Origin: Macrostomum lignano
Lineage: Eukaryota
Direction: 5' to 3'
Assembly: GCA_002269645.1 (NCBI GenBank)
Contig: NIVC01000829.1
Location: forward strand, 1 to 64,000
Length of the DNA stretch: 64,000 bases
The position numbers were made by a program, and so were the translations under genes. Under the pieces are notes generated by a model. The model was not told the origin of the DNA, did not search any database, and was given only the letters and a program-made list of their open reading frames with translations. This document shows positions 1 through 64,000 of the stretch, in pieces (positions within the stretch are counted from its first letter, which is position 1; the number at the start of each line of letters is the position of its first letter).

Positions 1-1846
1 GGTGAAAGGGAGAGCATTCACTTAAAATGACACATTACCATTCTGCCATTCACTCCTAAGACCATGGAGTGAGGGACAAAAGTATTCCATTCAATTTCGT
101 GGAAAAAGAAATGAAATTTAAAAACAATAAAAAGTAAAACAACAAAGGTATAGCAGTTAAAAAACAGCGCATACATTGTAACTAACAAGTATTACTTGTT
201 ACTTGTTTTTAATAATTCATAGCAGGCTAGCAGCTGGCCTAGCAGTCATTTCATCTGAGTTCAATTCACTCAATTCTTAATGTTTGTCATTAGCAAAACA
301 AATGTCATAATCAAAACTGGAGAACAAGAAACTTTAACTTCAAGTCCGCACAGCAAATATTGTCTATTCACATGTTATATTGTAAATGACATAAAAGTAA
401 ATTGAAATGAAAAATAACAAGATAAAAAAAAAATTACAAGAAGCTCATCTCTTGACATAACAATATTTATGTTAACAAAAACCCGGAATATGGTTTGATA
501 TCTTACCCAAATATGGTTTCTGACTATATGTTTATTAATTGTGGCAATTGACAACTGCAATAGTGTTGCAACACTACTAATCAAAACCATGGACTCCGCG
601 ACTGCGACGCAACACCACCTGTTGAAGACTCCACCGGGATGCAACACTAGACAGCAAGTATCCACTAGACAACAAGTTGCTAGTGCAAATATTTCTTCCA
701 CTAATGCAATAATTGCATTAATGGAGTAGGCCTAATGAATAATCCATGTCATGGCTAGTGTAATAATCTTTGTTTATCCAGGTGCAATAATCCTTGGCTT
801 ATCAAACATAATATTTGATCAATGCTTTTAGGGCTATTTTTATTTTGAATGAAAAAAGCTTTTATAATAAATTCTAATACATTTACCAATCTCCATTGTA
901 TTGTTTATAGAGCTAACTTAAATTTAAACCTTGGTCATTGCTACTAATGTTGCAATAAGGCTTTTAGCTTTTTTAGAATAATTGTACCAAAGACTACTGT
1001 ACTTATATGCCTAAATCTATCTCTATTGACTATTGCATAGGTTAGATCTGCATTAGAACCCCTTTTCTTGTATTTCTATTTTCCCCATATGTACCTTATT
1101 CCTTCCTCTATATATGATTTGCATCTCTTGCTGTGTATCCTACATTTTTCTTTTTAATCTGTTTCTCATATCTCTCTTATAAGTATCCCACACTCCTTTT
1201 CATGTAATCCTACATTCCCTCCTTGCATTATATCATCATAAACATTGCAAGATTGATTTGCACTAGATATTGTCCAAAATGCCTAGTACCAAATGCCTTT
1301 ATGCTACAATCAAAAACCCTTGTCTTTTAAATTTCTAGGAGTTATAGTTTCTTTAGTGATAATCATTTCAAGGCCACCCATTTCAGTGATGGCCTTTGTA
1401 GTGCCAAATGTATATAAAGGCTTTTGATTGTAAGTGCATATATAGCTTGTCTATGATTCTTAATTTGTGTGATTCTTAATTTGGGAAAGTTAAATAAGCT
1501 TTGCTTATTGTAAAACATAAAGATAATATCACAAATTTGAAGCAGAAAAAAACATTAATGATGGCTAGTTAGCTTTAGAAATATGGGTAGCTTTGACAAT
1601 AGCATATAAGTTTCTATATATCTATACCTCTGCTATAAACAATATAATAAACAGGAATACACTATATAGGATACAATAAGGAAACAATAATAAATTGTTA
1701 TTTATGAACTTTAAAAATAGCAAGTAAACACTCAATAGTCTGTATACATTTGGCACCTAAAAACCTGTCATGGCTATCTATAAAGTAATTGGTCTCTATT
1801 TCTAACTGCTAATACAAATGTTTTATTAGTGTTATTATGCCACCAA

Positions 1847-2144
1847 CATACATGCGCAACCTCCAAAATTCGGTCGGCCGTGCGACTTAGTTTTAACAAA
1901 AATGCGACGTAGTTTTTGGCCAAAAATGCAACTTGCATGTAAAAAAAACCGTAAAGCAATATTAACGCAAGTTTGGGTAAACGGCAGGAGTAACTATGAC
2001 TCTCTTATTAAGCCAAAATGCCTCGTCAGCTACTTAGTACTACTACTTGGGTGTTTTTAGGGTGGGAATTTTTGCGACTTCCTTGGTTAGTCGCCAAATC
2101 GGTCGGCTAGATTGGCCAACTCGGCCGACTGTTGCCCATGTATG
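1847..2144. mobile_element. MITE (hAT-like, 8-bp TSD) carrying a 28S rRNA fragment, copy 1
   Basis: TIRs CATACATGCGCAAC / GTTGCCCATGTATG; perfect 8-bp TSD GCCACCAA at 1839-1846 and 2145-2152; no ORF; homologous copy at 7322-7568. Confidence 0.85.
1975..2038 (+). other. 28S rRNA-derived fragment (helix 69 region, R2/I-PpoI target) inside MITE
   Basis: GGGTAAACGGCAGGAGTAACTATGACTCTCTTA...AGCCAAAATGCCTCGTCAGCTACTTAGT matches the recalled conserved 28S core GGGTAAACGGCGGGAGTAACTATGACTCTCTTAAGGTAGCCAAATGCCTCGTCATCTAATTAGT. Confidence 0.9.
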
Positions 2145-2741
2145 GCCACCAAGGTTGTGTAGGGATTTTTATGTTTATTGAAAGTAGTACTATTAGAATT
2201 ATAAACAGCATTTTAGTTCTTATTAGTAGTATCTAATATTTTAAAAAAAAATTTTTTAAGTCTAGCCTAAGAAGAACATTAATAGTAGAATAAATCTTTT
2301 CTTTCTAATTTTTGGTATTACAAAGATTTGAGGATCAAATCACTAATCTCTATATGTTATATAATTCCCCATTTTTTGTTTAGGTAAATCTCTGTCCTTT
2401 TCTTTGAATGTCTTGTTTAGTAACCTTTCCTTAAATCAACATCACATTAAATATATTAAGTATTGTTGGTTTCTGGTCTAGGCATAGGTTGATTATTATT
2501 AAGTTAACTAAAATAAAATATCAAAAACTTAATTTTTCAACTTAAATTTACTTTTGTAGACTATTATACAAAAGATAATCTTATTATTATATAATATATA
2601 ATAAAGCCATATCTGATAGTTATTTTATTATTACTGTGTATACTCGTATTTGATGAAAAAAATTGCTGAAAGCAAATTCAATTAATTTTTCTCAATTATG
2701 TTTCCCTTTTCTAGTAACTCATTAAGTGCCTAGTAGTGAAC

Positions 2742-3922
2742 CCAATCAGGTGTCTTCTAGGTAAACTCAAATAGGAGTCTCTTTTCCAGGTAAACTCAAA
2801 CAGGTGTCTCTTTTCTAGGTAAACTCAAACAGTTGTCTCTTCTCCAGGTAAACTCAAACAGGTATCTCTTTTCCAGGTAAACTCAAACAGGTGTCTCTTT
2901 TCCAGGTAAACTCAAACAGGTGTCTCTTTTCTAGGTAAACTCAAACAGTTGTCTCTTCTCCAGGTAAACTCAAACAGGTATCTCTTTTTTCAGGTAAACT
3001 CAAACAGGTGTCTTTTTTCTAGGTAAACTCAAACAGGTGTCTCTTTTCTAGGTAAACTCAAACAGTTGTCTCTTCTCCAGGTAAACTCAAACAGGTATCT
3101 CTTTTCCAGGTAAACTCAAACAGTTGTCTCTTCTCCAGGTAAACTCAAACAGGTATCTCTTTTCCAGGTAAACTCAAACAGGTATCTCTTTTCCAGGTAA
3201 ACTCAAACAGGTATCTCTTTTCCAGGTAAACTCAAACAGGTGTCTCTTTTCCAGGTAAACTCAAACAGGTGTCTCTTTTCCTGGTAAACTCAAACAGGTG
3301 TCTCTTTTCCTGGTAAACTCAAACAGGTGTCTCTTTTCCAGGTAAACTCAAACAGGTGTCTCTTTTCCTGGTAAACTCAAACAGGTGTCTCTTTTCCAGG
3401 TAAATTCAAACAGGTGTCTCTTTTCCAGGTAAACTCAAACAGGTGTCTCTTTTCCAGGTAAACTCAAACAGGAGTCTCTTTTCCAGGTAAACTCAATCAG
3501 ATGTCTCTTCTAGGTTAACTCAATAAGGTGTCTCTTCCAGGTAAACTCAATCAAGTGGCTCTATTCCAGGAAAGCTCAATGAGATGTCTCTTTTGGGTAA
3601 ACTCAATCAGGTGCCTCTTCCGGGTAAACTCAATCAGGTGCCTCTTCCGGGTAAACTCAATCAGGTGCCTCTTCCGGGTAAACTCAATCAGGTGCCTCTT
3701 CCGGGTAAACTCAATCAGGTGCCTCTTCCGGGTAAACTCAATCAGGTGCCTCTTCCGGGTAAACTCAATCAGGTGCCTCTTCCGGGTAAACTCAATCAGG
3801 TGCCTCTTCCGGGTAAACTCAATCAGGTGCCTCTTCCAGGTAAACTTAATCATGCGTCTTCTCTTCTACTACTAAATTCAATTACGAATTCTCTTTTCTA
3901 GATAATGAGGTAACTCAATCAG
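2742..3922. repeat. Minisatellite, roughly 40 units: 29-bp units (CCAGGTAAACTCAAACAGGTGTCTCTTTT) grading into 27-bp units (CCGGGTAAACTCAATCAGGTGCCTCTT)
   Basis: Period read directly from the sequence (29 bp at 3251-3279; 27 bp at 3601-3627); degenerate units at both ends; no spacers. Confidence 0.95.
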
Positions 3923-3996
3923 TTACTTTACCTATGGGTGACTAACACCGACTTCCCATCACTGACAATGATCCCTCCTTCAAATCCCCTGCACAG

Positions 3997-4415
3997 TTCA
4001 ACCGCCCCGCGCTGGCGTAGTGACCCGTTGCGATGACGCTACTGAGGCTGTGCCTCTGTGCCCGGAGCTGCGGCTCTGCCTGAAGCCAGCCGCCTGTTTA
4101 GGCATCGCAGTGGACCTGCCCCAGCTCACCGACAAATGCCGCTCTATCTCCAACTGGGAGGTGATGGAGCAGCTGCGATCGATGGCTAAGCCTCATCAGC
4201 TCAGCCACCTGCGCGTCCAGACATCCAGTTTGTCCGTGATTCGACTCGATTGCGAATTGCCCAATCGCCGAGCTCTGGCCGGAGCTGTCAAACAGCTGGA
4301 CGGGGGCCGAATTAAACTGGCCGGATTTTCTGACTTCTTGAGAGTGCGGGCTGTGCAATTAAAGCCGCCGTGTCCTACCAAATACGATTGGGAAGCGTTC
4401 TTTAGGGACGCCGAG
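3997..4415 (+). CDS. AKAP17A: A-kinase anchor protein 17A / XE7 splicing factor orthologue, first large coding exon
   Basis: Translation DATEAVPLCPELRLCLKP..LPQL..SISNWEVMEQL..LDG..IKLAGFSDFLRVRA..PTKYDWEAFFRDA matches the recalled AKAP17A N-terminus; acceptor CCCCTGCACAG ends at 3996, donor GTGAGT at 4416; possible ATG-G micro-exon at 3934-3937. Confidence 0.9.
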
Positions 4416-4603
4416 GTGAGTATTCGGGCATGTAATTATGGCTTTAATTTATTTATTTTTAGTGAGCAATAGCCATTCATATAGGAAAATGTAATCAAAA
4501 AGTACTCCAAAGGGTTTCTATGATATGGACGAGAAGCAGCGTTAATCTGTGAGGTCAAGGCCCTTGAAAAGTTTTGTCTTTTTGAGTCACTGCAATGTTT
4601 TAC

Positions 4604-4927
4604 AATCAATAATAACAATTGATTACGCCTGCCCTAATGGGCAGATGTGCAACCGACCGCTCAGCCGCAGCCATTGCGCGGTGCATCTGAAGGCTGCGTA
4701 CGGCTGTTCAGTACAAGGACTGAAGGGTCGCCACACACATCCCCCAGCTAATGCTGGCACCCATTTTACAGCTGGGTGAACTGAAGCAATGCAGAGTTAA
4801 GTGTCTTGCTCAAGGACGCAAATTGTTCCAGTGGGATCGGGAATCGAACCTCGGACCTTTCAATCGTGAGACTTCTTCTTCTTCAGACTTCTTCAGTCGA
4901 CGCTCTTCTAACCACTTGACCACAACC
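4604..4927 (-). mobile_element. tRNA-derived SINE family A (CORE-like central domain), copy 1
   Basis: Minus strand: tRNA-like head with B box GGTTCGATTCC, then CTTGAGCAAGACACTTAAC...CAGCTGTAAAATGGG, then an (AAT)-rich tail; homologous copy at 9315-9623; ends approximate. Confidence 0.75.
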
Positions 4928-5987
4928 TTATTGTCATGTGAGGATGAGCCAAAAAACATGGGTGTCAAACTTAACCCTAACATGAAGCGCTAAAGTTACT
5001 GGACCCCTTGGATCCCTTATGCCTAGAGATTAAAAGTTAAAACGCATTTTTTGGGGCTTTCTTTCAGCCATTATCAGCAGGTCTAGAAGCAGCACTAGCT
5101 GTAGCGCCACTGTTTTATCGGTCAGTCGACTTTAGGTGTTTTTTTCGTAGAGCTCTCTCTCCATGTGTTTTCTCTTAAGCTCGGCTAATTCTTATCGCCA
5201 TATCTCGTACCAGGCGGTCGTCAAGCGTTCAATTGAGCTCCTTTATCTCGGTCTGATTCAAAGTTTATGCCGGCTGGATCTTTTTATAAATCAGAATCAC
5301 ATTGTCTTTTTGTTGTATCCTGGGTCTGAATTTAGGATTCCAAAAAGTGAAAACCTGCTGGATGTCACATTGTGTAAAAGTCCTTACGCTTGACATTTGT
5401 AAGCCTCAACCTAAAAATCCCAAGCAATCACGAAACTATATTAATGTTTCATAAAATACGAGTACAAACTACAGATAATAAGGAACTTGAAAATAAAAGC
5501 CTTGAATTTCGTCATTTTTCTTCGCCCGAGTTGAGCTGTTCTGATGCCTTATTCCGAATATAAACCCTTTTATGAACGCTTTGGTAGCATTGAGACAATA
5601 AATTGCGAGTCAAATTCGCCAAAGATGTCCCAGATTCGATTCTCTGCCATTCAAGGCTTGCGAAACATTGGCGTGGATATTGCTTGATGCGATTCTTGCA
5701 CAGAAAGTGTACATTCTTGACGATGAAAAATTCGATCAGGACCATTATGTGAACTGTGCCTGCGTCTGTCGCAAGAGGTCGTTATCGTAAACTTGAAATA
5801 ACATAGCGCCGAAAATTCTAGCAAAATATGATTTTCTATGTTATGATATTTCTGGTTTATGATGGTAAGTGGCTTTTGATGTTGTGATTTTTCGGGTATC
5901 GGGTTTCTGAAGCCCCCATACCCAACTCGCAAAGGATAAACTATAAGTATGGTCAATGTTTACTTTGCTTTCCAAATACGTCAACAG

Positions 5988-6389
5988 GGTCTGGACGCCA
6001 TGGAGCCAGGCGAACGACCGGACACAGTTCGTATTGGCCAATTGCCCTGCTCATGGTTCTCAGACGATGTCCCAGGCCTCTCAGCAGGTCAATCGCAACA
6101 AATTCCTGAGCCGAGTGGTGCTTCAGTCGATCTGCCAACTGAATCGGCTGTTCGATCGGCTTTCGAATCGTTTGGCGCTGTTCGACGAATTGATATTCCA
6201 TTGTTGAATTCGGAATCTGGTTCGGCTTCTGTTGCTTCTGCTGCTGCTACTGCTGCCGCTGCTCCGGGTCCTCTGGGCCGGTTCGAAGCTTTCGTCCAGT
6301 TTGTCGATTGCGCCGGATTCGAGCGGTGCATGACCGCGCTTCGTGGTGCCAAACTGCTGCTGCTGCTGATGCCGGCACAGCTCGGTTCG
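5988..6389 (+). CDS. AKAP17A: AKAP17A coding exon (RRM-like region)
   Basis: GERPDTVRIGQLPCSWF..AFESFGAVRRIDIPLL..FEAFVQF..GFERCMTALRGAKL; acceptor TCAACAG ends at 5987, donor GTGAGG at 6390; phase 0 at both ends, compatible with the neighbouring exons. Confidence 0.9.
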
Positions 6390-6694
6390 GTGAGGGCTTT
6401 TCTGAGTAGCGAAATATTTTGTTATGTTATGTTTGGGTGTCCTTCCTTGGTCTTCTGGACATTCTCACTACTGTGTCCCTTGTTCTGATGATGCAATCAC
6501 AAGATTATATTTATGATATTCCAAGTACGAAGTTTCAATTAGCTTAAGTTTGTTATAAGTTTCTGTTGTTTGGGGCGAACCGATAGTTTGATCTGTTCTA
6601 AGGAGAGGATCGGTTATCCTTTCATGGCGTTTGAAGTATCTATTTTTCTTATCTGGGTGGTTTAGTTAGGTTCGGACAATCTATTCGAATCAAA

Positions 6695-7060
6695 AGGGGG
6701 GCCGTAGCCCAGCGGTAGCGCAGCTGCTCTGGTGTGCCAGCGACCCAGGCTCGATTCCAAGTGCAGTCACATTAATTTGGGGCTGAATTGGAATCTCGGC
6801 TTGGCTCTGCTCGTGCAATTAACGGCCTTGAGAGCCAACCCCCCAAGGCGCAGTGAAGTGTACATGCCTAACGATAATATAAAGTTAGGGCCGCTGTACA
6901 CTCCTGTGTGAGTGTGTGCCTGCGTACGTATCCGCGCGCTTGTATGCCTGCTCAGGGGAGTCGGCGGAATGGGCAGTAATGCCTCTCGTCGGTTGTGTGC
7001 CCATGTCGCTTAAAGTGCGCCAGGGTTCACACAACCCCCCCTGCCTCTAATAAAAAAAAA
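6695..7060 (+). mobile_element. tRNA-derived SINE family B, copy 1
   Basis: Head GGGGGCCGTAGCCCAGCGGTAGCG..GGCTCGATTCC (A/B boxes); AATAAA plus poly-A tail; TSD TTCGAATCAAA at 6684-6694 and 7061-7071; near-identical copies at 13296 and 29058. Confidence 0.9.
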
Positions 7061-7321
7061 TTCGAATCAAAGAATAGCGAGAGTGAAAGAGGCAAATGTT
7101 CGAGCCAGGAAGATCTTTGCTTGGTTGAAACAAGGATTTATACATTATTCTTTTGTTTTTCGCATTGAGTAATGATTTAGATGGTACAGGTCTACTTATC
7201 ATTATTGAGGCTGGGGTCGTGTCCTCAGCTTTTGCTTGTTGAAGCGAATTACTAAGTTAAAAGCAAAGATTGTCTCTTAAGCCTGCAAAGCATACAGAAC
7301 AACGTTACCGTGACAAGAATC

Positions 7322-7568
7322 CATACATGCGCAACCCCCCTGATTTACACTGGCCATGCGACTTACCAAGTTACCTGTAAAAGAAACCTAACGCAATTTC
7401 GGGTAAACGGCAGGAGTAACTATGACTGTCTTATAAGGGCTAAATGCTTCGTCATCTAATTAGTACTACGTCTATTTTTTAGGCTGGGCATTTTTGTGAC
7501 CTACCCCTGGTCCACCGCAATTTACAATGGCCAGATCGGCCAGGTTGGCCAGCATTTGCGCATGTATG
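7322..7568. mobile_element. MITE (hAT-like, 8-bp TSD) carrying a 28S rRNA fragment, copy 2
   Basis: TIRs CATACATGCGCAA / TTGCGCATGTATG; perfect TSD CAAGAATC at 7314-7321 and 7569-7576. Confidence 0.85.
7401..7464 (+). other. 28S rRNA-derived fragment inside MITE copy 2
   Basis: GGGTAAACGGCAGGAGTAACTATGACTGTCTTATAAGGGCTAAATGCTTCGTCATCTAATTAGT closely matches the 28S core around the R2 site. Confidence 0.9.
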
Positions 7569-8395
7569 CAAGAATCGCTAGAGCCATTGCACACACCTCA
7601 CCAATGACTGTAGTGACTCTAATGCGACTCTTTAAAGACTCAAGCGACTGCAATGCGACAGAGAGGCAACTGTTGAGTCCCGAACGCATGATGTGAACTG
7701 CAAAATCTTTAGAGTTACAAAAAAGTTGTTAAGAGTCGTTGTGTATAGCGCTTAACTGTCTACTTAACTGAAGTAGAATAAATAGAGTTGTTATAAATAT
7801 CAATGCGAAATACGTTTATTTCATACAGCTGCACATATGCACGTCGGACGCAACTCAGCGACTCTTGCACGCTTTGGATACAATTCTTCGGCCCCAAAGT
7901 CATTGTAGAGTCGCAGACAATAAAAGCAAAGCCTGAAATTGACACTTTGACGACTTTTTGGCGACTTGTACCGTGACATATCGTTGGTATAGAGTCGTCT
8001 AGAGTCCTATTCCTATTTTATACCTGTGTTACCTTCAACGACTCTCAAACGGCTTCTTGGCCAGGTACCGTTTTCATCGGGATCGGGTATACAAGTGTGA
8101 AATACGTCCACAATATGTGGATAACAGACACGTACTCATACAATGGTATAAAGCGGCACTTTGACTTTGACCTTTTAAATCGTCACACTTGTGGGGGGAG
8201 GCTGGCTGATGTGTGTAAATAACACGAAAACCTGGTCAATTTTCATTTTCATTTCAATAGTCAGTTGCTCGTGGCGGAATTTTAAACCTTTTAGGCATCT
8301 TTTTAGTTTTAGAATCTATCATCTAAGGTTACATAGTTTGTTTGATGTAACCTTAACGACTTAATGTGTTTTATAATTTATTTATAATAACGCAG

Positions 8396-8836
8396 TCCGA
8401 CGGTTCGTCATCCGCCCCCGCGGCGCTGTCGGTTCTGCCAACTCTCGACTTCGACCGAACCGGCCGCCTCTCACTTCGCTCCATTCGTCGTCGAGAAGCC
8501 GCCCGACGTCGAGCCGAGGCGGCCGCCGAACTTGAGCGTCGCCGGCGCGATCGGGAACGGCGCCGTTTGGAGCGCGCCGCTGAGCGCGCTGCCGAGAGGC
8601 AACGTCGAGCCGAGGAGGCGGCTCTGGCGGCGCGAATTGCCGCCGAGGAGCGTCGCATTGTGGCCGCTCAACGCAAGCTGGAGAGCATCCGACTGCTGTC
8701 GGAATTATTCCGACGACTGCGCGACGAACGTCGACGCAAAGAGCTGGAGAAGCGAGAGGCCCGCCTGCGGCGAAGTCTGCTCAAGCGGAGGCGCCAGGAG
8801 ATGCCGCTGGCTGGCGCTGCTGTAGAGGATACCTAG
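8396..8836 (+). CDS. AKAP17A: AKAP17A last coding exon (R/E-rich coiled coil)
   Basis: LDFDRTGRLSLRSIRRR and EERRIVAAQRKLESIRLLSELFRR match recalled AKAP17A motifs (VSFDSTKHLSDASIKKR; EERKLLLAQRNLQSIRLIAELL); acceptor ACGCAG ends at 8395; TAG stop at 8834-8836. Confidence 0.85.
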   Translation, partial: SDGSSSAPAALSVLPTLDFDRTGRLSLRSIRRREAARRRAEAAAELERRRRDRERRRLERAAERAAERQRRAEEAALAARIAAEERRIVAAQRKLESIRLLSELFRRLRDERRRKELEKREARLRRSLLKRRRQEMPLAGAAVEDT

Positions 8837-9314
8837 GATGCTAGTTCGAGTTTTTTTTATCTTACTACCTACAGTAGCTAGTTACCGTAGAAATGTGTCT
8901 TGTGTGTTGAATGACTGAAATGTTTTATACGCTGATACGAGTGTAATGTGATTTTGGAAAACTGCTGTTGGTAAGTAACTGAGGATTAAATGTCCTGAAA
9001 CTTTAATCATTTAATATTCAACTTTTGTCTGCTTAGATTTCGTATTTATTTCTTTGCATTTGATATCAATTTTGCGTTTTTCCCTTGTCTTTTGTGTTGT
9101 ACATGTGTATATAATGATAATAAACTGGTAGTTGTTAAACATCAATAGTTGTCGTAGCTTTGGAGCTTTGGTTTTACTTTATTTTCTTTAATTTAAAATC
9201 ATTTAGATTTTTTAGTGAAAGTCTATGATGGCTTTTTGACTCCAGGCTTCATTGTATAGGCAAAAAAGTAAGTAATAGGATTTTTCTAGAAAGCCCTGCA
9301 ACTTGCAACTGTAA

Positions 9315-9623
9315 TAATAAATCATAGTAATAATACGAGCTGGATTGCACCTGCCCCAATGGCACAGCTCAGCCGCAGCTATTGCGCGGCGCATCTGAAG
9401 GCTGCGTACGGCTGTTCAGTCCAAGGACTGGGGGGGGGTCGCCACACACACAGCCTCAATTACCCCAGCTAATGCTGGCACCCATTTTACAGCTGGGTGA
9501 ACTGAAGCAATGCAGAGTTAAGTGGTCTCGCTCAAGGACGCAAATTGTTCCAGTGGGATCGGGAATCGAACCCCAAACCTTCAAGTCGTGAGTCCGACGC
9601 TCTAACCACTAGGCTACAACCCC
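9315..9623 (-). mobile_element. tRNA-derived SINE family A, copy 2
   Basis: Minus-strand head GGGGTTGTAGCCTAGTGGTTAGAGCGTC..GGTTCGATTCCC; CORE-like middle; TSD CTGTAA at 9309-9314 and 9624-9629. Confidence 0.8.
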
Positions 9624-10511
9624 CTGTAAGTTTCTTAATAAAAATTGATGTGTTTAAAGCAGAAAAGTATTGACCCCTCAACTCAGCTTTCTAGTTTAAC
9701 AAACCAGCAACTCGTCCAGCCGCGACCTGTTTACATTTTTCGCGAGGATATTTAAGGCTTGTGTACAAAAACTGTCCAATCATGAGGGGCAGCCCCCGAG
9801 GCAACGAGTGTGCATGCCTTGGATGATCTAAAATTCAAGGTGTGACCGCGTGTGAGCGCGTGTCTGAGTATAGTATGTGCTGAGGAGTTAGCAGAACTGC
9901 CTATGCAATATTGTAATTAAATATGACATCTCAACAATTCCCTGAGCATTGACATCTCAGTAATTTCTCCTTTGGCCTGGGTATCTCATCGGCACTCCCC
10001 TTGTGGTTGTGGCAACGGCTGCATCTGTTTTGTAGATTTTGAAATGCTTGTTCACTGTTTGTGGAGGCCGCAACTTCCATCCACAACGGCAAACCATGTT
10101 TTTCCGAAAAATACATTACGGAGATAGTAGGTTTTCATTTTTCAGCACAAAGTTGTTATTGCTTTTGATAAGAGGCAAATCTAATGTTTATCTTTATATG
10201 CCTTGCCTTTCTTATATCTCTATTGATATAGAGATTTTTGTTTATAAAATTAGGATTCCATGTTAATTTTATATGCTGCGTTTTATAGTACATGTCCTGT
10301 GTCTAAAAAAACAATAAAAATGGCACGGCTCGGCTAATGGGTTTTTTGAATCTATTTTTCCAAGAAACGATGTTTCCCGTCCTACTTGAGTAGTCCTTAC
10401 GTCACCCTGTGTTTTCACAGCAACTCAGAGTTAATATCTTTTCTTCAGAGTCGCTTTATTAATATTAGAAATACTATAAACATTTCTTTTTAAGATTACG
10501 AGCCGAAAACA

Positions 10512-12035
10512 ATGTCTTCTGCCAAAAAAGCAACGTCAGGAAAGCAGCAAGGCGACAACAAGCAGCAGCACGATGTTTGCAGTCTGCCTAACTGTGGCCA
10601 AGACGCTGCTGGTCAGGGCAGCCACTGGGACGGGCCCTTGTGCGCCGCCCATCTGAAGCGAGACGCCGACCGATTCCGAGAGAGCTACTACTCTTATCGT
10701 CAGGCGAACATCGATGGTGCAATGCGCCGCGTTGCCGAGCAGATGGACTTGACGCGCGGCGCTTTGTTCGAGCTGACCAGCGACCGAGCCAATGCGTCAG
10801 ACATGTTTGAAGAGATTCTCGAGATTGTCCAGCGCTGCCGCAGTACCGTCATTGGCAGGCTGGACGCCAAGATCGACAGCATGGACGCCAGTCTGAAGTC
10901 GTTGCACTTCTTTGAAAAGCTTCGAGCAGATATCAACGGGACTGAAATGTCTGGCGATCTTGTTAAAAGTTTCCAGTTGAGCAAGAAGATGCAACTCGCA
11001 CTTGAAGATGCTCCCATTTCCGATGCTTGGACTGATCCAGTTGACAGCAGCGTTGAACTGGTCCAGAAGCTGCTGCAGGAGACAAAGACTCGAGCTGCAA
11101 TTGCCGAGGATGCAGACGGGGCAGCAATGCGATCTTTGCTGGAGTCAGCTGTGCCAACTGCCAAGGTTCTTCTTACAAACTACATCCAATTCGTTTTCAA
11201 CTGCAATCGTACGGATGGATTTTTTTACTCCGCTCAGCTGGTTTCCAAGACGCAACAGAATGGCTTTCAGGCTTTGCCAAGCTCCTGCGTACTTGCAGTA
11301 GGTAACTATGGTGCGAACTGGCATATCGCTTTCTATAGCAACGAACTCGTGGTACTTAGCCAAAGAAATCAGCCATCGAACAATGTTGTATTAGTGTCTG
11401 CAGCTCTTGTGAATCACCAGCAACAAATCTATATGCTTGGTAATAACAATTCTTTGATTGTGACGGACCTAGCTGGTACACAGCTTCGAACTATTGACAA
11501 TGTCCAGTTTCAAGCTGAAATGCCGATCATAGTCAACGATATGGAGAAGCTGTACATTCTCGGTGATGGCTGCATAAACTGCCTGTCGCTGGACACTTGC
11601 GAACTTCAGGATAGCATGAAACTCTCGAAAGACACTGCGAATGTTCGTCATATGACAGTTTCTGGTCGTAGTTTAATACTGGCCACCCAGTCAGCAGTGT
11701 ATCGAATGAGTCTCGGCACGAAAAGATGCGTAAAAGTCTGGCAGAGCAATAGTCAAAATGTGCTGTGCGTTGTAGACATTGGATCTGGATTTCTGGCTGC
11801 CTGCGAAAATAATGGCAGCGTTGCACTTCTTAGCAGCAACAGACAACTGATTAAAGTGATTGATCTGGTGCCACTAGGCGTAAACTATCTCAAGACGTGT
11901 GCTAACTGTGGTGTATCGTATGTTCTGCAGTCAATTAGCTCCTGTGGCGCCAGCCGAGAATCTTCGAGCTCCTTTCTGCTGATATGCAGCTTGTCGTGCA
12001 ACCATCGCGTTTTAGTGCGAGTGTCGATCTGCTAG
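10512..12035 (+). CDS. TRIM-like protein, type A (divergent): C3H zinc-finger-like motif, coiled coil, probable beta-propeller; 507 aa, intronless
   Basis: CSLPNC-x15-CAAH motif; heptad-rich segment; repeated beta-strand units (IYMLG..SLIVTDLAGTQL, KLYIL, LILAT..AVYR); alignable along its length to the paralogues at 18335, 25636, 33260, 42270. Fold assignment is inference. Confidence 0.8.
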   Translation: MSSAKKATSGKQQGDNKQQHDVCSLPNCGQDAAGQGSHWDGPLCAAHLKRDADRFRESYYSYRQANIDGAMRRVAEQMDLTRGALFELTSDRANASDMFEEILEIVQRCRSTVIGRLDAKIDSMDASLKSLHFFEKLRADINGTEMSGDLVKSFQLSKKMQLALEDAPISDAWTDPVDSSVELVQKLLQETKTRAAIAEDADGAAMRSLLESAVPTAKVLLTNYIQFVFNCNRTDGFFYSAQLVSKTQQNGFQALPSSCVLAVGNYGANWHIAFYSNELVVLSQRNQPSNNVVLVSAALVNHQQQIYMLGNNNSLIVTDLAGTQLRTIDNVQFQAEMPIIVNDMEKLYILGDGCINCLSLDTCELQDSMKLSKDTANVRHMTVSGRSLILATQSAVYRMSLGTKRCVKVWQSNSQNVLCVVDIGSGFLAACENNGSVALLSSNRQLIKVIDLVPLGVNYLKTCANCGVSYVLQSISSCGASRESSSSFLLICSLSCNHRVLVRVSIC

Positions 12036-12479
12036 TGCTATAACCGAAACCGATTTATTTAGAAGCATATCTTTCTATTCAATACAGCACATCTTTTCCC
12101 TGTTAACGAAGTCACTCAGCTCTACTAAGACTCAAACTTTAAAGTGAGTTTTTAAAACTGAGCTACCGAGTTTTGAACTTATTCCATGATAGGGAGTGTC
12201 ATAATACATTTCTAGTTTGACGTCTTTGCTTTGTGTTGAGACAGTCGGTATACTCGTAGCTGAATGGCGGGATAAATAAAATCAATAGGAATTTCTATAG
12301 TCCATACAACTCCAGTGTTTCTATAAGCTTATAAAAACTTGCGTTGTTCACTGACTATTCAAAAGTCATGTTCCTATCAGCTTTTCTGTCAGGACCCTGT
12401 CAGGACTCTAAGTCCCTCATGACCTTGGCCACTCTACTGACTGTGCATGAGTATAAAGCTTATGCTACTTAGTATAAAC

Positions 12480-12909
12480 CAGTGCTTTTTTCACTGCTGA
12501 TTAGTACCCGAATTGGGGTATCAAGCCTCTAAGTAGTACCCCATTTTGGAGGAGTAATACCCCACGAAATTTCTAATTCTGCAGGGCCTTGGGCCCACCC
12601 ACCCCAAGGCTGAGCCAGTCCTTGGGGCTGAGAGTTGGGTTGAGCGAGACTGACAAATATATTCCAAGTTTCCAACCCTCTCTTACTTTTAGCCTGACAG
12701 TCTGACTCACCACACAGGTGCCTGGATATACAAGACCCATACCGGGCCAGCCAGAATTTTAATTAAATTGCTAATTTAAAAAAGCTTAACTTGTTTCAAT
12801 TGAACTCGATAAAAATTAGTACCCTTTTCTGGGGTATTAATGGGCAAAATAGTACCCCAAATCAGTTGACTAATACCTCATGGGGTACTAATTGTGGTAA
12901 AAAACCCTG
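12480..12909. mobile_element. hAT-type MITE
   Basis: TIRs CAGTGCTTTTTT / AAAAAACCCTG; 8-bp TSD GTATAAAC / GTATAAAA; subterminal TAGTACCCC/GGGGTA repeats; absent from the homologous spacers near 31.5, 47.5, 54.3 and 61.1 kb. Confidence 0.75.
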
Positions 12910-13295
12910 GTATAAAAATTAGATTCCATCTCATTGTAGCTAGCCTTTCTGTATAGCGCTAATGCTTTTTTAAATTGAGCTGTCCAATTTAGAACAGAAG
13001 AAGACGATTGGTGTTTGGGTTTTTTAATATGTACAATCGTATTTTTGTTTCCCACTCTTATTTACGATAAATCAGCTAACCCAATGTCCGCTGCCATCTT
13101 AGTGTTACGAATGTGAAACGTACTTTTATACTAGCAATGTGCATGGTGTTGTCATTCCCGAAATTTTCCGAAAGTATTCACTAAGACATGCTTACAGCTT
13201 TTTCTACTTTACTACTGTCGGAAACTTTTTTTATGTTTATGCCAATATTTTAAGTACCCAGTTGTCTAGAATCGTTTTCTATATGGACGTATAGA

Positions 13296-13650
13296 TTTTT
13301 TTATTAGAGGCAGGGGTGTGTGCACCCTGGCGCACATTAAGCGACATAGGCACACAACCGGCGAGAGGCATTACTGCCCATTCCGCCGACTCCCCTGAGC
13401 AGGCATACAAGCGCGCGGATACGTACGCAGGCACACACTCACACAGGAGTGTACAGCGGCCCTAACTTTATCAATTGTTAGGCATGTACACTTCACTGCG
13501 CCTTGGGGGGTTGGCTCTCAAGGCCGTTAATTGCACGAGCAGAGCCAAGCCGAGATTCCAATTCAGCCCCAAATTAATGTGACTGCACTGGGAATCGAGC
13601 CTGGGTCGCTGGCACACCAGAGCCTTCGCTACCGCTGGGCTACGGCCCCC
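13296..13650 (-). mobile_element. tRNA-derived SINE family B, copy 2
   Basis: Reverse complement of the 6695-7060 element; TSD CGTATAGA at 13288-13295 and 13658-13665; empty site present in other spacer copies. Confidence 0.9.
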
Positions 13651-14897
13651 TCTAGGGCGTATAGATATGCATAAATATATAGCTTTGTTCTAGAAGTCTT
13701 CACATCTTTAAGTTATTTTAGTTATTTTTTCCATAGTTATTTTTTTATAAAAAATAATTGTAATAGTTATTGGCTACTTTTGAGCAGTACGAGTAAACCC
13801 AGAGTTTTGAGCCATATAACTTGTAATTTTTGTCAATTTCATATCTCTCAATAAAGACCTGTTAAAGTACTCAACTAAGTGATAAGTCATGGGGAAAGTT
13901 TTGTTAGATTCCTAAACAATGCAAGTAGGTACCTTTTTTGTCTAAAGGTTGTTGCCTTTACACTCCATAACTTTTCAACTTGTAAATCGCCTGACTTACC
14001 GATGTCAAATTTATGATCTCATAAAATTCATATTACTGAAATCTCGCTTACCCTACGAGCGTAAATTTGTAATATCCAGGGCTGAAATTTAGCACCGATT
14101 TTTAGTATATAGGATTAAAATTAATTTTTTTAGCTAGCCTAATTTTTGTTGTTGTTTTGTTCCAGTACTCGAAAGTTATGATTCCCCAGTCTAGCTTGTA
14201 TATTTGTCATAAAAAATGTTGCCTTTCGATCGTATTCACCGCATGTATCTTTTTGTTATTTTATGTTACTTACTATAATTTTTGCCGAAGTTTTTTAAGT
14301 TGGTTTTTCTAAACCACAACATAAACTGGCGGATTGCGTCACAAATAAAGTTTCTCATTTTTCAAATGTTTTTGACGCCAGTTTTTAGTTATTCGAATAA
14401 TTATAAACATATTATTTTGTATCTCAGCTCTGGGTAGCTACTAGGTAACTGATTTTCACTTTTTATGCTTATTATCATGATTATACAAAAATAGAACTGT
14501 CCGATAATGACTTCCTAAATTTTTTATATTTTCCATTTATAAGCATCTAATTTGTTAAAACTTTTTCTGGATTTTAGTGAAATACCGAGCCCTTCCTGAG
14601 GAGCTTAAACGTCTTAACACAAAATCAATGATTTCCATCAAATCATGACTAATTTTTTTGCTTTAGACGCAAAACTATGTACAACCTCAATACCAACCTA
14701 AGGCACTGAACAATGAGAAGTTTCGATGCAGTACAGCATGGTATGGTAGCAAGCCATTATTGCATATATATAAAATTCGCTTTTTATAAACGATCAGTCC
14801 TATGACAGCTTTAGTAGCAATTAGCATTTAGTACGAATTAATATATACTTTTGGTATTACTCGTGTATTTACTAGCTAATATTTTCTCTTTTCAGCT

Positions 14898-14994
14898 ATG
14901 GCAAATAAAAGCGTCGATGCAGAATCCGATGCACAGACGTGCACCATGACGCGTTGCACAGAGCCTTCATCCGTTCTCGGCAAATTTTGGAGCG
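14898..14994 (+). pseudogene. 5' fragment (about 32 codons) of a type B TRIM-like paralogue, truncated by the TE block
   Basis: MANKSVDAESDAQTCTMTRCTEPSSVLGKFWS, then homology ends abruptly; intact upstream acceptor TTTTCTCTTTTCAG. Confidence 0.85.
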
Positions 14995-15334
14995 AGTTCA
15001 AAGCAATAATCATGTACTATATTGTGCATATTTTTGGTGCATTCTCTCCATACTTAGGTGTGTTATTTCAATCGTTATACTCTTTTTATACTAACTAGTT
15101 ACTTTTCATTTAAAGTAATAAATTATTTATTGGCACTGACTTAATGACTAGAAAAATCTAATTTTCAAGACGTCGCTATAAACGCCAATACTTTAAAATA
15201 TTTACGCTCGTACTTGATGAACTTAAAATTTTTGCATTAAGCAGTCTTGTAGTTGAATTTAAAAAAGTAGTTAATTTGTTACTTAATTATATCTGGTCCA
15301 TAGCGCAGCTTCATTAGCGCTTAGCATTTAGAAT

Positions 15335-16275
15335 TTAGCATATTAGTACGAGACTAGCAATCTTCGCCCCACGATGGGGGACATCTGGATAGAATCTCTG
15401 TTCTCTACAAGTAACAAGAATACAGCCAAATAAAGCCTTTGGAATAAAGCCTTTAGAAAAGCTTTCTCGTGGTGGAAAGCTTTTCTTAGCCTTCATTCCT
15501 CGATTATTAGTCTTGTTGAATTTGTTTCCCTTGAAAACGAGCGCTTCTCCATTCGCGTCAATTTCAACTACAATGTCTTTATCGTAGTGTAAGCTGTACA
15601 AACCGGAGGGCGAAGCACTTGCCAATGTAAACACTAGCGTGTTCAAAAGCTATTTTGGATTTTCAGTCCCTAACTGTCCTCGTTGCCACAATTCGTGTTC
15701 CAAAGCAGCTGGGATAGGCTCGCTGGCATGCATTCCGGGTATGTTTCCTTCGCAGACGGTCTTCATGGAAGCAATCCTAGGTCCGTCTTGTCTTCACAAA
15801 TTGCGGGTCCTTCCATAACGAAACATTTATTTTCAGCTGATGCGCAGTGGTGTTGAAGCATTGCAAACACAGTCCTTCAGTGTTGAAACGTTGTTTTGGC
15901 TGCCGTCTTTCTTACGAACTTCAAAGACGAAGACTTAACAAAAAAATTCCAGCCTCCAGGACCTCCAATTCTTCATAGGCTTTGTCACCATCAGGTCATT
16001 CCTCTCATCAGAGGGAATGCTTGTTTGTCCCTCGTCTCGTCATCGGTTGAATAGATTGAGCGCCAGTTCCTTTTTGCGTCTTGCGTGTCGGGAATAGAAG
16101 CATTTAACTTTCGTAGGATGTCGTCAAAAGACACGACTGCAAAACGTCTAGATGCTGATGCCCGAACAGTGTCGTCAGAGTCAGCAACAGCTAGAATAAC
16201 TGTAATCGTAGATGCAGTAGTGGTGGATGCAAACAAAGCATCGATCAACTTAAATCCAAGTTCAGGCAAATCCAT
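15335..16275 (-). mobile_element. Degenerate Crypton-type (DUF3504/ZMYM-like tyrosine recombinase) transposon relic
   Basis: Minus-strand translation across stops and frameshifts: FVFEVRKKDGS..TL; INVSLWKDPQFVKTRRT; MK..G..EPIPAALEHELWQRGQLGTENPK*LLNTLVF; IGKCFALR. These match recalled CryptonA/DUF3504 motifs (E..LW..G.LG..P..LLNT; G..FALR). Confidence 0.75.
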
Positions 16276-16544
16276 CTCTTTGTCTCCTGTCCTAGTTGGT
16301 CTAATAAACAGCTTAATCTATATGTACCCATTATAAGTTCTCTAGAGATTTTTTCTATGGCGAAGATAAGAAAAATATTATTTATAGCCCTGTCTCTACA
16401 CCCTCGATATAAAAACTGGAGAATTAATTTCATCACCTGCACATAAAATGTTCTATGGTAGAAAGTACTCGTAGAATGGTGAAGCCTTGGCCTGATGAAA
16501 ACGCATCCTCGGACTTTATTTTCCATCGAACACTTTATAAGGCG

Positions 16545-18170
16545 GGTGTGATACTACACATCGTTAAAGGTTGAGTTGCCTATTTCCATTGGCTTGGGCT
16601 CAGCCGCCTCCCCAGCCGCCGTGGTGTACGCGGCGCCCGCGGCAGGTGAGACCTGGCCGCTCTGCACCGCCTTACTCTCCAGCGACTGAAGTATGGCTGC
16701 TGCCCTCGCCTTGCGCCCCACCGTCAGGAGTCTAGACTCGGTCGGCAGCATCCTGGTGGCAATCCCACTAGTTGGATGGCCGAGCCGTGCCGTGCCATCG
16801 TCCAGTTCCTTTGGCTGGCTTTGAGCAGTTTGACGAGCGGCACGAGTCCGCTCGAGGTGAAGTCTCGGGGACTAAGCTTTGATAAGGACGCGCTGAATTA
16901 GCCCGGACCGTCGGCTTCTACGGGCAGGTCTACGTTCACCCGAGGCAGACTCAGCAGCGCGGATTGCCCTATTAGGCTCTGGGTCTGGTTGATGTTGCTT
17001 GGCCGGCGAAGCCTGAGCCCCAGCTCCCCTTGCGGTTGCAGTGCGCTTCCTGACATTCTTGACTTCCATCTTGTCCTCCTCAGCAAAGGATGATCAGTTG
17101 ATGGAGACCAAGTTGAGGGTCGAGCCATTTGGTCCGAAGATGACGGTGGCCCTGGTCGTGCCCTTGCGGACCGTGTTGTAGTATACAAGACCACTGGCGT
17201 CAGGATCCGGGTGCCGCGTGAGCAGAAGCTGCCTGGACTTAATCGCGCTGGCGTCCAGGATTCAAATCCGATGATGGATGATTTACGGCCGCTCCCTCTC
17301 CAAGGGGAAAGTCAGCTGACCCGGGTCGCTGTGCCAGCCGAACTTTTGCAGCTTATCCCGCGACCCGCAGGAGTTGGGGGCTCTCCTCGGATATGCACCA
17401 CAGGAGGATGCACCCGTTTGTCTTGGTGTACTTCGCGATGTCCACGAAGGCACCATTTAATAGGCCCTCGTCAATGGTCGACGCGATGTCGGGTTGCTCA
17501 GGCGTCAGGTCGCTGTCCCTGTCGAAAACCCTCACGTCGGGTTAAAGCTAAGAGGAGTAGCTGCCAAAGCAGCTGATCGCGGTGGGCCAGGGGCGATCGG
17601 GTCCGTTTCTTTAAGATTGGCGTTGTGGCTATAGCTGAAAAGTGGGAGGACGGCTACTCGTTACGCAAGTTGAGTACCCGAGTAGCCGACTCTCCTAAGC
17701 CAGCCGGTTTGACAAAAAAGACCGCTAGCGACCGGACTACTCCCCGGCCTTCCAGCCCATCTGCCCTGTCAACACCTTAGGCATTAGAGGGTACGTTAAG
17801 CAGTACCACGGCCGGTGGACTGGCGAGCCAGACCAGCATACCTAAGTTCGGCTAAAGCCACTGGATGGGGTAACTAGCGTTGGAGCCCAGTCTGTTCAGC
17901 AGCCCTAGGATCTGCTTTGAACACTCACGGGGACAAGTACCCCTGGATGGACTTCCGAGACAGCGTAGGGGAGTCTGCGGCTCTGAGAAGTGCTGCGGAT
18001 CTCCAACCGGCCTGTACCAGCTAAAAATAGGGATGGGCGTAAAGCATCGCCAACCTTAGCCCACAGACCTAGCTTGTCTCATACCTCACTGGTATGCTGA
18101 ATACGCCTTCGCGAGCCAATAAAGTCCAATTGCTGTATTGCCTCTGTAAGCTATCTTCCTTCTAGCCTTC
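16545..18170 (-). mobile_element. GC-rich degenerate retroelement-like segment (gag/ORF1-like reading frame plus long 5' leader)
   Basis: About 250 codons in one minus-strand frame with only two stops (SAIKSRQLLL...PKPMEIGNSTFNDV*); PMEIG resembles a gag motif; composition differs sharply from the flanks; no RT or termini identified. Confidence 0.35.
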
Positions 18171-18334
18171 TCTCTGTTTCTAATGCAACATTGTACTGCT
18201 ACGAAGAGCAGCTATCTGCAAATAATATACAGAGTTCTCTGTTGGCACAACCGGTGTATCTTACTATCAAGACAATATTGTATTTCTCATATGTTTAATA
18301 GCTAATACTATGTTTATTATTTCTCTTTTTAGCT

Positions 18335-19846
18335 ATGGCAACTGAAAGTGTCGATGCAGAATCCCATGCACAGACGTGCACCATGACGCGTTGCACGGAA
18401 CCCTCGTCCGGTCTCGGCAAATTCTGGAGCGGGCTACTCTGCGATCGACATCTCGTTAAAGATGAGAAGATTTTTACAAAGAGATACGCCGATATAAAAT
18501 CAAAAAACACTGAGGTATTGTCGAAGACAGATGAACTGTTAAAAGCAAACAGGGTTGCTCTGTTTGATCTGACCAGCGACAGAGCTGAGGCCGCTGACCT
18601 GTTTGACGCAATATTTCAGAGATTGCAGCAGTGCAGAGAAAATGTGATGAGCAGATTGGACTCTAAAATAGACAATGTGGAGCAGAACTTGAGAGCTCTC
18701 GGCTTCATAGAGAAACTTTCGGTCGAGATCGGCGAGGAGGAAGCCAAAGGTGTTTCAACTAAAGGATTCAGGCTGCATCAAGCGGTCCAGATCTCGCTTG
18801 AAGATGCCCCGATATCAGAAGAGTTTGTCGATCCGGTAGACAACAGTGTGCAGCAGGTACTGAGATTGCAACAGGCTTTTGAGACTATGGCCGCTGAGGC
18901 CGAGAATCCTGAAGTCCAGGACAAGAATCTAAAAGCTAGAATTAATTCTGCCAGGCCCAAAGTAAATGTGTCTAATTTACCCAATATTTCGTATGAATAT
19001 ATTCTCGCTGCTGTTTGTAACAATACTGCTGGATACTATTTCTCATCGCAAGCAGTCTCGAAGACAAACCAAAACGGATTTCAAGCTCTCCCTAGCGGAA
19101 GCACTTTTTGTGTGGCTAAAGCTTCGCAGTATTGGTTTTTCATGGTCTGTAATTCAGACATGCAAATAATCAGTCAGTGGAACGTTGGTAGCAACGGAGT
19201 GCAGCTAGCTTCAGGTACTCTTGTCGATCATCTTCAGCAGATATTTCTTCTTGGAACCAATCGGTCCCTAATTCAGACTAACCTGAGTGGCGCCCAGTTG
19301 CGAAGTGTCCATAATGTGCAGTTCCAACCTCCACTACGCCTCACTCATGACATGAAGAAGCTGTACATTCTTAGCAACGGTTGCGTGAACTGCCTCTCTC
19401 TGGGGTCGCTTGTGCTGCAGCAGAGCTTGAAGCTGCCTGATCATTTGAAGGACGCTCGGAGTGTAGCAGTTTCAAGACGCGGCTTAATACTGTCCACCCC
19501 ATCAGCTGTACATCGATTAAACATCTGCACCGGTGGTGTGATAAAGCTGATGGACAGTCAAAACTTTTGTGTCGCTGTCATTGACTCTGGATTGATTGCA
19601 GTGTTCGAAACTAATGGAAATGCTGTTTTTGTGAGCAGCTCAGGGCAGCGGTTGAAAAGTTTCAGTCTGACAAACTCGGGTTTCAACTACGTAAACTATT
19701 GCCAAACTTGTCGACAGAACAATTACAATACCACCTGGCAATCTATAGTCTGCAGCGGTGCCTACTTAGATTCCACAAGCTGTTTCGTTCTTCTTGTGCA
19801 CATGTCATGCGGACACCGACTCCTTGGGCGCGTTTCTATTGGTTAA
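18335..19846 (+). CDS. TRIM-like protein, type B paralogue B1 (503 aa, intronless)
   Basis: CTMTRC-x15-CDRH; coiled coil; propeller-like C-terminus; CQTC..SCGH tail; acceptor TTTCTCTTTTTAG 2 nt before the ATG. Confidence 0.85.
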   Translation: MATESVDAESHAQTCTMTRCTEPSSGLGKFWSGLLCDRHLVKDEKIFTKRYADIKSKNTEVLSKTDELLKANRVALFDLTSDRAEAADLFDAIFQRLQQCRENVMSRLDSKIDNVEQNLRALGFIEKLSVEIGEEEAKGVSTKGFRLHQAVQISLEDAPISEEFVDPVDNSVQQVLRLQQAFETMAAEAENPEVQDKNLKARINSARPKVNVSNLPNISYEYILAAVCNNTAGYYFSSQAVSKTNQNGFQALPSGSTFCVAKASQYWFFMVCNSDMQIISQWNVGSNGVQLASGTLVDHLQQIFLLGTNRSLIQTNLSGAQLRSVHNVQFQPPLRLTHDMKKLYILSNGCVNCLSLGSLVLQQSLKLPDHLKDARSVAVSRRGLILSTPSAVHRLNICTGGVIKLMDSQNFCVAVIDSGLIAVFETNGNAVFVSSSGQRLKSFSLTNSGFNYVNYCQTCRQNNYNTTWQSIVCSGAYLDSTSCFVLLVHMSCGHRLLGRVSIG

Positions 19847-20860
19847 TCCAGTCGCTGTTATGCAGTTTTGTTCAGACTTTTACTTTACTCTAGTAAGGTA
19901 TCATTTCGAAAAAGCTAACTAACGACGCAGTTTAAAATTTATCGAAGACAAGTAGCTTTATAGATGAAGCTAACTGCAACATCTACGAGCGTACAATAAA
20001 ACCCCACAATTTTGCTTGCAATTTTTGAGATGTTTTGAGATTTTTAAGATCTTAAGATGTTTCCGGTCATTTGTTCTCAAACGGCGTCTTCTTTTTGATA
20101 TGTTGGTCAGGATTTAAATCATATAAATGTATTTATCGGAAATGCGTTTTAACATAATGTAAGTTGTCACTACGCCAGCAGACTTTCGCCAATGGCTACT
20201 GTATTGCATTGATTGATTCTAAAGTGAACTGAAGACCAATTAACAGTAGAACTACCAAGAGGGGGGGGGGAAATCAAAGACAATTTTTTTGCTGCGCCGA
20301 ACGAAGCAACGCAGGCACACGAAATTCAAGAACACGGACTAACTTTTTGTTGCGCACATTCTCAAACAAGAATCAAGTCGCCAGCCCTCCGGACCGTCGA
20401 GATATTCGACGATTCTACCTGAAGGTCGGATTTTTCCCATAGCGCTAGTGTATTCAGTACACCCCTGTGCGCCAATCAGCACTGCGCCTCAGTGCAGCCT
20501 TGCCAAGTCTCCAAATTTCAACAGCACGTCGACCACATGTGTCTGCATTAGCTCTGTCTTTGTTGGTCACTAGCCTTCACCCAGGCGGAGCTTCTGGACC
20601 TTCAACAGATGACACCAGGTGACTATGGACAGCCTGATTAGAATTTCTCTAGATTCACTGATCAAGCCTCGACAGCGGGCAAGAATCAACTGCTGGACAT
20701 CCTCAGCTAGTCTGTTGAGCATTCCGTCAACACCCGGACGCCGTCGGCACCTTCAACAGGTTACACCAAGTGACTATGAACATTCTGTTGCAAATATGTC
20801 CGATTTTTCGTATCAAGCTTACATAATAAGCAAACCTCATGGGCAGACCAGCGAGAATGT

Positions 20861-21073
20861 CTCAGGGCAGCAGTTAAAAGTTTCACTCTGTCAAACTCTG
20901 GTTTTAAATTGAATCACAATAGTCAAGCTGGTGCACAGTGTAGTACGAATACTGTCGCCTACTATATTATCGGCTGCGGAGCCTATTTAAATTCCAGAAG
21001 CTGTTTCGTTGTTATTGTGCAGATGCCATTTTGTTACCGACTCCTTGGGCGCGTTTCTGTTGGTGAATATTGA
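20861..21073 (+). pseudogene. 3'-end relic of a diverged TRIM-like paralogue
   Basis: SGQQLKS(F)TLSNSGF..YIIGCGAYLNSRSCFVVIVQMPFCYRLLGRVSVG matches the family C-terminus; one frameshift in this copy. Confidence 0.8.
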
Positions 21074-23091
21074 GCTATTACCTCGTTTCAGATACTGCTA
21101 CTCATAGCAAGATTAATGACAATGTTTAAAATCTATCGGAAAGAAAGAGCATAATTTAAGTTTATATGAACAGACAGTTTTTGTTTGTTGGCTGTTTTAA
21201 TATAGTATTATCCATAGCTGTGGTTAAGCGGTTTCAACCTTCGACTTTTTTTGACGTGCCCATCGATCATAAATAATCTGAAGTTCAGTGTATTTTACTA
21301 AAAACTCAAAACTCAAAGCAGTTTTTCCGTATTTTTTTGTACGAGTATTTTCTGAAAAGCAGTCACTAATATCCACCGGAGATGTCACTCACTGTATTGC
21401 TTTGGCTGGTTTTTAGTGATAGTATGGTCTTGAAAGTAAAATATGAAGTTATTTCTGTATCTGCAAGTCTACTAAAGTTTATGTTTGCTTAGTCAAATTT
21501 ATGTTTATGCAAAAAATTTATAAAATAAGTTAAAAATCTTCCGTTTTATTTGCACTTTAGAGTTTGCTTGTTTGCAGTTCAGTTTGATTTTTGACGAGCT
21601 GTACATCTAAGTTATTACTTTTTCTTGGAATTAGTTTGTATTGTTGTGGCCCCTTCAGTATTCTGTCTAAGAAAATTTGCGTGATAAGTTAGTTGGCGTT
21701 TAATTGTGGTGCTATTGATTCTAAACCATATTTCCCGCTGTGGCCAAGCTATCGTATGATATAGAACATGCCGTGATATACTTTCAAAACAGTGATTTGA
21801 GTAATTTGAATTGCTCTAAATAAGAATTAGAATTTATTTTCAGTCAACGTTAAAAAAGTAAAAAAATACTTTTTTCAATGCTGAATTCCAATTCTTATTT
21901 TCCATCAACCCGATTTTTATTGCTTTTTATGTACTCGAATCATTGCCACATAGCATATGGGCCGTTTTCGTCTATTTCCATGTGTTTTTTATATTTACAT
22001 ATGGGAGGTCTAACTAAGTACTGGAATGAAAGAAAAAATAAAATGATGCAATTCGTGATTTGCTACTTGTACAATTTGTTGAGCAAACCTGATGTTTCTA
22101 AGAGGAGACCTGATTGACATGTTCGCGTTTCTAATCAATTGGTCCGACCAGCTACCGATTCTAGTAGCTTTAAGGCTTCGTTTTGGGTTCTTTAATGTCC
22201 TAAATTGACGTTATATCCCCATTTTATGCACTTTATTCTCTAAGACATCAAGGGAGAGACCGCGACGGGATCTGGGCGATTTTAGGCAACTGTTCCGAGC
22301 AGTTATGCACTCCAGTCGGTTTGGTGCGGGACCTAGCTTTGGGTTCCATTGTAGAGCTTTAAGGTGACATCCTTGTAGAAATTATTGGAATTTAAAATTA
22401 GAACTAAGATTAGCTAAGCTTTCTCTTTAATGTCTGTTTTGATTTTACTTACCTCCCTCAGCTTGGTTTTACACAAGCTTGTGGTCTTTTGCTTAGATTT
22501 ATGGTGAAATTGTATATCCAGAATAGCCATTATTTACCTGTGATTTCAGTAATAGTAGTTTTGTGCACCTATTTGTGTGCCTTACCAATTGCAAAATTTA
22601 ACTTCTGATCAATTTTATGTTTTAGCAACATCGCGTGCAATTTTATATATTCGTTGTACTTACTTTATTTTTCCTGTCAATTTCTTGACAGTTTGATTGG
22701 ATTGATTTGTTTTCAATTTTGACATTTTTGTATACTGAGCCTTTTAGGCTTCTGCTTTACTTCTCTTGAATGCTACAAAAGTAGAACTTGTTTTGTTTCG
22801 ATTTTCTAGCGAATCGAGTGATTCCAAAACAGAGCAATGAGAAAAAAATATATTTTTGTATTCGTTCTTTTGATTGTACATAGCATTGTATATAGACTTC
22901 ATCATTTGGCCACTAAGCCTTCTTAACACGCAGTTTCTCTACAGTTTTTTGGTACAGCTAATGAATTTCTTAATGAGAGACTCTGCAATGTCGGTAACAA
23001 GCACATCAGCTTATCAAAATGAATAATACTATAGTTAATTATTTTTAGGTGTTGTAGAGCATTTATTTTTATGTAGTTAATGCGCTACACG

Positions 23092-23412
23092 TGTAGTTCT
23101 CCACCTAGCCAGTCTTGCTTGATTTTAGTGCACTGTGTCGGCCCCAACCCACCCTTGTAGCCGTCTGGCTGCTTAGTCACCCCCGCCCCCAAATAGTCAC
23201 CCATTTTTATACCTTCTGCTAATGTAGTCTAGTTGTGGTGGTGTTACTTCCGTCTCGCGTGTGATTGGATGCCCAGGGTTAAGTCATCTTTCTCTAATTG
23301 ATTGGCTGGGCCTTTGTTGTGTCTACTTAACTCCCGGTTTTCTTTTCCCAAGTTCTTTCTCCCCTCCCCCATGCGCCCGGCCTGGCAGCTCTATTTATTG
23401 AGATCCCTTACA
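23092..23412 (-). promoter_or_regulatory. Promoter/LTR-like module facing leftwards (duplicate at 40652-40972)
   Basis: On the minus strand: CCAAT (23301-23305), CCAAT (23264-23268), ETS CGGAAGT (23246-23252), TATAAAAA (23204-23211); bounded by TGTAA...CTACA; no TSD found. Confidence 0.35.
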
Positions 23413-24439
23413 GGCCACTTTCTCGGCCCTCTCCGGACTGCTTTCCTGTCCTCCCGTTTGGGCTTAAACTGTGTTTAATTGGCGGTCCCCAGCTGCCCCT
23501 TTTTCGATCGCGTACACCTGCTCTGTTCGTCAGCGCCCCCATCGTAATCTGCCAATATACGAGCGACTATTCTCCGCTGCTGAAAAACGCCACGTAGGCC
23601 GCTGTCCCCCGCGTGTTTTTGGATTAGACTGTTTTAGGATCTAGCTGGGATTTGGAGAGACAATCGGGAATCACTTGAGTAGTAGGTTGCGTTGACTGCA
23701 GCATTAGGGTTTGTACACAAGCCCGGATTAGTGGGTATTTTTTTCTGGGATTCCCCCAAATTTAAAATTTAGATTACCCATAAACTGGGGTGCCGAAAAG
23801 CATGAAAACCTTTGAATTTGACTCAGCTTCAACTTCAGAAAGGCTTTCAAATAGTTGCTCGCTATAGTGTCATCTCAGCTAGCAAAATCGATAGCTGTTA
23901 GCTGCTCTATTTTGCTCTTTTTGCCCTAAGCCTTTTATGAGTTTTGCTTGGAGTTGACTGTTGGCTTAGACAATAAAAATAGCTAATTTTGTCAACACCT
24001 GTCTACTTTAGAGCTGTTTTTACTAATAAACTCTCAAGACGTATACGCTCCTAGGCTCGGTTTCTCAATAAAAATGTCAAAATATATGTATTTTGTGACA
24101 CCCGAATCGGATAAGTTTAAAACTCAACGGTTGCCTTGGTGTGTAGTGAGGCGTGCCCTTTAGTAGCACCCTTTAACTTAGTGCTTTGTGTGTGCGCGTG
24201 GGGTTGGCGCGGTTGTGTCCTTTCTACCCCCTTGTGTGCAGCGCCCCCATGCCTACTGAGGGTTTTATGCCTTTGTTTGAGCTGTTCCTCTTGCGTTTCC
24301 GTTCTTGCTCGATTACTATCAATTTTTGCTTTGCCAACCGGGTTTTTGTGGCGTGGCATTAATTCAGCTCCAACTTATACTGCTATTCGAAGCCTTTCAC
24401 TGAGGGCAACAGCGTCCCGGGTAGCAGCTAAGCAGCCTC

Positions 24440-24865
24440 AGATTGTTAGGCAGCGGGGGCGCCTTGATGATGATAGCGAAGAACTCGCGCAGCTCATTTC
24501 TGCGCTTATCTGGAGTGTCGCCAGCCAGGTTGAGCGGGATGCGCCGCTTTCGCCCCAGTCAGAGCGTTGATGGCGGACCAGGTAACACGCCCTTTGGCTT
24601 TGTGTCCAGCGCCGGTGGCGGCCGGGATGGCGTCGTCAACAGCAGTCTGTTGCCGCTGCAGGTAGACAGCTTCCAGCGCCTCCTCCGCCTCTTAAGTTGG
24701 CCGTCTGCTCTTACGGAGCCTCTCCAGCTCTGCCCTCGCTTGCTGAGGTCATCCTGCCAGACCGGCTGCCTGCACGTCCGCTCAATATGCCGACGTTCGC
24801 TCCACTGCCGTCGCTTTGTTCTGCCTCTGTTGGCCACCGCAGCTCTTCAACTTCACCACAGGGAG
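24440..24865 (-). mobile_element. Non-LTR retrotransposon (RTE/RTE-X-like) ORF2 fragment, linker between endonuclease and RT
   Basis: Minus-strand translation AEEALEAVYLQRQQTAVDD..RVTWSAINALTG / KRRIPLNLAGDTPDKRRNELREFFAIIIKAPP, with stops and a frameshift; clade assignment from recalled similarity. Confidence 0.55.
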
Positions 24866-24929
24866 GTCGCAGCATTTACTTGCACCGAGGTGCAAATAAA
24901 ATGAGTCTTACTATTAAACATGCCAATAT

Positions 24930-25330
24930 TGCTCAGCTCGGGCTAATAAGTGACAATGCTGAAGCAGCTGACCTGTTTAACGCTAATCTTGAAAGTGTGC
25001 AGCACTGCAGAGTAGGTTATGAGTAGAGTGGATTTGTAAATTCATACTGAGCATATGAGGGTCAGACAGTTTTTCTAGAAAATATTTTAGCTGAAACTAG
25101 AGTTACGGAGTCACAAAGAAATCTTGTTGGCAGCCTCCAGTCTCCAAACTAGGTTGAAGCATGAGATATCGGTTCGAGGTGCACTGGTTTTAAATAACGG
25201 GTCGATCCAGTGGACAGTAGCCTTTTTTATTGAGAGACTGCGTGAGAAACTGGAAGCACTGTCTGCTATTGCTTACCAGCTTGAATAAGTTTACACAAGT
25301 TTTAGTTTTACGAGCTACAAAACGGAACCG
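24930..25330 (+). pseudogene. Eroded coiled-coil-region relic of a TRIM-like paralogue
   Basis: AQLGLISDNAEAADLFNANLESVQHCR and VDPVDSS match family motifs (ALFELTSDRAEAADLFD; VDPVDNS); many stops. Confidence 0.7.
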
Positions 25331-25635
25331 TTGATAAATTAGAACACGAAAGTAGCTAGTCACCTGATTTTCAGTAATGCTGCAATGCATTTTAACTAAT
25401 AACTTTTATGACTCAAAATTAGGGCATCATATTTAAACGCCTAAGCTTCAACAATTTCTCGAATGTGTCTATGCATTAACCGTATTCTACTATCGCCATT
25501 TGGATTAAAAATATGTTGACTAGTTTTTTATAAAATCAGGGCCATAACACAGATTCAGCGGCGCCTAGAATTCATTATTTATACATATTTAGTATTGCTC
25601 GTATATTTACTAGCTAATATTTTCTCTTTTCAGCT

Positions 25636-27219
25636 ATGCAAACTGAAAGCGTCGATGCAGATACCGACGCACGGACGTGCACCATGACGCATTGCACGGA
25701 GCCGTCGTCAGGTCTTGGCAAATTCTGGAGCGGGCTACTCTGCGAGCGGCATCTCGGTAAAGATGAAAAGATTTTCGAGGAGAGATACGCCGATATAAAA
25801 TCAAAGAACACTGAACCATTATCAAAGACGAACGAGCTCTTAAAAGCAAACCGGGGAGCTCTGTTTGAACTGACCAGCGACAGAGCTGAGGCCGCTGACC
25901 TGTTTGACGCAATCTTTCAGAGATTGCAGCAGTGCAGAGAAAATGTGATGAGCAGATTGGACTCTAAAATAGACCATGTGGAGCAGAATTTGAGAGCTCT
26001 CAGTTTCATAGAAAAACTTTCTGTCGAGATCGGCGAGGAGGAAGCCAAAGGTGTTTCAACTAAAGGATTCAGGCTGCATCAAGAGGTCCAGATCTCTCTT
26101 GAGGATGCCCCGATATCAGAAGAGTTTGTCGATCCGGTAGACAACAGCGTGCACCAGGTACTGAGATTGCAACAGGCTGTTGAAACTGTGGCCGTCGAGG
26201 CTGAGGATCCTGAGGATAAGAAGCGAGAAAGTAGATTTAAGTCTGCTGTGCCCAATGTTAACGTGGCGCTTAATTTGGCCAACAATGTACGCTATCGTAT
26301 GGCTGCTGTTTGCTGCAATACTGCTGGATACTATTTCTCAGCTCAAGCAGTCACGAAGACAAACCAAAACGGATTTCAAGCTCTCCCTAGCGGAAGCACT
26401 TTTTGTGTGGCTAATAATAATAGTTTCCAGCATTGGTTTTTCTCGGTTTTTAATTCAGACATGCAAATAATCAGTCAGTGGAACGTTAATAACGACGGTG
26501 TGCAGCTAGCTGCAGGTACTCTTGTAGATCACCTTCAGCAGATATTTCTTCTTGGAACCAATCAGTCCCTATTTGTGACTGACCTGACTGGCACCCAGTT
26601 GCGAAGTGTCCAGAATGTGCAGTGCCAAGCTGCAATAAGCCTCACTTATGACAATGAGAAGCTGTACATTCTTAGCTACGGTTGTGTGAACTGCCTCTCT
26701 CTGGAGTCGCTTGAGCTGCAGCAGAGCTTGAAGCTGCCTGATCATGTGAAGGACGCTCACAGTGTAACAGCTTCAGGACGCAGCTTAATTCTGGCTACTC
26801 CATCAGCTGTGCATCGATTAAACATCGGCACCGGTGGTGTGAAGAAGCTGATGGACAGTCAAAACTTTGGTGTTGCTGTCATTGACTCTAGATTGATTGC
26901 AGTGTGCGAAACAAATGGAAATGCTGTATTTGTAAGCAGCTCAGGGCAGCGGTTGAGAAGCTTGAGTCTGTCAACCTCTGGTTTCAACTACGTGAGCTAT
27001 TGCCAAACTTGTCGATCTAGCTATATCTGCCCAAATTGTATGAGACAGAGTGCTGACAATCTGCAACAAAAATGCCGATTGTGTGGGTTCAATGTCGCTG
27101 GTAGTACCTGCGAATCTATCATCTGCGGTGATGGTTACTTTGGTTCCACAAGTTGTTTCGTTATTCTTGCGTACATGTCATGCGATCACCAACTTTTTGG
27201 CCGCGTTTCTATTGGTTAA
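25636..27219 (+). CDS. TRIM-like protein, type B paralogue B2 (527 aa) with an extra C-terminal CxxC..CxxC insert
   Basis: Full ORF; family motifs; 24-aa net insertion containing CPNC and CRLC; acceptor TTTTCTCTTTTCAG 2 nt before the ATG. Confidence 0.85.
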   Translation: MQTESVDADTDARTCTMTHCTEPSSGLGKFWSGLLCERHLGKDEKIFEERYADIKSKNTEPLSKTNELLKANRGALFELTSDRAEAADLFDAIFQRLQQCRENVMSRLDSKIDHVEQNLRALSFIEKLSVEIGEEEAKGVSTKGFRLHQEVQISLEDAPISEEFVDPVDNSVHQVLRLQQAVETVAVEAEDPEDKKRESRFKSAVPNVNVALNLANNVRYRMAAVCCNTAGYYFSAQAVTKTNQNGFQALPSGSTFCVANNNSFQHWFFSVFNSDMQIISQWNVNNDGVQLAAGTLVDHLQQIFLLGTNQSLFVTDLTGTQLRSVQNVQCQAAISLTYDNEKLYILSYGCVNCLSLESLELQQSLKLPDHVKDAHSVTASGRSLILATPSAVHRLNIGTGGVKKLMDSQNFGVAVIDSRLIAVCETNGNAVFVSSSGQRLRSLSLSTSGFNYVSYCQTCRSSYICPNCMRQSADNLQQKCRLCGFNVAGSTCESIICGDGYFGSTSCFVILAYMSCDHQLFGRVSIG

Positions 27220-29057
27220 TTATGTAGCTGCTAGCTGGTTTTTTTCAGATTCTTTTACTCTAGAAATGTATGATTTCGAGTATTGTGACTAAGGACCCTG
27301 TCTAAAATTTATCGGACACATGAACCGTATGTTTTGCGGTTATTAAGTTTTAAAGCATGTGTCCAATTTTTTATGTTCGTCATACTCATAAATGATCAAA
27401 GGTTTATTCCCTTTAAAAACTGTCAGCAGTTCTGTCCTTGAATTAAATTATATTTATATATTCATTAAAAAGGCTTTTTGACATAGTGTATTACTACGCC
27501 CCGAGACTCCCTATAGTTACCACTGCATTTTATTGGCCCATGCTGGTTCTGAGTTAATTTGAGATCCTAAAAGTAACACAGTAAGTTCTCAATTTGTTTG
27601 CCATTCTTCTGTCGTTATTTTACTAATAACATAACTTGGTTGCTACGAGCTTGCATATATTGAAATTTATGTTTCTTACTTAGATTTGTTCATGCAAATT
27701 TTTCAAGACGAGTCGCAAAGCTTTCGCTTTATTCTTGCGTTTGAGTTTGTTGGCCAATTTGATTTCTGACGAACTAAACATCTATGTTAAACTTGTTTCT
27801 TGGCATTATCCAGTGAGAGATGTATGCTATCTACATGCTGTCTGTTTGCTTTAGGCAATGAGTTAAGCGGGTGCTTAATTGTGCTGTCATTGCTTCTAAC
27901 CATATTTCCCGTTGCGGCGAAGCCATCATGTTTATATTGACAGAACAGGTTGTAATAGATTTTCACAACTGTGATTTTAGTAATCTCAAGTGTTTTAACT
28001 GGTAACATTCCTATACATATTTATTCGGCAATATTAAATGGTAAAATATTTTTTACAATTCCCACATCTTTTTCCGTTCACCCGCCTTTATGCTTTTGGT
28101 GTACTCGTACTATTTCCATTTACCATATGGACAATTTTCGCATAAAGGAATTTGAATAAAATAGCGGATGTCAAATTATGTGCTGGGGTGAAACTTAATA
28201 CACCAAACCGACTGGAATCGATAAATGATGGGACCAGTTGACTAGAAACGCCGATATATCCCATTCCCGTGTCCTTTTTAGGATCAGCAAGTCTGCTCAA
28301 CAATCTACAGGTGTAGCAAATCACAGTTGAGTTTTAGAGTTTGATTCATTTAATTGAAATATTATGCGCGCAATTATTATCTTAATGACAAAGTGCAATG
28401 GTCTTTTTTATATTACTTGGCTTTGATGATGGTTAGTAAACATGCTCGCAGATAATTCCATGGGCCTCTACTCCTGAAGCAGGGCTACTAATGTTATTAG
28501 TACTTGCTCATAAACCAATATATTGTACGAAGTAGTTCCTTTGAACTCTTTTGTCGTTTAGCTTGCTCCATACTCCATCTTTTAGGACACAAGATGTGTA
28601 GCTGCCCTCCCAGCTGCGTACTGCTGTAGTGAGACACGGTGAATATTGGACATCCCAAGCTGGGGATGCTACGTTCTCGGCTTCACCAGAAGATATGCAT
28701 CTTTTGACCATCCATTCCAGTCCGATTTATATGCATCAGCGTCACACTGCTGCTAGAGACCTGAAGTTAAGGGACCCAGACGGGATGTTACGGCGTTTAT
28801 AGTCAACTGGTCCGACCAGCTATCGAATCTAACCGGTTTGGTTTGGGTTCCATTTATTTCTGCCTTTACATTAAAATCCTCGTTACGCCAATTATTGTTA
28901 GTCAAAATAGCTAAACCTAGCTTTTTGAACTACGATTAGTTGTGCTTGGTCTTTAACGTCTGTATTAATTTTTTCAGCTTGGTTTTAGATTAGCTTTGTG
29001 GTGTTTGCTTGGTTTCTATTTATCGAGAAAGTGTACTGCATTAGCTAGTAGTTACCT

Positions 29058-29439
29058 GGGGGTGGCCCAGCGGTAGCCCAGCGTAGCCCAGCGGTAGCGC
29101 AGCTGCTCTGGTGTGCCAGCGACCCAGGCTCGATTCCAAGTGCAGTCACATTAATTTGGGGCTGAATTGGAATCTCAGCTTGGCTCTGCTCGTGCAATTA
29201 ACGGCCTTGAGAGCCAACCCCCAAGGCGCAGTGAAGTGTACATGCCTAACGATAATATAAAGTTAGGGCCGCTGTGCACTCCAGTGTGAGCGAGTGCCTG
29301 CGTACGTATCCGCGCGCTTGTATGCCTGCTCAGGGGAGTCGGCGGAATGGGCAGTAATGCCTCTCGCCGGTTGTGTGCCTATGTCGCTTAAAGTGCGCCA
29401 GGGTGCACACAACCCCCCTGCCTCTAATAAAAAAAGTAT
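29058..29439 (+). mobile_element. tRNA-derived SINE family B, copy 3 (A-box region triplicated)
   Basis: Near-identical to 6695-7060; TSD TAGTTACCT at 29049-29057 and 29440-29448. Confidence 0.9.
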
Positions 29440-30768
29440 TAGTTACCTACTTGCAGTAATAATAGATTTGTGGTACACCTTGTTTTTTTGCAAAATTTGA
29501 GCTAATTATTATTTGATTTTTTGTTGGTAGTTGTGACATTTTTCGCTTTTAATCTAGTTAGTCTTTAATGTTACATGTATCGTTTACTTTTACGCTTGTA
29601 TTTATTTTGGTGCAGCTTTTTTCACAAAACCTTTTTTGAATTTTACTTAGCTAAAATACACAGTACTCTAGCTGTCAACCGTCTCAAAAACAGACAGTAC
29701 TGACCGGATTTCCTTTAAAGCTGGTTTATTTTCACCTCATTTCGTTAATACATTGTTATCAGCTATTACACTTGTATGTAACTCCAGTTAAAAGGTGACC
29801 AATCTATTGAGTGACAATTAGTGGCAGTCTGTCGAATTATGCATTTCAGCTGAGGCAGGCTCGTTATTTTAATATTAGCGCACATCTATCTTTTAAATTC
29901 CCGCAAAATTATGCTTAGTTACAAACTTGTTTAAATAGGATATTTGTTCGAATAGTTCGATTTTTATATTCGGGGAAATTATTTTTGTTATAATATTTTA
30001 AAGAAAATTGTTTATTCACGACCCTCGCACCCATCCTCCGTTATCAAGACTATAAATACAAGCGTTTTCGGGCAGTTTTTCCTTCGTTCGCCGTTTCTCT
30101 GATTCGGTTTTTAAGAAAGCAAATCGTGTTGGCTCAGTATCTAGAAAGCAGAAAGAGAGAAAAGCTGTAAGAAGCAAACAAGCGGTCGATTAGTCGGGCA
30201 ACTCCTTCCCAGGACAGCCTGTACTTAGGACTGGATAAATAAGTATAGAAATTTAGTAATAATCAGTAAATTAAAGTACATGTAGACCAGTGTTTGCCAC
30301 TCGACACTGCTACCAGGACTACTTGCATAATTCAAGGAGTCCTAGACTAAGATTCTGGATTTAGTGTTTTCCTAGAAATAACAAATTTAACATATAACGA
30401 CAACTTGTGACGGAAGTAAAACACTTTTCACGTTCAATTTTGAACAAAGTCCAGTTCTAAAAAAACTAGCGAAAATTCAATTCAGACAATTCAGACTGGG
30501 ACAACAAACCCCAGTTCAAAACATTATGCAACCGAAGCAAGTTTTAGCCATAGACAAAATTGTCCCTAGTCTGAATTGTCCCCAGTGTGATACATATGAT
30601 ATTAACTATTGGTGTGTAGAAAAAATGTGAATTTTGGTGCTAACTGATGATATGGCTAAAATTGGAGAAATATTGTTTAATTTTTTAGCTGTTTTCGGTA
30701 AATTACTTTTCGATTAACACCATAAAATTCAATTTTTTGTAAAAACTATGCAGATAAACGTTACAGCG

Positions 30769-31208
30769 ATGGCAACAAAACGTAAATCAAGCGCAACAAG
30801 CGACGAGCAGGATCGACCAGCAAGCCGACTGTGCAGCCTCAGCCACTGCCAGAGCCCGGCTTCGGGCCGCGGACACTATTGGGCCGGCCTCTGCGCTGAG
30901 CATCTGGAGAGTGACAAACATCAGTTTAAAAGTCGGTTCGCCAGCATTAAGAAGGAAACTAATTCGATACTCGCTAGTGTTTTGCAGCTCACAAACCGCG
31001 CTAAAGCTGCTTAATTCGAGCTGACGACTGACCGGGCTGAGGCGGCTGACCTGTTTGATGATGTCCTTGAAAGAGTGAATGAGTGCAGGGAGAAAGTGCT
31101 TGCTTGGTAGATTAGACTCGAATATTGCAGATATGGAGCAGATCCAGAGGTCTCTCAGCTGTGCAGAGAAACTTTCGGTTGATATCAGAAGTCAGTCAGC
31201 CCTACTAG
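30769..31208 (+). pseudogene. Type C mini-gene C1 (finger + coiled coil only), disrupted
   Basis: MATKRKSS..CSLSHC..LCAEH; premature TAA at 31012-31014 and a 4-bp duplication (CTTG) near 31100. Confidence 0.85.
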
Positions 31209-33259
31209 TACTAAAACTTTGTAAACAGTGAAAGTTTTTTTCAACTGGGCTACCGAGTTTTAAACTTATTTGATGATAGGGAGTGTCAATACATTTCTAG
31301 TTTGATCTCTTGGCTTTGTGTTGAGACAGCCGATATAGCTGAATGGCGGTACAAATAAGATTAATAGGAATTTCTATAGTCCATACAACTTTAGTGTTTT
31401 TGTACCTTATAAAAACTTGCGTTATTCATTGGCTATTAGAAATTCATGTTCCTATCAGCTTTTCTGTCAGGACTCTAAGCCCCTCTTGACCTTGGCTACG
31501 CTACTGGCTGTGTGCATGAGTATAAACCTTAGATTCCATCTTATTTCAGCATTTCAACCTTTCTGCATAGCTCTTATGCTTTTTTAAATTGAGCCGTCCA
31601 ATTTAGAACAGAAGACGATTGGTGTTTGGGATTTTTAATATGTACTTTTGTTTGCTCACTCTAATTGATAAATAAGCCAACACGATGTCCGGTGCTATCT
31701 TAGTGTTACCAATGTGAAAACATACTTTTATGCTAGGAATGTGGTGTTGGCATTCCCAAAATTTTCCGAAAGTATTCACTAAGACATGCTACAGCTTTTT
31801 CTACTTTACTACTGTCGGAAACTATTTAACGTTTATGCTATTATTTTTTAAGTACCCAATTGTTGTTTAGAATCGTTTTCCATTATACAAGCGTATAGAT
31901 ATGCATAAATATATAGCTTTGGTCTAGAAGTTAGAAAATTATTTTAATAGTTATTTTTCTAGTTTTGAGCAGTTAATCCAGAATTTTGTGGCCATATGAT
32001 TCTTATTAATTCCATATATCACTTTCGATAACGACCTGTTAAGGTACTCAAATAACAGAAAGGTCATGAGGAAAGTTTTGTTAGGTTGCTACCTACCTAT
32101 GTGCCGTAGGTATTTACCTCTCTTGTCTGAAGGTTGTTGGTTTCACACTCCATAACTTTTCAACTTGTTAAATCGCCTGACTTAACGATGTCAAAATTTA
32201 TGATCTCATAAACTTCATATTAACAAAATCTCACTTGACATAAATTTGTGCAAGCAACCAATCCCAATCTCTATAGAAAGTGCGCGTATATTCGAAAATT
32301 TTGGTCCTTGCGTTGGCAGAAATTTTTTTGCGCAAGCAGCAGGGGGCTTTTGGTTGTGAGTGAGGAAGCCTTCTTCAAAAAACTTCAGATTTCGAAGTTC
32401 GATGGTAGTAAACTCTGATGTTTACCGACTTTGTAATATCTAGTGCTGAAATTAAGCGACAATTAAAATAATGTTTTATAGCTTGCTTTACTGTTCTTGA
32501 ACCTTAACGCATTTCTGTTTTTGTTCCAGTACTCGCAAGTTTTGCTATGATTCCACAGTCTTGCTCGTCTATTTTTCATGAAAAATGTCGCCCTTCGATT
32601 GTATCTACCGTTGGTATATTATTGTCCTTACTATAATTATTGCTATATGTTTTCAAGTTTGTATTTTCTGAATCACAATATATAAACTGGCAGATGGCGT
32701 AACAAAAAATTCTCTTTTCAAACGTTTTTATCGCCATTTCTTAGTTATTTGAATAATTAGTAACCATTATAGTTTAAATGTGGGCTCATTTTAGTTAGGT
32801 ACATGTACTAGGTAACCCATTTTCACTTTTTGTAATAATTATCATGATTATACGATATGAAAACTGTCAGGCTAATGACTTTCTAAATTCTTAGATAGTT
32901 TTCATTTATAAGCATCAAATTTATTAAAACTCTCTGGATTTTAGTGAAATACTGAGCCCTTTCCGAGGAGCTTAAGTGTCTCAACACCGAATCAATGCTT
33001 CCCATCAAATCATGACAATTTTTTGCATTCTTAGATGCAAAAATATGTACAACCTCAATACCAACCGAAAGCATTAAGCAATGAGAGGTTCCGATGCAGT
33101 ACAGCATGGTATGGTAGCAAGCCCAAGCCCTTGCATGTATAAAAATTCTTTCTTTATAAACAATCAATCCTATAACAACTTCAGCAGCGATTAGCATTTA
33201 GTATTGTTATTATTAGTATTACTCGTATGTTCAATACCTAACGTTTTCTCTTTGCAGCT

Positions 33260-34753
33260 ATGGCAACTGAAAGCGTCGATGCAGAATCCGATGCACAGAC
33301 GTGCACCATGACGCATTGCACAGAGCCTTCGTCAGGTCTTGGAACATACTGGAACGGGCAACTCTGCAAGCGACATCTCGCTAAAGATGAAAAGATTTTC
33401 GCAAAGAGATACGCCGATATTAAATCAGAGAACACTGAGGTATTATCGAAAACAGATAAACTCTTGAAAGCAAACCAGGGAGCTCTGTTTGAACTGACCA
33501 GCGACAAAGCTGAGGCCGCTGATCTGTTTGACGCCATCTTTCAGAGATTGCAGCAGTGCAGAGAAAATGTGATGAGCAGATTGGACTCCAAAATAGACAA
33601 TGTGGAACGAAACTTGAAAGCTCTCAGTTTCATAGAGAAACTTTCGGTCGAGATCGGCGAGGAGGAAGCCAAAGGTGTTTCAACTAAAGGATTCAGGCTG
33701 CATCAAGAGGTCCAGATCTCGCTTGAGGATGTCCCGATATCAGAAGAGTTTGTCGATCCGGTAGACAACAGTGTGCACCAGGTACTGAGATTGCAACAAG
33801 CTGTTAGGACTTTTGCAGATGAGGCAGAGGATCCAGAGGATAAGAAACTAAAAGCTAGACTTGACTCTGCCGTGCCCACTGTAAAAATTGCGCCTAAATT
33901 GGCCAACCGTTCCTATATTCTCGCTGCTGTTTGCACCAATACTGCTGGATACTATTTCTCAGCTCAAGCAGTCACGAAGACAAAGCAAAACGGATTTGAA
34001 GCTCTCCCTAGCAGAAGCACTTTTTGTGTGGGTAATAATTCGCAGGATTGTTTTTTCAAGGTCTATAATTCAGACATGCAAATTATCAGCCAGTGGAACG
34101 TTGGTAACAACGGAGTGCAGTTAGCTTCAGGCACACTTGTTGATCATCTTCAGCAGATATTTCTTCTTGGAACCAATCAGTCCCTAATTGTGACTGACCT
34201 GACTGGCACCCAGTTGCAAAGTGTCCAGAATGTGCAGTGCCAAGCTCCAATAAGTCTCACTCATGACATGGAGAAGCTGTACATTCTCAGCAACGGTTGC
34301 GTAAACTGTCTCTCTCTGGAGTCGCTTGAGCTGCAGCAGAGCTTGACGCTGCCCGATCATGTGAAGGACGCTCGGAGTGTAGCAGTTTCAGGACGCGGCT
34401 TAATACTGTCCACCCCATCAGCTGTACACCGATTAAACATCAGCACCGGTGGTGTGAAGAAGCTGATGGACAGTCAGAACTTTTGTGTCGCTGTCATTGA
34501 CTCTGGATTGATTGCAGTGTTCGAAACTAATGGAAATGCTGTTATTGTGAGCAGCTCAGGGCAGCGGTTGAAAAGTTTCAGTCTGACAAACTCGGGTTTC
34601 AACTACGTAAACTATTGCCAAACTTGTCGACAGGGCAATTACAATACCACCTGCCAATCTATAATCTGCAGCGGTGCCTACCTAGATTCCACAAGCTGTT
34701 TCGTTCTTCTTGTGCACAGGTCATGCAGTCACCGACTCCTTTGGCGCCAGTAA
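33260..34753 (+). CDS. TRIM-like protein, type B paralogue B3 (497 aa); last 4 codons displaced by a hAT insertion
   Basis: Full ORF ending WRQ*, with the stop supplied by the TIR (CAGTAA); the original end GTTTCTATTGGTTAA (VSIG*) is at 37355-37369. Confidence 0.85.
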   Translation: MATESVDAESDAQTCTMTHCTEPSSGLGTYWNGQLCKRHLAKDEKIFAKRYADIKSENTEVLSKTDKLLKANQGALFELTSDKAEAADLFDAIFQRLQQCRENVMSRLDSKIDNVERNLKALSFIEKLSVEIGEEEAKGVSTKGFRLHQEVQISLEDVPISEEFVDPVDNSVHQVLRLQQAVRTFADEAEDPEDKKLKARLDSAVPTVKIAPKLANRSYILAAVCTNTAGYYFSAQAVTKTKQNGFEALPSRSTFCVGNNSQDCFFKVYNSDMQIISQWNVGNNGVQLASGTLVDHLQQIFLLGTNQSLIVTDLTGTQLQSVQNVQCQAPISLTHDMEKLYILSNGCVNCLSLESLELQQSLTLPDHVKDARSVAVSGRGLILSTPSAVHRLNISTGGVKKLMDSQNFCVAVIDSGLIAVFETNGNAVIVSSSGQRLKSFSLTNSGFNYVNYCQTCRQGNYNTTCQSIICSGAYLDSTSCFVLLVHRSCSHRLLWRQ

Positions 34754-35104
34754 TGGGACTGAGGCGCGAATTCGCGCCTGGCGCGAATTTCAGTAAAGAT
34801 GGCGCGAATACGCGATTTTTCAGGTGTGGTGCGGATTTTGAGGTGTGAATGGCGCGGATTTATATTTAGTGTGTGCGGTTTATGCTGCAACTTCATTTTC
34901 TTTCAAGTGTGGCTCTGGGCTTGTATCGAGCAAGATGTATGAACGGTTGCATTCTTAGCTTCCCTACAGAACATAAATATAACTCCACTAGCTCTGTTTT
35001 TTTGCACAAAATATAGTGTGGTGACTCGCTAGGAGGTAACTACGAGGTAGGTAGGTAGGTAGGTAGGCATTTGTGACGCTTGCGACGCTTGCGACGCTTC
35101 TGAG

Positions 35105-36592
35105 TTGGGTCTCCGCGTGGAAACTTTGGTCCGCAATGTTTACTGCCATTTCAAATTCTCCACCACGGACTGCGATAAGCTGCATGCTATCGCCACTGAG
35201 TTTGACGAAATTAAAAAGCTTGTCTTCCTTCGGCCTGTTGAAACTAGATGGCTTCAGCTCCTGTCTGTTGTGCAGCGCGTGCTACAACTTCTTCAACCGC
35301 TCATTCGGTACTTCTCCGAGTCGCGACCTCATGGTGAAAACTTTGCCAGCATGAAGGCTGACGTGCAAGATCCAAAAGTGCAATTCTTTCTGCACTTTCT
35401 TGCTGAAGTACTGCAACCCTTTCAGCAGTTTGAGTTGCTGTTTCAGCAGGAAGGAACCCAGATCCATCGCCTTTACCCACAACTAAATGATCTGACGCGC
35501 CGCTGGCTTTTGTGCTTTGTGGCTCCTGAAAAGCTGCCAGTCAAATTCTGGAAGCTTGATGTCAAGGATGACTGTCTGGCTGCCTCTTCGCATTGCCATC
35601 GGTGAGCCTCCAGGCGCCTCTTCGCAGACATGTCTGCGACTGACCAGCAGGTTTGCTTGAAGTCAGTGAAGGCATTCTTTAAGAAGGGGACCGAGAAGCT
35701 GTTCGAATATTTGCCGCTTGGCAGTCCAGTCCTCCGTGCATGCCAACTTCTGGACCCCAAAAAGAAATCTAACAGTCATTTCGTTCACTGGGCTACCACT
35801 GTAGCCAGTCAGCTGCCTACAATTGTACCAGAAGCCGATATTGACAGCCTGCGGGTCGAGGCTCGCCTTCATCAGCACGATCTGCTCAATGGTGATGCTG
35901 AAGTCGCAAATGAGACAGTGACTGACTTCTGGAGCAAAGTCGCCACTGCTGGCAACCGCCCTCTACTGATGCGCAAAGCACGAGTGTTAGCTGTCTTGCC
36001 TCATGGCAATGCTGAAGTTGAGCGTATTTTTAGTAACTTAAACGATGTTGTGACGAAAAAACGCTCCAGCCTGGGGACGCAGACCATCAAGGCACTCGTT
36101 GTTTCGCGGTCCTGCCTACAGACAAAGCATTGGTCAGCTGCTACACTGCCAGTCTCCTTGAGGCTGAAGAATTTGTGCGCCAGTGCTGATGCTGCATATC
36201 GGCGACGACTGGAAGAGGAGAAGGCTGCGGACGAACAGCGGAAGCGAGAGGAGCTCGAGAAGCGAGTTTTGATGGAGCTGCAAAGTGAGAAGAGTGCCAG
36301 CAAGGTGTATGGTGACTTGGAAAAGTCTATCAATGCGACGGCAGATGCGATCAAGCAGAAGCAGAAACAGCGAGATGATGCTCAGCGGCTGTTGTCGGAG
36401 TCTTCAAAGGTCAAGGAAGCAAGGGACCAGGAGCTCGAAGAACTACGGCAGCAACAAGAGAAGCTGCAACGAAAGAAGATGAAGGAGTCTGAGAAACTGG
36501 CGCAAAGCATTCTCAAGCGACGGGCTGTTGAGCAGTCGGTGTCAACTCCTCTGCCTGCAGGTATTATGCAGAAAAAGTTCAGACACAATTGA
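35105..36592 (+). pseudogene. hAT transposase, C-terminal part (N-terminus missing, in-frame stop)
   Basis: LRPVETRWLQL motif; dimerisation domain LAVLPHGNAEVERIFSNL..KRSSL; TGA at 35603-35605 with IAIGE in the alternative frame (paired indels); long charged coiled-coil tail. Confidence 0.9.
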
Positions 36593-36708
36593 TGTGCGCT
36601 TCATGCAATCATGCTCCATGTGACTCCATGCTACTGTGTTTAGAACTGGTTATCACAGTGAATTTAATGCGCATATAAGTAGGAATAAAATTTCTTATCA
36701 TCTTATTC

Positions 36709-36978
36709 GGTGGTATGTAAAAGACGGAGCGGATCGAATCTACATCGGATCTACGGATAAGCGAAATTTAGTGTTAAAGTCGATTTTTTTTCTCAAAAGT
36801 CAAATAAGCAAGAAAGCAGATGCCATTTTATGTAAAGAACTGTCAAGTGCCAATACTAAGAATGTTTTTAAATATTTGTTATTATACTTTTGACTGATCC
36901 GTGGTCCCATTACTTTCAATGTACGGATGGATCCGTATTCCATACCGATCTGATCTGCTTCGTCTTTTACATACAACC
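36709..36978. mobile_element. MITE nested inside the hAT element (8-bp TSD)
   Basis: About 30-bp TIRs GGTGGTATGTAAAAGACGGAGCGGATC / GATCTGCTTCGTCTTTTACATACAACC; TSD TCTTATTC at 36701-36708 and 36979-36986. Confidence 0.85.
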
Positions 36979-37346
36979 TCTTATTCTGCTTCTTTTGCTA
37001 CGAGCCTGAACCACGAATACTGAAACTTCTGAAAGTGAGTGAGAGGACTTGTGTTTCACGAAAAAAGTATATCTACTTTGCGACAATGACAAATAAACGT
37101 GACGCTCTGTCAAAACTTCGTTAAAAGTGTCCACTTCATTCATTAGAGTAAATTCGTAAGATCGTAATTTACGATATTAAAAAAATATTTATAATAGACC
37201 ATTAATTAACTATACGCTCGTAACAAGGGACCCCAAGGCTGCATAAAAGGAAATTTAGTAGTGCGGGGCACTGGGCAGGAAATTTCGGACGGCGCGAATA
37301 TTTTTTAATGGCGCGAAAAAATGGTTGCCTCTCAGTCCCACCACTG

Positions 37347-40300
37347 TTTGGCGCGTTTCTATTGGTTAATCCAGTCGCTGTTATGCAGTTTTGTTCAGAC
37401 TTTTACTTTACTCTAGTAAGGTATCATTTCGAAAAAGCTAACTAACGACACAGTTTAAAATTTATCGAAGACAAGTAGCTTTATCGATGAAGCTAACTGC
37501 AACATCTACGAGCGTACAACAAAACCCCACAATTTTGCTTGCAATTTTTTAGATGTTTTGAGATTTTTAAGATCTTAAGATCTTTTCCGGTCATTTGTTC
37601 TCAAACGGCGTCTTCTTTTTGATATGTTGGTCATCAAGCCCGGTATATTTTTTAAATTGGTCAGGATTTAAACCATTTAAATGTATTTATCGGAAATGCG
37701 TTTTAACATAATGTAAGTTGTCACTACGCCAGCAGACTTTCGCCAATGGCTACTGTATTGCATTGATTGATTCTAAAGTGAACTGAAGACCAATTAACAG
37801 TAGAACTACCAAGAGGGGGGGGGAAATCAAAGACAATTTTTTTGCTGCGCCGAACGAAGCAACGCAGGCACACGAAATTCAAGAACACGGACTAACTTTT
37901 TGTTGCGCACATTCTCAAACAAGAATCAAGTCGCCAGCCCTCCGGACCGTCGAGATATTCGACGATTCTACCTGAAGGTCGGATTTTTCCCATTAGCGCT
38001 AGTGTATTCGGTACACCCCTGTGCGCCAATCAGCACTGCGCCTCAGTGCAGCCTTGCCAAGTCTCCAAATTTCAACAGCACGTCGACCACATGTGTCTGC
38101 ATTAGCTCTGTCTTTGTTGGTCACTAGCCTTCACCCAGGCGGAGCTTCTGGACCTTCAACAGATGACACCAGGTGACTATGGACAGCCTGATTAGAATTT
38201 CTCTAGATTCACTGATCAAGCCTCGACAGCGGGCAAGAATCAACTGCTGGACATCCTCAGCTAGTCTGTTGAGCATTCCGTCAACACCCGGACGCCGTCG
38301 GCACCTTCAACAGGTTACACCAAGTGACTATGAACATTCTGTTGCAAATATGTCCGATTTTTCGTATCAAGCTTACATAATAAGCAAACCTCATGGGCAG
38401 ACCAGCCGAGAATGTCTCAGGGCAGCAGTTAAAAAGTTTCACTCTGTCAAACTCTGGTTTTAAATTGAATCACAATAGTCAAGCTGGTGCACAGTGTAGT
38501 ACGAATACTGTCGCCTACTATATTATCGGCTGCGGAGCCTATTTAAATTCCAGAAGCTGTTTCGTTGTTATTGTGCAGATGCCATTTTGTTACCGACTCC
38601 TTGGGCGCGTTTCTGTTGGTGAATATTGAGCTATTACCTCGTTTCAGATACTGCTACTCATAGCAAGATTAATGACAATGTTTAAAATCTATCGGAAAGA
38701 AAGAGCATAATTTAAGTTTATATGAACAGACAGTTTTTGTTTGTTGGCTGTTTTAATATAGTATTATCCATAGCTGTGGTTAAGCGGTTTCAACCTTCGA
38801 CTTTTTTTGACGTGCCCATCGATCATAAATAATCTGAAGTTCAGTGTATTTTACTAAAAACTCAAAACTCAAAGCAGTTTTTCCGTATTTTTTTGTACGA
38901 GTATTTTCTGAAAAGCAGTCACTAATATCCACCGGAGATGTCACTCACTGTATTGCTTTGGCTGGTTTTTAGTGATAGTATGGTCTTGAAAGTAAAATAT
39001 GAAGTTATTTCTGTATCTGCAAGTCTACTAAAGTTTATGTTTGCTTAGTCAAATTTATGTTTATGCAAAAAATTTATAAAATAAGTTAAAAATCTTCCGT
39101 TTTATTTGCACTTTAGAGTTTGCTTGTTTGCAGTTCAGTTTGATTTTTGACGAGCTGTACATCTAAGTTATTACTTTTTCTTGGAATTAGTTTGTATTGT
39201 TGTGGCCCCTTCAGTATTCTGTCTAAGAAAATTTGCTTGATAAGTTAGTTGGCGCTTAATTGTGGTGCTTTTGATTCTAAACCATATTTCCCGCTGTGGC
39301 CAAGCTATCGAATGTTATAGAACATGCTGTGATAGAATTTTAAAACAGTGATTTGAGTAATTTGAATTGCTTTAAATAAGAATTAGAATTTATTTCAGTA
39401 AACGCTATAAAAGTAAAAAAAATTCAATGCTGATTTCCAATGCTCATTTTTCCGTCAACTCACTTTTTATTGTTTTTTTATGTACTCCAACTATTGCCAT
39501 AGAGCATATGGGCCGTTTTCGTCTATTTCCATCTGTTTTTTATATTTACATATGGGAGGTCTAACTAAGTACTGGAATGAAAGTAAAAATAAAGTGATGC
39601 AATTCGTGATTTGCTACTTGTACAATTTGTTGAGCAGACCTGATGTTTCTAAGAGGAGACCGGATTGACATGTTCGCGTTTCTAATCAATTGGTCGGACC
39701 AGCTACCGATTCCAGTAGCTTTAAGGCTTCGGTTTGGGTTCTTTAATGTCCTAAATTGACGTTATATCCCCATTTTATGCACTTTATTCTCTAAGACATC
39801 AAGGGAGAGACCGCGACGGGATCTGGGCGATTTTAGGCAACTGTTCCGAACAGTTATGCATTCCAGTCGGTTTGGTGCGGGACATAGCTTTGCTTCCCAT
39901 TGTAGAGCTTTAAGGTGACATCCTTGTGAAAATTATTGGAATTTAAAATAAGAACTAAGATTAGCTAAGCTTTCTATTTTATGTCTGTTTTGATTTTACC
40001 TCCCTCAGCTTGGTTTTACACAAGCTTGTGGTCTTTTGCTTAGATTTTATGGTGAAAGTGTATATCCAGAATAGCCATTAATATTTACCTGTGATTTCAG
40101 TAATAGTAGTTTTGTGCACCTATTTGTGTGCCTTACCAATTGCAAAATTTAACTTCTGATCAATTTTTATGTTTTAGCAACATTGTGTGCAATTTTATAT
40201 GTTCTTGTACTTAGTTTATTTTTCTTGTCAATTTTTTACAGTTTGATTGGATTGATTCGTTAGCAATTTTGATATTTTAATATACATGTACTTAGCCTTT

Positions 40301-41655
40301 TAAGTTTCTGTTTTACTTTTATTGAATACTAAAAAAGTAGAACTTGTTTTTTATGTTTCGATTTTCTAAGAAATTTAGTGATTCAATAACGGAGCAATGA
40401 GAAAAAAATATATTTTTGTAATCGTTCTTTTGATTGTACATAGTATTGGTTATAGACTTCATCATTTGGCCACTAAACCTTCTTAACACGCAGGTTTCCT
40501 ACAGCTTTTTGGTACAGCTGATGAATTTCTTAATGAGAGACTCTGCAATGTCGGTAACAAGCACATCAGCTTATCAAAATGAATAATACTATAGTTAATT
40601 ATTTTAAGGTGTTGTAGAGCATTCATTTTTATGTAGTTAATGCGCTACACGTGTAGTTCTCCACCTAGCCAGCCTTGCTTGATTTTAGTGCACTGTGTCG
40701 GCCCCAACCCACCCTTGTAGCCGTCTGGCTGCTTAGTCACCCCCGCCCCCAAATAGTCACCCATTTTTATACCTTCTGCTAATGTAGTCTAGTTGTGGTG
40801 GTGTTACTTCCGTCTCGCGTGTGATTGGATGCCCAGGGTTAAGTCATCTTGCTCTAATTGATTGGCTGGGCCTTTGTTGTGCCTACTTAACTCCCGGTTT
40901 TCTTTTCCCAAGTTCTTTCTCCCCTCCCCCATGCGCCCGGCCTGGCAGCTCTATTTATTGAGATCCCTTACAGGCCACTTTCTCGGCCCTCTCCGGACTG
41001 CTTTCCTGTCCTCCCGTTTAGGCTTAAACTGTGTTCAATTGGCGATCTTCAGCTGCCCCTTTTTCGATCGCGTACACCTGCTCTGTTCGTCAGCGCCCCC
41101 AATCGTGATCTGCCAATATACGAGCGACTATTCTCCGCTGCTGAAAAACGCCACGTAAGCCGCTGTCCCCCGCGTGTTTTTGGATTAGACTGTTTTAGGA
41201 TCTAGCTGGGATTTGGAGAGACAATCGGGAATCACTTAAGCAGTAGGTTGCGTTGACTGCAGCATTAGGGTTTGTACACAAGCCCGGATTAGTGGGTATT
41301 TTTCCTGGGATTCCCCCAAATTCAAAATTTAGATTACCCATAAACTGGGGTGCCGAAAAGCATGGAAACCTTTGAATTTGACTCAGCTTCAACTTCAGAA
41401 AGGCTTTCAAATAGTTGCTCGCTATAGTGTCGTCTCAGCTAGCAAAATTTATAACTGTTAGCTGCTCTGTTTTGCTCTATTTGCCCTTTGCCCTAAGCCT
41501 AAGCCTTTTATGAGTTTTGCTTAGAGTTGACTGTTGGCTTAGACAATAAAAATAGCTAATTTCGTCAACACCTGTCTACTTTAGAGCTGTTTTTACTAAT
41601 AAACTCTCAAGACGTATACGCTCCTAGGCTGGGTTTCTCAATAAAAATGTCAAAA
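37347..41655 (+). repeat. Segmental duplication copy 2 (partner 19825-24075); homology resumes at 41660-42500 vs 25030-25870
   Basis: Matches by eye over more than 4 kb; lacks 24075-25028 of copy 1. Confidence 0.9.
38416..38629 (+). pseudogene. 3'-end relic of a diverged TRIM-like paralogue (duplicate of 20861-21073)
   Basis: ORF 38393..38629 ends SGQQLKSFTLSNSGF...LLGRVSVGEY*. Confidence 0.8.
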
Positions 41656-41659
41656 TCTG

Positions 41660-41960
41660 GATTTTAAAATCTCATACTGAGCTGATGAGGGTCAGACAGT
41701 TTTTCTAGAAAATATTTTAGCTGAAACTAGAGTTACGGAGTCACAAAGAAATCTTGTTGGCAGCCTCCAGTCTCCAAACTAGGTTGAAGCATGAGATATC
41801 GGTTCGAGATGCACTGGTTTTAAATAACTGGGGTCGATCCAGTGGACAGTAGCCTTTTTTATTGAGAGACTGCGTGAGAAACTGGAAGCACTGTCTGCTA
41901 TTGCTTACCAGCTTGAATAAGTTTACACAAGTTTTTGTTTTACGAGCTACATAACGGAAC
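41660..41960 (+). pseudogene. Eroded TRIM-like relic (duplicate of the 25030-25330 part)
   Basis: Near-identical to 25030-25330, including the GTCGATCCAGTGGACAGTAG (VDPVDS) motif. Confidence 0.6.
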
Positions 41961-42269
41961 CGTTGGTAAATTAGAACACGAAAGTAGCTACTCACCTTCG
42001 ATTTTCAGTAATGCTGCAATGCATTTTAACTAATAACTTTTATGACTCAAAATTAGGGCATCATATTTAAACGCCTAAGCTTCAACAATTTCTCGAATGT
42101 GTCTATGCATAAACAGTATTCTACTATCGCCATTTGGATTAAAAATATGTTGACTAGTTTTTCATAAAATCAGGTCCATAACACAGATTCAGCGGCGCCT
42201 AGCATTCATTATTTATACATATTTAGTATTGCTCGTATATTTACTAGCTAATATTTTCTCTTTTCAGCT

Positions 42270-43781
42270 ATGGAAACTGAAAGCGTCGATGCAGATACCG
42301 ATGCACGGACGTGCACCATGACGCATTGCACGGAGCCGTCGTCAGGTCTTGGCAAATTCTGGAGCGGGCAACTCTGCGAGCGGCATCTCGGTAAAGATGA
42401 AAAGATTTTCGAGGAGAGATACGCCGATATAAAATCAAAGAACACTGAACCATTAGCGAAGACGAACGAACTCCTAAAAGCAAACCGAGGAGCTCTGTTT
42501 GAACTGACCAGCGACAGAGCTGAGGCAGCTGATCTGTTTGACGCAATATTTCAGAGATTGCTGCAGTGCAGAGAAAATGTGATGAGCAGATTGGACTCTA
42601 AAATAGACAATGTGGAGCAGAACTTGAGAGCTCTCGGCTTCATAGAGAAACTTTCGGTCGAGATCGGCGAGGAGGAAGCCAAAGGTGTTTCAACTAAAGG
42701 ATTCAGGCTGCATCAAGAGGTCCAGATCTCGCTTGAGGATGCCCCGATATCAGAAGAGTTTGTCGATCCGGTAGACAACAGCGTGCACCAGGTACTGAGA
42801 TTGCAACAGGCTGTTGAGACTTTTGCAGATGAGGCTGAGGATCCTGACGGTGAGAAACTAAAAGCTAGACTTGAGTCTGCCGTGCCCACTGTTAATGTGG
42901 CTCCTAATTTGGACAACTACTGTTCCTATATTCTCGCTGCTGTTTGCACCAATACTGCTGGATACTATTTCTCAGCTCAAGCAGTCACGAAGACAAACCA
43001 AAACGGATTTCAAGCTCTCCCTAGCGGAAGCACTTTTTGTGTGGCTAATGATTGTCAGTATTGGTTTTTCATGGTCTATAATTCAGACATGCAAATTATC
43101 AGCCAGTGGAACGTTGGTAACAACGGAGTGCAGTTAGCTTCAGGCACACTTGTTGATCATCTTCAGCAGATATTTCTTCTTGGAACCAATCAGTCCCTAT
43201 TTGTGACTGACCTGACTGGCACCCAGTTGCGAAGTGTCCAGAATGTGCAGTGCGAAGCTGCAATAAGCCTCACTCATGACATGGAGAAGCTGTACATTCT
43301 TAGCTACGGTTGTGTGAACTGCCTCTCTCTGGAGTCGCTTGAGCTGCAGCAGAGCTTGACGCTGCCCGATAATGTGAAGGACGCTCACAGTGTAACAGCT
43401 TCAGGACGCAGCTTAATTCTGGCTACTCCATCAGCTGTACATCGGTTAAACATCGGCACCGGTGGTGGGAAGAAGCTGATGGACAGTCAGAACTTTTGTG
43501 TCGCTGTCATTGACTCTAGATTGATTGCAGTGTTCGAAACTAATGGAAATGCTGTTTTTGTAAGCAGCTCAGGGCAGCGGTTGAGAAGTTTCAGTCTGAC
43601 AAACTCGGGTTTCAACTACGTAAACTATTGCCAAACTTGTCGACAGGGCAATTACAATACCACCTGCCAATCTATAATCTGCAGCGGTGCCTACTTAGAT
43701 TCCACAAGCTGTTTTGTTCTTCTTGTGCACATGTCATGCGGAGACCAACTCCTTGGATGCGTTTCTTTTGGTTATGATTAA
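42270..43781 (+). CDS. TRIM-like protein, type B paralogue B4 (503 aa)
   Basis: Full ORF; family motifs; acceptor TTTTCTCTTTTCAG 2 nt before the ATG. Confidence 0.85.
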   Translation: METESVDADTDARTCTMTHCTEPSSGLGKFWSGQLCERHLGKDEKIFEERYADIKSKNTEPLAKTNELLKANRGALFELTSDRAEAADLFDAIFQRLLQCRENVMSRLDSKIDNVEQNLRALGFIEKLSVEIGEEEAKGVSTKGFRLHQEVQISLEDAPISEEFVDPVDNSVHQVLRLQQAVETFADEAEDPDGEKLKARLESAVPTVNVAPNLDNYCSYILAAVCTNTAGYYFSAQAVTKTNQNGFQALPSGSTFCVANDCQYWFFMVYNSDMQIISQWNVGNNGVQLASGTLVDHLQQIFLLGTNQSLFVTDLTGTQLRSVQNVQCEAAISLTHDMEKLYILSYGCVNCLSLESLELQQSLTLPDNVKDAHSVTASGRSLILATPSAVHRLNIGTGGGKKLMDSQNFCVAVIDSRLIAVFETNGNAVFVSSSGQRLRSFSLTNSGFNYVNYCQTCRQGNYNTTCQSIICSGAYLDSTSCFVLLVHMSCGDQLLGCVSFGYD

Positions 43782-44046
43782 TCATGGAGCTGTTTGCTCG
43801 TTTTGTTCTGATACTTTTACTCTATTAAGGTATGATTTCGAATAATTTAACTAAGGACCTTTTTTAAAATTGATCGGAGACGAGGAGAATGTTTTTAGTT
43901 GCTACCTATACTATTTTGCTTGCATGCAGTTTTAATATGATGTATGTTTTTTGGTAAGTTTTTAACCGCGCCCAAATTTTTATATATCTTATACGTAGTC
44001 CATTTCCGTTTTTTTAAAATTAGTAGTTGTTTTCTTGACAATTATA

Positions 44047-44329
44047 TACTTAGCAACATCGAAAAGTCGCCATCACAGAAGATTCCGTCTGTGGTCGCCA
44101 CTTTTGAGAATTCAGGTAAAAAGTATCTCAATCTGTGCGACTGACGCAACTTAGCGACGCCACGCGGCTGACTTTGGTTGAGGAATGAAGTGTGGGAAGC
44201 CGTGTATGTGGGTTGAACTGATTAAAGCTACCCCTCAGTTTCTCGCGTCTTTTATTTCAGATTTCAGAATAGTCCAAGAGAAATCTCTCATTGGCGCATA
44301 GATTGGCGACTTTTCAATGTTTCTCAGTA
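44047..44329 (+). mobile_element. MITE with ~28-bp TIRs in a TA-rich context; duplicates at 50906-51156 and 57726-57976
   Basis: TACTTAGCAACATCGAAAAGTCGCCA / TGGCGACTTTTCAATGTTTCTCAGTA. Confidence 0.7.
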
Positions 44330-46204
44330 CATTTTCTTTAGGTGATAAAGCGCAATGGTGTTTTTTAGATTACTTATTTGGCAGTAACGATGGTTAGTAA
44401 ATATGTTCACAGATAATCCCATGGGCCTCTACTCTTCTAACAGGGCTACTAATGTAATCATTAATTGCTCATATAAACCAATAGATTGTACGAAGCAGTA
44501 CTATATAACTCTCGTGTCATCCAGCTTGTTCCATATTCCATCTTTTAGGACACAAGATTTGTAGCTGCCCTACCAGCTGCGTACTGCCGTAGTGAGACAC
44601 GGTGAATACTGGACATCCCAAGCTGGGGATGCTACGTGCTAGGCTTCACCAGAAGAATTTCGTGTTTTTGACCATCGATCCCATTCCGATTTTTATGCAT
44701 CAGGGTCGCTCTGCTGTTAGAGACCTGAAAGTGAGGGACCCAGACGGAATATTTCAGCGTTTATAGGCAACTAGTCCGACCAGCTATCGAATATAACCTG
44801 TTTAGTACGGCGCGTTGCTCTGGGTTCCATTTTTATATCTGCGTTTACGTTTAAATCCTCGTTGCACCTATTATTGCCAGTCAATTTAGCTGAATCTAGC
44901 TCGCAGAACTACGATTAGCTGTGCTTCGTCTTTAACGTCTATTTTAATTTTTTTTCAGCTTGGTTTTAGATTAGCTTTCTGGTGTTTGCTTGGTTTTTAT
45001 TTATCGAGAAAGTGTATCAGCATTATCTCAAGTAGCTACCTGCACTTGTAGTAATGATTTTTTTGTTGTACACCTTGTTTTTTGCAAAATTTGAGTTAAT
45101 TATTGTTATTAGATTTTTTGTTGGTAGTTTTGAAATTTTCTGCTTTTAATCTAGTCAGTCTTTATTGTTACAGGTATCGTTTACTTTTACGCTTGTATTT
45201 ATTTTGGTGCAGCTTTCTCGACAAAACCTTTTTTATAGTTTACTTAGCCAAAATACACAGTATTCTGTCAAACATCTCAAAAAGAGACAGCACTGACCGG
45301 ATTTCCTTTAAAGCTGGTTTATCTTCACCTAATTTCGGTAATGCACTGTTATCAGCTATTACACTTGTAATCAACTCTAGTTAAAAGGTGACCAATCTAT
45401 TGAGTGACAATCAGTGGCAGTCTGTCGAATTACGCATTTCAGCTATGCTTCTTAAAAAGACAGAAAAGCAACTGCAGAAAGAGTCCAGCGACTAGTCGTA
45501 GATCAATCGATCGAGTCTGTGACAGCCTGGCAAACTAACCGTGTGTACGTGAAGCAAATCGCTAATTGAAGGGCGTGGAATTGAAATATTATGCGCGTGA
45601 TAAAATGACAAGGATTTTTGTAATTGTTTCAAATATTTTGCAACACTGTGGAAATCGTCACACTTCTCTACGGACGTTTAGCATATATGGGGCTCAAAAA
45701 CAATAGTACCTGCCAATCTATCATCTGCGGCAGTGCTTCGTTATCGTGCAATGATTTATTTCGTGTTGATACTAATTTCCATTTCAAAACACTTCAATGG
45801 CTTAGTCTCCTTTTGTTTGGCTCTTTTTCTTTCAATACTGTTACTCTGTAATGAATCCACGCTCCAACATTTTTATTAGAAAAAAATGTTTTTTAAAAGA
45901 CAATTTCTTACCGTCAAATTTGTATATTAAAATTAAATATAGCACATTGATTCTACCAATATCTACCAATTAATCTACCAATTAAAGCATGTAAGTGTTT
46001 ACTTTTAGCTTGTAAGCTTTAATTAGAATATTTTTCTAAGATAGCTTATACTGGTACCCAGTTTTATCGTAAATTTATTTTACAATTCAGTTTACTTGGC
46101 TCGTCAGCTGTGTGGTATATGATCCTCTATAGTATCATCATCCTCATACACTACATGTATGCCTTTTGTTGTGTTATAGCAGCACTTTTTAAAATATACA
46201 TATA

Positions 46205-46477
46205 TACTCAGCAACATTGAAAAGTTACCACTCTATGCACCAGTAAGCAATTTCTCTTGGACAATTCTATATGAATGAAACTCTAGTTGGGGGTAGCTTT
46301 AATCCGTCCAACCCTCGCACACCGCTCCCCCCACTTCATTCCCCAACTCAAGTCTGCCGCGTGGCGTAGCTGAGTTGCGTCACTCGCAAAGATTGAGAGA
46401 CTTTACCTGCACTCTCTCAAAAGTGGCGACCACAGATGGAATCCTCTGTAATGGCGACTTTTCAATGTTGCTAAGTA
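46205..46477 (-). mobile_element. Same MITE family in inverted orientation; duplicates at 53028-53300 and 59850-60122
   Basis: TACTCAGCAACATTGAAAAGTTACCA / TGGCGACTTTTCAATGTTGCTAAGTA, TA-flanked; the internal sequence is the reverse complement of 44047-44329. Confidence 0.7.
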
Positions 46478-46723
46478 TATTTAATGTCTCTGCGTTTACT
46501 TTTTAATTTTTTTAAGCAGACTGAACCAGTTCTTCGTTTTGCTTAAATTAATTCAATTATTTTATGTTTGCTTTCTGGTTAAGAACTGTGAATGTGTAGG
46601 AAAATTATGAAGTGACAAGTACCGACAATTTTTTGGAAAATCTGGTTGAAAGTTTGTTTTTTGATTGACACGACAATATCATGGACTGCTTTTTTGAAAA
46701 CTGGGCCCATATATGCTTTAACG

Positions 46724-47161
46724 ATGGCAACAAAACGTAAATCAAGCGCAACAAGCGACGAGCAGGATCGACCAGCAAGCCGACTGTGCAGCCTCAGCCA
46801 CTGCCAGAGCCCGGCTTCGGGCCGCGGACACTATTGGGCCGGGCCTCTCTGCGCTGAGCATCTCGAGAGTGACAAAGAGCAGTTTAAAAGTCGGTTCGCC
46901 AGCATTAAGAATGAAACCGATTCGATACTCGCTGGTGCTTCGCAGCTCACCAACCGCGCTAAAGCTGCTCAATTCGAGCTGACGACTGACCGGGCTGAGA
47001 CGGCTGACCTGTTTGAGGCTGTCATTGCAAGAGTGAATGAGTGCAGGGAGAAAGTGCTTGGTAGATTAGACTCGAATATTGCAGATATGGAGCAGATCCA
47101 GAGGTCTCTCAGCTGTGTAGAGAAACTTTCGGTTGATGTCAAAAGTCAGTCAGCCCACTAG
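46724..47161 (+). CDS. Type C mini-gene C2: finger + coiled coil only, 145 aa, intact ORF
   Basis: ATG at 46724 (codon 27 of the listed ORF); CSLSHC-x15-CAEH; ends EKLSVDVKSQSAH*; no AG acceptor immediately upstream, so expression is uncertain. Confidence 0.55.
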   Translation: MATKRKSSATSDEQDRPASRLCSLSHCQSPASGRGHYWAGPLCAEHLESDKEQFKSRFASIKNETDSILAGASQLTNRAKAAQFELTTDRAETADLFEAVIARVNECREKVLGRLDSNIADMEQIQRSLSCVEKLSVDVKSQSAH

Positions 47162-49128
47162 TACTAAAACTTTGTAAATTGTGAAAGTTTTTTAAACTGA
47201 GCTACCGAGTTTTAAACTTATTCGATGATAGGGAGTGTCAATACATTTCTAGTTTGATCTCTTGGCTTTGTGTTGAGACAGCCGATATAGCTGATTGGTG
47301 GGACAAATAAGATTAATAGGAATTTCTATAGTCCACACAACTTAAGTGTTTCTATACCTTATAAAAACTTGCGTTGTTCATTGGCTATTAGAAATTCATG
47401 TTCCTATCAGCTTTTCTGTCAGGACTCTAAGTCCCTCTTGACCTTGGCTACGCTACTGGCTGTGTGCATGAGTATAAACCTTAGATTCCATCTTATTTCA
47501 GCATTTCAACCTTTCTGCATAGCTCTTATGCTTTTTTAAATTGAGCCGTCCAATTTAGAACAGAAGTAGACGATTGGTGTTTGAGGTTTTTAATATTTTT
47601 ACAATCGTATTTTTGTTTGCTCACTCTAATTTACGATAAATCAGCTAACCTAATGTCCGCTGCCATGTAAGTGTTACCAATGTAAAAACATACTTTTATA
47701 CTGGCAATGTGGTTTTGGCATTCCTAAAATTTTCCGAAAGTATTCATCAAGACATGCTACAGATTTTTCTACTTTACTACTGTCGGAAACTATTTAATGT
47801 TTATGCTATTATTTTTACGTACCCAATTGTTGTTTAGAATTTTTTTCTATTATACGGGCGTATAGATATGCATAAATACGAGTATATAGTTTTGGCCTAG
47901 AAGTCTCAAAATCCTTTATTATTTTTCTGTAAAAAATTATTGAAATAGTTATTGTCTATTTGAGCACTAAACCCAGAATTCTGAGGCTATATGACGTGTA
48001 ATTTTTGTCAATTTCATATATCTCTTTCAATAACGATCTGTTAAAGTACTCAAATTAGTGATAGTCATGGGGAAAGTTTCGTTCGATTCTTGAACAATGT
48101 GCCGTTGATAGGTAACTGTCTTTTTGTCTGAAGGTTGTTGCTTTCACACACCACAAATTTTCGATTTGTTAAATTGCCTAACCTTAACGACGCCCAAATT
48201 TGAGATCGCATAACTTTATATTACCGAAAACTCACTTCCCTAATTTTTTGCAAGCAACACTTTAATCCCGCAACTCTACATAAAGTGCACATATAGATCC
48301 TAAAAAATCCTTGCGCGCCAGAAATTTTTATGGGTAAGCAACAGGCTTCTGGCTGTGGATTTCGAAGTTCTATGTTAGTAAAATCTGTTAGCTCGTAATA
48401 TCTGCAAAATTTGTCATTTCCAGTGCTCAAATTTAGCGCCGATCAAAGTTCGTTTTTTATAGCTGCTATGCTTTCGCAGTCTCGAAGGTTTTTAAGTTTG
48501 TTTTTCTAAACCACAATATAAACGGCGGATTGCGTCACAAATAAGTTTCTTATTTTTCAAACGTTTTTATCTCCATTTTTTAGTTATTTGAATATTAGTA
48601 AACATAAAGATCTTAAAGATTTAGTATAGGTGGATAGTTTGTATGTAAGCTCATTTTAGGTAGGTACTAGGTAACTCATTTTCACTTTCTGTGATAATTC
48701 GCATGATTATACGATATGAAAACTGTCAGGCTAATGACTTTCTAAATTTTTAGATAATTTCAATTTATAAGCATCTGATTTACTAAAACTCTCTCTGAGT
48801 TTTTGTGAAATACTGAGCCCTTCCCGAGGAGCTTAAGCGTCTCAACACCGAATCAATGCTTTCCATCAAATCATGACTATTTTTTTGCTTTCCTAGACGC
48901 AAAAATATGTGCAACCTCAATACCAACCGAAGGCACTGACCAATGAGAGGTTCCGATGCAGTACAGCATGGTATGGTAGCAAGCCCAAGCGCTTGCATAT
49001 ATAGACAATTCGTTTTTTATCAACAATCACTTCTATTACAGCTTCAGCAGCGATTAGCATTTAGTATTTATATATATATATTTAGTATTACTCGTATGCT
49101 CAGTAGCTAATATTTTCTCTTTTCTGCT

Positions 49129-50640
49129 ATGACAACCGATAGCGTCGATGCAGAATCCGATGCACAGACGTGCACCATGACGCATTGCACAGAGCCTTCG
49201 TCAGGTCTTGGAATATACTAGAGCGGGCAACTCTGCGAGCGGCATCTCGCTAAAGATGAGAAGATTTTCGCAAAGAAATACGCCGATGTTAAATCAGAGA
49301 ACACTGAGGTATTATCGAAGACAGATGAACTGTTAAAAGCAAACAGGGGAGCTCTGTTTGAACTGACCAGCGACAGAGCTGAGGCCGCTGATCTGTTTGA
49401 CGCAATCTTTCAGAGATTGCAGCAGTGCAGAGAAAATGTGATGAGCAGATTGGACTCCAAAATAGACAATGTGGAGCAGAACTTGAGAGCTCTCAGTTTC
49501 ATAGAAAAACTCGCGATCGAGATCGGCGAGGAGGAAGCCAAAGGTGTTTCAACTAAAGGATTCAGGCTGCATCAAGAGGTCCAGATCTCGCTTGAGGATG
49601 CCACGATATCAGAAGAGTTTCTCGATCCGGTGGACAGCAGTGTGCAGCAGGTACTGAGATTGCAACAAGCTGTTGAGACTTTTGCAGATGAGGCTGAGGA
49701 TCCTGAGGATAAGAAACGAGAAAGTAGACTTAAGTCTGCCGTGCCCACTGTTAAGGTGGCGCCTATTTTGGCCTGCAATGTAATCTATGTTTTCGCTGCT
49801 GTTTGCTGCAACACTACTGGATACTATTTCTCAGCTCTAGCAGTCAGGAAGACAAACCAAAACGGATTTCAAGCTCTCCCTAGCGGAAGCACTTTTTGTG
49901 TGGGTAACCATAATAGTTCGTAGTATTGGTTTTTCATGGTCTGTAATTCAGACATGCAAATAATCAGTCAGTGGAACGTTGGTAACAACGGAGTGCAGCT
50001 AGCTTCAGGCACATTTGTAGATCGTCTTCAGCAGATATTTCTTCTTGGAACCAATCAGTCCCTAATTGTGACTGACCTGACTGGCACCCAGTTGCGAAGT
50101 GTCCAGAATGTGCAGTGCCAAGCTCCAATAAGCCTCACTCATGACATGGAGAAGCTGTACATTCTCAGCAACGGTTGCGTGAACTGCCTCTCTCTGGAGT
50201 CGCTTGAGCTGCAGCAGAGCTTGACGCTGCCCGATAATGTGAAGGACGCTCGCAGTGTAACAGCTTCAGGACGCAGCTTAATTCTGGCTACTCCATCAGC
50301 TGTACATCGGTTAAACATCGGCACCGGTGGTGGGAAGAAGCTGATGGACAGTCAGAACTTTGTTGTCGCTGTCATTGACTCTGGATTGATTGCAGTGTTC
50401 GAAACTAATGGAAATGCTGTTTTTGTAAGCAGCTCAGGGCAGCGGTTGAAAAGTTTCAGTCTGACAAACTCGGGTTTCAACTACGTAAACTATTGCCAAA
50501 CTTGTCGACAGGGCAATTACAATACCACCTGCCAATCTATAATCTGCAGCGGTGCCTACTTAGATTCCACAAGCTGTTTCGTTCTTCTTGTGCACTTGTC
50601 ATGCGGACACCGATTCCTTGGGCGCATTTCTATTGGTTAA
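49129..50640 (+). pseudogene. Type B paralogue B5, nonsense pseudogene
   Basis: TAG at 49219-49221 (W codon) and 49921-49923 (Q codon); upstream acceptor AG changed to TG. Confidence 0.9.
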
Positions 50641-53543
50641 TCATGGAGCTGTTTGCTCGTTTTGTTCTGATACTTTTACTCTATTAAGGTATGATTTCGA
50701 ATAATTTAACTAAGGACCTTTTTTAAAATTGATCGGAGACGAGGAGAATGTTTTTAGTTGCTACCTATACTGTTTTGCTTGCATGCAGTTTTAATATGAT
50801 GTATGTTTTTTGGTAAGTTTTTAACCGCGCCCAAATTTTTATAGATCTTATACGTAGTCCATTTCCGTTTTTTAAAAATTAGTAGTTGTTTTCTTGACAA
50901 TTATATACTTTGCAACATCGAAAAGTCGCCATCACAGAAGATTCCGTCTGTGGTCGCCACTTTTGAGAATTCAGGTAAAAAGTATCTCAATCTGTGCGAC
51001 TGACGCAACTTAGCGACGCCACGCGGCTGACTTTGGTTGAGGAACTGATTAAAGCTACCCCTCAGTTTCTCGCGTCTTTTATTTCAGATTTCAGAATAGT
51101 CCAAGAGAAATCTCTCATTGGCGCATAGATTGGCGACTTTTCAATGTTTCTCAGTACATTTTCTTTAGGTGATAAAGCGCAATGGTGTTTTTTAGATTAC
51201 TTATTTGGCAGTAACGATGGTTAGTAAATATGTTCACAGATAATCCCATGGGCCTCTACTCTTCTAACAGGGCTACTAATGTAATCATTGATTGCTCATA
51301 TAAATCAATAGATTGTACGAAGTAGTACTTTTTAACTCTCGTGTCATCCAGCTTGTTCCATACTCCATTTTTTAAGACACAAGATTTGTAGCTGCCCTAC
51401 CAGCTGCGTACTGCCGTAGTGAGACACGGTGAATACTGGACATCCCAAGCTGGGGATGCTACGTGCTAGGCTTCACCAGAAGAATTTTGTGTTTTTGACC
51501 ATCGATCCCATTCCGATTTTTTTTTGCATCAGCGTCACTCTGCTGTTAGAGACCTGAAAGTGAGGGACCCAGACGGAATATTTCAGCGTTTATCGTCAAC
51601 TGGTCCGACCAGCTATCGAATATAACCTGTTTAGTACGGCGCGTTGCTCTGTGTTCCATTTTTATATCTGCGTTTACGTTTAAATCCTGGTTGCGCCAAT
51701 TATTGCCAGTCAATTTAGCTGAATCTAGCTCGCAGAACTAAGATTAGCTGTGCTTCTTCTTTTAACGTCTATTAATTTTTTCAGCTTGGTTTTAGATAAG
51801 CTTTGTGGTGTTTCCTTGGTTTTCATTTATCGAGAAAGTGTATCAGCATTATCTCGAGTAGTTAACTGCACTTGTAGTAATGATAGATTTGTGGTACACC
51901 TTGTTTTTTGCAAAATTTGAGTTAATTATTGTTATTAGATTTTTTGTTGGTAGTTTTGACATTTTCTGCTTTTAATCTAGTCAGTCTTTATTGTTACAGG
52001 TATCGTTTACTTTTAAGCTTGTATTCATTTTGGTGCAGCTTTCTCGACAAAACCTTTTTTATAGTTTAATTAGCCAAAATACACAGTATTCTGTCAAACA
52101 TCTCAAAAGGAGACAGCACTGACCGGACTTCCTTTAAAGCTGGTTTATCTTCACCTAATTTCGGTAATGCACTGTTATCAGCTATTACACTTGTAATCAA
52201 CTCCAGTTAAAAGGTGACCAATCTATTGAGTGACAATCGGTGGCAGTCTGTCGAATTACGCATTTCAGCTATGCTTCTTAAAAAGACAGAAAAGTAACTG
52301 CAGACCAGTCCAGCGACCAGTCGTAGATCAAGCGATCGAGCCTGTGACAGCCTGGCAAACTAACCGTGTGTACGTGAAGCAAATCGCTAATTGAACGCGT
52401 CGAATTGAAATATTATGCGCGTGATAAAATGACAAGGATTTTTGTCATTGTTTCAAATAGGTTGCAACACTGTGGACAATCGTCACACTTCTCTACGGAC
52501 GTTTAGCATATATGGGGCTCAAAAACAATAGTACCTGCCAATCTATCATCTGCGGCAGTGCTTCGTTATCGTGCAATGATTTATTTCGTGTTGATACTAA
52601 TTTCCATTTCAAAACACTTCAATGGCTTAGTCTCCTTTTGTTTGGCTCTTTTTCTTTCAATACTGTTACTCTGTAATGAATCCACGCTCCAACATTTTTA
52701 TTAGAAAAAAATGTTTTTTAAAAGACAATTTCTCACCGTCAAATTTGTATATTAAAATTAAATATAGCACATTGATTCTACCAATATCTACCAATTAATC
52801 TACCAATTAAAGCATGTAAGTGTTTACTTTTAGCTTGTAAGCTTTAATTAGAGTATTTTTCTAAGATAGCTTATACTGGTACCCAGTTTTATCGTAAATT
52901 TATTTTACAATTCAGTTTACTTGGCTCGTCAGCTGTGTGGTATGATCCTCTATAGTATCATCATCCTCATACACTACATGTATGCCTTTTGTTGTGTTAT
53001 AGCAGCACTTTTTAAAATATACATATATACTCAGCAACATTGAAAAGTTACCACTCTATGCACCAGTAAGCAATTTCTCTTGGACAATTCTATATGAATG
53101 AAACTCTAGTTGGGGGTAGCTTTAATCCGTCCAACCCTCGCACACCGCTCCCCCCACTTCATTCCCCAACTCAAGTCTGCCGCGTGGCGTAGCTGAGTTG
53201 CGTCACTCGCAAAGATTGAGAGACTTTACCTGCACTCTCTCAAAAGTGGCGACCACAGATGGAATCCTCTGTAATGGCGACTTTTCAATGTTGCTAAGTA
53301 TATTTAATGTCTCTGCGTTTACTTACATTTTTTAAGCAGACTGAACCAGTTCTTTGTTTTGCTTAAATTAATTCAATTATTTTATGTTTGCTTTCTGGTT
53401 AAGAACTGTGAATGTGTAGGAAAATTATGAAGTGACAAGTACCGACAATTTTTTGGAAAATCTGGTTGAAAGTTTGTTTTTTGATTGACACGACAATATC
53501 ATGGACTGCTTTTTTGAAAACTGGGCCCATATATGCTTTAACG

Positions 53544-53981
53544 ATGGCAACAAAACGTAAATCAAGCGCAACAAGCGACGAGCAGGATCGACCAGCAAGC
53601 CGACTGTGCAGCCTCAGCCACTGCCAGAGCCCGGCTTCGGGCCGCGGACACTATTGGGCCGGGCCTCTCTGCGCTGAGCATCTCGAGAGTGACAAAGAGC
53701 AGTTTAAAAGTCGGTTCGCCAGCATTAAGAATGAAACCGATTCGATACTCGCTGGTGCTTCGCAGCTCACCAACCGCGCTAAAGCTGCTCAATTCGAGCT
53801 GACGACTGACCGGGCTGAGACGGCTGACCTGTTTGAGGCTGTCATTGCAAGAGTGAATGAGTGCAGGGAGAAAGTGCTTGGTAGATTAGACTCGAATATT
53901 GCAGATATGGAGCAGATCCAGAGGTCTCTCAGCTGTGTAGAGAAACTTTCGGTTGATGTCAAAAGTCAGTCAGCCCACTAG
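53544..53981 (+). CDS. Type C mini-gene C3 (same translation as C2)
   Basis: Identical translation to 46724-47161. Confidence 0.55.
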   Translation: MATKRKSSATSDEQDRPASRLCSLSHCQSPASGRGHYWAGPLCAEHLESDKEQFKSRFASIKNETDSILAGASQLTNRAKAAQFELTTDRAETADLFEAVIARVNECREKVLGRLDSNIADMEQIQRSLSCVEKLSVDVKSQSAH

Positions 53982-55948
53982 TACTAAAACTTTGTAAATT
54001 GTGAAAGTTTTTTAAACTGAGCTACCGAGTTTTAAACTTATTCGATGATAGGGAGTGTCAATACATTTCTAGTTTGATCTCTTGGCTTTGTGTTGAGACA
54101 GCCGATATAGCTGATTGGTGGGACAAATAAGATTAATAGGAATTTCTATAGTCCACACAACTTAAGTGTTTCTATACCTTATAAAAACTTGCGTTGTTCA
54201 TTGGCTATTAGAAATTCATGTTCCTATCAGCTTTTCTGTCAGGACTCTAAGTCCCTCTTGACCTTGGCTACGCTACTGGCTGTGTGCATGAGTATAAACC
54301 TTAGATTCCATCTTATTTCAGCATTTCAACCTTTCTGCATAGCTCTTATGCTTTTTTAAATTGAGCCGTCCAATTTAGAACAGAAGTAGACGATTGGTGT
54401 TTGAGGTTTTTAATATTTTTACAATCGTATTTTTGTTTGCTCACTCTAATTTACGATAAATCAGCTAACCTAATGTCCGCTGCCATGTAAGTGTTACCAA
54501 TGTAAAAACATACTTTTATACTGGCAATGTGGTTTTGGCATTCCTAAAATTTTCCGAAAGTATTCATCAAGACATGCTACAGATTTTTCTACTTTACTAC
54601 TGTCGGAAACTATTTAATGTTTATGCTATTATTTTTACGTACCCAATTGTTGTTTAGAATTTTTTTCTATTATACGGGCGTATAGATATGCATAAATACG
54701 AGTATATAGTTTTGGCCTAGAAGTCTCAAAATCCTTTATTATTTTTCTGTAAAAAATTATTGAAATAGTTATTGTCTATTTGAGCACTAAACCCAGAATT
54801 CTGAGGCTATATGACGTGTAATTTTTGTCAATTTCATATATCTCTTTCAATAACGATCTGTTAAAGTACTCAAATTAGTGATAGTCATGGGGAAAGTTTC
54901 GTTCGATTCTTGAACAATGTGCCGTTGATAGGTAACTGTCTTTTTGTCTGAAGGTTGTTGCTTTCACACACCACAAATTTTCGATTTGTTAAATTGCCTA
55001 ACCTTAACGACGCCCAAATTTGAGATCGCATAACTTTATATTACCGAAAACTCACTTCCCTAATTTTTTGCAAGCAACACTTTAATCCCGCAACTCTACA
55101 TAAAGTGCACATATAGATCCTAAAAAATCCTTGCGCGCCAGAAATTTTTATGGGTAAGCAACAGGCTTCTGGCTGTGGATTTCGAAGTTCTATGTTAGTA
55201 AAATCTGTTAGCTCGTAATATCTGCAAAATTTGTCATTTCCAGTGCTCAAATTTAGCGCCGATCAAAGTTCGTTTTTTATAGCTGCTATGCTTTCGCAGT
55301 CTCGAAGGTTTTTAAGTTTGTTTTTCTAAACCACAATATAAACGGCGGATTGCGTCACAAATAAGTTTCTTATTTTTCAAACGTTTTTATCTCCATTTTT
55401 TAGTTATTTGAATATTAGTAAACATAAAGATCTTAAAGATTTAGTATAGGTGGATAGTTTGTATGTAAGCTCATTTTAGGTAGGTACTAGGTAACTCATT
55501 TTCACTTTCTGTGATAATTCGCATGATTATACGATATGAAAACTGTCAGGCTAATGACTTTCTAAATTTTTAGATAATTTCAATTTATAAGCATCTGATT
55601 TACTAAAACTCTCTCTGAGTTTTTGTGAAATACTGAGCCCTTCCCGAGGAGCTTAAGCGTCTCAACACCGAATCAATGCTTTCCATCAAATCATGACTAT
55701 TTTTTTGCTTTCCTAGACGCAAAAATATGTGCAACCTCAATACCAACCGAAGGCACTGACCAATGAGAGGTTCCGATGCAGTACAGCATGGTATGGTAGC
55801 AAGCCCAAGCGCTTGCATATATAGACAATTCGTTTTTTATCAACAATCACTTCTATTACAGCTTCAGCAGCGATTAGCATTTAGTATTTATATATATATA
55901 TTTAGTATTACTCGTATGCTCAGTAGCTAATATTTTCTCTTTTCTGCT

Positions 55949-57460
55949 ATGACAACCGATAGCGTCGATGCAGAATCCGATGCACAGACGTGCACCATGA
56001 CGCATTGCACAGAGCCTTCGTCAGGTCTTGGAATATACTAGAGCGGGCAACTCTGCGAGCGGCATCTCGCTAAAGATGAGAAGATTTTCGCAAAGAAATA
56101 CGCCGATGTTAAATCAGAGAACACTGAGGTATTATCGAAGACAGATGAACTGTTAAAAGCAAACAGGGGAGCTCTGTTTGAACTGACCAGCGACAGAGCT
56201 GAGGCCGCTGATCTGTTTGACGCAATCTTTCAGAGATTGCAGCAGTGCAGAGAAAATGTGATGAGCAGATTGGACTCCAAAATAGACAATGTGGAGCAGA
56301 ACTTGAGAGCTCTCAGTTTCATAGAAAAACTCGCGATCGAGATCGGCGAGGAGGAAGCCAAAGGTGTTTCAACTAAAGGATTCAGGCTGCATCAAGAGGT
56401 CCAGATCTCGCTTGAGGATGCCACGATATCAGAAGAGTTTCTCGATCCGGTGGACAGCAGTGTGCAGCAGGTACTGAGATTGCAACAAGCTGTTGAGACT
56501 TTTGCAGATGAGGCTGAGGATCCTGAGGATAAGAAACGAGAAAGTAGACTTAAGTCTGCCGTGCCCACTGTTAAGGTGGCGCCTATTTTGGCCTGCAATG
56601 TAATCTATGTTTTCGCTGCTGTTTGCTGCAACACTACTGGATACTATTTCTCAGCTCTAGCAGTCAGGAAGACAAACCAAAACGGATTTCAAGCTCTCCC
56701 TAGCGGAAGCACTTTTTGTGTGGGTAACCATAATAGTTCGTAGTATTGGTTTTTCATGGTCTGTAATTCAGACATGCAAATAATCAGTCAGTGGAACGTT
56801 GGTAACAACGGAGTGCAGCTAGCTTCAGGCACATTTGTAGATCGTCTTCAGCAGATATTTCTTCTTGGAACCAATCAGTCCCTAATTGTGACTGACCTGA
56901 CTGGCACCCAGTTGCGAAGTGTCCAGAATGTGCAGTGCCAAGCTCCAATAAGCCTCACTCATGACATGGAGAAGCTGTACATTCTCAGCAACGGTTGCGT
57001 GAACTGCCTCTCTCTGGAGTCGCTTGAGCTGCAGCAGAGCTTGACGCTGCCCGATAATGTGAAGGACGCTCGCAGTGTAACAGCTTCAGGACGCAGCTTA
57101 ATTCTGGCTACTCCATCAGCTGTACATCGGTTAAACATCGGCACCGGTGGTGGGAAGAAGCTGATGGACAGTCAGAACTTTGTTGTCGCTGTCATTGACT
57201 CTGGATTGATTGCAGTGTTCGAAACTAATGGAAATGCTGTTTTTGTAAGCAGCTCAGGGCAGCGGTTGAAAAGTTTCAGTCTGACAAACTCGGGTTTCAA
57301 CTACGTAAACTATTGCCAAACTTGTCGACAGGGCAATTACAATACCACCTGCCAATCTATAATCTGCAGCGGTGCCTACTTAGATTCCACAAGCTGTTTC
57401 GTTCTTCTTGTGCACTTGTCATGCGGACACCGATTCCTTGGGCGCATTTCTATTGGTTAA
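55949..57460 (+). pseudogene. Type B paralogue B6, nonsense pseudogene (copy of B5)
   Basis: TAG at 56039-56041 and 56741-56743; acceptor lost. Confidence 0.9.
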
Positions 57461-60368
57461 TCATGGAGCTGTTTGCTCGTTTTGTTCTGATACTTTTACT
57501 CTATTAAGGTATGATTTCGAATAATTTAACTAAGGACCTTTTTTAAAATTGATCGGAGACGAGGAGAATGTTTTTAGTTGCTACCTATACTGTTTTGCTT
57601 GCATGCAGTTTTAATATGATGTATGTTTTTTGGTAAGTTTTTAACCGCGCCCAAATTTTTATAGATCTTATACGTAGTCCATTTCCGTTTTTTAAAAATT
57701 AGTAGTTGTTTTCTTGACAATTATATACTTTGCAACATCGAAAAGTCGCCATCACAGAAGATTCCGTCTGTGGTCGCCACTTTTGAGAATTCAGGTAAAA
57801 AGTATCTCAATCTGTGCGACTGACGCAACTTAGCGACGCCACGCGGCTGACTTTGGTTGAGGAACTGATTAAAGCTACCCCTCAGTTTCTCGCGTCTTTT
57901 ATTTCAGATTTCAGAATAGTCCAAGAGAAATCTCTCATTGGCGCATAGATTGGCGACTTTTCAATGTTTCTCAGTACATTTTCTTTAGGTGATAAAGCGC
58001 AATGGTGTTTTTTAGATTACTTATTTGGCAGTAACGATGGTTAGTAAATATGTTCACAGATAATCCCATGGGCCTCTACTCTTCTAACAGGGCTACTAAT
58101 GTAATCATTGATTGCTCATATAAATCAATAGATTGTACGAAGTAGTACTTTTTAACTCTCGTGTCATCCAGCTTGTTCCATACTCCATTTTTTAAGACAC
58201 AAGATTTGTAGCTGCCCTACCAGCTGCGTACTGCCGTAGTGAGACACGGTGAATACTGGACATCCCAAGCTGGGGATGCTACGTGCTAGGCTTCACCAGA
58301 AGAATTTTGTGTTTTTGACCATCGATCCCATTCCGATTTTTTTTTGCATCAGCGTCACTCTGCTGTTAGAGACCTGAAAGTGAGGGACCCAGACGGAATA
58401 TTTCAGCGTTTATCGTCAACTGGTCCGACCAGCTATCGAATATAACCTGTTTAGTACGGCGCGTTGCTCTGTGTTCCATTTTTATATCTGCGTTTACGTT
58501 TAAATCCTGGTTGCGCCAATTATTGCCAGTCAATTTAGCTGAATCTAGCTCGCAGAACTAAGATTAGCTGTGCTTCTTCTTTTAACGTCTATTAATTTTT
58601 TCAGCTTGGTTTTAGATAAGCTTTGTGGTGTTTCCTTGGTTTTCATTTATCGAGAAAGTGTATCAGCATTATCTCGAGTAGTTAACTGCACTTGTAGTAA
58701 TGATAGATTTGTGGTACACCTTGTTTTTTGCAAAATTTGAGTTAATTATTGTTATTAGATTTTTTGTTGGTAGTTTTGACATTTTCTGCTTTTAATCTAG
58801 TCAGTCTTTATTGTTACAGGTATCGTTTACTTTTAAGCTTGTATTCATTTTGGTGCAGCTTTCTCGACAAAACCTTTTTTATAGTTTAATTAGCCAAAAT
58901 ACACAGTATTCTGTCAAACATCTCAAAAGGAGACAGCACTGACCGGACTTCCTTTAAAGCTGGTTTATCTTCACCTAATTTCGGTAATGCACTGTTATCA
59001 GCTATTACACTTGTAATCAACTCCAGTTAAAAGGTGACCAATCTATTGAGTGACAATCGGTGGCAGTCTGTCGAATTACGCATTTCAGCTATGCTTCTTA
59101 AAAAGACAGAAAAGTAACTGCAGACCAGTCCAGCGACCAGTCGTAGATCAAGCGATCGAGCCTGTGACAGCCTGGCAAACTAACCGTGTGTACGTGAAGC
59201 AAATCGCTAATTGAACGCGTCGAATTGAAATATTATGCGCGTGATAAAATGACAAGGATTTTTGTCATTGTTTCAAATAGGTTGCAACACTGTGGACAAT
59301 CGTCACACTTCTCTACGGACGTTTAGCATATATGGGGCTCAAAAACAATAGTACCTGCCAATCTATCATCTGCGGCAGTGCTTCGTTATCGTGCAATGAT
59401 TTATTTCGTGTTGATACTAATTTCCATTTCAAAACACTTCAATGGCTTAGTCTCCTTTTGTTTGGCTCTTTTTCTTTCAATACTGTTACTCTGTAATGAA
59501 TCCACGCTCCATCATTTTTATTAGAAAAAAATGTTTTTTAAAAGACAATTTCTTACCGTCAAATTTGTATATTAAAATTAAATATAGCACATTGATTCTA
59601 CCAATATCTACCAATTAATCTACCAATTAAAGCATGTAAGTGTTTACTTTTAGCTTGTAAGCTTTAATTAGAGTATTTTTCTAAGATAGCTTATACTGGT
59701 ACCCAGTTTTATCGTAAATTTATTTTACAATTCAGTTTACTTGGCTCGTCAGCTGTGTGGTATATGATCCTCTATAGTATCCTCATCCTCATACACTACA
59801 TGTATGCCTTTTGTTGTGTTATAGCAGCACTTTTTAAAATATACATATATACTCAGCAACATTGAAAAGTTACCACTCTATGCACCAGTAAGCAATTTCT
59901 CTTGGACAATTCTATATGAATGAAACTCTAGTTGGGGGTAGCTTTAATCCGTCCAACCCTCGCACACCGCTCCCCCCACTTCATTCCCCAACTCAAGTCT
60001 GCCGCGTGGCGTAGCTGAGTTGCGTCACTCGCAAAGATTGAGAGACTTTACCTGCACTCTCTCAAAAGTGGCGACCACAGATGGAATCCTCTGTAATGGC
60101 GACTTTTCAATGTTGCTAAGTATATTTAATGTCTCTGCGTTTACTTTTTAATTTTTTTAAGCAGACTGAACCAGTTCTTCGTTTTGCTTAAATTAATTCA
60201 ATTATTTTATGTTTGCTTTCTGGTTAAGAACTGTTAATGTGTAGGAAAATTATGAAGTGACAAGTACCGACAATTTTTTGGAAAATCTGGTTGAAATTTT
60301 GCTTTTTGATTGACACGACAATATCATGGACTGCTTTTTTGAAAACTGGGCCCATATATGCTTTAACG

Positions 60369-60812
60369 ATGGCAACAAAACGTAAATCAAGCGCAACAAG
60401 CGACGAGCAGGATCGACCAGCAAGCCGACTGTGCAGGTGCAGCCTCAGCCACTGCCAGAGCCTGGCTTCGGGCCGCGGACACTATTGGGACGGGCCTCTC
60501 TGCGCTGAGCATCTGGAGAGTGACAAAGAGCAGTTTAAAAGTCGGTTCGCCAGCATTAAGAAGGAAACTAATTCGATACTCGCTAGTGTTTTGCAGCTCA
60601 CAAACCGCGCTAAAGCTGCTTAATTCGAGCTGACGACTGACCGGGCTGAGGCGGCTGACCTGTTTGATGATGTCCTTGAAAGAGTGAATGAGTGCAGGGA
60701 GAAAGTGCTTGGTAGATTAGACTCGGATATTGCAGATATGGAGCAGATCCAGAGGTCTCTCAGCTGTGTAGAGAAACTTTCGGTTGATGTCAAAAGTCAG
60801 TCAGCCCACTAG
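60369..60812 (+). pseudogene. Type C mini-gene C4 with premature stop
   Basis: TAA at 60621-60623 (same site as in C1); 6-bp duplication giving RLCRCSLSHC. Confidence 0.85.
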
Positions 60813-62855
60813 TACTAAAACTTTGTAAATAGTGAAAGTTTTTTTCAACTGGGCTACCGCGTTTTGAACTTATTCGATGATAGGGAGTGTCAATACATTT
60901 CTAGTTCGATCTCTTGGCTTTGTGTTGAGACAGCCGATATAGCTGAATGGCGGTACAAATAAGATTAATAGGAATTTCTATAGTCCATACAACTTTAGTG
61001 TTTTTGTACCTTATAAAAACTTGCGTTATTCATTGGCTATTAGAAATTCATGTTCCTATCAGCTTTTCTGTCAGGACTCTAAGCCCCTCTTGACCTTGGC
61101 TACGCTACTGGCTGTGTGCATGAGTATAAACCTTAGATTCCATCTTATTTCAGCATTTCAACCTTTCTGCATAGCTCTTATGCTTTTTTAAATTGAGCTG
61201 TCCAATTTAGAACAGAAGTAGACGATTGGTGTTTGAGGTTTTTTAATATTTACAATCGTATTTTTGTTTGCTCACTCTAATTTACGATAAATCAGCTAAC
61301 CTAATGTCCGCTGCCATGTAAGTGTTACCAATGTAAAAACATACTTTTATACTGGCAATGTGGTTTTGGCATTCCTAAAATGCTACAGATTTTTCTACTT
61401 TACTACTGTCGGAAACTATTTAATGTTTATGCTATTGTTTTTACGTACCCAATTGTTGTTTAGAATTCTTTTATATGCGTATATATGCGTAGATATACGC
61501 ATATATCTATATCTATGCGTATAGATATGCATAAATACGAGTATATAGTTTTGGCCTAGAAGTCTCAAAATCCTTTATTATTTTTCTGTAAAAAATTATT
61601 GAAATAGTTATTGTCTATTTGAGCACTAAACCCAGAATTCTGAGGCTATATGACGTGTAATTTTTGTCAATTTCATATATCTCTTTCAATAACGATCTGT
61701 TAAAGTACTCAAATTAGTGATAGTCATGGGGAAAGTTTCGTTCGATTCTTGAACAATGTGCCGTTAATAGGTAACTGTCTTTTTGTCTGAAGGTTGTTGC
61801 TTTCACACTCCACAAATTTTCAACTTGTTAAATTGCCTAACCTTAACGACGCCCGTTTGAGATCGCATAACTTTATATTACCGAAAACTCACTTCCCTAA
61901 ATTTTTGCAAGCAACACTTTAATCCCGCAACTCTACATAAAGTGCACATATAGATCCTAAAAAAATCCTTGCGCGCCAGAAATTTTTATGGGTAAGCAAC
62001 AGGCTTCTGGCTGTGGATTTCGAAGTTCTATGTTAGTAAAATCTGTTAGCTCGTAATATCTGCAAAATGTGTAATTTCCAGTACTCAAATTTAGCGCCGA
62101 TCAAAGTTCGTTTTTTATAGCTAGCCTTATTATTCAAGAACTTCCACGCAATTTTGTTGTTTTTTGTTCAAGTACTCGTAAGTTTTGCAATGCTTTCGCA
62201 GTCTCGAAGGTTTTTAAGTTTGTTTTTTTAAACCACAATATAAACGGCGGATTGCGTCACAAATAAGTTTCTTATTTTTCAAACGTTTTTATCTCCATTT
62301 TTTAGTTATTTGAATATTAGTAAACATAAAGATCTTAAAGATTTAGTATATGAGCTAGGTGGATAGTTTCTATGTAAGCTCATTTTAGGTAGGTACTAGG
62401 TAACTCATTTTCACTTTCTGTGATTATTCGCATGATTATACGATATGAAAACTGTCAGGCTAATGACTTTCTAAATTTTTAGATAATTTCAATTTATAAG
62501 CATCTGATTTACTAAAACTCTCGCTGAATTTTTGTGAAATACTGAGCCCTTCTCGAGGAGCTTAAGCGTCTCAACACCGAATCAATGCTTTCCATCAAAT
62601 CATGACTAATTTTTTTGCTTTCTTAGACTCAAAAATATGTGCAACCTCAGTACCAACCGAGGCACTGACCAATGAGAGGTTCCGATGCAGTACAGCATGG
62701 TATGGTAGCAAGCTCAAGCCCTTGCATATATAGACAATTCGTTTTTTATCAACAATCACTTCTATTACAGCTTCAGCAGCGATTAGCATTTAGTATTTAT
62801 ATATATTTTTAGTATTACTCGTATGCTCAGTAGCTAATATTTTCTCTTTTATGCT

Positions 62856-64000
62856 ATGACAACCGATAGCGTCGATGCAGAATCCGATGCACAGACGTGC
62901 ACCATGACACATTGCACAGAGCCTTCGTCAGGTCTTGGAATATACTGGAGGGGGCAACTCTGCGAGCGACATCTCGCTAAAGATGAGAAGATTTTCGCAA
63001 AGAAAAACGCCGATGTTAAATCAGAGAACACTGAGGTATTATCGAAGACAGATGAACTGTTGAAAGCAAACAGGGTTGCTCTGTTTGAACTGACCAGCGA
63101 CAGAGCTGAGGCCGCTGACCTGTTTGACGCAATATTTCAGAGATTGCAGCAGTGCAGAGAAAATGTGATGAGCAGATTGGACTCTAAAATAGACAATGTG
63201 GAGCAGAATTTGAGAGCCCTCAGTTTCATAGAAAAGCTTTCTGTCGAGATCGGCGAGGAGGAAGCCAAAGGTGTTTCAACTAAAGGATTCAGGCTGCATC
63301 AAGAGGTCCAGATCTCGCTTGAAGATGCCCCGATATCAGAAGAGTTTGTCGATCCGGTAGACAACAGTGTGCACCAGGTACTGAGATTGCAACAAGCTGT
63401 TAGGACTTTTGCAGATGAGGCAGAGGATCCTGAGGATAAGAAACGAGAAAGTAGACTTAAGTCTGCCGTGCCCACTGTAAAAATGGCGCCTAATTTGTTA
63501 AACAATTTTTTGTTTATTCTCGCTGCTGTTTGCAGCAATACTGCTGGATACTATTTCTCAGCTCAAGCAGTCACGAAGACAAACCAAAACGGATTTCAAG
63601 CTCTACCTAGCGGAAGCACTTTTTGTGTGGCTAATAATTCGCAGTATTGGTTTTTCATGGTCTGTAATTCAGACATGCAAATAATCAGTCAGTGGAACCT
63701 TGGGAACAACGGAGTGCAGTTAGCTTCAGGCACACTTGTTGATCATCTTCAGCAGATATTTCTTCTTGGAACCAATCAGTTCCTAATTGTGACTGACCTG
63801 ACTGGCACCCAGTTGCGAAGTGTCCAGAATGTGCAGTGCCAAGCTCCAATAAGCCTCACTCATGACATGGAGAAGCTGTACATTCTCAGCAACGGTTGCG
63901 TGAACTGCCTCTCTCTGGAGTCACTTGAGCTGCAGCAGAGCTTGACGCTGCCTGATCATGTGAAGGACGCTCGCAGTGTAACAGCTTCCAGACACAGCTT
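62856..64000 (+). CDS. TRIM-like protein, type B paralogue B7, partial (open to the window end)
   Basis: Hand translation from ATG 62856 (MTTDSVDAES..CTMTHC-x15-CERH...) has no stop to 64000; not in the ORF track because no stop is reached; upstream acceptor lost. Confidence 0.75.
   Translation, partial: MTTDSVDAESDAQTCTMTHCTEPSSGLGIYWRGQLCERHLAKDEKIFAKKNADVKSENTEVLSKTDELLKANRVALFELTSDRAEAADLFDAIFQRLQQCRENVMSRLDSKIDNVEQNLRALSFIEKLSVEIGEEEAKGVSTKGFRLHQEVQISLEDAPISEEFVDPVDNSVHQVLRLQQAVRTFADEAEDPEDKKRESRLKSAVPTVKMAPNLLNNFLFILAAVCSNTAGYYFSAQAVTKTNQNGFQALPSGSTFCVANNSQYWFFMVCNSDMQIISQWNLGNNGVQLASGTLVDHLQQIFLLGTNQFLIVTDLTGTQLRSVQNVQCQAPISLTHDMEKLYILSNGCVNCLSLESLELQQSLTLPDHVKDARSVTASRHS

What the first reader, a model, noticed from the sequence alone, without database searches (positions are those of the whole stretch)
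10512..64000. Expanding array of an intronless zinc-finger/coiled-coil/propeller (TRIM-like) gene family in birth-and-death evolution
Seen: more than 53 kb of same-strand paralogues. Six long ORFs (10512, 18335, 25636, 33260, 42270, 62856), two nonsense copies, four truncated mini-genes and several relics recur in a module of type A/C gene, spacer, type B gene. Established: B-box/coiled-coil/propeller TRIM-like proteins form lineage-specific innate-immune expansions in invertebrates. Inference: this is a rapidly evolving, probably uncharacterised recognition/restriction family; I cannot match it to a named gene.
Basis: partly seen in the sequence, partly recalled or inferred. Interest (0 to 1): 0.8.

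Follow-up and report, generated by a model that had tools for sequence, protein, structure and literature searches.

The report
Flatworm RING-less TRIM-NHL-like gene array
A 53-kb stretch of the flatworm Macrostomum lignano genome is a tandem array of live, truncated and dead copies of an unnamed gene that proves to be a stripped-down, fast-diversifying relative of TRIM-NHL proteins, and is one cluster of a superfamily of well over a hundred genes seen so far almost only in this species, with unknown targets.

Summary
The window is Macrostomum lignano contig C829.

Each ~500-aa protein has four parts:
- an N-terminal Cys-x4-Cys-x15-17-Cys-x2-His knuckle;
- a ~170-residue helical coiled-coil region;
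- a beta-propeller, in an AlphaFold2 model with pLDDT 82;
- a Cys-rich tail.

Pfam and PDB sequence searches miss the window proteins. Profile comparisons link them (E 1.6e-28) to paralogues whose last blades match the NHL domains of Thin/TRIM32, TRIM71, TRIM2/3 and Brat (E 1e-16 to 2e-7). They also link them (E 3e-19) to paralogues with a C3HC4 RING in front of the same knuckle. So this is a RING-less TRIM-NHL derivative. No B-box was detected.

The superfamily has well over 100 intron-free loci in tandem clusters. Every database relative is M. lignano except one metagenome contig.

The array evolves by unequal crossing-over, deletion and nonsense decay, and three homologous contigs carry 7, 5 and 4 C-type copies. 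The coiled coil is constrained (pN/pS 0.16). A patch at the coiled-coil/propeller junction is hypervariable.

Function, including any immune role, is untested. I rate this a new variant of a known kind, of moderate interest.

The parts
10512..12035 (+). A-type gene, 507 aa, intact. It is the oldest lineage in the array, ~43% identical to the C copies.
   Evidence: near-identical copies on contigs C293, C254 and C1178
14837..14994 (+). Relic of a C-gene 5' end: ~60 nt upstream sequence plus the first 32 codons. It is used as the first coding exon of the GenBank model BOX15_Mlig022369g2.
16560..18120 (.). Dispersed repeat (transposable-element fragment) lying between the relic and the 18335 gene, inside that gene model's 5' intron.
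   Evidence: 704 first-look candidates genome-wide, 74-84% identity
18335..19846 (+). C1 gene, 503 aa, intact. It was the target of the structure prediction.
   Evidence: (100% identical to BOX15_Mlig022369g2)
20873..21064 (+). Relic of a C-terminal ~64 aa of a family member.
24880..25140 (+). Weak relic of the coiled-coil region (35% identity to A residues 71-155).
   Evidence: E 3e-4
25636..27219 (+). C2 gene, 527 aa, intact, with a 24-aa insertion that carries two extra CxxC pairs in the Cys-rich tail.
30769..31201 (+). Truncated B-type mini-gene 1 (knuckle plus start of the coiled coil), broken by a frameshift and a stop.
33260..34753 (+). C3 gene, 497 aa, open frame, C-terminus 6 aa short. 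Its counterpart on contig C293 carries a TAA.
35630..36592 (+). ORF with a hAT transposase C-terminal dimerisation domain. This transposon remnant makes the unit 9 kb long.
   Evidence: PF05699, E 2.2e-6, above the curated cut-off
38417..38620 (+). Second relic of a C-terminal ~68 aa.
42270..43781 (+). C4 gene, 503 aa, intact.
46724..47161 (+). Truncated B-type mini-gene 2, an open 145-aa frame.
49129..50640 (+). Pseudogene copy psi5: full length, with TAG at codon 48 (Trp) and TAG at 49921-49923, and with the 5' splice-acceptor AG lost.
53544..53981 (+). Truncated B-type mini-gene 3, an open 145-aa frame identical to mini-gene 2.
55949..57460 (+). Pseudogene copy psi6, identical in coding sequence to psi5. 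It arose by a very recent unequal crossover.
60369..60806 (+). Truncated B-type mini-gene 4, with one TAA.
62856..64000 (+). C7 gene, cut by the window end (502 aa, ends at C829:64358). The frame is open but the 5' acceptor AG is lost.

Best explanation
The region is one tandem cluster of a superfamily found so far almost only in Macrostomum lignano. The superfamily consists of TRIM-NHL-derived genes that have lost the RING and carry only a single CCCH zinc knuckle where TRIM proteins have B-boxes. Each live gene encodes a cytosolic ~500-aa protein with no signal peptide. Shown or predicted here: a zinc knuckle (residues ~15-39); one very long helix (37-138) followed by shorter helices that fold back (141-205), as in TRIM coiled coils; a beta-propeller of about six blades (208-502) whose last blade carries a conserved CxxC...C...CxH cluster. 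Inferred mechanism: the coiled coil forms an antiparallel dimer that presents two propellers as ligand-binding heads. Without a RING the protein cannot itself act as an E3 ligase. It would therefore act either as a stoichiometric binder or repressor, like RING-less Brat, or by pairing through the conserved coiled coil with RING-bearing paralogues. Specificity would be set by a hypervariable patch at the coiled-coil/propeller junction and first blade (residues ~196-270), and perhaps by the variable tail. The array grows and decays by unequal crossing-over of ~7-kb units, internal deletions, transposon insertion and nonsense mutation. This gives different copy numbers on homologous contigs. The ligand class (protein, RNA, or non-self versus self) is not known. 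My working guess is a variable, conflict-type target.
For: Organism and lack of a name: a 100% match to an M. lignano hypothetical protein. Fold: AlphaFold2 with an 18-sequence family alignment gives pLDDT 81.8 and pTM 0.67, with helices 37-205 and about 25 strands from 208 to 502. Foldseek returns 1150 PDB matches at E<=0.001; the listed top 50 are beta-propeller proteins, and the top ones are COP1 chains (E 1.8e-10). TRIM-NHL link: the window-clade profile matches the distant-clade profile by hhalign with probability 99.8%, E 1.6e-28, over 424 columns. The distant-clade profile matches the NHL domains of Thin (1.1e-16), TRIM71 (5e-12), TRIM2 (1.5e-10), TRIM3 (7e-9) and Brat (2e-7) (the mixed profile gives the same). 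RING ancestry: paralogues at C1050, C509/C508, and C3594/C390/C257 have a C3HC4 RING, then the same knuckle, coiled coil and beta-rich domain in one ORF. Pfam RING models hit at 8.5e-6 to 5e-4, and precomputed RING families are on record for one of them. hhalign of the window clade against this clade gives 99.2%, E 3.2e-19, starting just after the RING. Family size and distribution: 85 and 90 scored matches from 206 and 403 candidates in two genome searches, mostly ~500-550-aa open frames in tandem clusters. Only 17 representatives were found among 1.8 billion, and all those looked up are M. lignano. Selection: across three independent pairs, pN/pS is 0.16 in the coiled-coil core (p 9e-13), 0.43 in blades 2-5 (p 8e-5) and 1.09 in residues 196-270. 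My own M1a/M2a test gives 2dlnL 30.4 (p 3e-7), with sites 201, 217, 220, 221 and 229 in a class with omega 4.9. Propeller net charge ranges from -4 to +9 among copies. Dynamics; C-type copy numbers are 7, 5 and 4 on contigs C829, C293 and C254. Transcription: the GenBank models come from a genome-guided RNA-seq assembly that excludes repeats, and they exist for A, C and D-type copies.
Against: The window proteins themselves hit no Pfam family above threshold and nothing in PDB by sequence, so the NHL assignment is transitive. The NHL signal in the distant clade is confined to the last two blades. In the window clade those blades have diverged and are partly replaced by the Cys-rich tail: the hhalign match stops at residue 443. 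Foldseek's listed top hits are WD40-type, BamB and other propellers, not NHL, and TM-scores are low (0.27-0.39 normalised to the query) because the query includes the long helices. The blade count comes from secondary structure only. No B-box was detected, and the knuckle-only profile finds nothing in PDB. Dimerisation, zinc binding and any ligand are inferred, not shown. 42% of codons fit omega = 1, so much of the protein is weakly constrained. The site test can be inflated by gene conversion among paralogues and by indel-adjacent alignment in the hypervariable patch. I found no expression data by tissue or condition.
Confidence: 0.75

Rival explanations
1. Same protein family, but its job is endogenous post-transcriptional control, for example in the germline or stem cells. 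It would bind mRNAs through the propeller as Brat, LIN-41/TRIM71 and Mei-P26 do. The many copies would then reflect dosage or sub-functionalisation after the recent genome duplication, not an arms race.
For: The only detectable named relatives are TRIM-NHL proteins, several of which are known RNA binders (their function is from my own knowledge). One copy (C1) has a strongly basic propeller, net +9. M. lignano carries large recent duplications.
Against: Propeller charge is not conserved (-4 to +9), whereas RNA-binding NHL surfaces are conserved and basic. There is a hypervariable patch, pseudogenes, and copy-number differences between homologous contigs. No orthologue is detectable outside the species in 15 billion proteins, apart from one metagenome contig. 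This pattern is unusual for core regulators.
Confidence: 0.25
2. The array is functionless: neutrally decaying segmental duplicates whose open frames survive only because the duplications are young.
For: Two of seven C copies are dead, and all four mini-genes are deletion products. 42% of codons fit omega = 1. Three copies have lost the 5' acceptor AG.
Against: Strong purifying selection acts on the coiled coil and most blades at dS 0.1-0.25. The old lineages A, B, C and D (40-47% identity) all keep ~500-codon frames. More than 100 distant paralogues also keep full frames. RNA-seq-derived gene models exist.
Confidence: 0.05
3. The gene is carried by, or captured within, a transposable element, and its copy number reflects transposition.
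For: The spacers contain transposon debris: a hAT fragment at 35630-36592, a dispersed repeat at 16.5-18.1 kb, and 290-bp inverted repeats at 44044/46202.
Against: No member matches a transposase, integrase, reverse transcriptase or other transposon domain above threshold in the Pfam scans. Copies are head-to-tail in local clusters with shared spacers, not dispersed. The transposon fragments are present in single units only. The GenBank annotation excluded repeat-overlapping transcripts yet kept these genes.
Confidence: 0.03
4. The repeated units, especially the two identical nonsense copies, are an assembly artefact of the redundant DV1 assembly.
For: The assembly is known to be redundant, with 180 Mb in blocks at >=95% identity. 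psi5 and psi6 are identical in coding sequence.
Against: The two units are 100% identical for 3.65 kb and then differ by 72 substitutions and 14 indels over 3.1 kb. That is a crossover mosaic, not a duplicated read pile. The other units differ by 6-20%. The same array exists, with different unit content, on two further contigs.
Confidence: 0.05

Closest known systems
TRIM-NHL proteins (TRIM2, TRIM3, TRIM32/Thin, TRIM71/LIN-41)
   Same: The order of parts is the same: N-terminal zinc module, long coiled coil with fold-back helices, C-terminal ~6-bladed propeller. Paralogues in the same superfamily match these NHL domains (E 1e-16 to 7e-9) and carry a C3HC4 RING.
   Different: The window copies have no RING and no detectable B-box, only a four-ligand CCCH knuckle. 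Their NHL signature is eroded beyond direct detection. They have a Cys-rich insertion or tail in the last blade. Coding is intron-free, the genes are tandemly amplified to well over 100 loci, and they are seen almost only in one species.
Brat (Drosophila brain tumor)
   Same: Brat is a RING-less member of the TRIM-NHL group that works without E3 activity by binding through its NHL propeller (function from my own knowledge). Its NHL domain is hit by the superfamily profile (2e-7).
   Different: Brat keeps two B-boxes, is a single conserved gene, and has a conserved basic RNA-binding surface. Here the propeller charge varies from -4 to +9 between copies.
COP1 (RING, coiled coil, WD40 propeller)
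   Same: It is the best Foldseek match to the whole model, helices included (E 1.8e-10, 605 aligned columns). The overall design is the same: a coiled-coil dimeriser plus a propeller.
   Different: COP1 has a seven-bladed WD40 propeller and a RING. There is no sequence relationship, and TM-scores are low (0.35).
Species-specific TRIM expansions with hypervariable recognition loops (primate TRIM5/TRIM22, fish finTRIM; invertebrate TRIM expansions such as in Enchytraeus crypticus)
   Same: Shared features are tandem birth-and-death, pseudogenes, a conserved coiled coil and a small fast-evolving patch in the recognition domain. TRIM expansion in an annelid is reported as immune-related in PMC8460440. 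TRIM5 and finTRIM are cited from my own knowledge.
   Different: Those families use B30.2/SPRY heads and keep the RING and B-box. Here the head is an NHL-derived propeller, the RING is lost, and no link to infection has been tested.

Membership tests
TRIM / RBCC (tripartite motif) | N-terminal RING finger | tested here: not met
   Pfam finds no RING in any window ORF, and tblastn with a paralogue's RING finds nothing in the window. A RING is present in paralogues elsewhere in the genome.
TRIM / RBCC (tripartite motif) | One or two B-box zinc fingers (7-8 ligands, two zinc sites) between the RING and the coiled coil | tested here: not met
   zf-B_box is not reported at E<=1 for the window proteins (HMMER's filters drop most matches above ~0.1), nor at E<=0.1 or E<=1 for the paralogues. 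Only C-x4-C-x15-17-C-x2-H is conserved. The knuckle-only profile finds nothing in PDB. A TRIM3 B-box/coiled-coil chain appears only at E 0.34.
TRIM / RBCC (tripartite motif) | Long antiparallel coiled coil directly after the zinc module | tested here: inconclusive
   AlphaFold2 predicts helix 37-138 plus helices 141-205 at pLDDT ~80-90. This region is the most constrained part of the protein (pN/pS 0.16). Dimer formation and its antiparallel geometry were not modelled.
NHL-repeat beta-propeller | Closed six-bladed propeller | tested here: inconclusive
   The propeller fold is supported. Six blades with an N-terminal closing strand are inferred from the strand count only. No coordinates were available to me, and Foldseek's listed top hits are 7-8-bladed propellers.
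NHL-repeat beta-propeller | NHL repeat sequence signature (Pfam PF01436 or a match to solved NHL domains) | tested here: inconclusive
   Window clade alone: no hit. Distant clade: significant matches to Thin, TRIM71, TRIM2, TRIM3 and Brat NHL domains, with Pfam NHL below its cut-off in 3 of 11 members. The two clades are homologous over residues 9-443.
Transposon-encoded protein | Transposase, integrase or reverse-transcriptase domain, or element termini around single gene copies | tested here: not met
   No such domain was found in family proteins. Copies lie in head-to-tail clusters. The hAT and dispersed-repeat pieces are separate insertions.

The most novel reading that the evidence does not exclude
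The superfamily of well over 100 intron-free genes, with or without a RING, each with a knuckle, coiled coil and propeller, is a flatworm-specific intracellular recognition repertoire. It would be a germline-encoded, rapidly turning-over set of dimeric propeller receptors. RING-less members such as those in this array would provide variable heads that pair with RING-bearing paralogues to target viruses, transposons or foreign or mating-partner molecules. This would be an innate-defence or conflict system of a type not described in Platyhelminthes.
Probability: 0.2. Interest if true: 0.7.

Novelty: new variant of a known kind. Interest (0 to 1): 0.45.

Why it matters
Platyhelminth innate immunity and genome defence are poorly mapped. 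M. lignano is a transgenic, RNAi-tractable model. These genes are annotated only as hypothetical proteins with no Pfam domain, so they are invisible to domain-based surveys. Recognising them as a very large, fast-evolving, RING-less branch of the TRIM-NHL lineage gives three things:
- a concrete candidate repertoire to test for roles in defence, transposon control or reproductive conflict;
- an example of how far a TRIM scaffold can be stripped (no RING, B-box reduced to one knuckle, NHL signature erased) while the coiled coil stays under strong constraint;
- a clean natural example of array dynamics, with the crossover breakpoint, deletion derivatives and differential decay on homologous contigs all visible.

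If it is only a species-specific expansion of regulators, it is still a useful annotation correction for more than a hundred gene models.

Tried and rejected
- Direct Pfam and PDB sequence searches with the window proteins gave only sub-threshold noise.
- AlphaFold2 with the shallow 8-sequence alignment gave an unusable model (pLDDT 48). Only the broader 18-sequence alignment worked.
- N-terminal profiles, meant to test B-box identity, returned generic coiled-coil proteins (apolipoproteins and the like) and TRIM3 at a non-significant E of 0.34. The knuckle-only profile returned nothing.
- All three word-indexed homologue searches and the exhaustive HMMER search found only M. lignano proteins plus one JGI metagenome contig, so no named orthologue could be used.
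- Literature and supplement look-ups for the gene IDs (Mlig022369, Mlig017959, Mlig017407 and others), and for Macrostomum with NHL or TRIM, found nothing.
- A search for invertebrate TRIM-NHL expansions gave only a general TRIM expansion in an annelid.
- The genome search does not accept an alignment as query.
Copy numbers on those contigs therefore rest on the tblastn-type table.
- I considered and rejected a transposon-borne gene, an assembly artefact and a purely neutral pseudogene array (see the rival explanations).

Full report
**What is in the sequence**

Under the standard code the window has + strand ORFs at 10512 (507 aa), 18335 (503), 25636 (527), 33260 (497), 42270 (503) and 62856 (open to the window end). 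tblastn with two of these proteins adds the following:
- two further full-length copies at 49129 and 55949, each interrupted by the same two TAG codons;
- four N-terminal ~140-aa copies at 30769, 46724, 53544 and 60369;
- short relics at 14898, 20873, 24880 and 38417.

Repeat analysis finds seven units spaced 6.8-9.0 kb apart at 77-100% identity. Nothing comparable lies on the minus strand.

**Where it comes from**

The 18335 protein is 100% identical to "hypothetical protein BOX15_Mlig022369g2" of the free-living flatworm Macrostomum lignano. The window is contig C829:1-64000 of the 764-Mb assembly. That figure matches the Mlig_3_7 assembly of the DV1 line described in PMC5730564.

According to that paper, the GenBank gene models were derived from a genome-guided RNA-seq transcriptome with repeat-overlapping transcripts removed. 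The existence of models for A-, C- and D-type copies is therefore indirect evidence of transcription. I could not find tissue or condition data.

**Protein anatomy**

All members share C-x4-C-x15-17-C-x2-H near the N-terminus. They have no signal peptide.

- With only the close paralogues as alignment, AlphaFold2 failed (pLDDT 48).
- With 18 sequences spanning the superfamily it gave pLDDT 81.8 and pTM 0.67. The model has a small beta knuckle (13-35), one helix from 37 to 138, three or four shorter helices to 205, and then about 25 strands to residue 502.
- I read the strands as six four-stranded blades closed by the strand at 208-214. This is an inference from secondary structure only.
- Foldseek against the PDB returns 1150 hits at E<=0.001; the listed top 50 are beta-propeller proteins. 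COP1 (RING, coiled coil, WD40) comes first and aligns over the helices as well.
- The tail holds a conserved CxxC...C...CxH cluster. One copy (25636) has gained 24 residues with two more CxxC pairs.

**What family it is**

The window proteins hit no Pfam family above threshold and nothing in PDB by sequence. The genome, however, holds many distant paralogues. The link to a named family runs through them in three steps:
- A profile of one such clade matches the NHL domains of Thin/TRIM32 (1.1e-16), TRIM71 (5e-12), TRIM2 (1.5e-10), TRIM3 (7e-9) and Brat (2e-7).
- That clade is homologous to the window clade over 424 columns, from the knuckle to blade 5 (hhalign 99.8%, E 1.6e-28).
- Other paralogues (C1050; C509/C508; C3594/C390/C257) have, in the same uninterrupted ORF, a C3HC4 RING followed by the same knuckle, coiled coil and beta domain. 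Pfam RING models hit at 8.5e-6 to 5e-4, precomputed RING families are on record for one, and hhalign to the window clade gives E 3.2e-19 starting just after the RING.

The superfamily is therefore RING, knuckle, coiled coil, NHL-type propeller: a TRIM-NHL derivative. The window clade is a branch that has lost the RING.

A B-box could not be shown. No zf-B_box hit appears in any Pfam scan, the knuckle profile finds nothing in PDB, and TRIM3's B-box/coiled-coil chain appears only at E 0.34. The knuckle sits where the B-box would be and may be its remnant, but that is conjecture.

**Size and distribution of the superfamily**

Two genome searches with members of different clades scored 85 and 90 matches out of 206 and 403 first-look candidates. 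They overlapped only partly. Most matches are ~500-550-aa open frames arranged in local tandem clusters. The assembly is partly redundant, so the number of distinct loci is lower, but it is still well over one hundred.

An exhaustive HMMER search of 1.8 billion cluster representatives found 17 proteins, and all those looked up are M. lignano. The word-indexed searches gave the same result, apart from one 1.9-kb JGI metagenome contig. No paper in the library links Macrostomum with NHL or TRIM or mentions these gene IDs.

**How the array evolves**

A maximum-likelihood tree separates four old lineages: A at 10512, B at C829:66927, D at C829:71268, and C. The seven C copies are a recent radiation (dS 0-0.27). 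Several events can be read directly:
- The mini-genes are the first 435 nt of the B gene at 93-95% identity. A ~1.65-kb deletion removed the rest before the [C + truncated B] unit was amplified four times.
- Units 49038-55857 and 55858-62766 are 100% identical for 3.65 kb and then differ by 72 substitutions and 14 indels. This is a crossover mosaic, so psi6 arose from psi5 by very recent unequal exchange and is not an assembly error.
- One unit is lengthened by a hAT remnant. A dispersed repeat sits between the 5' relic at 14.9 kb and the 18335 gene.
- Homologous arrays on contigs C293 and C254 carry 5 and 4 C-type copies against 7 here, and different members are broken on each.
- A branch-point/polypyrimidine/AG acceptor lies 2 nt before the ATG of C1-C4. 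The AG is mutated in psi5, psi6 and C7.
- The GenBank model of the 18335 gene starts in the relic and splices across 3.3 kb. "Intronless" therefore applies to the coding sequence only.

**Selection**

Pairwise dN/dS among C copies is 0.36-0.63, apart from the near-identical psi5 or psi6 versus C254_149092 pair (1.28). It is very uneven along the protein. Values from three phylogenetically independent pairs:

| Region (residues) | pN/pS | p against neutrality |
|---|---|---|
| Coiled-coil core (41-165) | 0.16 | 9e-13 |
| 196-270 (junction and first blade) | 1.09 | not significant |
| 271-445 (blades 2-5) | 0.43 | 8e-5 |
| Tail (446-503) | 0.74 | not significant |

The contrast between the 196-270 patch and the coiled-coil core is significant (Fisher p 7.5e-8).

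I also ran my own M1a/M2a implementation on 11 intact C copies. It gives 2dlnL = 30.4 (p 3e-7), with 2.8% of sites at omega 4.9. The sites are 201, 217, 220, 221 and 229, in the loop between the closing strand and blade 1.

Caveats: gene conversion among paralogues and indel-adjacent alignment can inflate this test. 42% of sites fit omega = 1. The two optimiser starts differed by 3.7 log-likelihood units. psi5 compared with its intact counterpart on C254 has dN/dS 1.28. Propeller net charge ranges from -4 to +9 among copies.

**Most likely mechanism**

Shown or predicted: the domain order, the propeller fold, constraint on the coiled coil, and a hypervariable patch.

Inferred: the proteins dimerise through the coiled coil, as TRIMs do, and present two propellers as binding heads. 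Lacking a RING, they act either as E3-independent binders, as Brat does, or as variable partners of the RING-bearing paralogues. The fast-evolving patch and the changing surface charge suggest a variable ligand rather than a conserved RNA motif. An endogenous RNA-regulatory role remains a serious rival. A defence or conflict role is plausible but untested.

**Verdict**

The finding is real. It is correctly described as a TRIM-like zinc-finger/coiled-coil/propeller family in birth-and-death evolution. Three corrections apply: there is no RING in these copies, no demonstrable B-box, and the immune function is only a hypothesis. Lineage-specific TRIM expansions are well known, so this is a new variant of a known kind. 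What is new is the degree of reduction, the NHL-derived head, the size of the family in one flatworm, and the fact that it is invisible to domain annotation.

Noticed in passing
window 2755-3846: A 29-bp minisatellite of about 38 copies at 92% match (consensus TTCCAGGTAAACTCAAACAGGTGTCTCTT). It produces spurious repetitive ORFs on both strands.
   Followed up: partly
window 4164-6488 (+), and the GC-rich stretch near 8371-8658: Upstream of the array lies what looks like a conserved single-copy gene. An exon at 5949-6488 matches the AKAP-17A-like RNA-binding domain (PF25015, E 3e-13). A downstream Arg/Ser-rich region fits that gene's RS-like tail.
   Followed up: partly
window 9554-9623 (-): A tRNA-like sequence just above Rfam's gathering score (33.8 bits against 29). 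Its anticodon was not examined.
   Followed up: no
window 16560-18120: A GC-rich dispersed repeat (704 first-look candidates in the genome, 74-84% identity). It sits inside the 3.3-kb 5' intron of the GenBank model of the 18335 gene. The flanking 15500-18200 is 100% identical on contig C293.
   Followed up: partly
window 18273-18334, 25574-25635, 33198-33259, 42208-42269, 49067-49128, 55887-55948, 62794-62855: A conserved 'tactagctaat...ttttctcttttcag|ct ATG' motif (branch point, polypyrimidine tract, AG) ends 2 nt before the start codon of C1-C4. It suggests cis- or spliced-leader trans-splicing. The AG is changed to TG in psi5, psi6 and in the still-open C7.
   Followed up: partly
window 44044-44332 and 46202-46480 (repeated at 50903-51048/53025-53303 and 57723-57868/59847-60125): Inverted ~290-bp repeats (82% identity) bracket ~1.9 kb of spacer in each of the younger units. 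This may be a MITE-like or foldback element that was amplified along with the unit.
   Followed up: no
window 20625-20912 and 38179-38463: The first 70 residues listed for these two 94-95-aa ORFs are identical. Each lies immediately upstream of, and overlaps, one of the two C-terminal relics. The relic module was therefore itself duplicated with units 1 and 3.
   Followed up: no
L043 (JGI metagenome 3300040775, contig Ga0450778_159907, 1913 bp), gene 479-1735: This is the only non-M. lignano relative found: a 418-aa protein 34% identical to a distant-clade member. It presumably comes from an environmental flatworm and shows the superfamily is not confined to the laboratory line.
   Followed up: partly
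G000:C509:169578.., C508:140396.. and 143861.. (L046-L049): RING-bearing superfamily members with 700-1047-aa open frames. Their C-terminal part is a long run of Ala/Thr/Ser-rich 'TAATFSFAPA' repeats, a low-complexity extension absent from the window clade.
   Followed up: no
G000:C3278:91709-93130 (L040): One distant-clade copy ends in an unrelated C-terminal segment with a CxxC...H...C motif (…APCPDCGRMLARTNMARHRKTCQ) in place of the last blade. This suggests exon or tail swapping within the superfamily.
   Followed up: no

Follow-up and report, generated by a model that had tools for sequence, protein, structure and literature searches.

In the flatworm Macrostomum lignano, the members of a tandem gene array evolve in concert: most of their coding sequence is reshuffled and made uniform by gene conversion. 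A patch of 12 codons, HV1, is left out of this homogenisation. HV1 evolves at about the neutral rate, and every paralog therefore has its own version. Either selection or mere tolerance may keep these versions different; selection for diversity in a hairpin that sets specificity is rated slightly more probable than relaxed constraint.

The gene array

The analysed window is the first 64 kb of M. lignano contig NIVC01000829.1. It carries a tandem array whose members, A0 and B1 to B7, each consist of a single exon and have a length of about 500 aa. The window also has related open reading frames and fragments.

10512..12035, + strand: A0, a divergent paralog of 507 aa and the first gene of the array, with 40% identity to B2 (ORF, tblastn)
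14898..14993, + strand: fragment of a B-type N-terminus, 32 codons (tblastn, P0002 sequence)
18335..19846, + strand: B1, intact, 503 aa; HV1 at 18971-19006, HV2 at 19115-19135
25636..27219, + strand: B2, intact, 527 aa (ORF); the copy to which the sequence-only reading pointed
33260..34753, + strand: B3, intact, 497 aa; HV1 at 33890-33922, HV2 at 34031-34051
42270..43781, + strand: B4, intact, 503 aa; HV1 at 42900-42935, HV2 at 43044-43064
46646..47161, + strand: ORF of 171 codons with zinc knuckle and coiled coil only (ORF list, tblastn)
49129..50640, + strand: B5, pseudogene; HV1 at 49759-49794
55949..57460, + strand: B6, identical to B5, both stops included, within a 6.82-kb tandem duplication
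62856..64000, + strand: B7, clipped by the end of the window; HV1 at 63486-63521, HV2 at 63630-63650 (tblastn)

The number of independent B copies in the window is six and not seven, as B5 and B6 are a single sequence in exact duplicate (6,156 identical bases at an offset of 6,820). B5 has premature stops at codon 31 (49219) and codon 265 (49921, within HV2), and pseudogenes make up two of the seven B copies in the window. B7 is full-length in L002:9689-11197. A0 differs at two of 507 amino acids from the annotated BOX15_Mlig017959g1 on another contig. The N-terminal fragment at 14898..14993 serves as an upstream exon in P0002, the annotated product of B1. The 171-codon ORF belongs to a different paralog type, with 45% identity to B2. 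It recurs at 53466-53981, leaves fragments at 30823-31201 and 60438-60806, and its type is annotated as 145-aa genes in L001 and L002. No mention of Mlig017959, Mlig022369, Mlig017407, Mlig034540 or Mlig022866 was found among 8.3 million papers or in the supplements of three M. lignano papers.

Protein architecture and family identity

A coiled coil followed by a putative beta-propeller had been proposed from the sequence, and the AF2 models and Foldseek agree with this order. The parts of B2 are located as follows.

25678..25752, + strand: zinc knuckle C-x4-C-x15-C-x2-H (C15, C20, C36, H39; alignment; pLDDT 81-92)
25744..26241, + strand: coiled-coil region (AF2 DSSP)
25894-26082: nearly invariant block ADLFDAIFQRL...KGFRLHQ, within the coiled-coil region
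26251..27216, + strand: beta-propeller, aa 206-527, NHL-related (AF2 model, profile, Foldseek)
26266..26301, + strand: HV1, ALNLANNVRYRM, aa 211-222 (alignment, AF2 model)
26410..26436, + strand: HV2, ANNNSFQHW, aa 259-267 (alignment, AF2 model)

Among 24 aligned family members the three cysteines of the knuckle are present in all 24 and H39 in at least 90%, with family-wide conservation limited to C-x(2-4)-C-x(13-16)-C-x2-H. In the AF2 model of B2 (pLDDT 78), a continuous helix of about 100 residues spans aa 37-138 and is followed by helices at 141-157, 170-189 and 195-202 (pLDDT 74-92). This pattern of one long helix and shorter return helices resembles the coiled coil and L2 linker of TRIM proteins such as TRIM25 and TRIM5. 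The last blade of the propeller is broken by a Cys-rich tail, and B2 alone has a Cys-rich insert of 24 aa inside 27025-27102. Foldseek searches with both AF2 models returned only propellers, with generic WD40-type, 7-bladed neighbours, and singled out no specific family.

Searches for homologues gave six matches in 5.8 billion clusters and 37 in 1.84 billion representatives. Membership was checked for 20 of the clusters, and nearly all of these consist of M. lignano proteins, the exceptions being two metagenome clusters. By these matches the genes form an orphan, almost M. lignano-only family, and a family of about 37 representative clusters without a Pfam model is now annotated. The family profile matches NHL domains, with Thin/TRIM32 at 2.8e-20, TRIM71 at 5e-19, TRIM2/3 at 1e-11 and Brat at about 1e-8. 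The matches range from 2.8e-20 to 1.7e-8; their best stretches fall on the last blades, where distant members contribute most of the signal. B2 by itself has no Pfam NHL match. In a Pfam scan, neither B2 and A0 nor any of ten relatives matched a family above threshold, and a PDB search with a single sequence gave chance matches only. The same scan contained weak hints of Utp8/CNH propellers and one sub-threshold NHL repeat in P0006.

RING is absent from B2 and A0 in the Pfam scan, and just 14 residues precede the first cysteine. A distant M. lignano relative, P0038, has a sub-threshold RING match. The relatives P0032, P0036 and P0021 are called B-box or TRIM2 by their sources, and the UniProt name of P0032 and P0036 is 'B box-type domain-containing'. 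The B-box has no Pfam match, and the knuckle profile searched against the PDB reaches the TRIM63 B-box at a non-significant E of 3.6. By the profile matches, the array members are RING-less proteins distantly related to the TRIM-NHL proteins.

The HV1 hairpin

Six HV1 and six HV2 strings had been quoted from the copies, and all twelve are exact in the sequence; in B2 both segments lie inside 26200-26460, as given. The further claim that the two segments differ in every copy holds for HV1, whereas HV2 is unexceptional in substitutions. Measured by summed pairwise amino-acid differences, HV1 is the most variable 12-column window, at 7.17. Not one of 10,000 rounds of column shuffling reached this value, and the 99.9% quantile of the maximum was 5.68 (p<1e-4). 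HV1 has a pN of 0.41 versus 0.03-0.05 in its flanks, and a pS of 0.36. The coiled-coil block was rightly described as nearly invariant, with a pN of 0.03. The loops had also been called discrete, which needs correction: HV1 is the peak of a variable zone of 35 codons (linker plus HV1, columns 190-224) and is not isolated. The Cys-rich C-terminal tail, missing from the sequence-only reading, is another variable zone.

The model places HV1 at the junction of coiled coil and propeller, directly before the conserved AAVCxNTxGY motif, where it is predicted to form a hairpin loop (211-218) and the start of a strand (219-226). The predicted strand has an alternating pattern, with residues 219, 221 and 227 variable and residues 220, 224 and 226 conserved. 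The corresponding segment of 17 distant family members is an L-x-G-x-P-x-x-[LVI] motif of average conservation. HV1 is, on the predicted fold, a structured segment and no floppy linker. Across the whole propeller, variation is not enriched in loops (0.158 in loops versus 0.152 in strands). HV1 and HV2 may lie on opposite faces of the propeller, as judged from DSSP and the register of the NHL motif. By blade topology this placement is suggested because HV1 comes before a first strand and HV2 comes after a strand of the A type (LPxGxTFCVA).

The DNA of HV1 is non-repetitive, and its changes are mostly base substitutions across 36 nt. A compensated frameshift was considered as the origin of HV1 and rejected, since the length of every indel is divisible by 3 and the difference between copies is already there in the nucleotides. 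The pattern could also be an artefact of misaligned indels, of a collapsed or chimeric polyploid assembly, or of noncoding sequence read as protein. B1 requires two 3-nt indels to be aligned through HV1, B5 and B6 are an exact duplicate, and the Mlig_3_7 assembly is redundant: its duplicated blocks with 95% identity or more add up to 180 Mb (PMC5730564). An artefact is nevertheless very improbable. Sharp conserved anchors lie on either side of HV1 in the nucleotide alignment. B1 was included in both the window test and the codon models, and the HV1 excess is also present in pairwise nucleotide distances among the other copies, where it is smaller than in distances with B1. Seven distinct copies on two contigs each retain an open frame of about 500 codons, and their omega is below 1. 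Gene models are annotated for B1, B7, C1 and A0, and the annotation behind them is transcriptome-guided (PMC5730564).

Concerted evolution and gene conversion

Recombination in the array is evident from the PHI statistic (0.297, with a mean of 0.471 under permutation; p<=5e-4), from five mutually discordant segment trees and from mosaic distances. B4 and C3, for example, differ at 1 of 66 nt in the linker and at 35 of 240 in the N-terminal part. Runs of 15-30 codons have a pS of 0, and the 36 codons just downstream of HV1 are near-identical across copies (pS 0.05). The least homogenised part of the gene is N-terminal, where pS rises to 0.46. The invariance of the coiled coil (region pN 0.03, pS 0.13, omega 0.23) is partly due to gene conversion and not to constraint alone, because dS is low, the PHI test is significant and the distances are mosaic. 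Purifying selection acts on the coiled coil (omega about 0.2) and on most of the propeller (about 0.5). Noncoding flanks form classes, and flanks of different classes become unalignable past about 100 bp. They were therefore unusable as a neutral yardstick and show just that the coding sequence is more homogenised than the DNA around it.

Active conversion raises the idea of programmed cassette diversification, in which HV1 would be copied from silent donors in the style of antigenic variation or pseudogene-templated systems. A search of the window and three loci (137 kb of the two arrays) found no match to any HV1 36-mer with up to 8 mismatches outside the homologous positions, and so no donor of any HV1. 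This explanation is scarcely credible.

Selection at HV1

The codon models were our own implementation, with NG86 as the sole check (M0 omega 0.54 versus about 0.49). On a single tree the likelihood ratio tests were strong, at 37.3 for M1a/M2a, 39.5 for M7/M8 and 36.7 for M8a/M8 (p about 1e-9), and the flagged columns 216, 219, 220, 222 and 228 are at or beside HV1. These single-tree tests are unreliable because recombination in the array is demonstrated, and they are not accepted at face value. With segment-specific trees the statistic was 6.8 (p 0.033), with sites 216 and 220. The omega of HV1 is 3.6-4.8 if its synonymous rate is shared with the homogenised flanks. Given its own rate, which is 3-4x background, HV1 has an omega of 1.1-1.4, not different from 1 (p 0.4-0.8), and the own-rate model fits better (LRT 6-10). 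The dN/dS check that had been proposed for the variable segments came out mixed. For HV1 the ratio is far over background, but it exceeds 1 only under the flank-shared synonymous rate.

Relaxed constraint together with a conversion barrier would explain this without adaptation, and it has a substantial chance of being correct, distinctly short of even. HV1 would be a structurally tolerant, neutral hairpin whose mismatch density, after its divergence, blocked heteroduplex extension, so that conversion tracts stop at its edges and the flanks alone are homogenised. Concerted evolution would in that case produce the hypervariable loop on its invariant scaffold as a side effect, and the contrast would say nothing about adaptation. 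The own-rate omega, which is not above 1, fits this account, and the pS of HV1 falls among those of the least homogenised parts of the gene. Tracts do end beside HV1: C3 and B4, near-equal in their linkers, differ at 11 of 36 positions in HV1. Constraint on the whole protein is loose (M0 omega 0.54), 43% of its sites fall into the class with omega=1, and pseudogenes are frequent. Against a neutral hairpin, the segment equivalent to HV1 is a conserved motif elsewhere in the family, and the buried/exposed periodicity that the B copies keep in the predicted strand suggests that HV1 is not free of constraint. A mean omega of about 1.2 over 12 codons, conserved ones included, implies omega>1 at the variable ones, and a partitioned M2a still yields a class with omega>1 (p 0.03). 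The low pS of the 36 codons downstream would also require tracts to stop repeatedly at the same edge.

The HV2 loop

In B2, HV2 is predicted to be a loop (261-265) between strands 254-260 and 266-272. The sequence-only reading noted indels here, and they are present: they are in-frame, of 3 and 6 nt, and fall in an AAT/AAC run (GCT AAT AAT AAT ...). Sequence of this type is prone to replication slippage. By substitutions, 119 of 522 equal-width windows score above HV2, and the site models never flagged it. HV2 is an ordinary loop, permissive family-wide, with its length drifting by slippage in the Asn-codon run.

A local mutational hot spot, with intrinsically unstable DNA (slippage, error-prone repair) at both segments, would account for whole-codon indels in HV2 and for the rate multiplier of HV1. 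It is improbable for the pair. The substitutions of HV1 are spread over non-repetitive DNA, and B5 equals B6 exactly. B5 and C2, its counterpart on the second contig, have 22 differences over about 1,510 positions but none in the 36 of HV1, which argues against ongoing hypermutation. The hot-spot explanation is adequate for HV2 only.

A possible role in recognition

The preferred explanation is that of a lineage-specific array under concerted evolution, in which the diversity of HV1 is kept for paralog-specific recognition; we consider it nearly as probable as not. Each gene encodes an N-terminal CCCH zinc knuckle, then a coiled coil about 100 residues long that is followed by return helices, and an NHL-related beta-propeller with a Cys-rich tail at its end. 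Conversion homogenises this scaffold and spares the 12-codon patch, whose predicted hairpin joins the coiled-coil linker to the first conserved strand of the propeller. HV1 may set which ligand, RNA or protein, is recognised by the propeller of each paralog. Converted, uniform HV1 variants would be selected against, as in other recognition families. The own-rate omega of 1.1-1.4 counts against selection, because neutral evolution of a tolerated patch predicts exactly that.

If HV1 is a selected specificity determinant, the array would represent an invertebrate TRIM-type recognition family on an NHL propeller, not on SPRY. RNAi is available in M. lignano. Transgenesis is established in this animal (PMC5730564). 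With the two tools the target of the family could therefore be found experimentally. If HV1 is merely tolerated, the array is a clean small-scale illustration of a known trap in site-model testing: gene conversion can create a pattern of hypervariable loop and invariant scaffold, and it can inflate a site-model p from 0.03 to 1e-9.

Comparison with known systems

The array proteins share with the TRIM-NHL proteins (TRIM2, TRIM3, TRIM32/Thin, TRIM71/LIN-41, Brat, Mei-P26 and NHL-2) the order of zinc finger, long coiled coil and C-terminal beta-propeller. The family profile matches their NHL domains; of the distant M. lignano relatives, P0038 has the sub-threshold RING match and others are labelled B-box or TRIM2. 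Unlike the TRIM-NHL proteins, the array proteins lack RING and have a four-ligand CCCH knuckle with no recognisable B-box. The Cys-rich tail interrupts the last blade here, and the structural neighbours are 7-bladed WD40 propellers. TRIM-NHL genes are conserved single-copy regulators, whereas the array is a fast-turnover tandem family confined almost to one flatworm.

A homogenised scaffold with a divergent short patch, and very high local dN against low flanking dS, are also features of other multigene families that evolve in concert, for instance in the peptide-binding codons of MHC and the solvent-exposed LRR residues of plant NLRs. In those systems omega>1 and ligand contact are demonstrated, whereas here omega is about 1 at the patch's own rate.

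TRIM5alpha and TRIM22, and the finTRIM/btr genes of fish, have a C-terminal recognition domain with variable loops and evolve by birth and death, with pseudogenes. The array shares this birth-and-death turnover and also resembles them as a set of multi-copy TRIM-type genes with a conserved coiled coil and short, copy-specific, indel-prone loops. The analogy to the SPRY loops of TRIM5, drawn from the sequence at the outset, is partly upheld: kinship to TRIM is indicated by the NHL profile, and the model puts HV1 and HV2 in hairpin loops, but the domain is an NHL-type propeller. Pfam found no SPRY in B2 or A0, and the variable segments sit in the beta-propeller in place of B30.2/PRY-SPRY. Positive selection is not robust here, and proteins without RING would not be expected to have intrinsic E3 activity. 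By analogy, the array could be a flatworm recognition system of the TRIM5/finTRIM kind, built of RING-less, TRIM-NHL-derived dimers whose HV1 is held diverse against conversion, with an RNA or protein target for each paralog, such as transposon, viral or gamete-derived ligands. We regard this fuller reading as unlikely. If true, it would mean that a variable-loop recognition family was invented independently on an NHL propeller scaffold in a lophotrochozoan.

Gene array and its copies

The window is eukaryotic DNA and corresponds to positions 1-64000 of Macrostomum lignano contig NIVC01000829.1 (assembly GCA_002269645.1). Its gene array consists of head-to-tail, single-exon ORFs, all on the + strand. 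A search of the literature found no mention of the B-array genes.

10512-12035, + strand, A0, 40% identity to B2
18335-19846, + strand, B1, ORF
25636-27219, + strand, B2, ORF
33260-34753, + strand, B3, ORF
42270-43781, + strand, B4, ORF
49129-50640, + strand, B5, premature stops at codons 31 and 265
55949-57460, + strand, B6, an exact copy of B5, stops included
62856 onward, + strand, B7, truncated by the window end and full in L002 (NIVC01000829.1, 53168-74364; first base = window 53168)

B5 and B6 are identical pseudogenes because of a 6.82-kb tandem duplication, whose whole unit (44215-54670 versus 51042-61476) matches at 98.5% and contains an exact core of 6,156 bases (46536-52691 versus 53356-59511, offset 6,820). 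The duplication could be a very recent event or an assembly artefact. A related, shorter array on contig NIVC01000254.1 (loci L001 and L003) comprises A0', a degraded B1 counterpart from which the HV1 region is absent, and then C1, C2 and C3. C2 (L001:26227-27741) is near-identical to B5 and is intact at both of its stop codons (31 and 265). The published M. lignano assembly is redundant because line DV1 carries additional large chromosomes (PMC5730564), and the second contig is therefore read as a homeologous or allelic copy of the array. A 4-kb intergenic block recurs at 96% identity downstream of B1 (20103-24083) and upstream of B4 (37657-41656), so array units had differing boundaries. The longer B3-B4 spacing results from an inserted hAT-type transposase remnant, two adjoining ORFs at 35105-36592 (Dimer_Tnp_hAT, E 2e-6).

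Upstream of the array lie a minisatellite (2755-3846; 38 copies of a 29-bp unit, 92% matches) and the ORFs of a multi-exon gene (about 4020-8836). On the second contig the counterpart of this gene (L001:1-3938) has an annotated AKAP-17A RNA-binding domain; the gene marks a boundary common to the two arrays. About 2.3 kb before its B gene, each repeat unit has a further ORF, with a knuckle and coiled coil and no propeller. Those at 46646-47161 and 53466-53981 are of a different paralog type, with 45% identity to B2; fragments occur at 30823-31201 and 60438-60806, and equivalents on L001 and L002 are annotated as 145-aa genes. Such a product, with a coiled coil and no propeller, might pair with full-length copies.

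Macrostomum lignano is a trans-splicing species. In B1-B4, a polypyrimidine tract and AG (ttttcag/ct) end two bases before the ATG (25625-25635 in B2), which is consistent with a splice or trans-splice acceptor. The AG is lost in B5/B6 (ctg) and B7 (atg), and the annotation has the B7 product, P0003, begin at an internal Met. At 14898-14993, 3.3 kb ahead of B1, there is an isolated 32-codon copy of a B-type N-terminus, which the annotated protein P0002 has spliced in as an additional 5' exon.

Two variable segments of different kinds

26266-26301, + strand, HV1 of B2, aa 211-222
26410-26436, + strand, HV2 of B2, aa 259-267

Every HV1 and HV2 string listed in the sequence-only reading was found in the sequence. 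Among the eight distinct copies compared, no other 12-column window in the entire protein varies as much as HV1, whose pairwise amino-acid differences sum to 7.17. With columns shuffled, the maximum has a 99.9% quantile of 5.68, and none of 10,000 shuffles came up to the HV1 sum. In the nucleotide alignment HV1 is a near-saturated patch of about 36 nt with sharply conserved anchors on either side.

Divergence by region (Nei-Gojobori, 21 pairs)
HV1: pN 0.41, pS 0.36
Coiled coil: pN 0.03, pS 0.13
36 codons separating HV1 from HV2: pN 0.05, pS 0.05
Remaining propeller: pN 0.05, pS 0.11

HV2 had been singled out alongside HV1, and it does vary by indels, mainly of 3 and 6 nt within an AAT/AAC run; its substitutions are unremarkable, with 119 of 522 windows scoring higher. 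No HV2 site was flagged in any site model. In the alignment of the whole family, inserts at this position range from 0 to about 30 residues, and nowhere is conservation lower (0.125, against an average of 0.29). HV2 is a loop that is permissive across the family, in slippage-prone sequence.

Two further variable zones had not been listed: columns 190-212, the linker that leads directly into HV1, and the C-terminal tail, which is rich in Cys. The tail, for which the model predicts disorder at pLDDT about 40, holds a 24-residue insert found only in B2 (27025-27102; aa 464-489). With its flanks the insert has three CxxC pairs (CQTC...CPNC...CRLC) and looks like an additional zinc-binding module.

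Predicted structure

An AlphaFold2 model built on a 24-sequence alignment (mean pLDDT 77.9) predicts a small, zinc-knuckle-like N-terminus, a single unbroken helix at aa 37-138 followed by three shorter helices to aa 202, and an all-beta domain at aa 206-526 with a disordered Cys-rich break at 457-494. Foldseek searches with the models returned only beta-propellers. The coiled coil and the propeller proposed from sequence are both confirmed. In the better model, strand 206-210 leads through loop 211-218 into strand 219-226, so that HV1 makes up the loop of a beta-hairpin and the opening residues of its second strand. That strand runs into AAVCxNTxGY, the family's most conserved propeller motif, in which C226, T229 and G231 are nearly invariant. 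Along strand 219-227, variable positions 219, 221 and 227 are interleaved with conserved positions 220, 224 and 226, an alternation that looks like a real strand with an exposed and a buried face. In 17 distant members the equivalent segment retains the motif L-x-G-x-P-x-x-[LVI] and is of average conservation; family-wide, therefore, it is not an unconstrained linker. The hypervariability of HV1 is specific to the B clade.

HV2 is modelled as loop 261-265, which connects strand 254-260 to strand 266-272. Going by motif register, HV1 comes before an A-type strand and HV2 after one, which together with blade topology would place them on opposite propeller faces.

Homogenisation and tests for selection at HV1

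The array recombines. The PHI statistic is 0.297, versus 0.471 in permutations (p<=5e-4), trees from five gene segments are discordant, and distances form a mosaic, with B4 and C3 separated by 1 of 66 nt in the linker and by 35 of 240 in the N-terminal part. Noncoding flanks fall into separate classes, unalignable past about 100 bp, so the coding sequence is far more uniform than its surroundings. Runs of 15-35 codons without synonymous differences among seven copies (columns 130-145 and 300-335; about 26023-26070 and 26527-26634 in B2) are probably recent conversion tracts. Within columns 300-335 nonsynonymous differences persist (pN 0.06-0.08), and local omega is far above 1.

Goldman-Yang-type codon models were run in our own Python implementation, which gave an M0 omega of 0.54 versus about 0.49 by Nei-Gojobori. 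With one neighbour-joining tree of eight copies, M2a was strongly preferred over M1a (LRT 37.3, p 8e-9; omega 6.2 for 2.4% of sites), as was M8 over M7 (LRT 39.5) and M8a (LRT 36.7). Posteriors exceeded 0.9 at column 200, a linker codon, at columns 216, 219 and 220 in HV1, and at column 228, next to the conserved Cys on its downstream side. Once each segment had its own tree and branch lengths, the M1a/M2a LRT dropped to 6.8 (p 0.033), and the sites were 216 and 220. The most telling test is the fixed partition. A dN/dS significantly above 1 appears at HV1 when it shares the surrounding synonymous rate (omega 3.6-4.8, p 1e-7 to 1e-15). Giving HV1 its own rate fits better (LRT 5.9-9.7; rate 3-4x) and puts its omega at 1.1-1.4, statistically indistinguishable from 1 (p 0.4-0.8). 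HV1 pS (0.36) is inside the range of the gene's least homogenised parts (up to 0.46). HV1 thus evolves at close to the neutral rate, its age equals that of the most ancient parts of the array, and the adjacent codons are homogenised and under purifying selection. The most solid outcome is a caution: owing to concerted evolution, the p-value of the site-model test overstated significance by about eight orders of magnitude.

We see close to an even chance, though slightly below it, that selection retains HV1 diversity. Copies losing their own HV1 through conversion would be selected against, and HV1 would serve as a specificity element of the propeller. The constraint on this segment elsewhere in the family, the strand periodicity kept within the B copies and the still marginally significant partitioned site test argue for retention. 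A mean omega of about 1.2 across 12 HV1 codons, several of them conserved, also implies omega>1 at others. It is a real possibility, if somewhat under an even chance, that HV1 is merely tolerated and that its own divergence blocks heteroduplex extension, so that conversion tracts stop there. The omega of about 1 at its own rate, the loose constraint on the protein (the omega=1 class takes up 43% of its sites) and the frequent pseudogenes point to tolerance. Hypermutation is an unlikely source of the pattern, as B5 and C2 have identical HV1 although the genes differ at 22 sites; no donor cassette for any HV1 was found in 137 kb of the two arrays, and an artefact is unlikely.

Relation to TRIM-NHL proteins

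B2 alone matched no Pfam family and no sequence relative in the PDB. The family is small and lineage-restricted, with 6 matches among 5.8 billion clusters and 37 in a profile search of 1.84 billion representatives. Members were checked for 20 clusters, and nearly all of these clusters are hypothetical proteins of M. lignano; two differ, a JGI metagenome cluster, with one member source-labelled TRIM2/3/71, and an unnamed ENA cluster with strong NHL repeats. The farthest relatives include P0038, a database protein with a RING-like N-terminus, and others named B-box-type or TRIM2 in UniProt. In the zinc knuckle, C-x(2-4)-C-x(13-16)-C-x2-H, the three Cys are invariant family-wide and the His (H39 in B2) is present in at least 90% of 24 members. 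The knuckle profile had no significant B-box match in the PDB (TRIM63 B-box, E 3.6).

NHL propellers matched by the 24-member family profile among solved structures
Thin/TRIM32: E 2.8e-20
TRIM71: E 5e-19
TRIM2/3: E about 1e-11
Brat: E about 1e-8

The B proteins are RING-less and TRIM-NHL-derived. The resemblance to TRIM proteins suggested from sequence goes beyond analogy for the scaffold, but the variable domain is not SPRY. TRIM-NHL proteins are the closest known system: the B genes share the coiled coil and differ in having no RING, and their propeller is matched to NHL by the family profile but not by the single B2 sequence. Any likeness in working to TRIM5/finTRIM-type expansions would be by analogy only.
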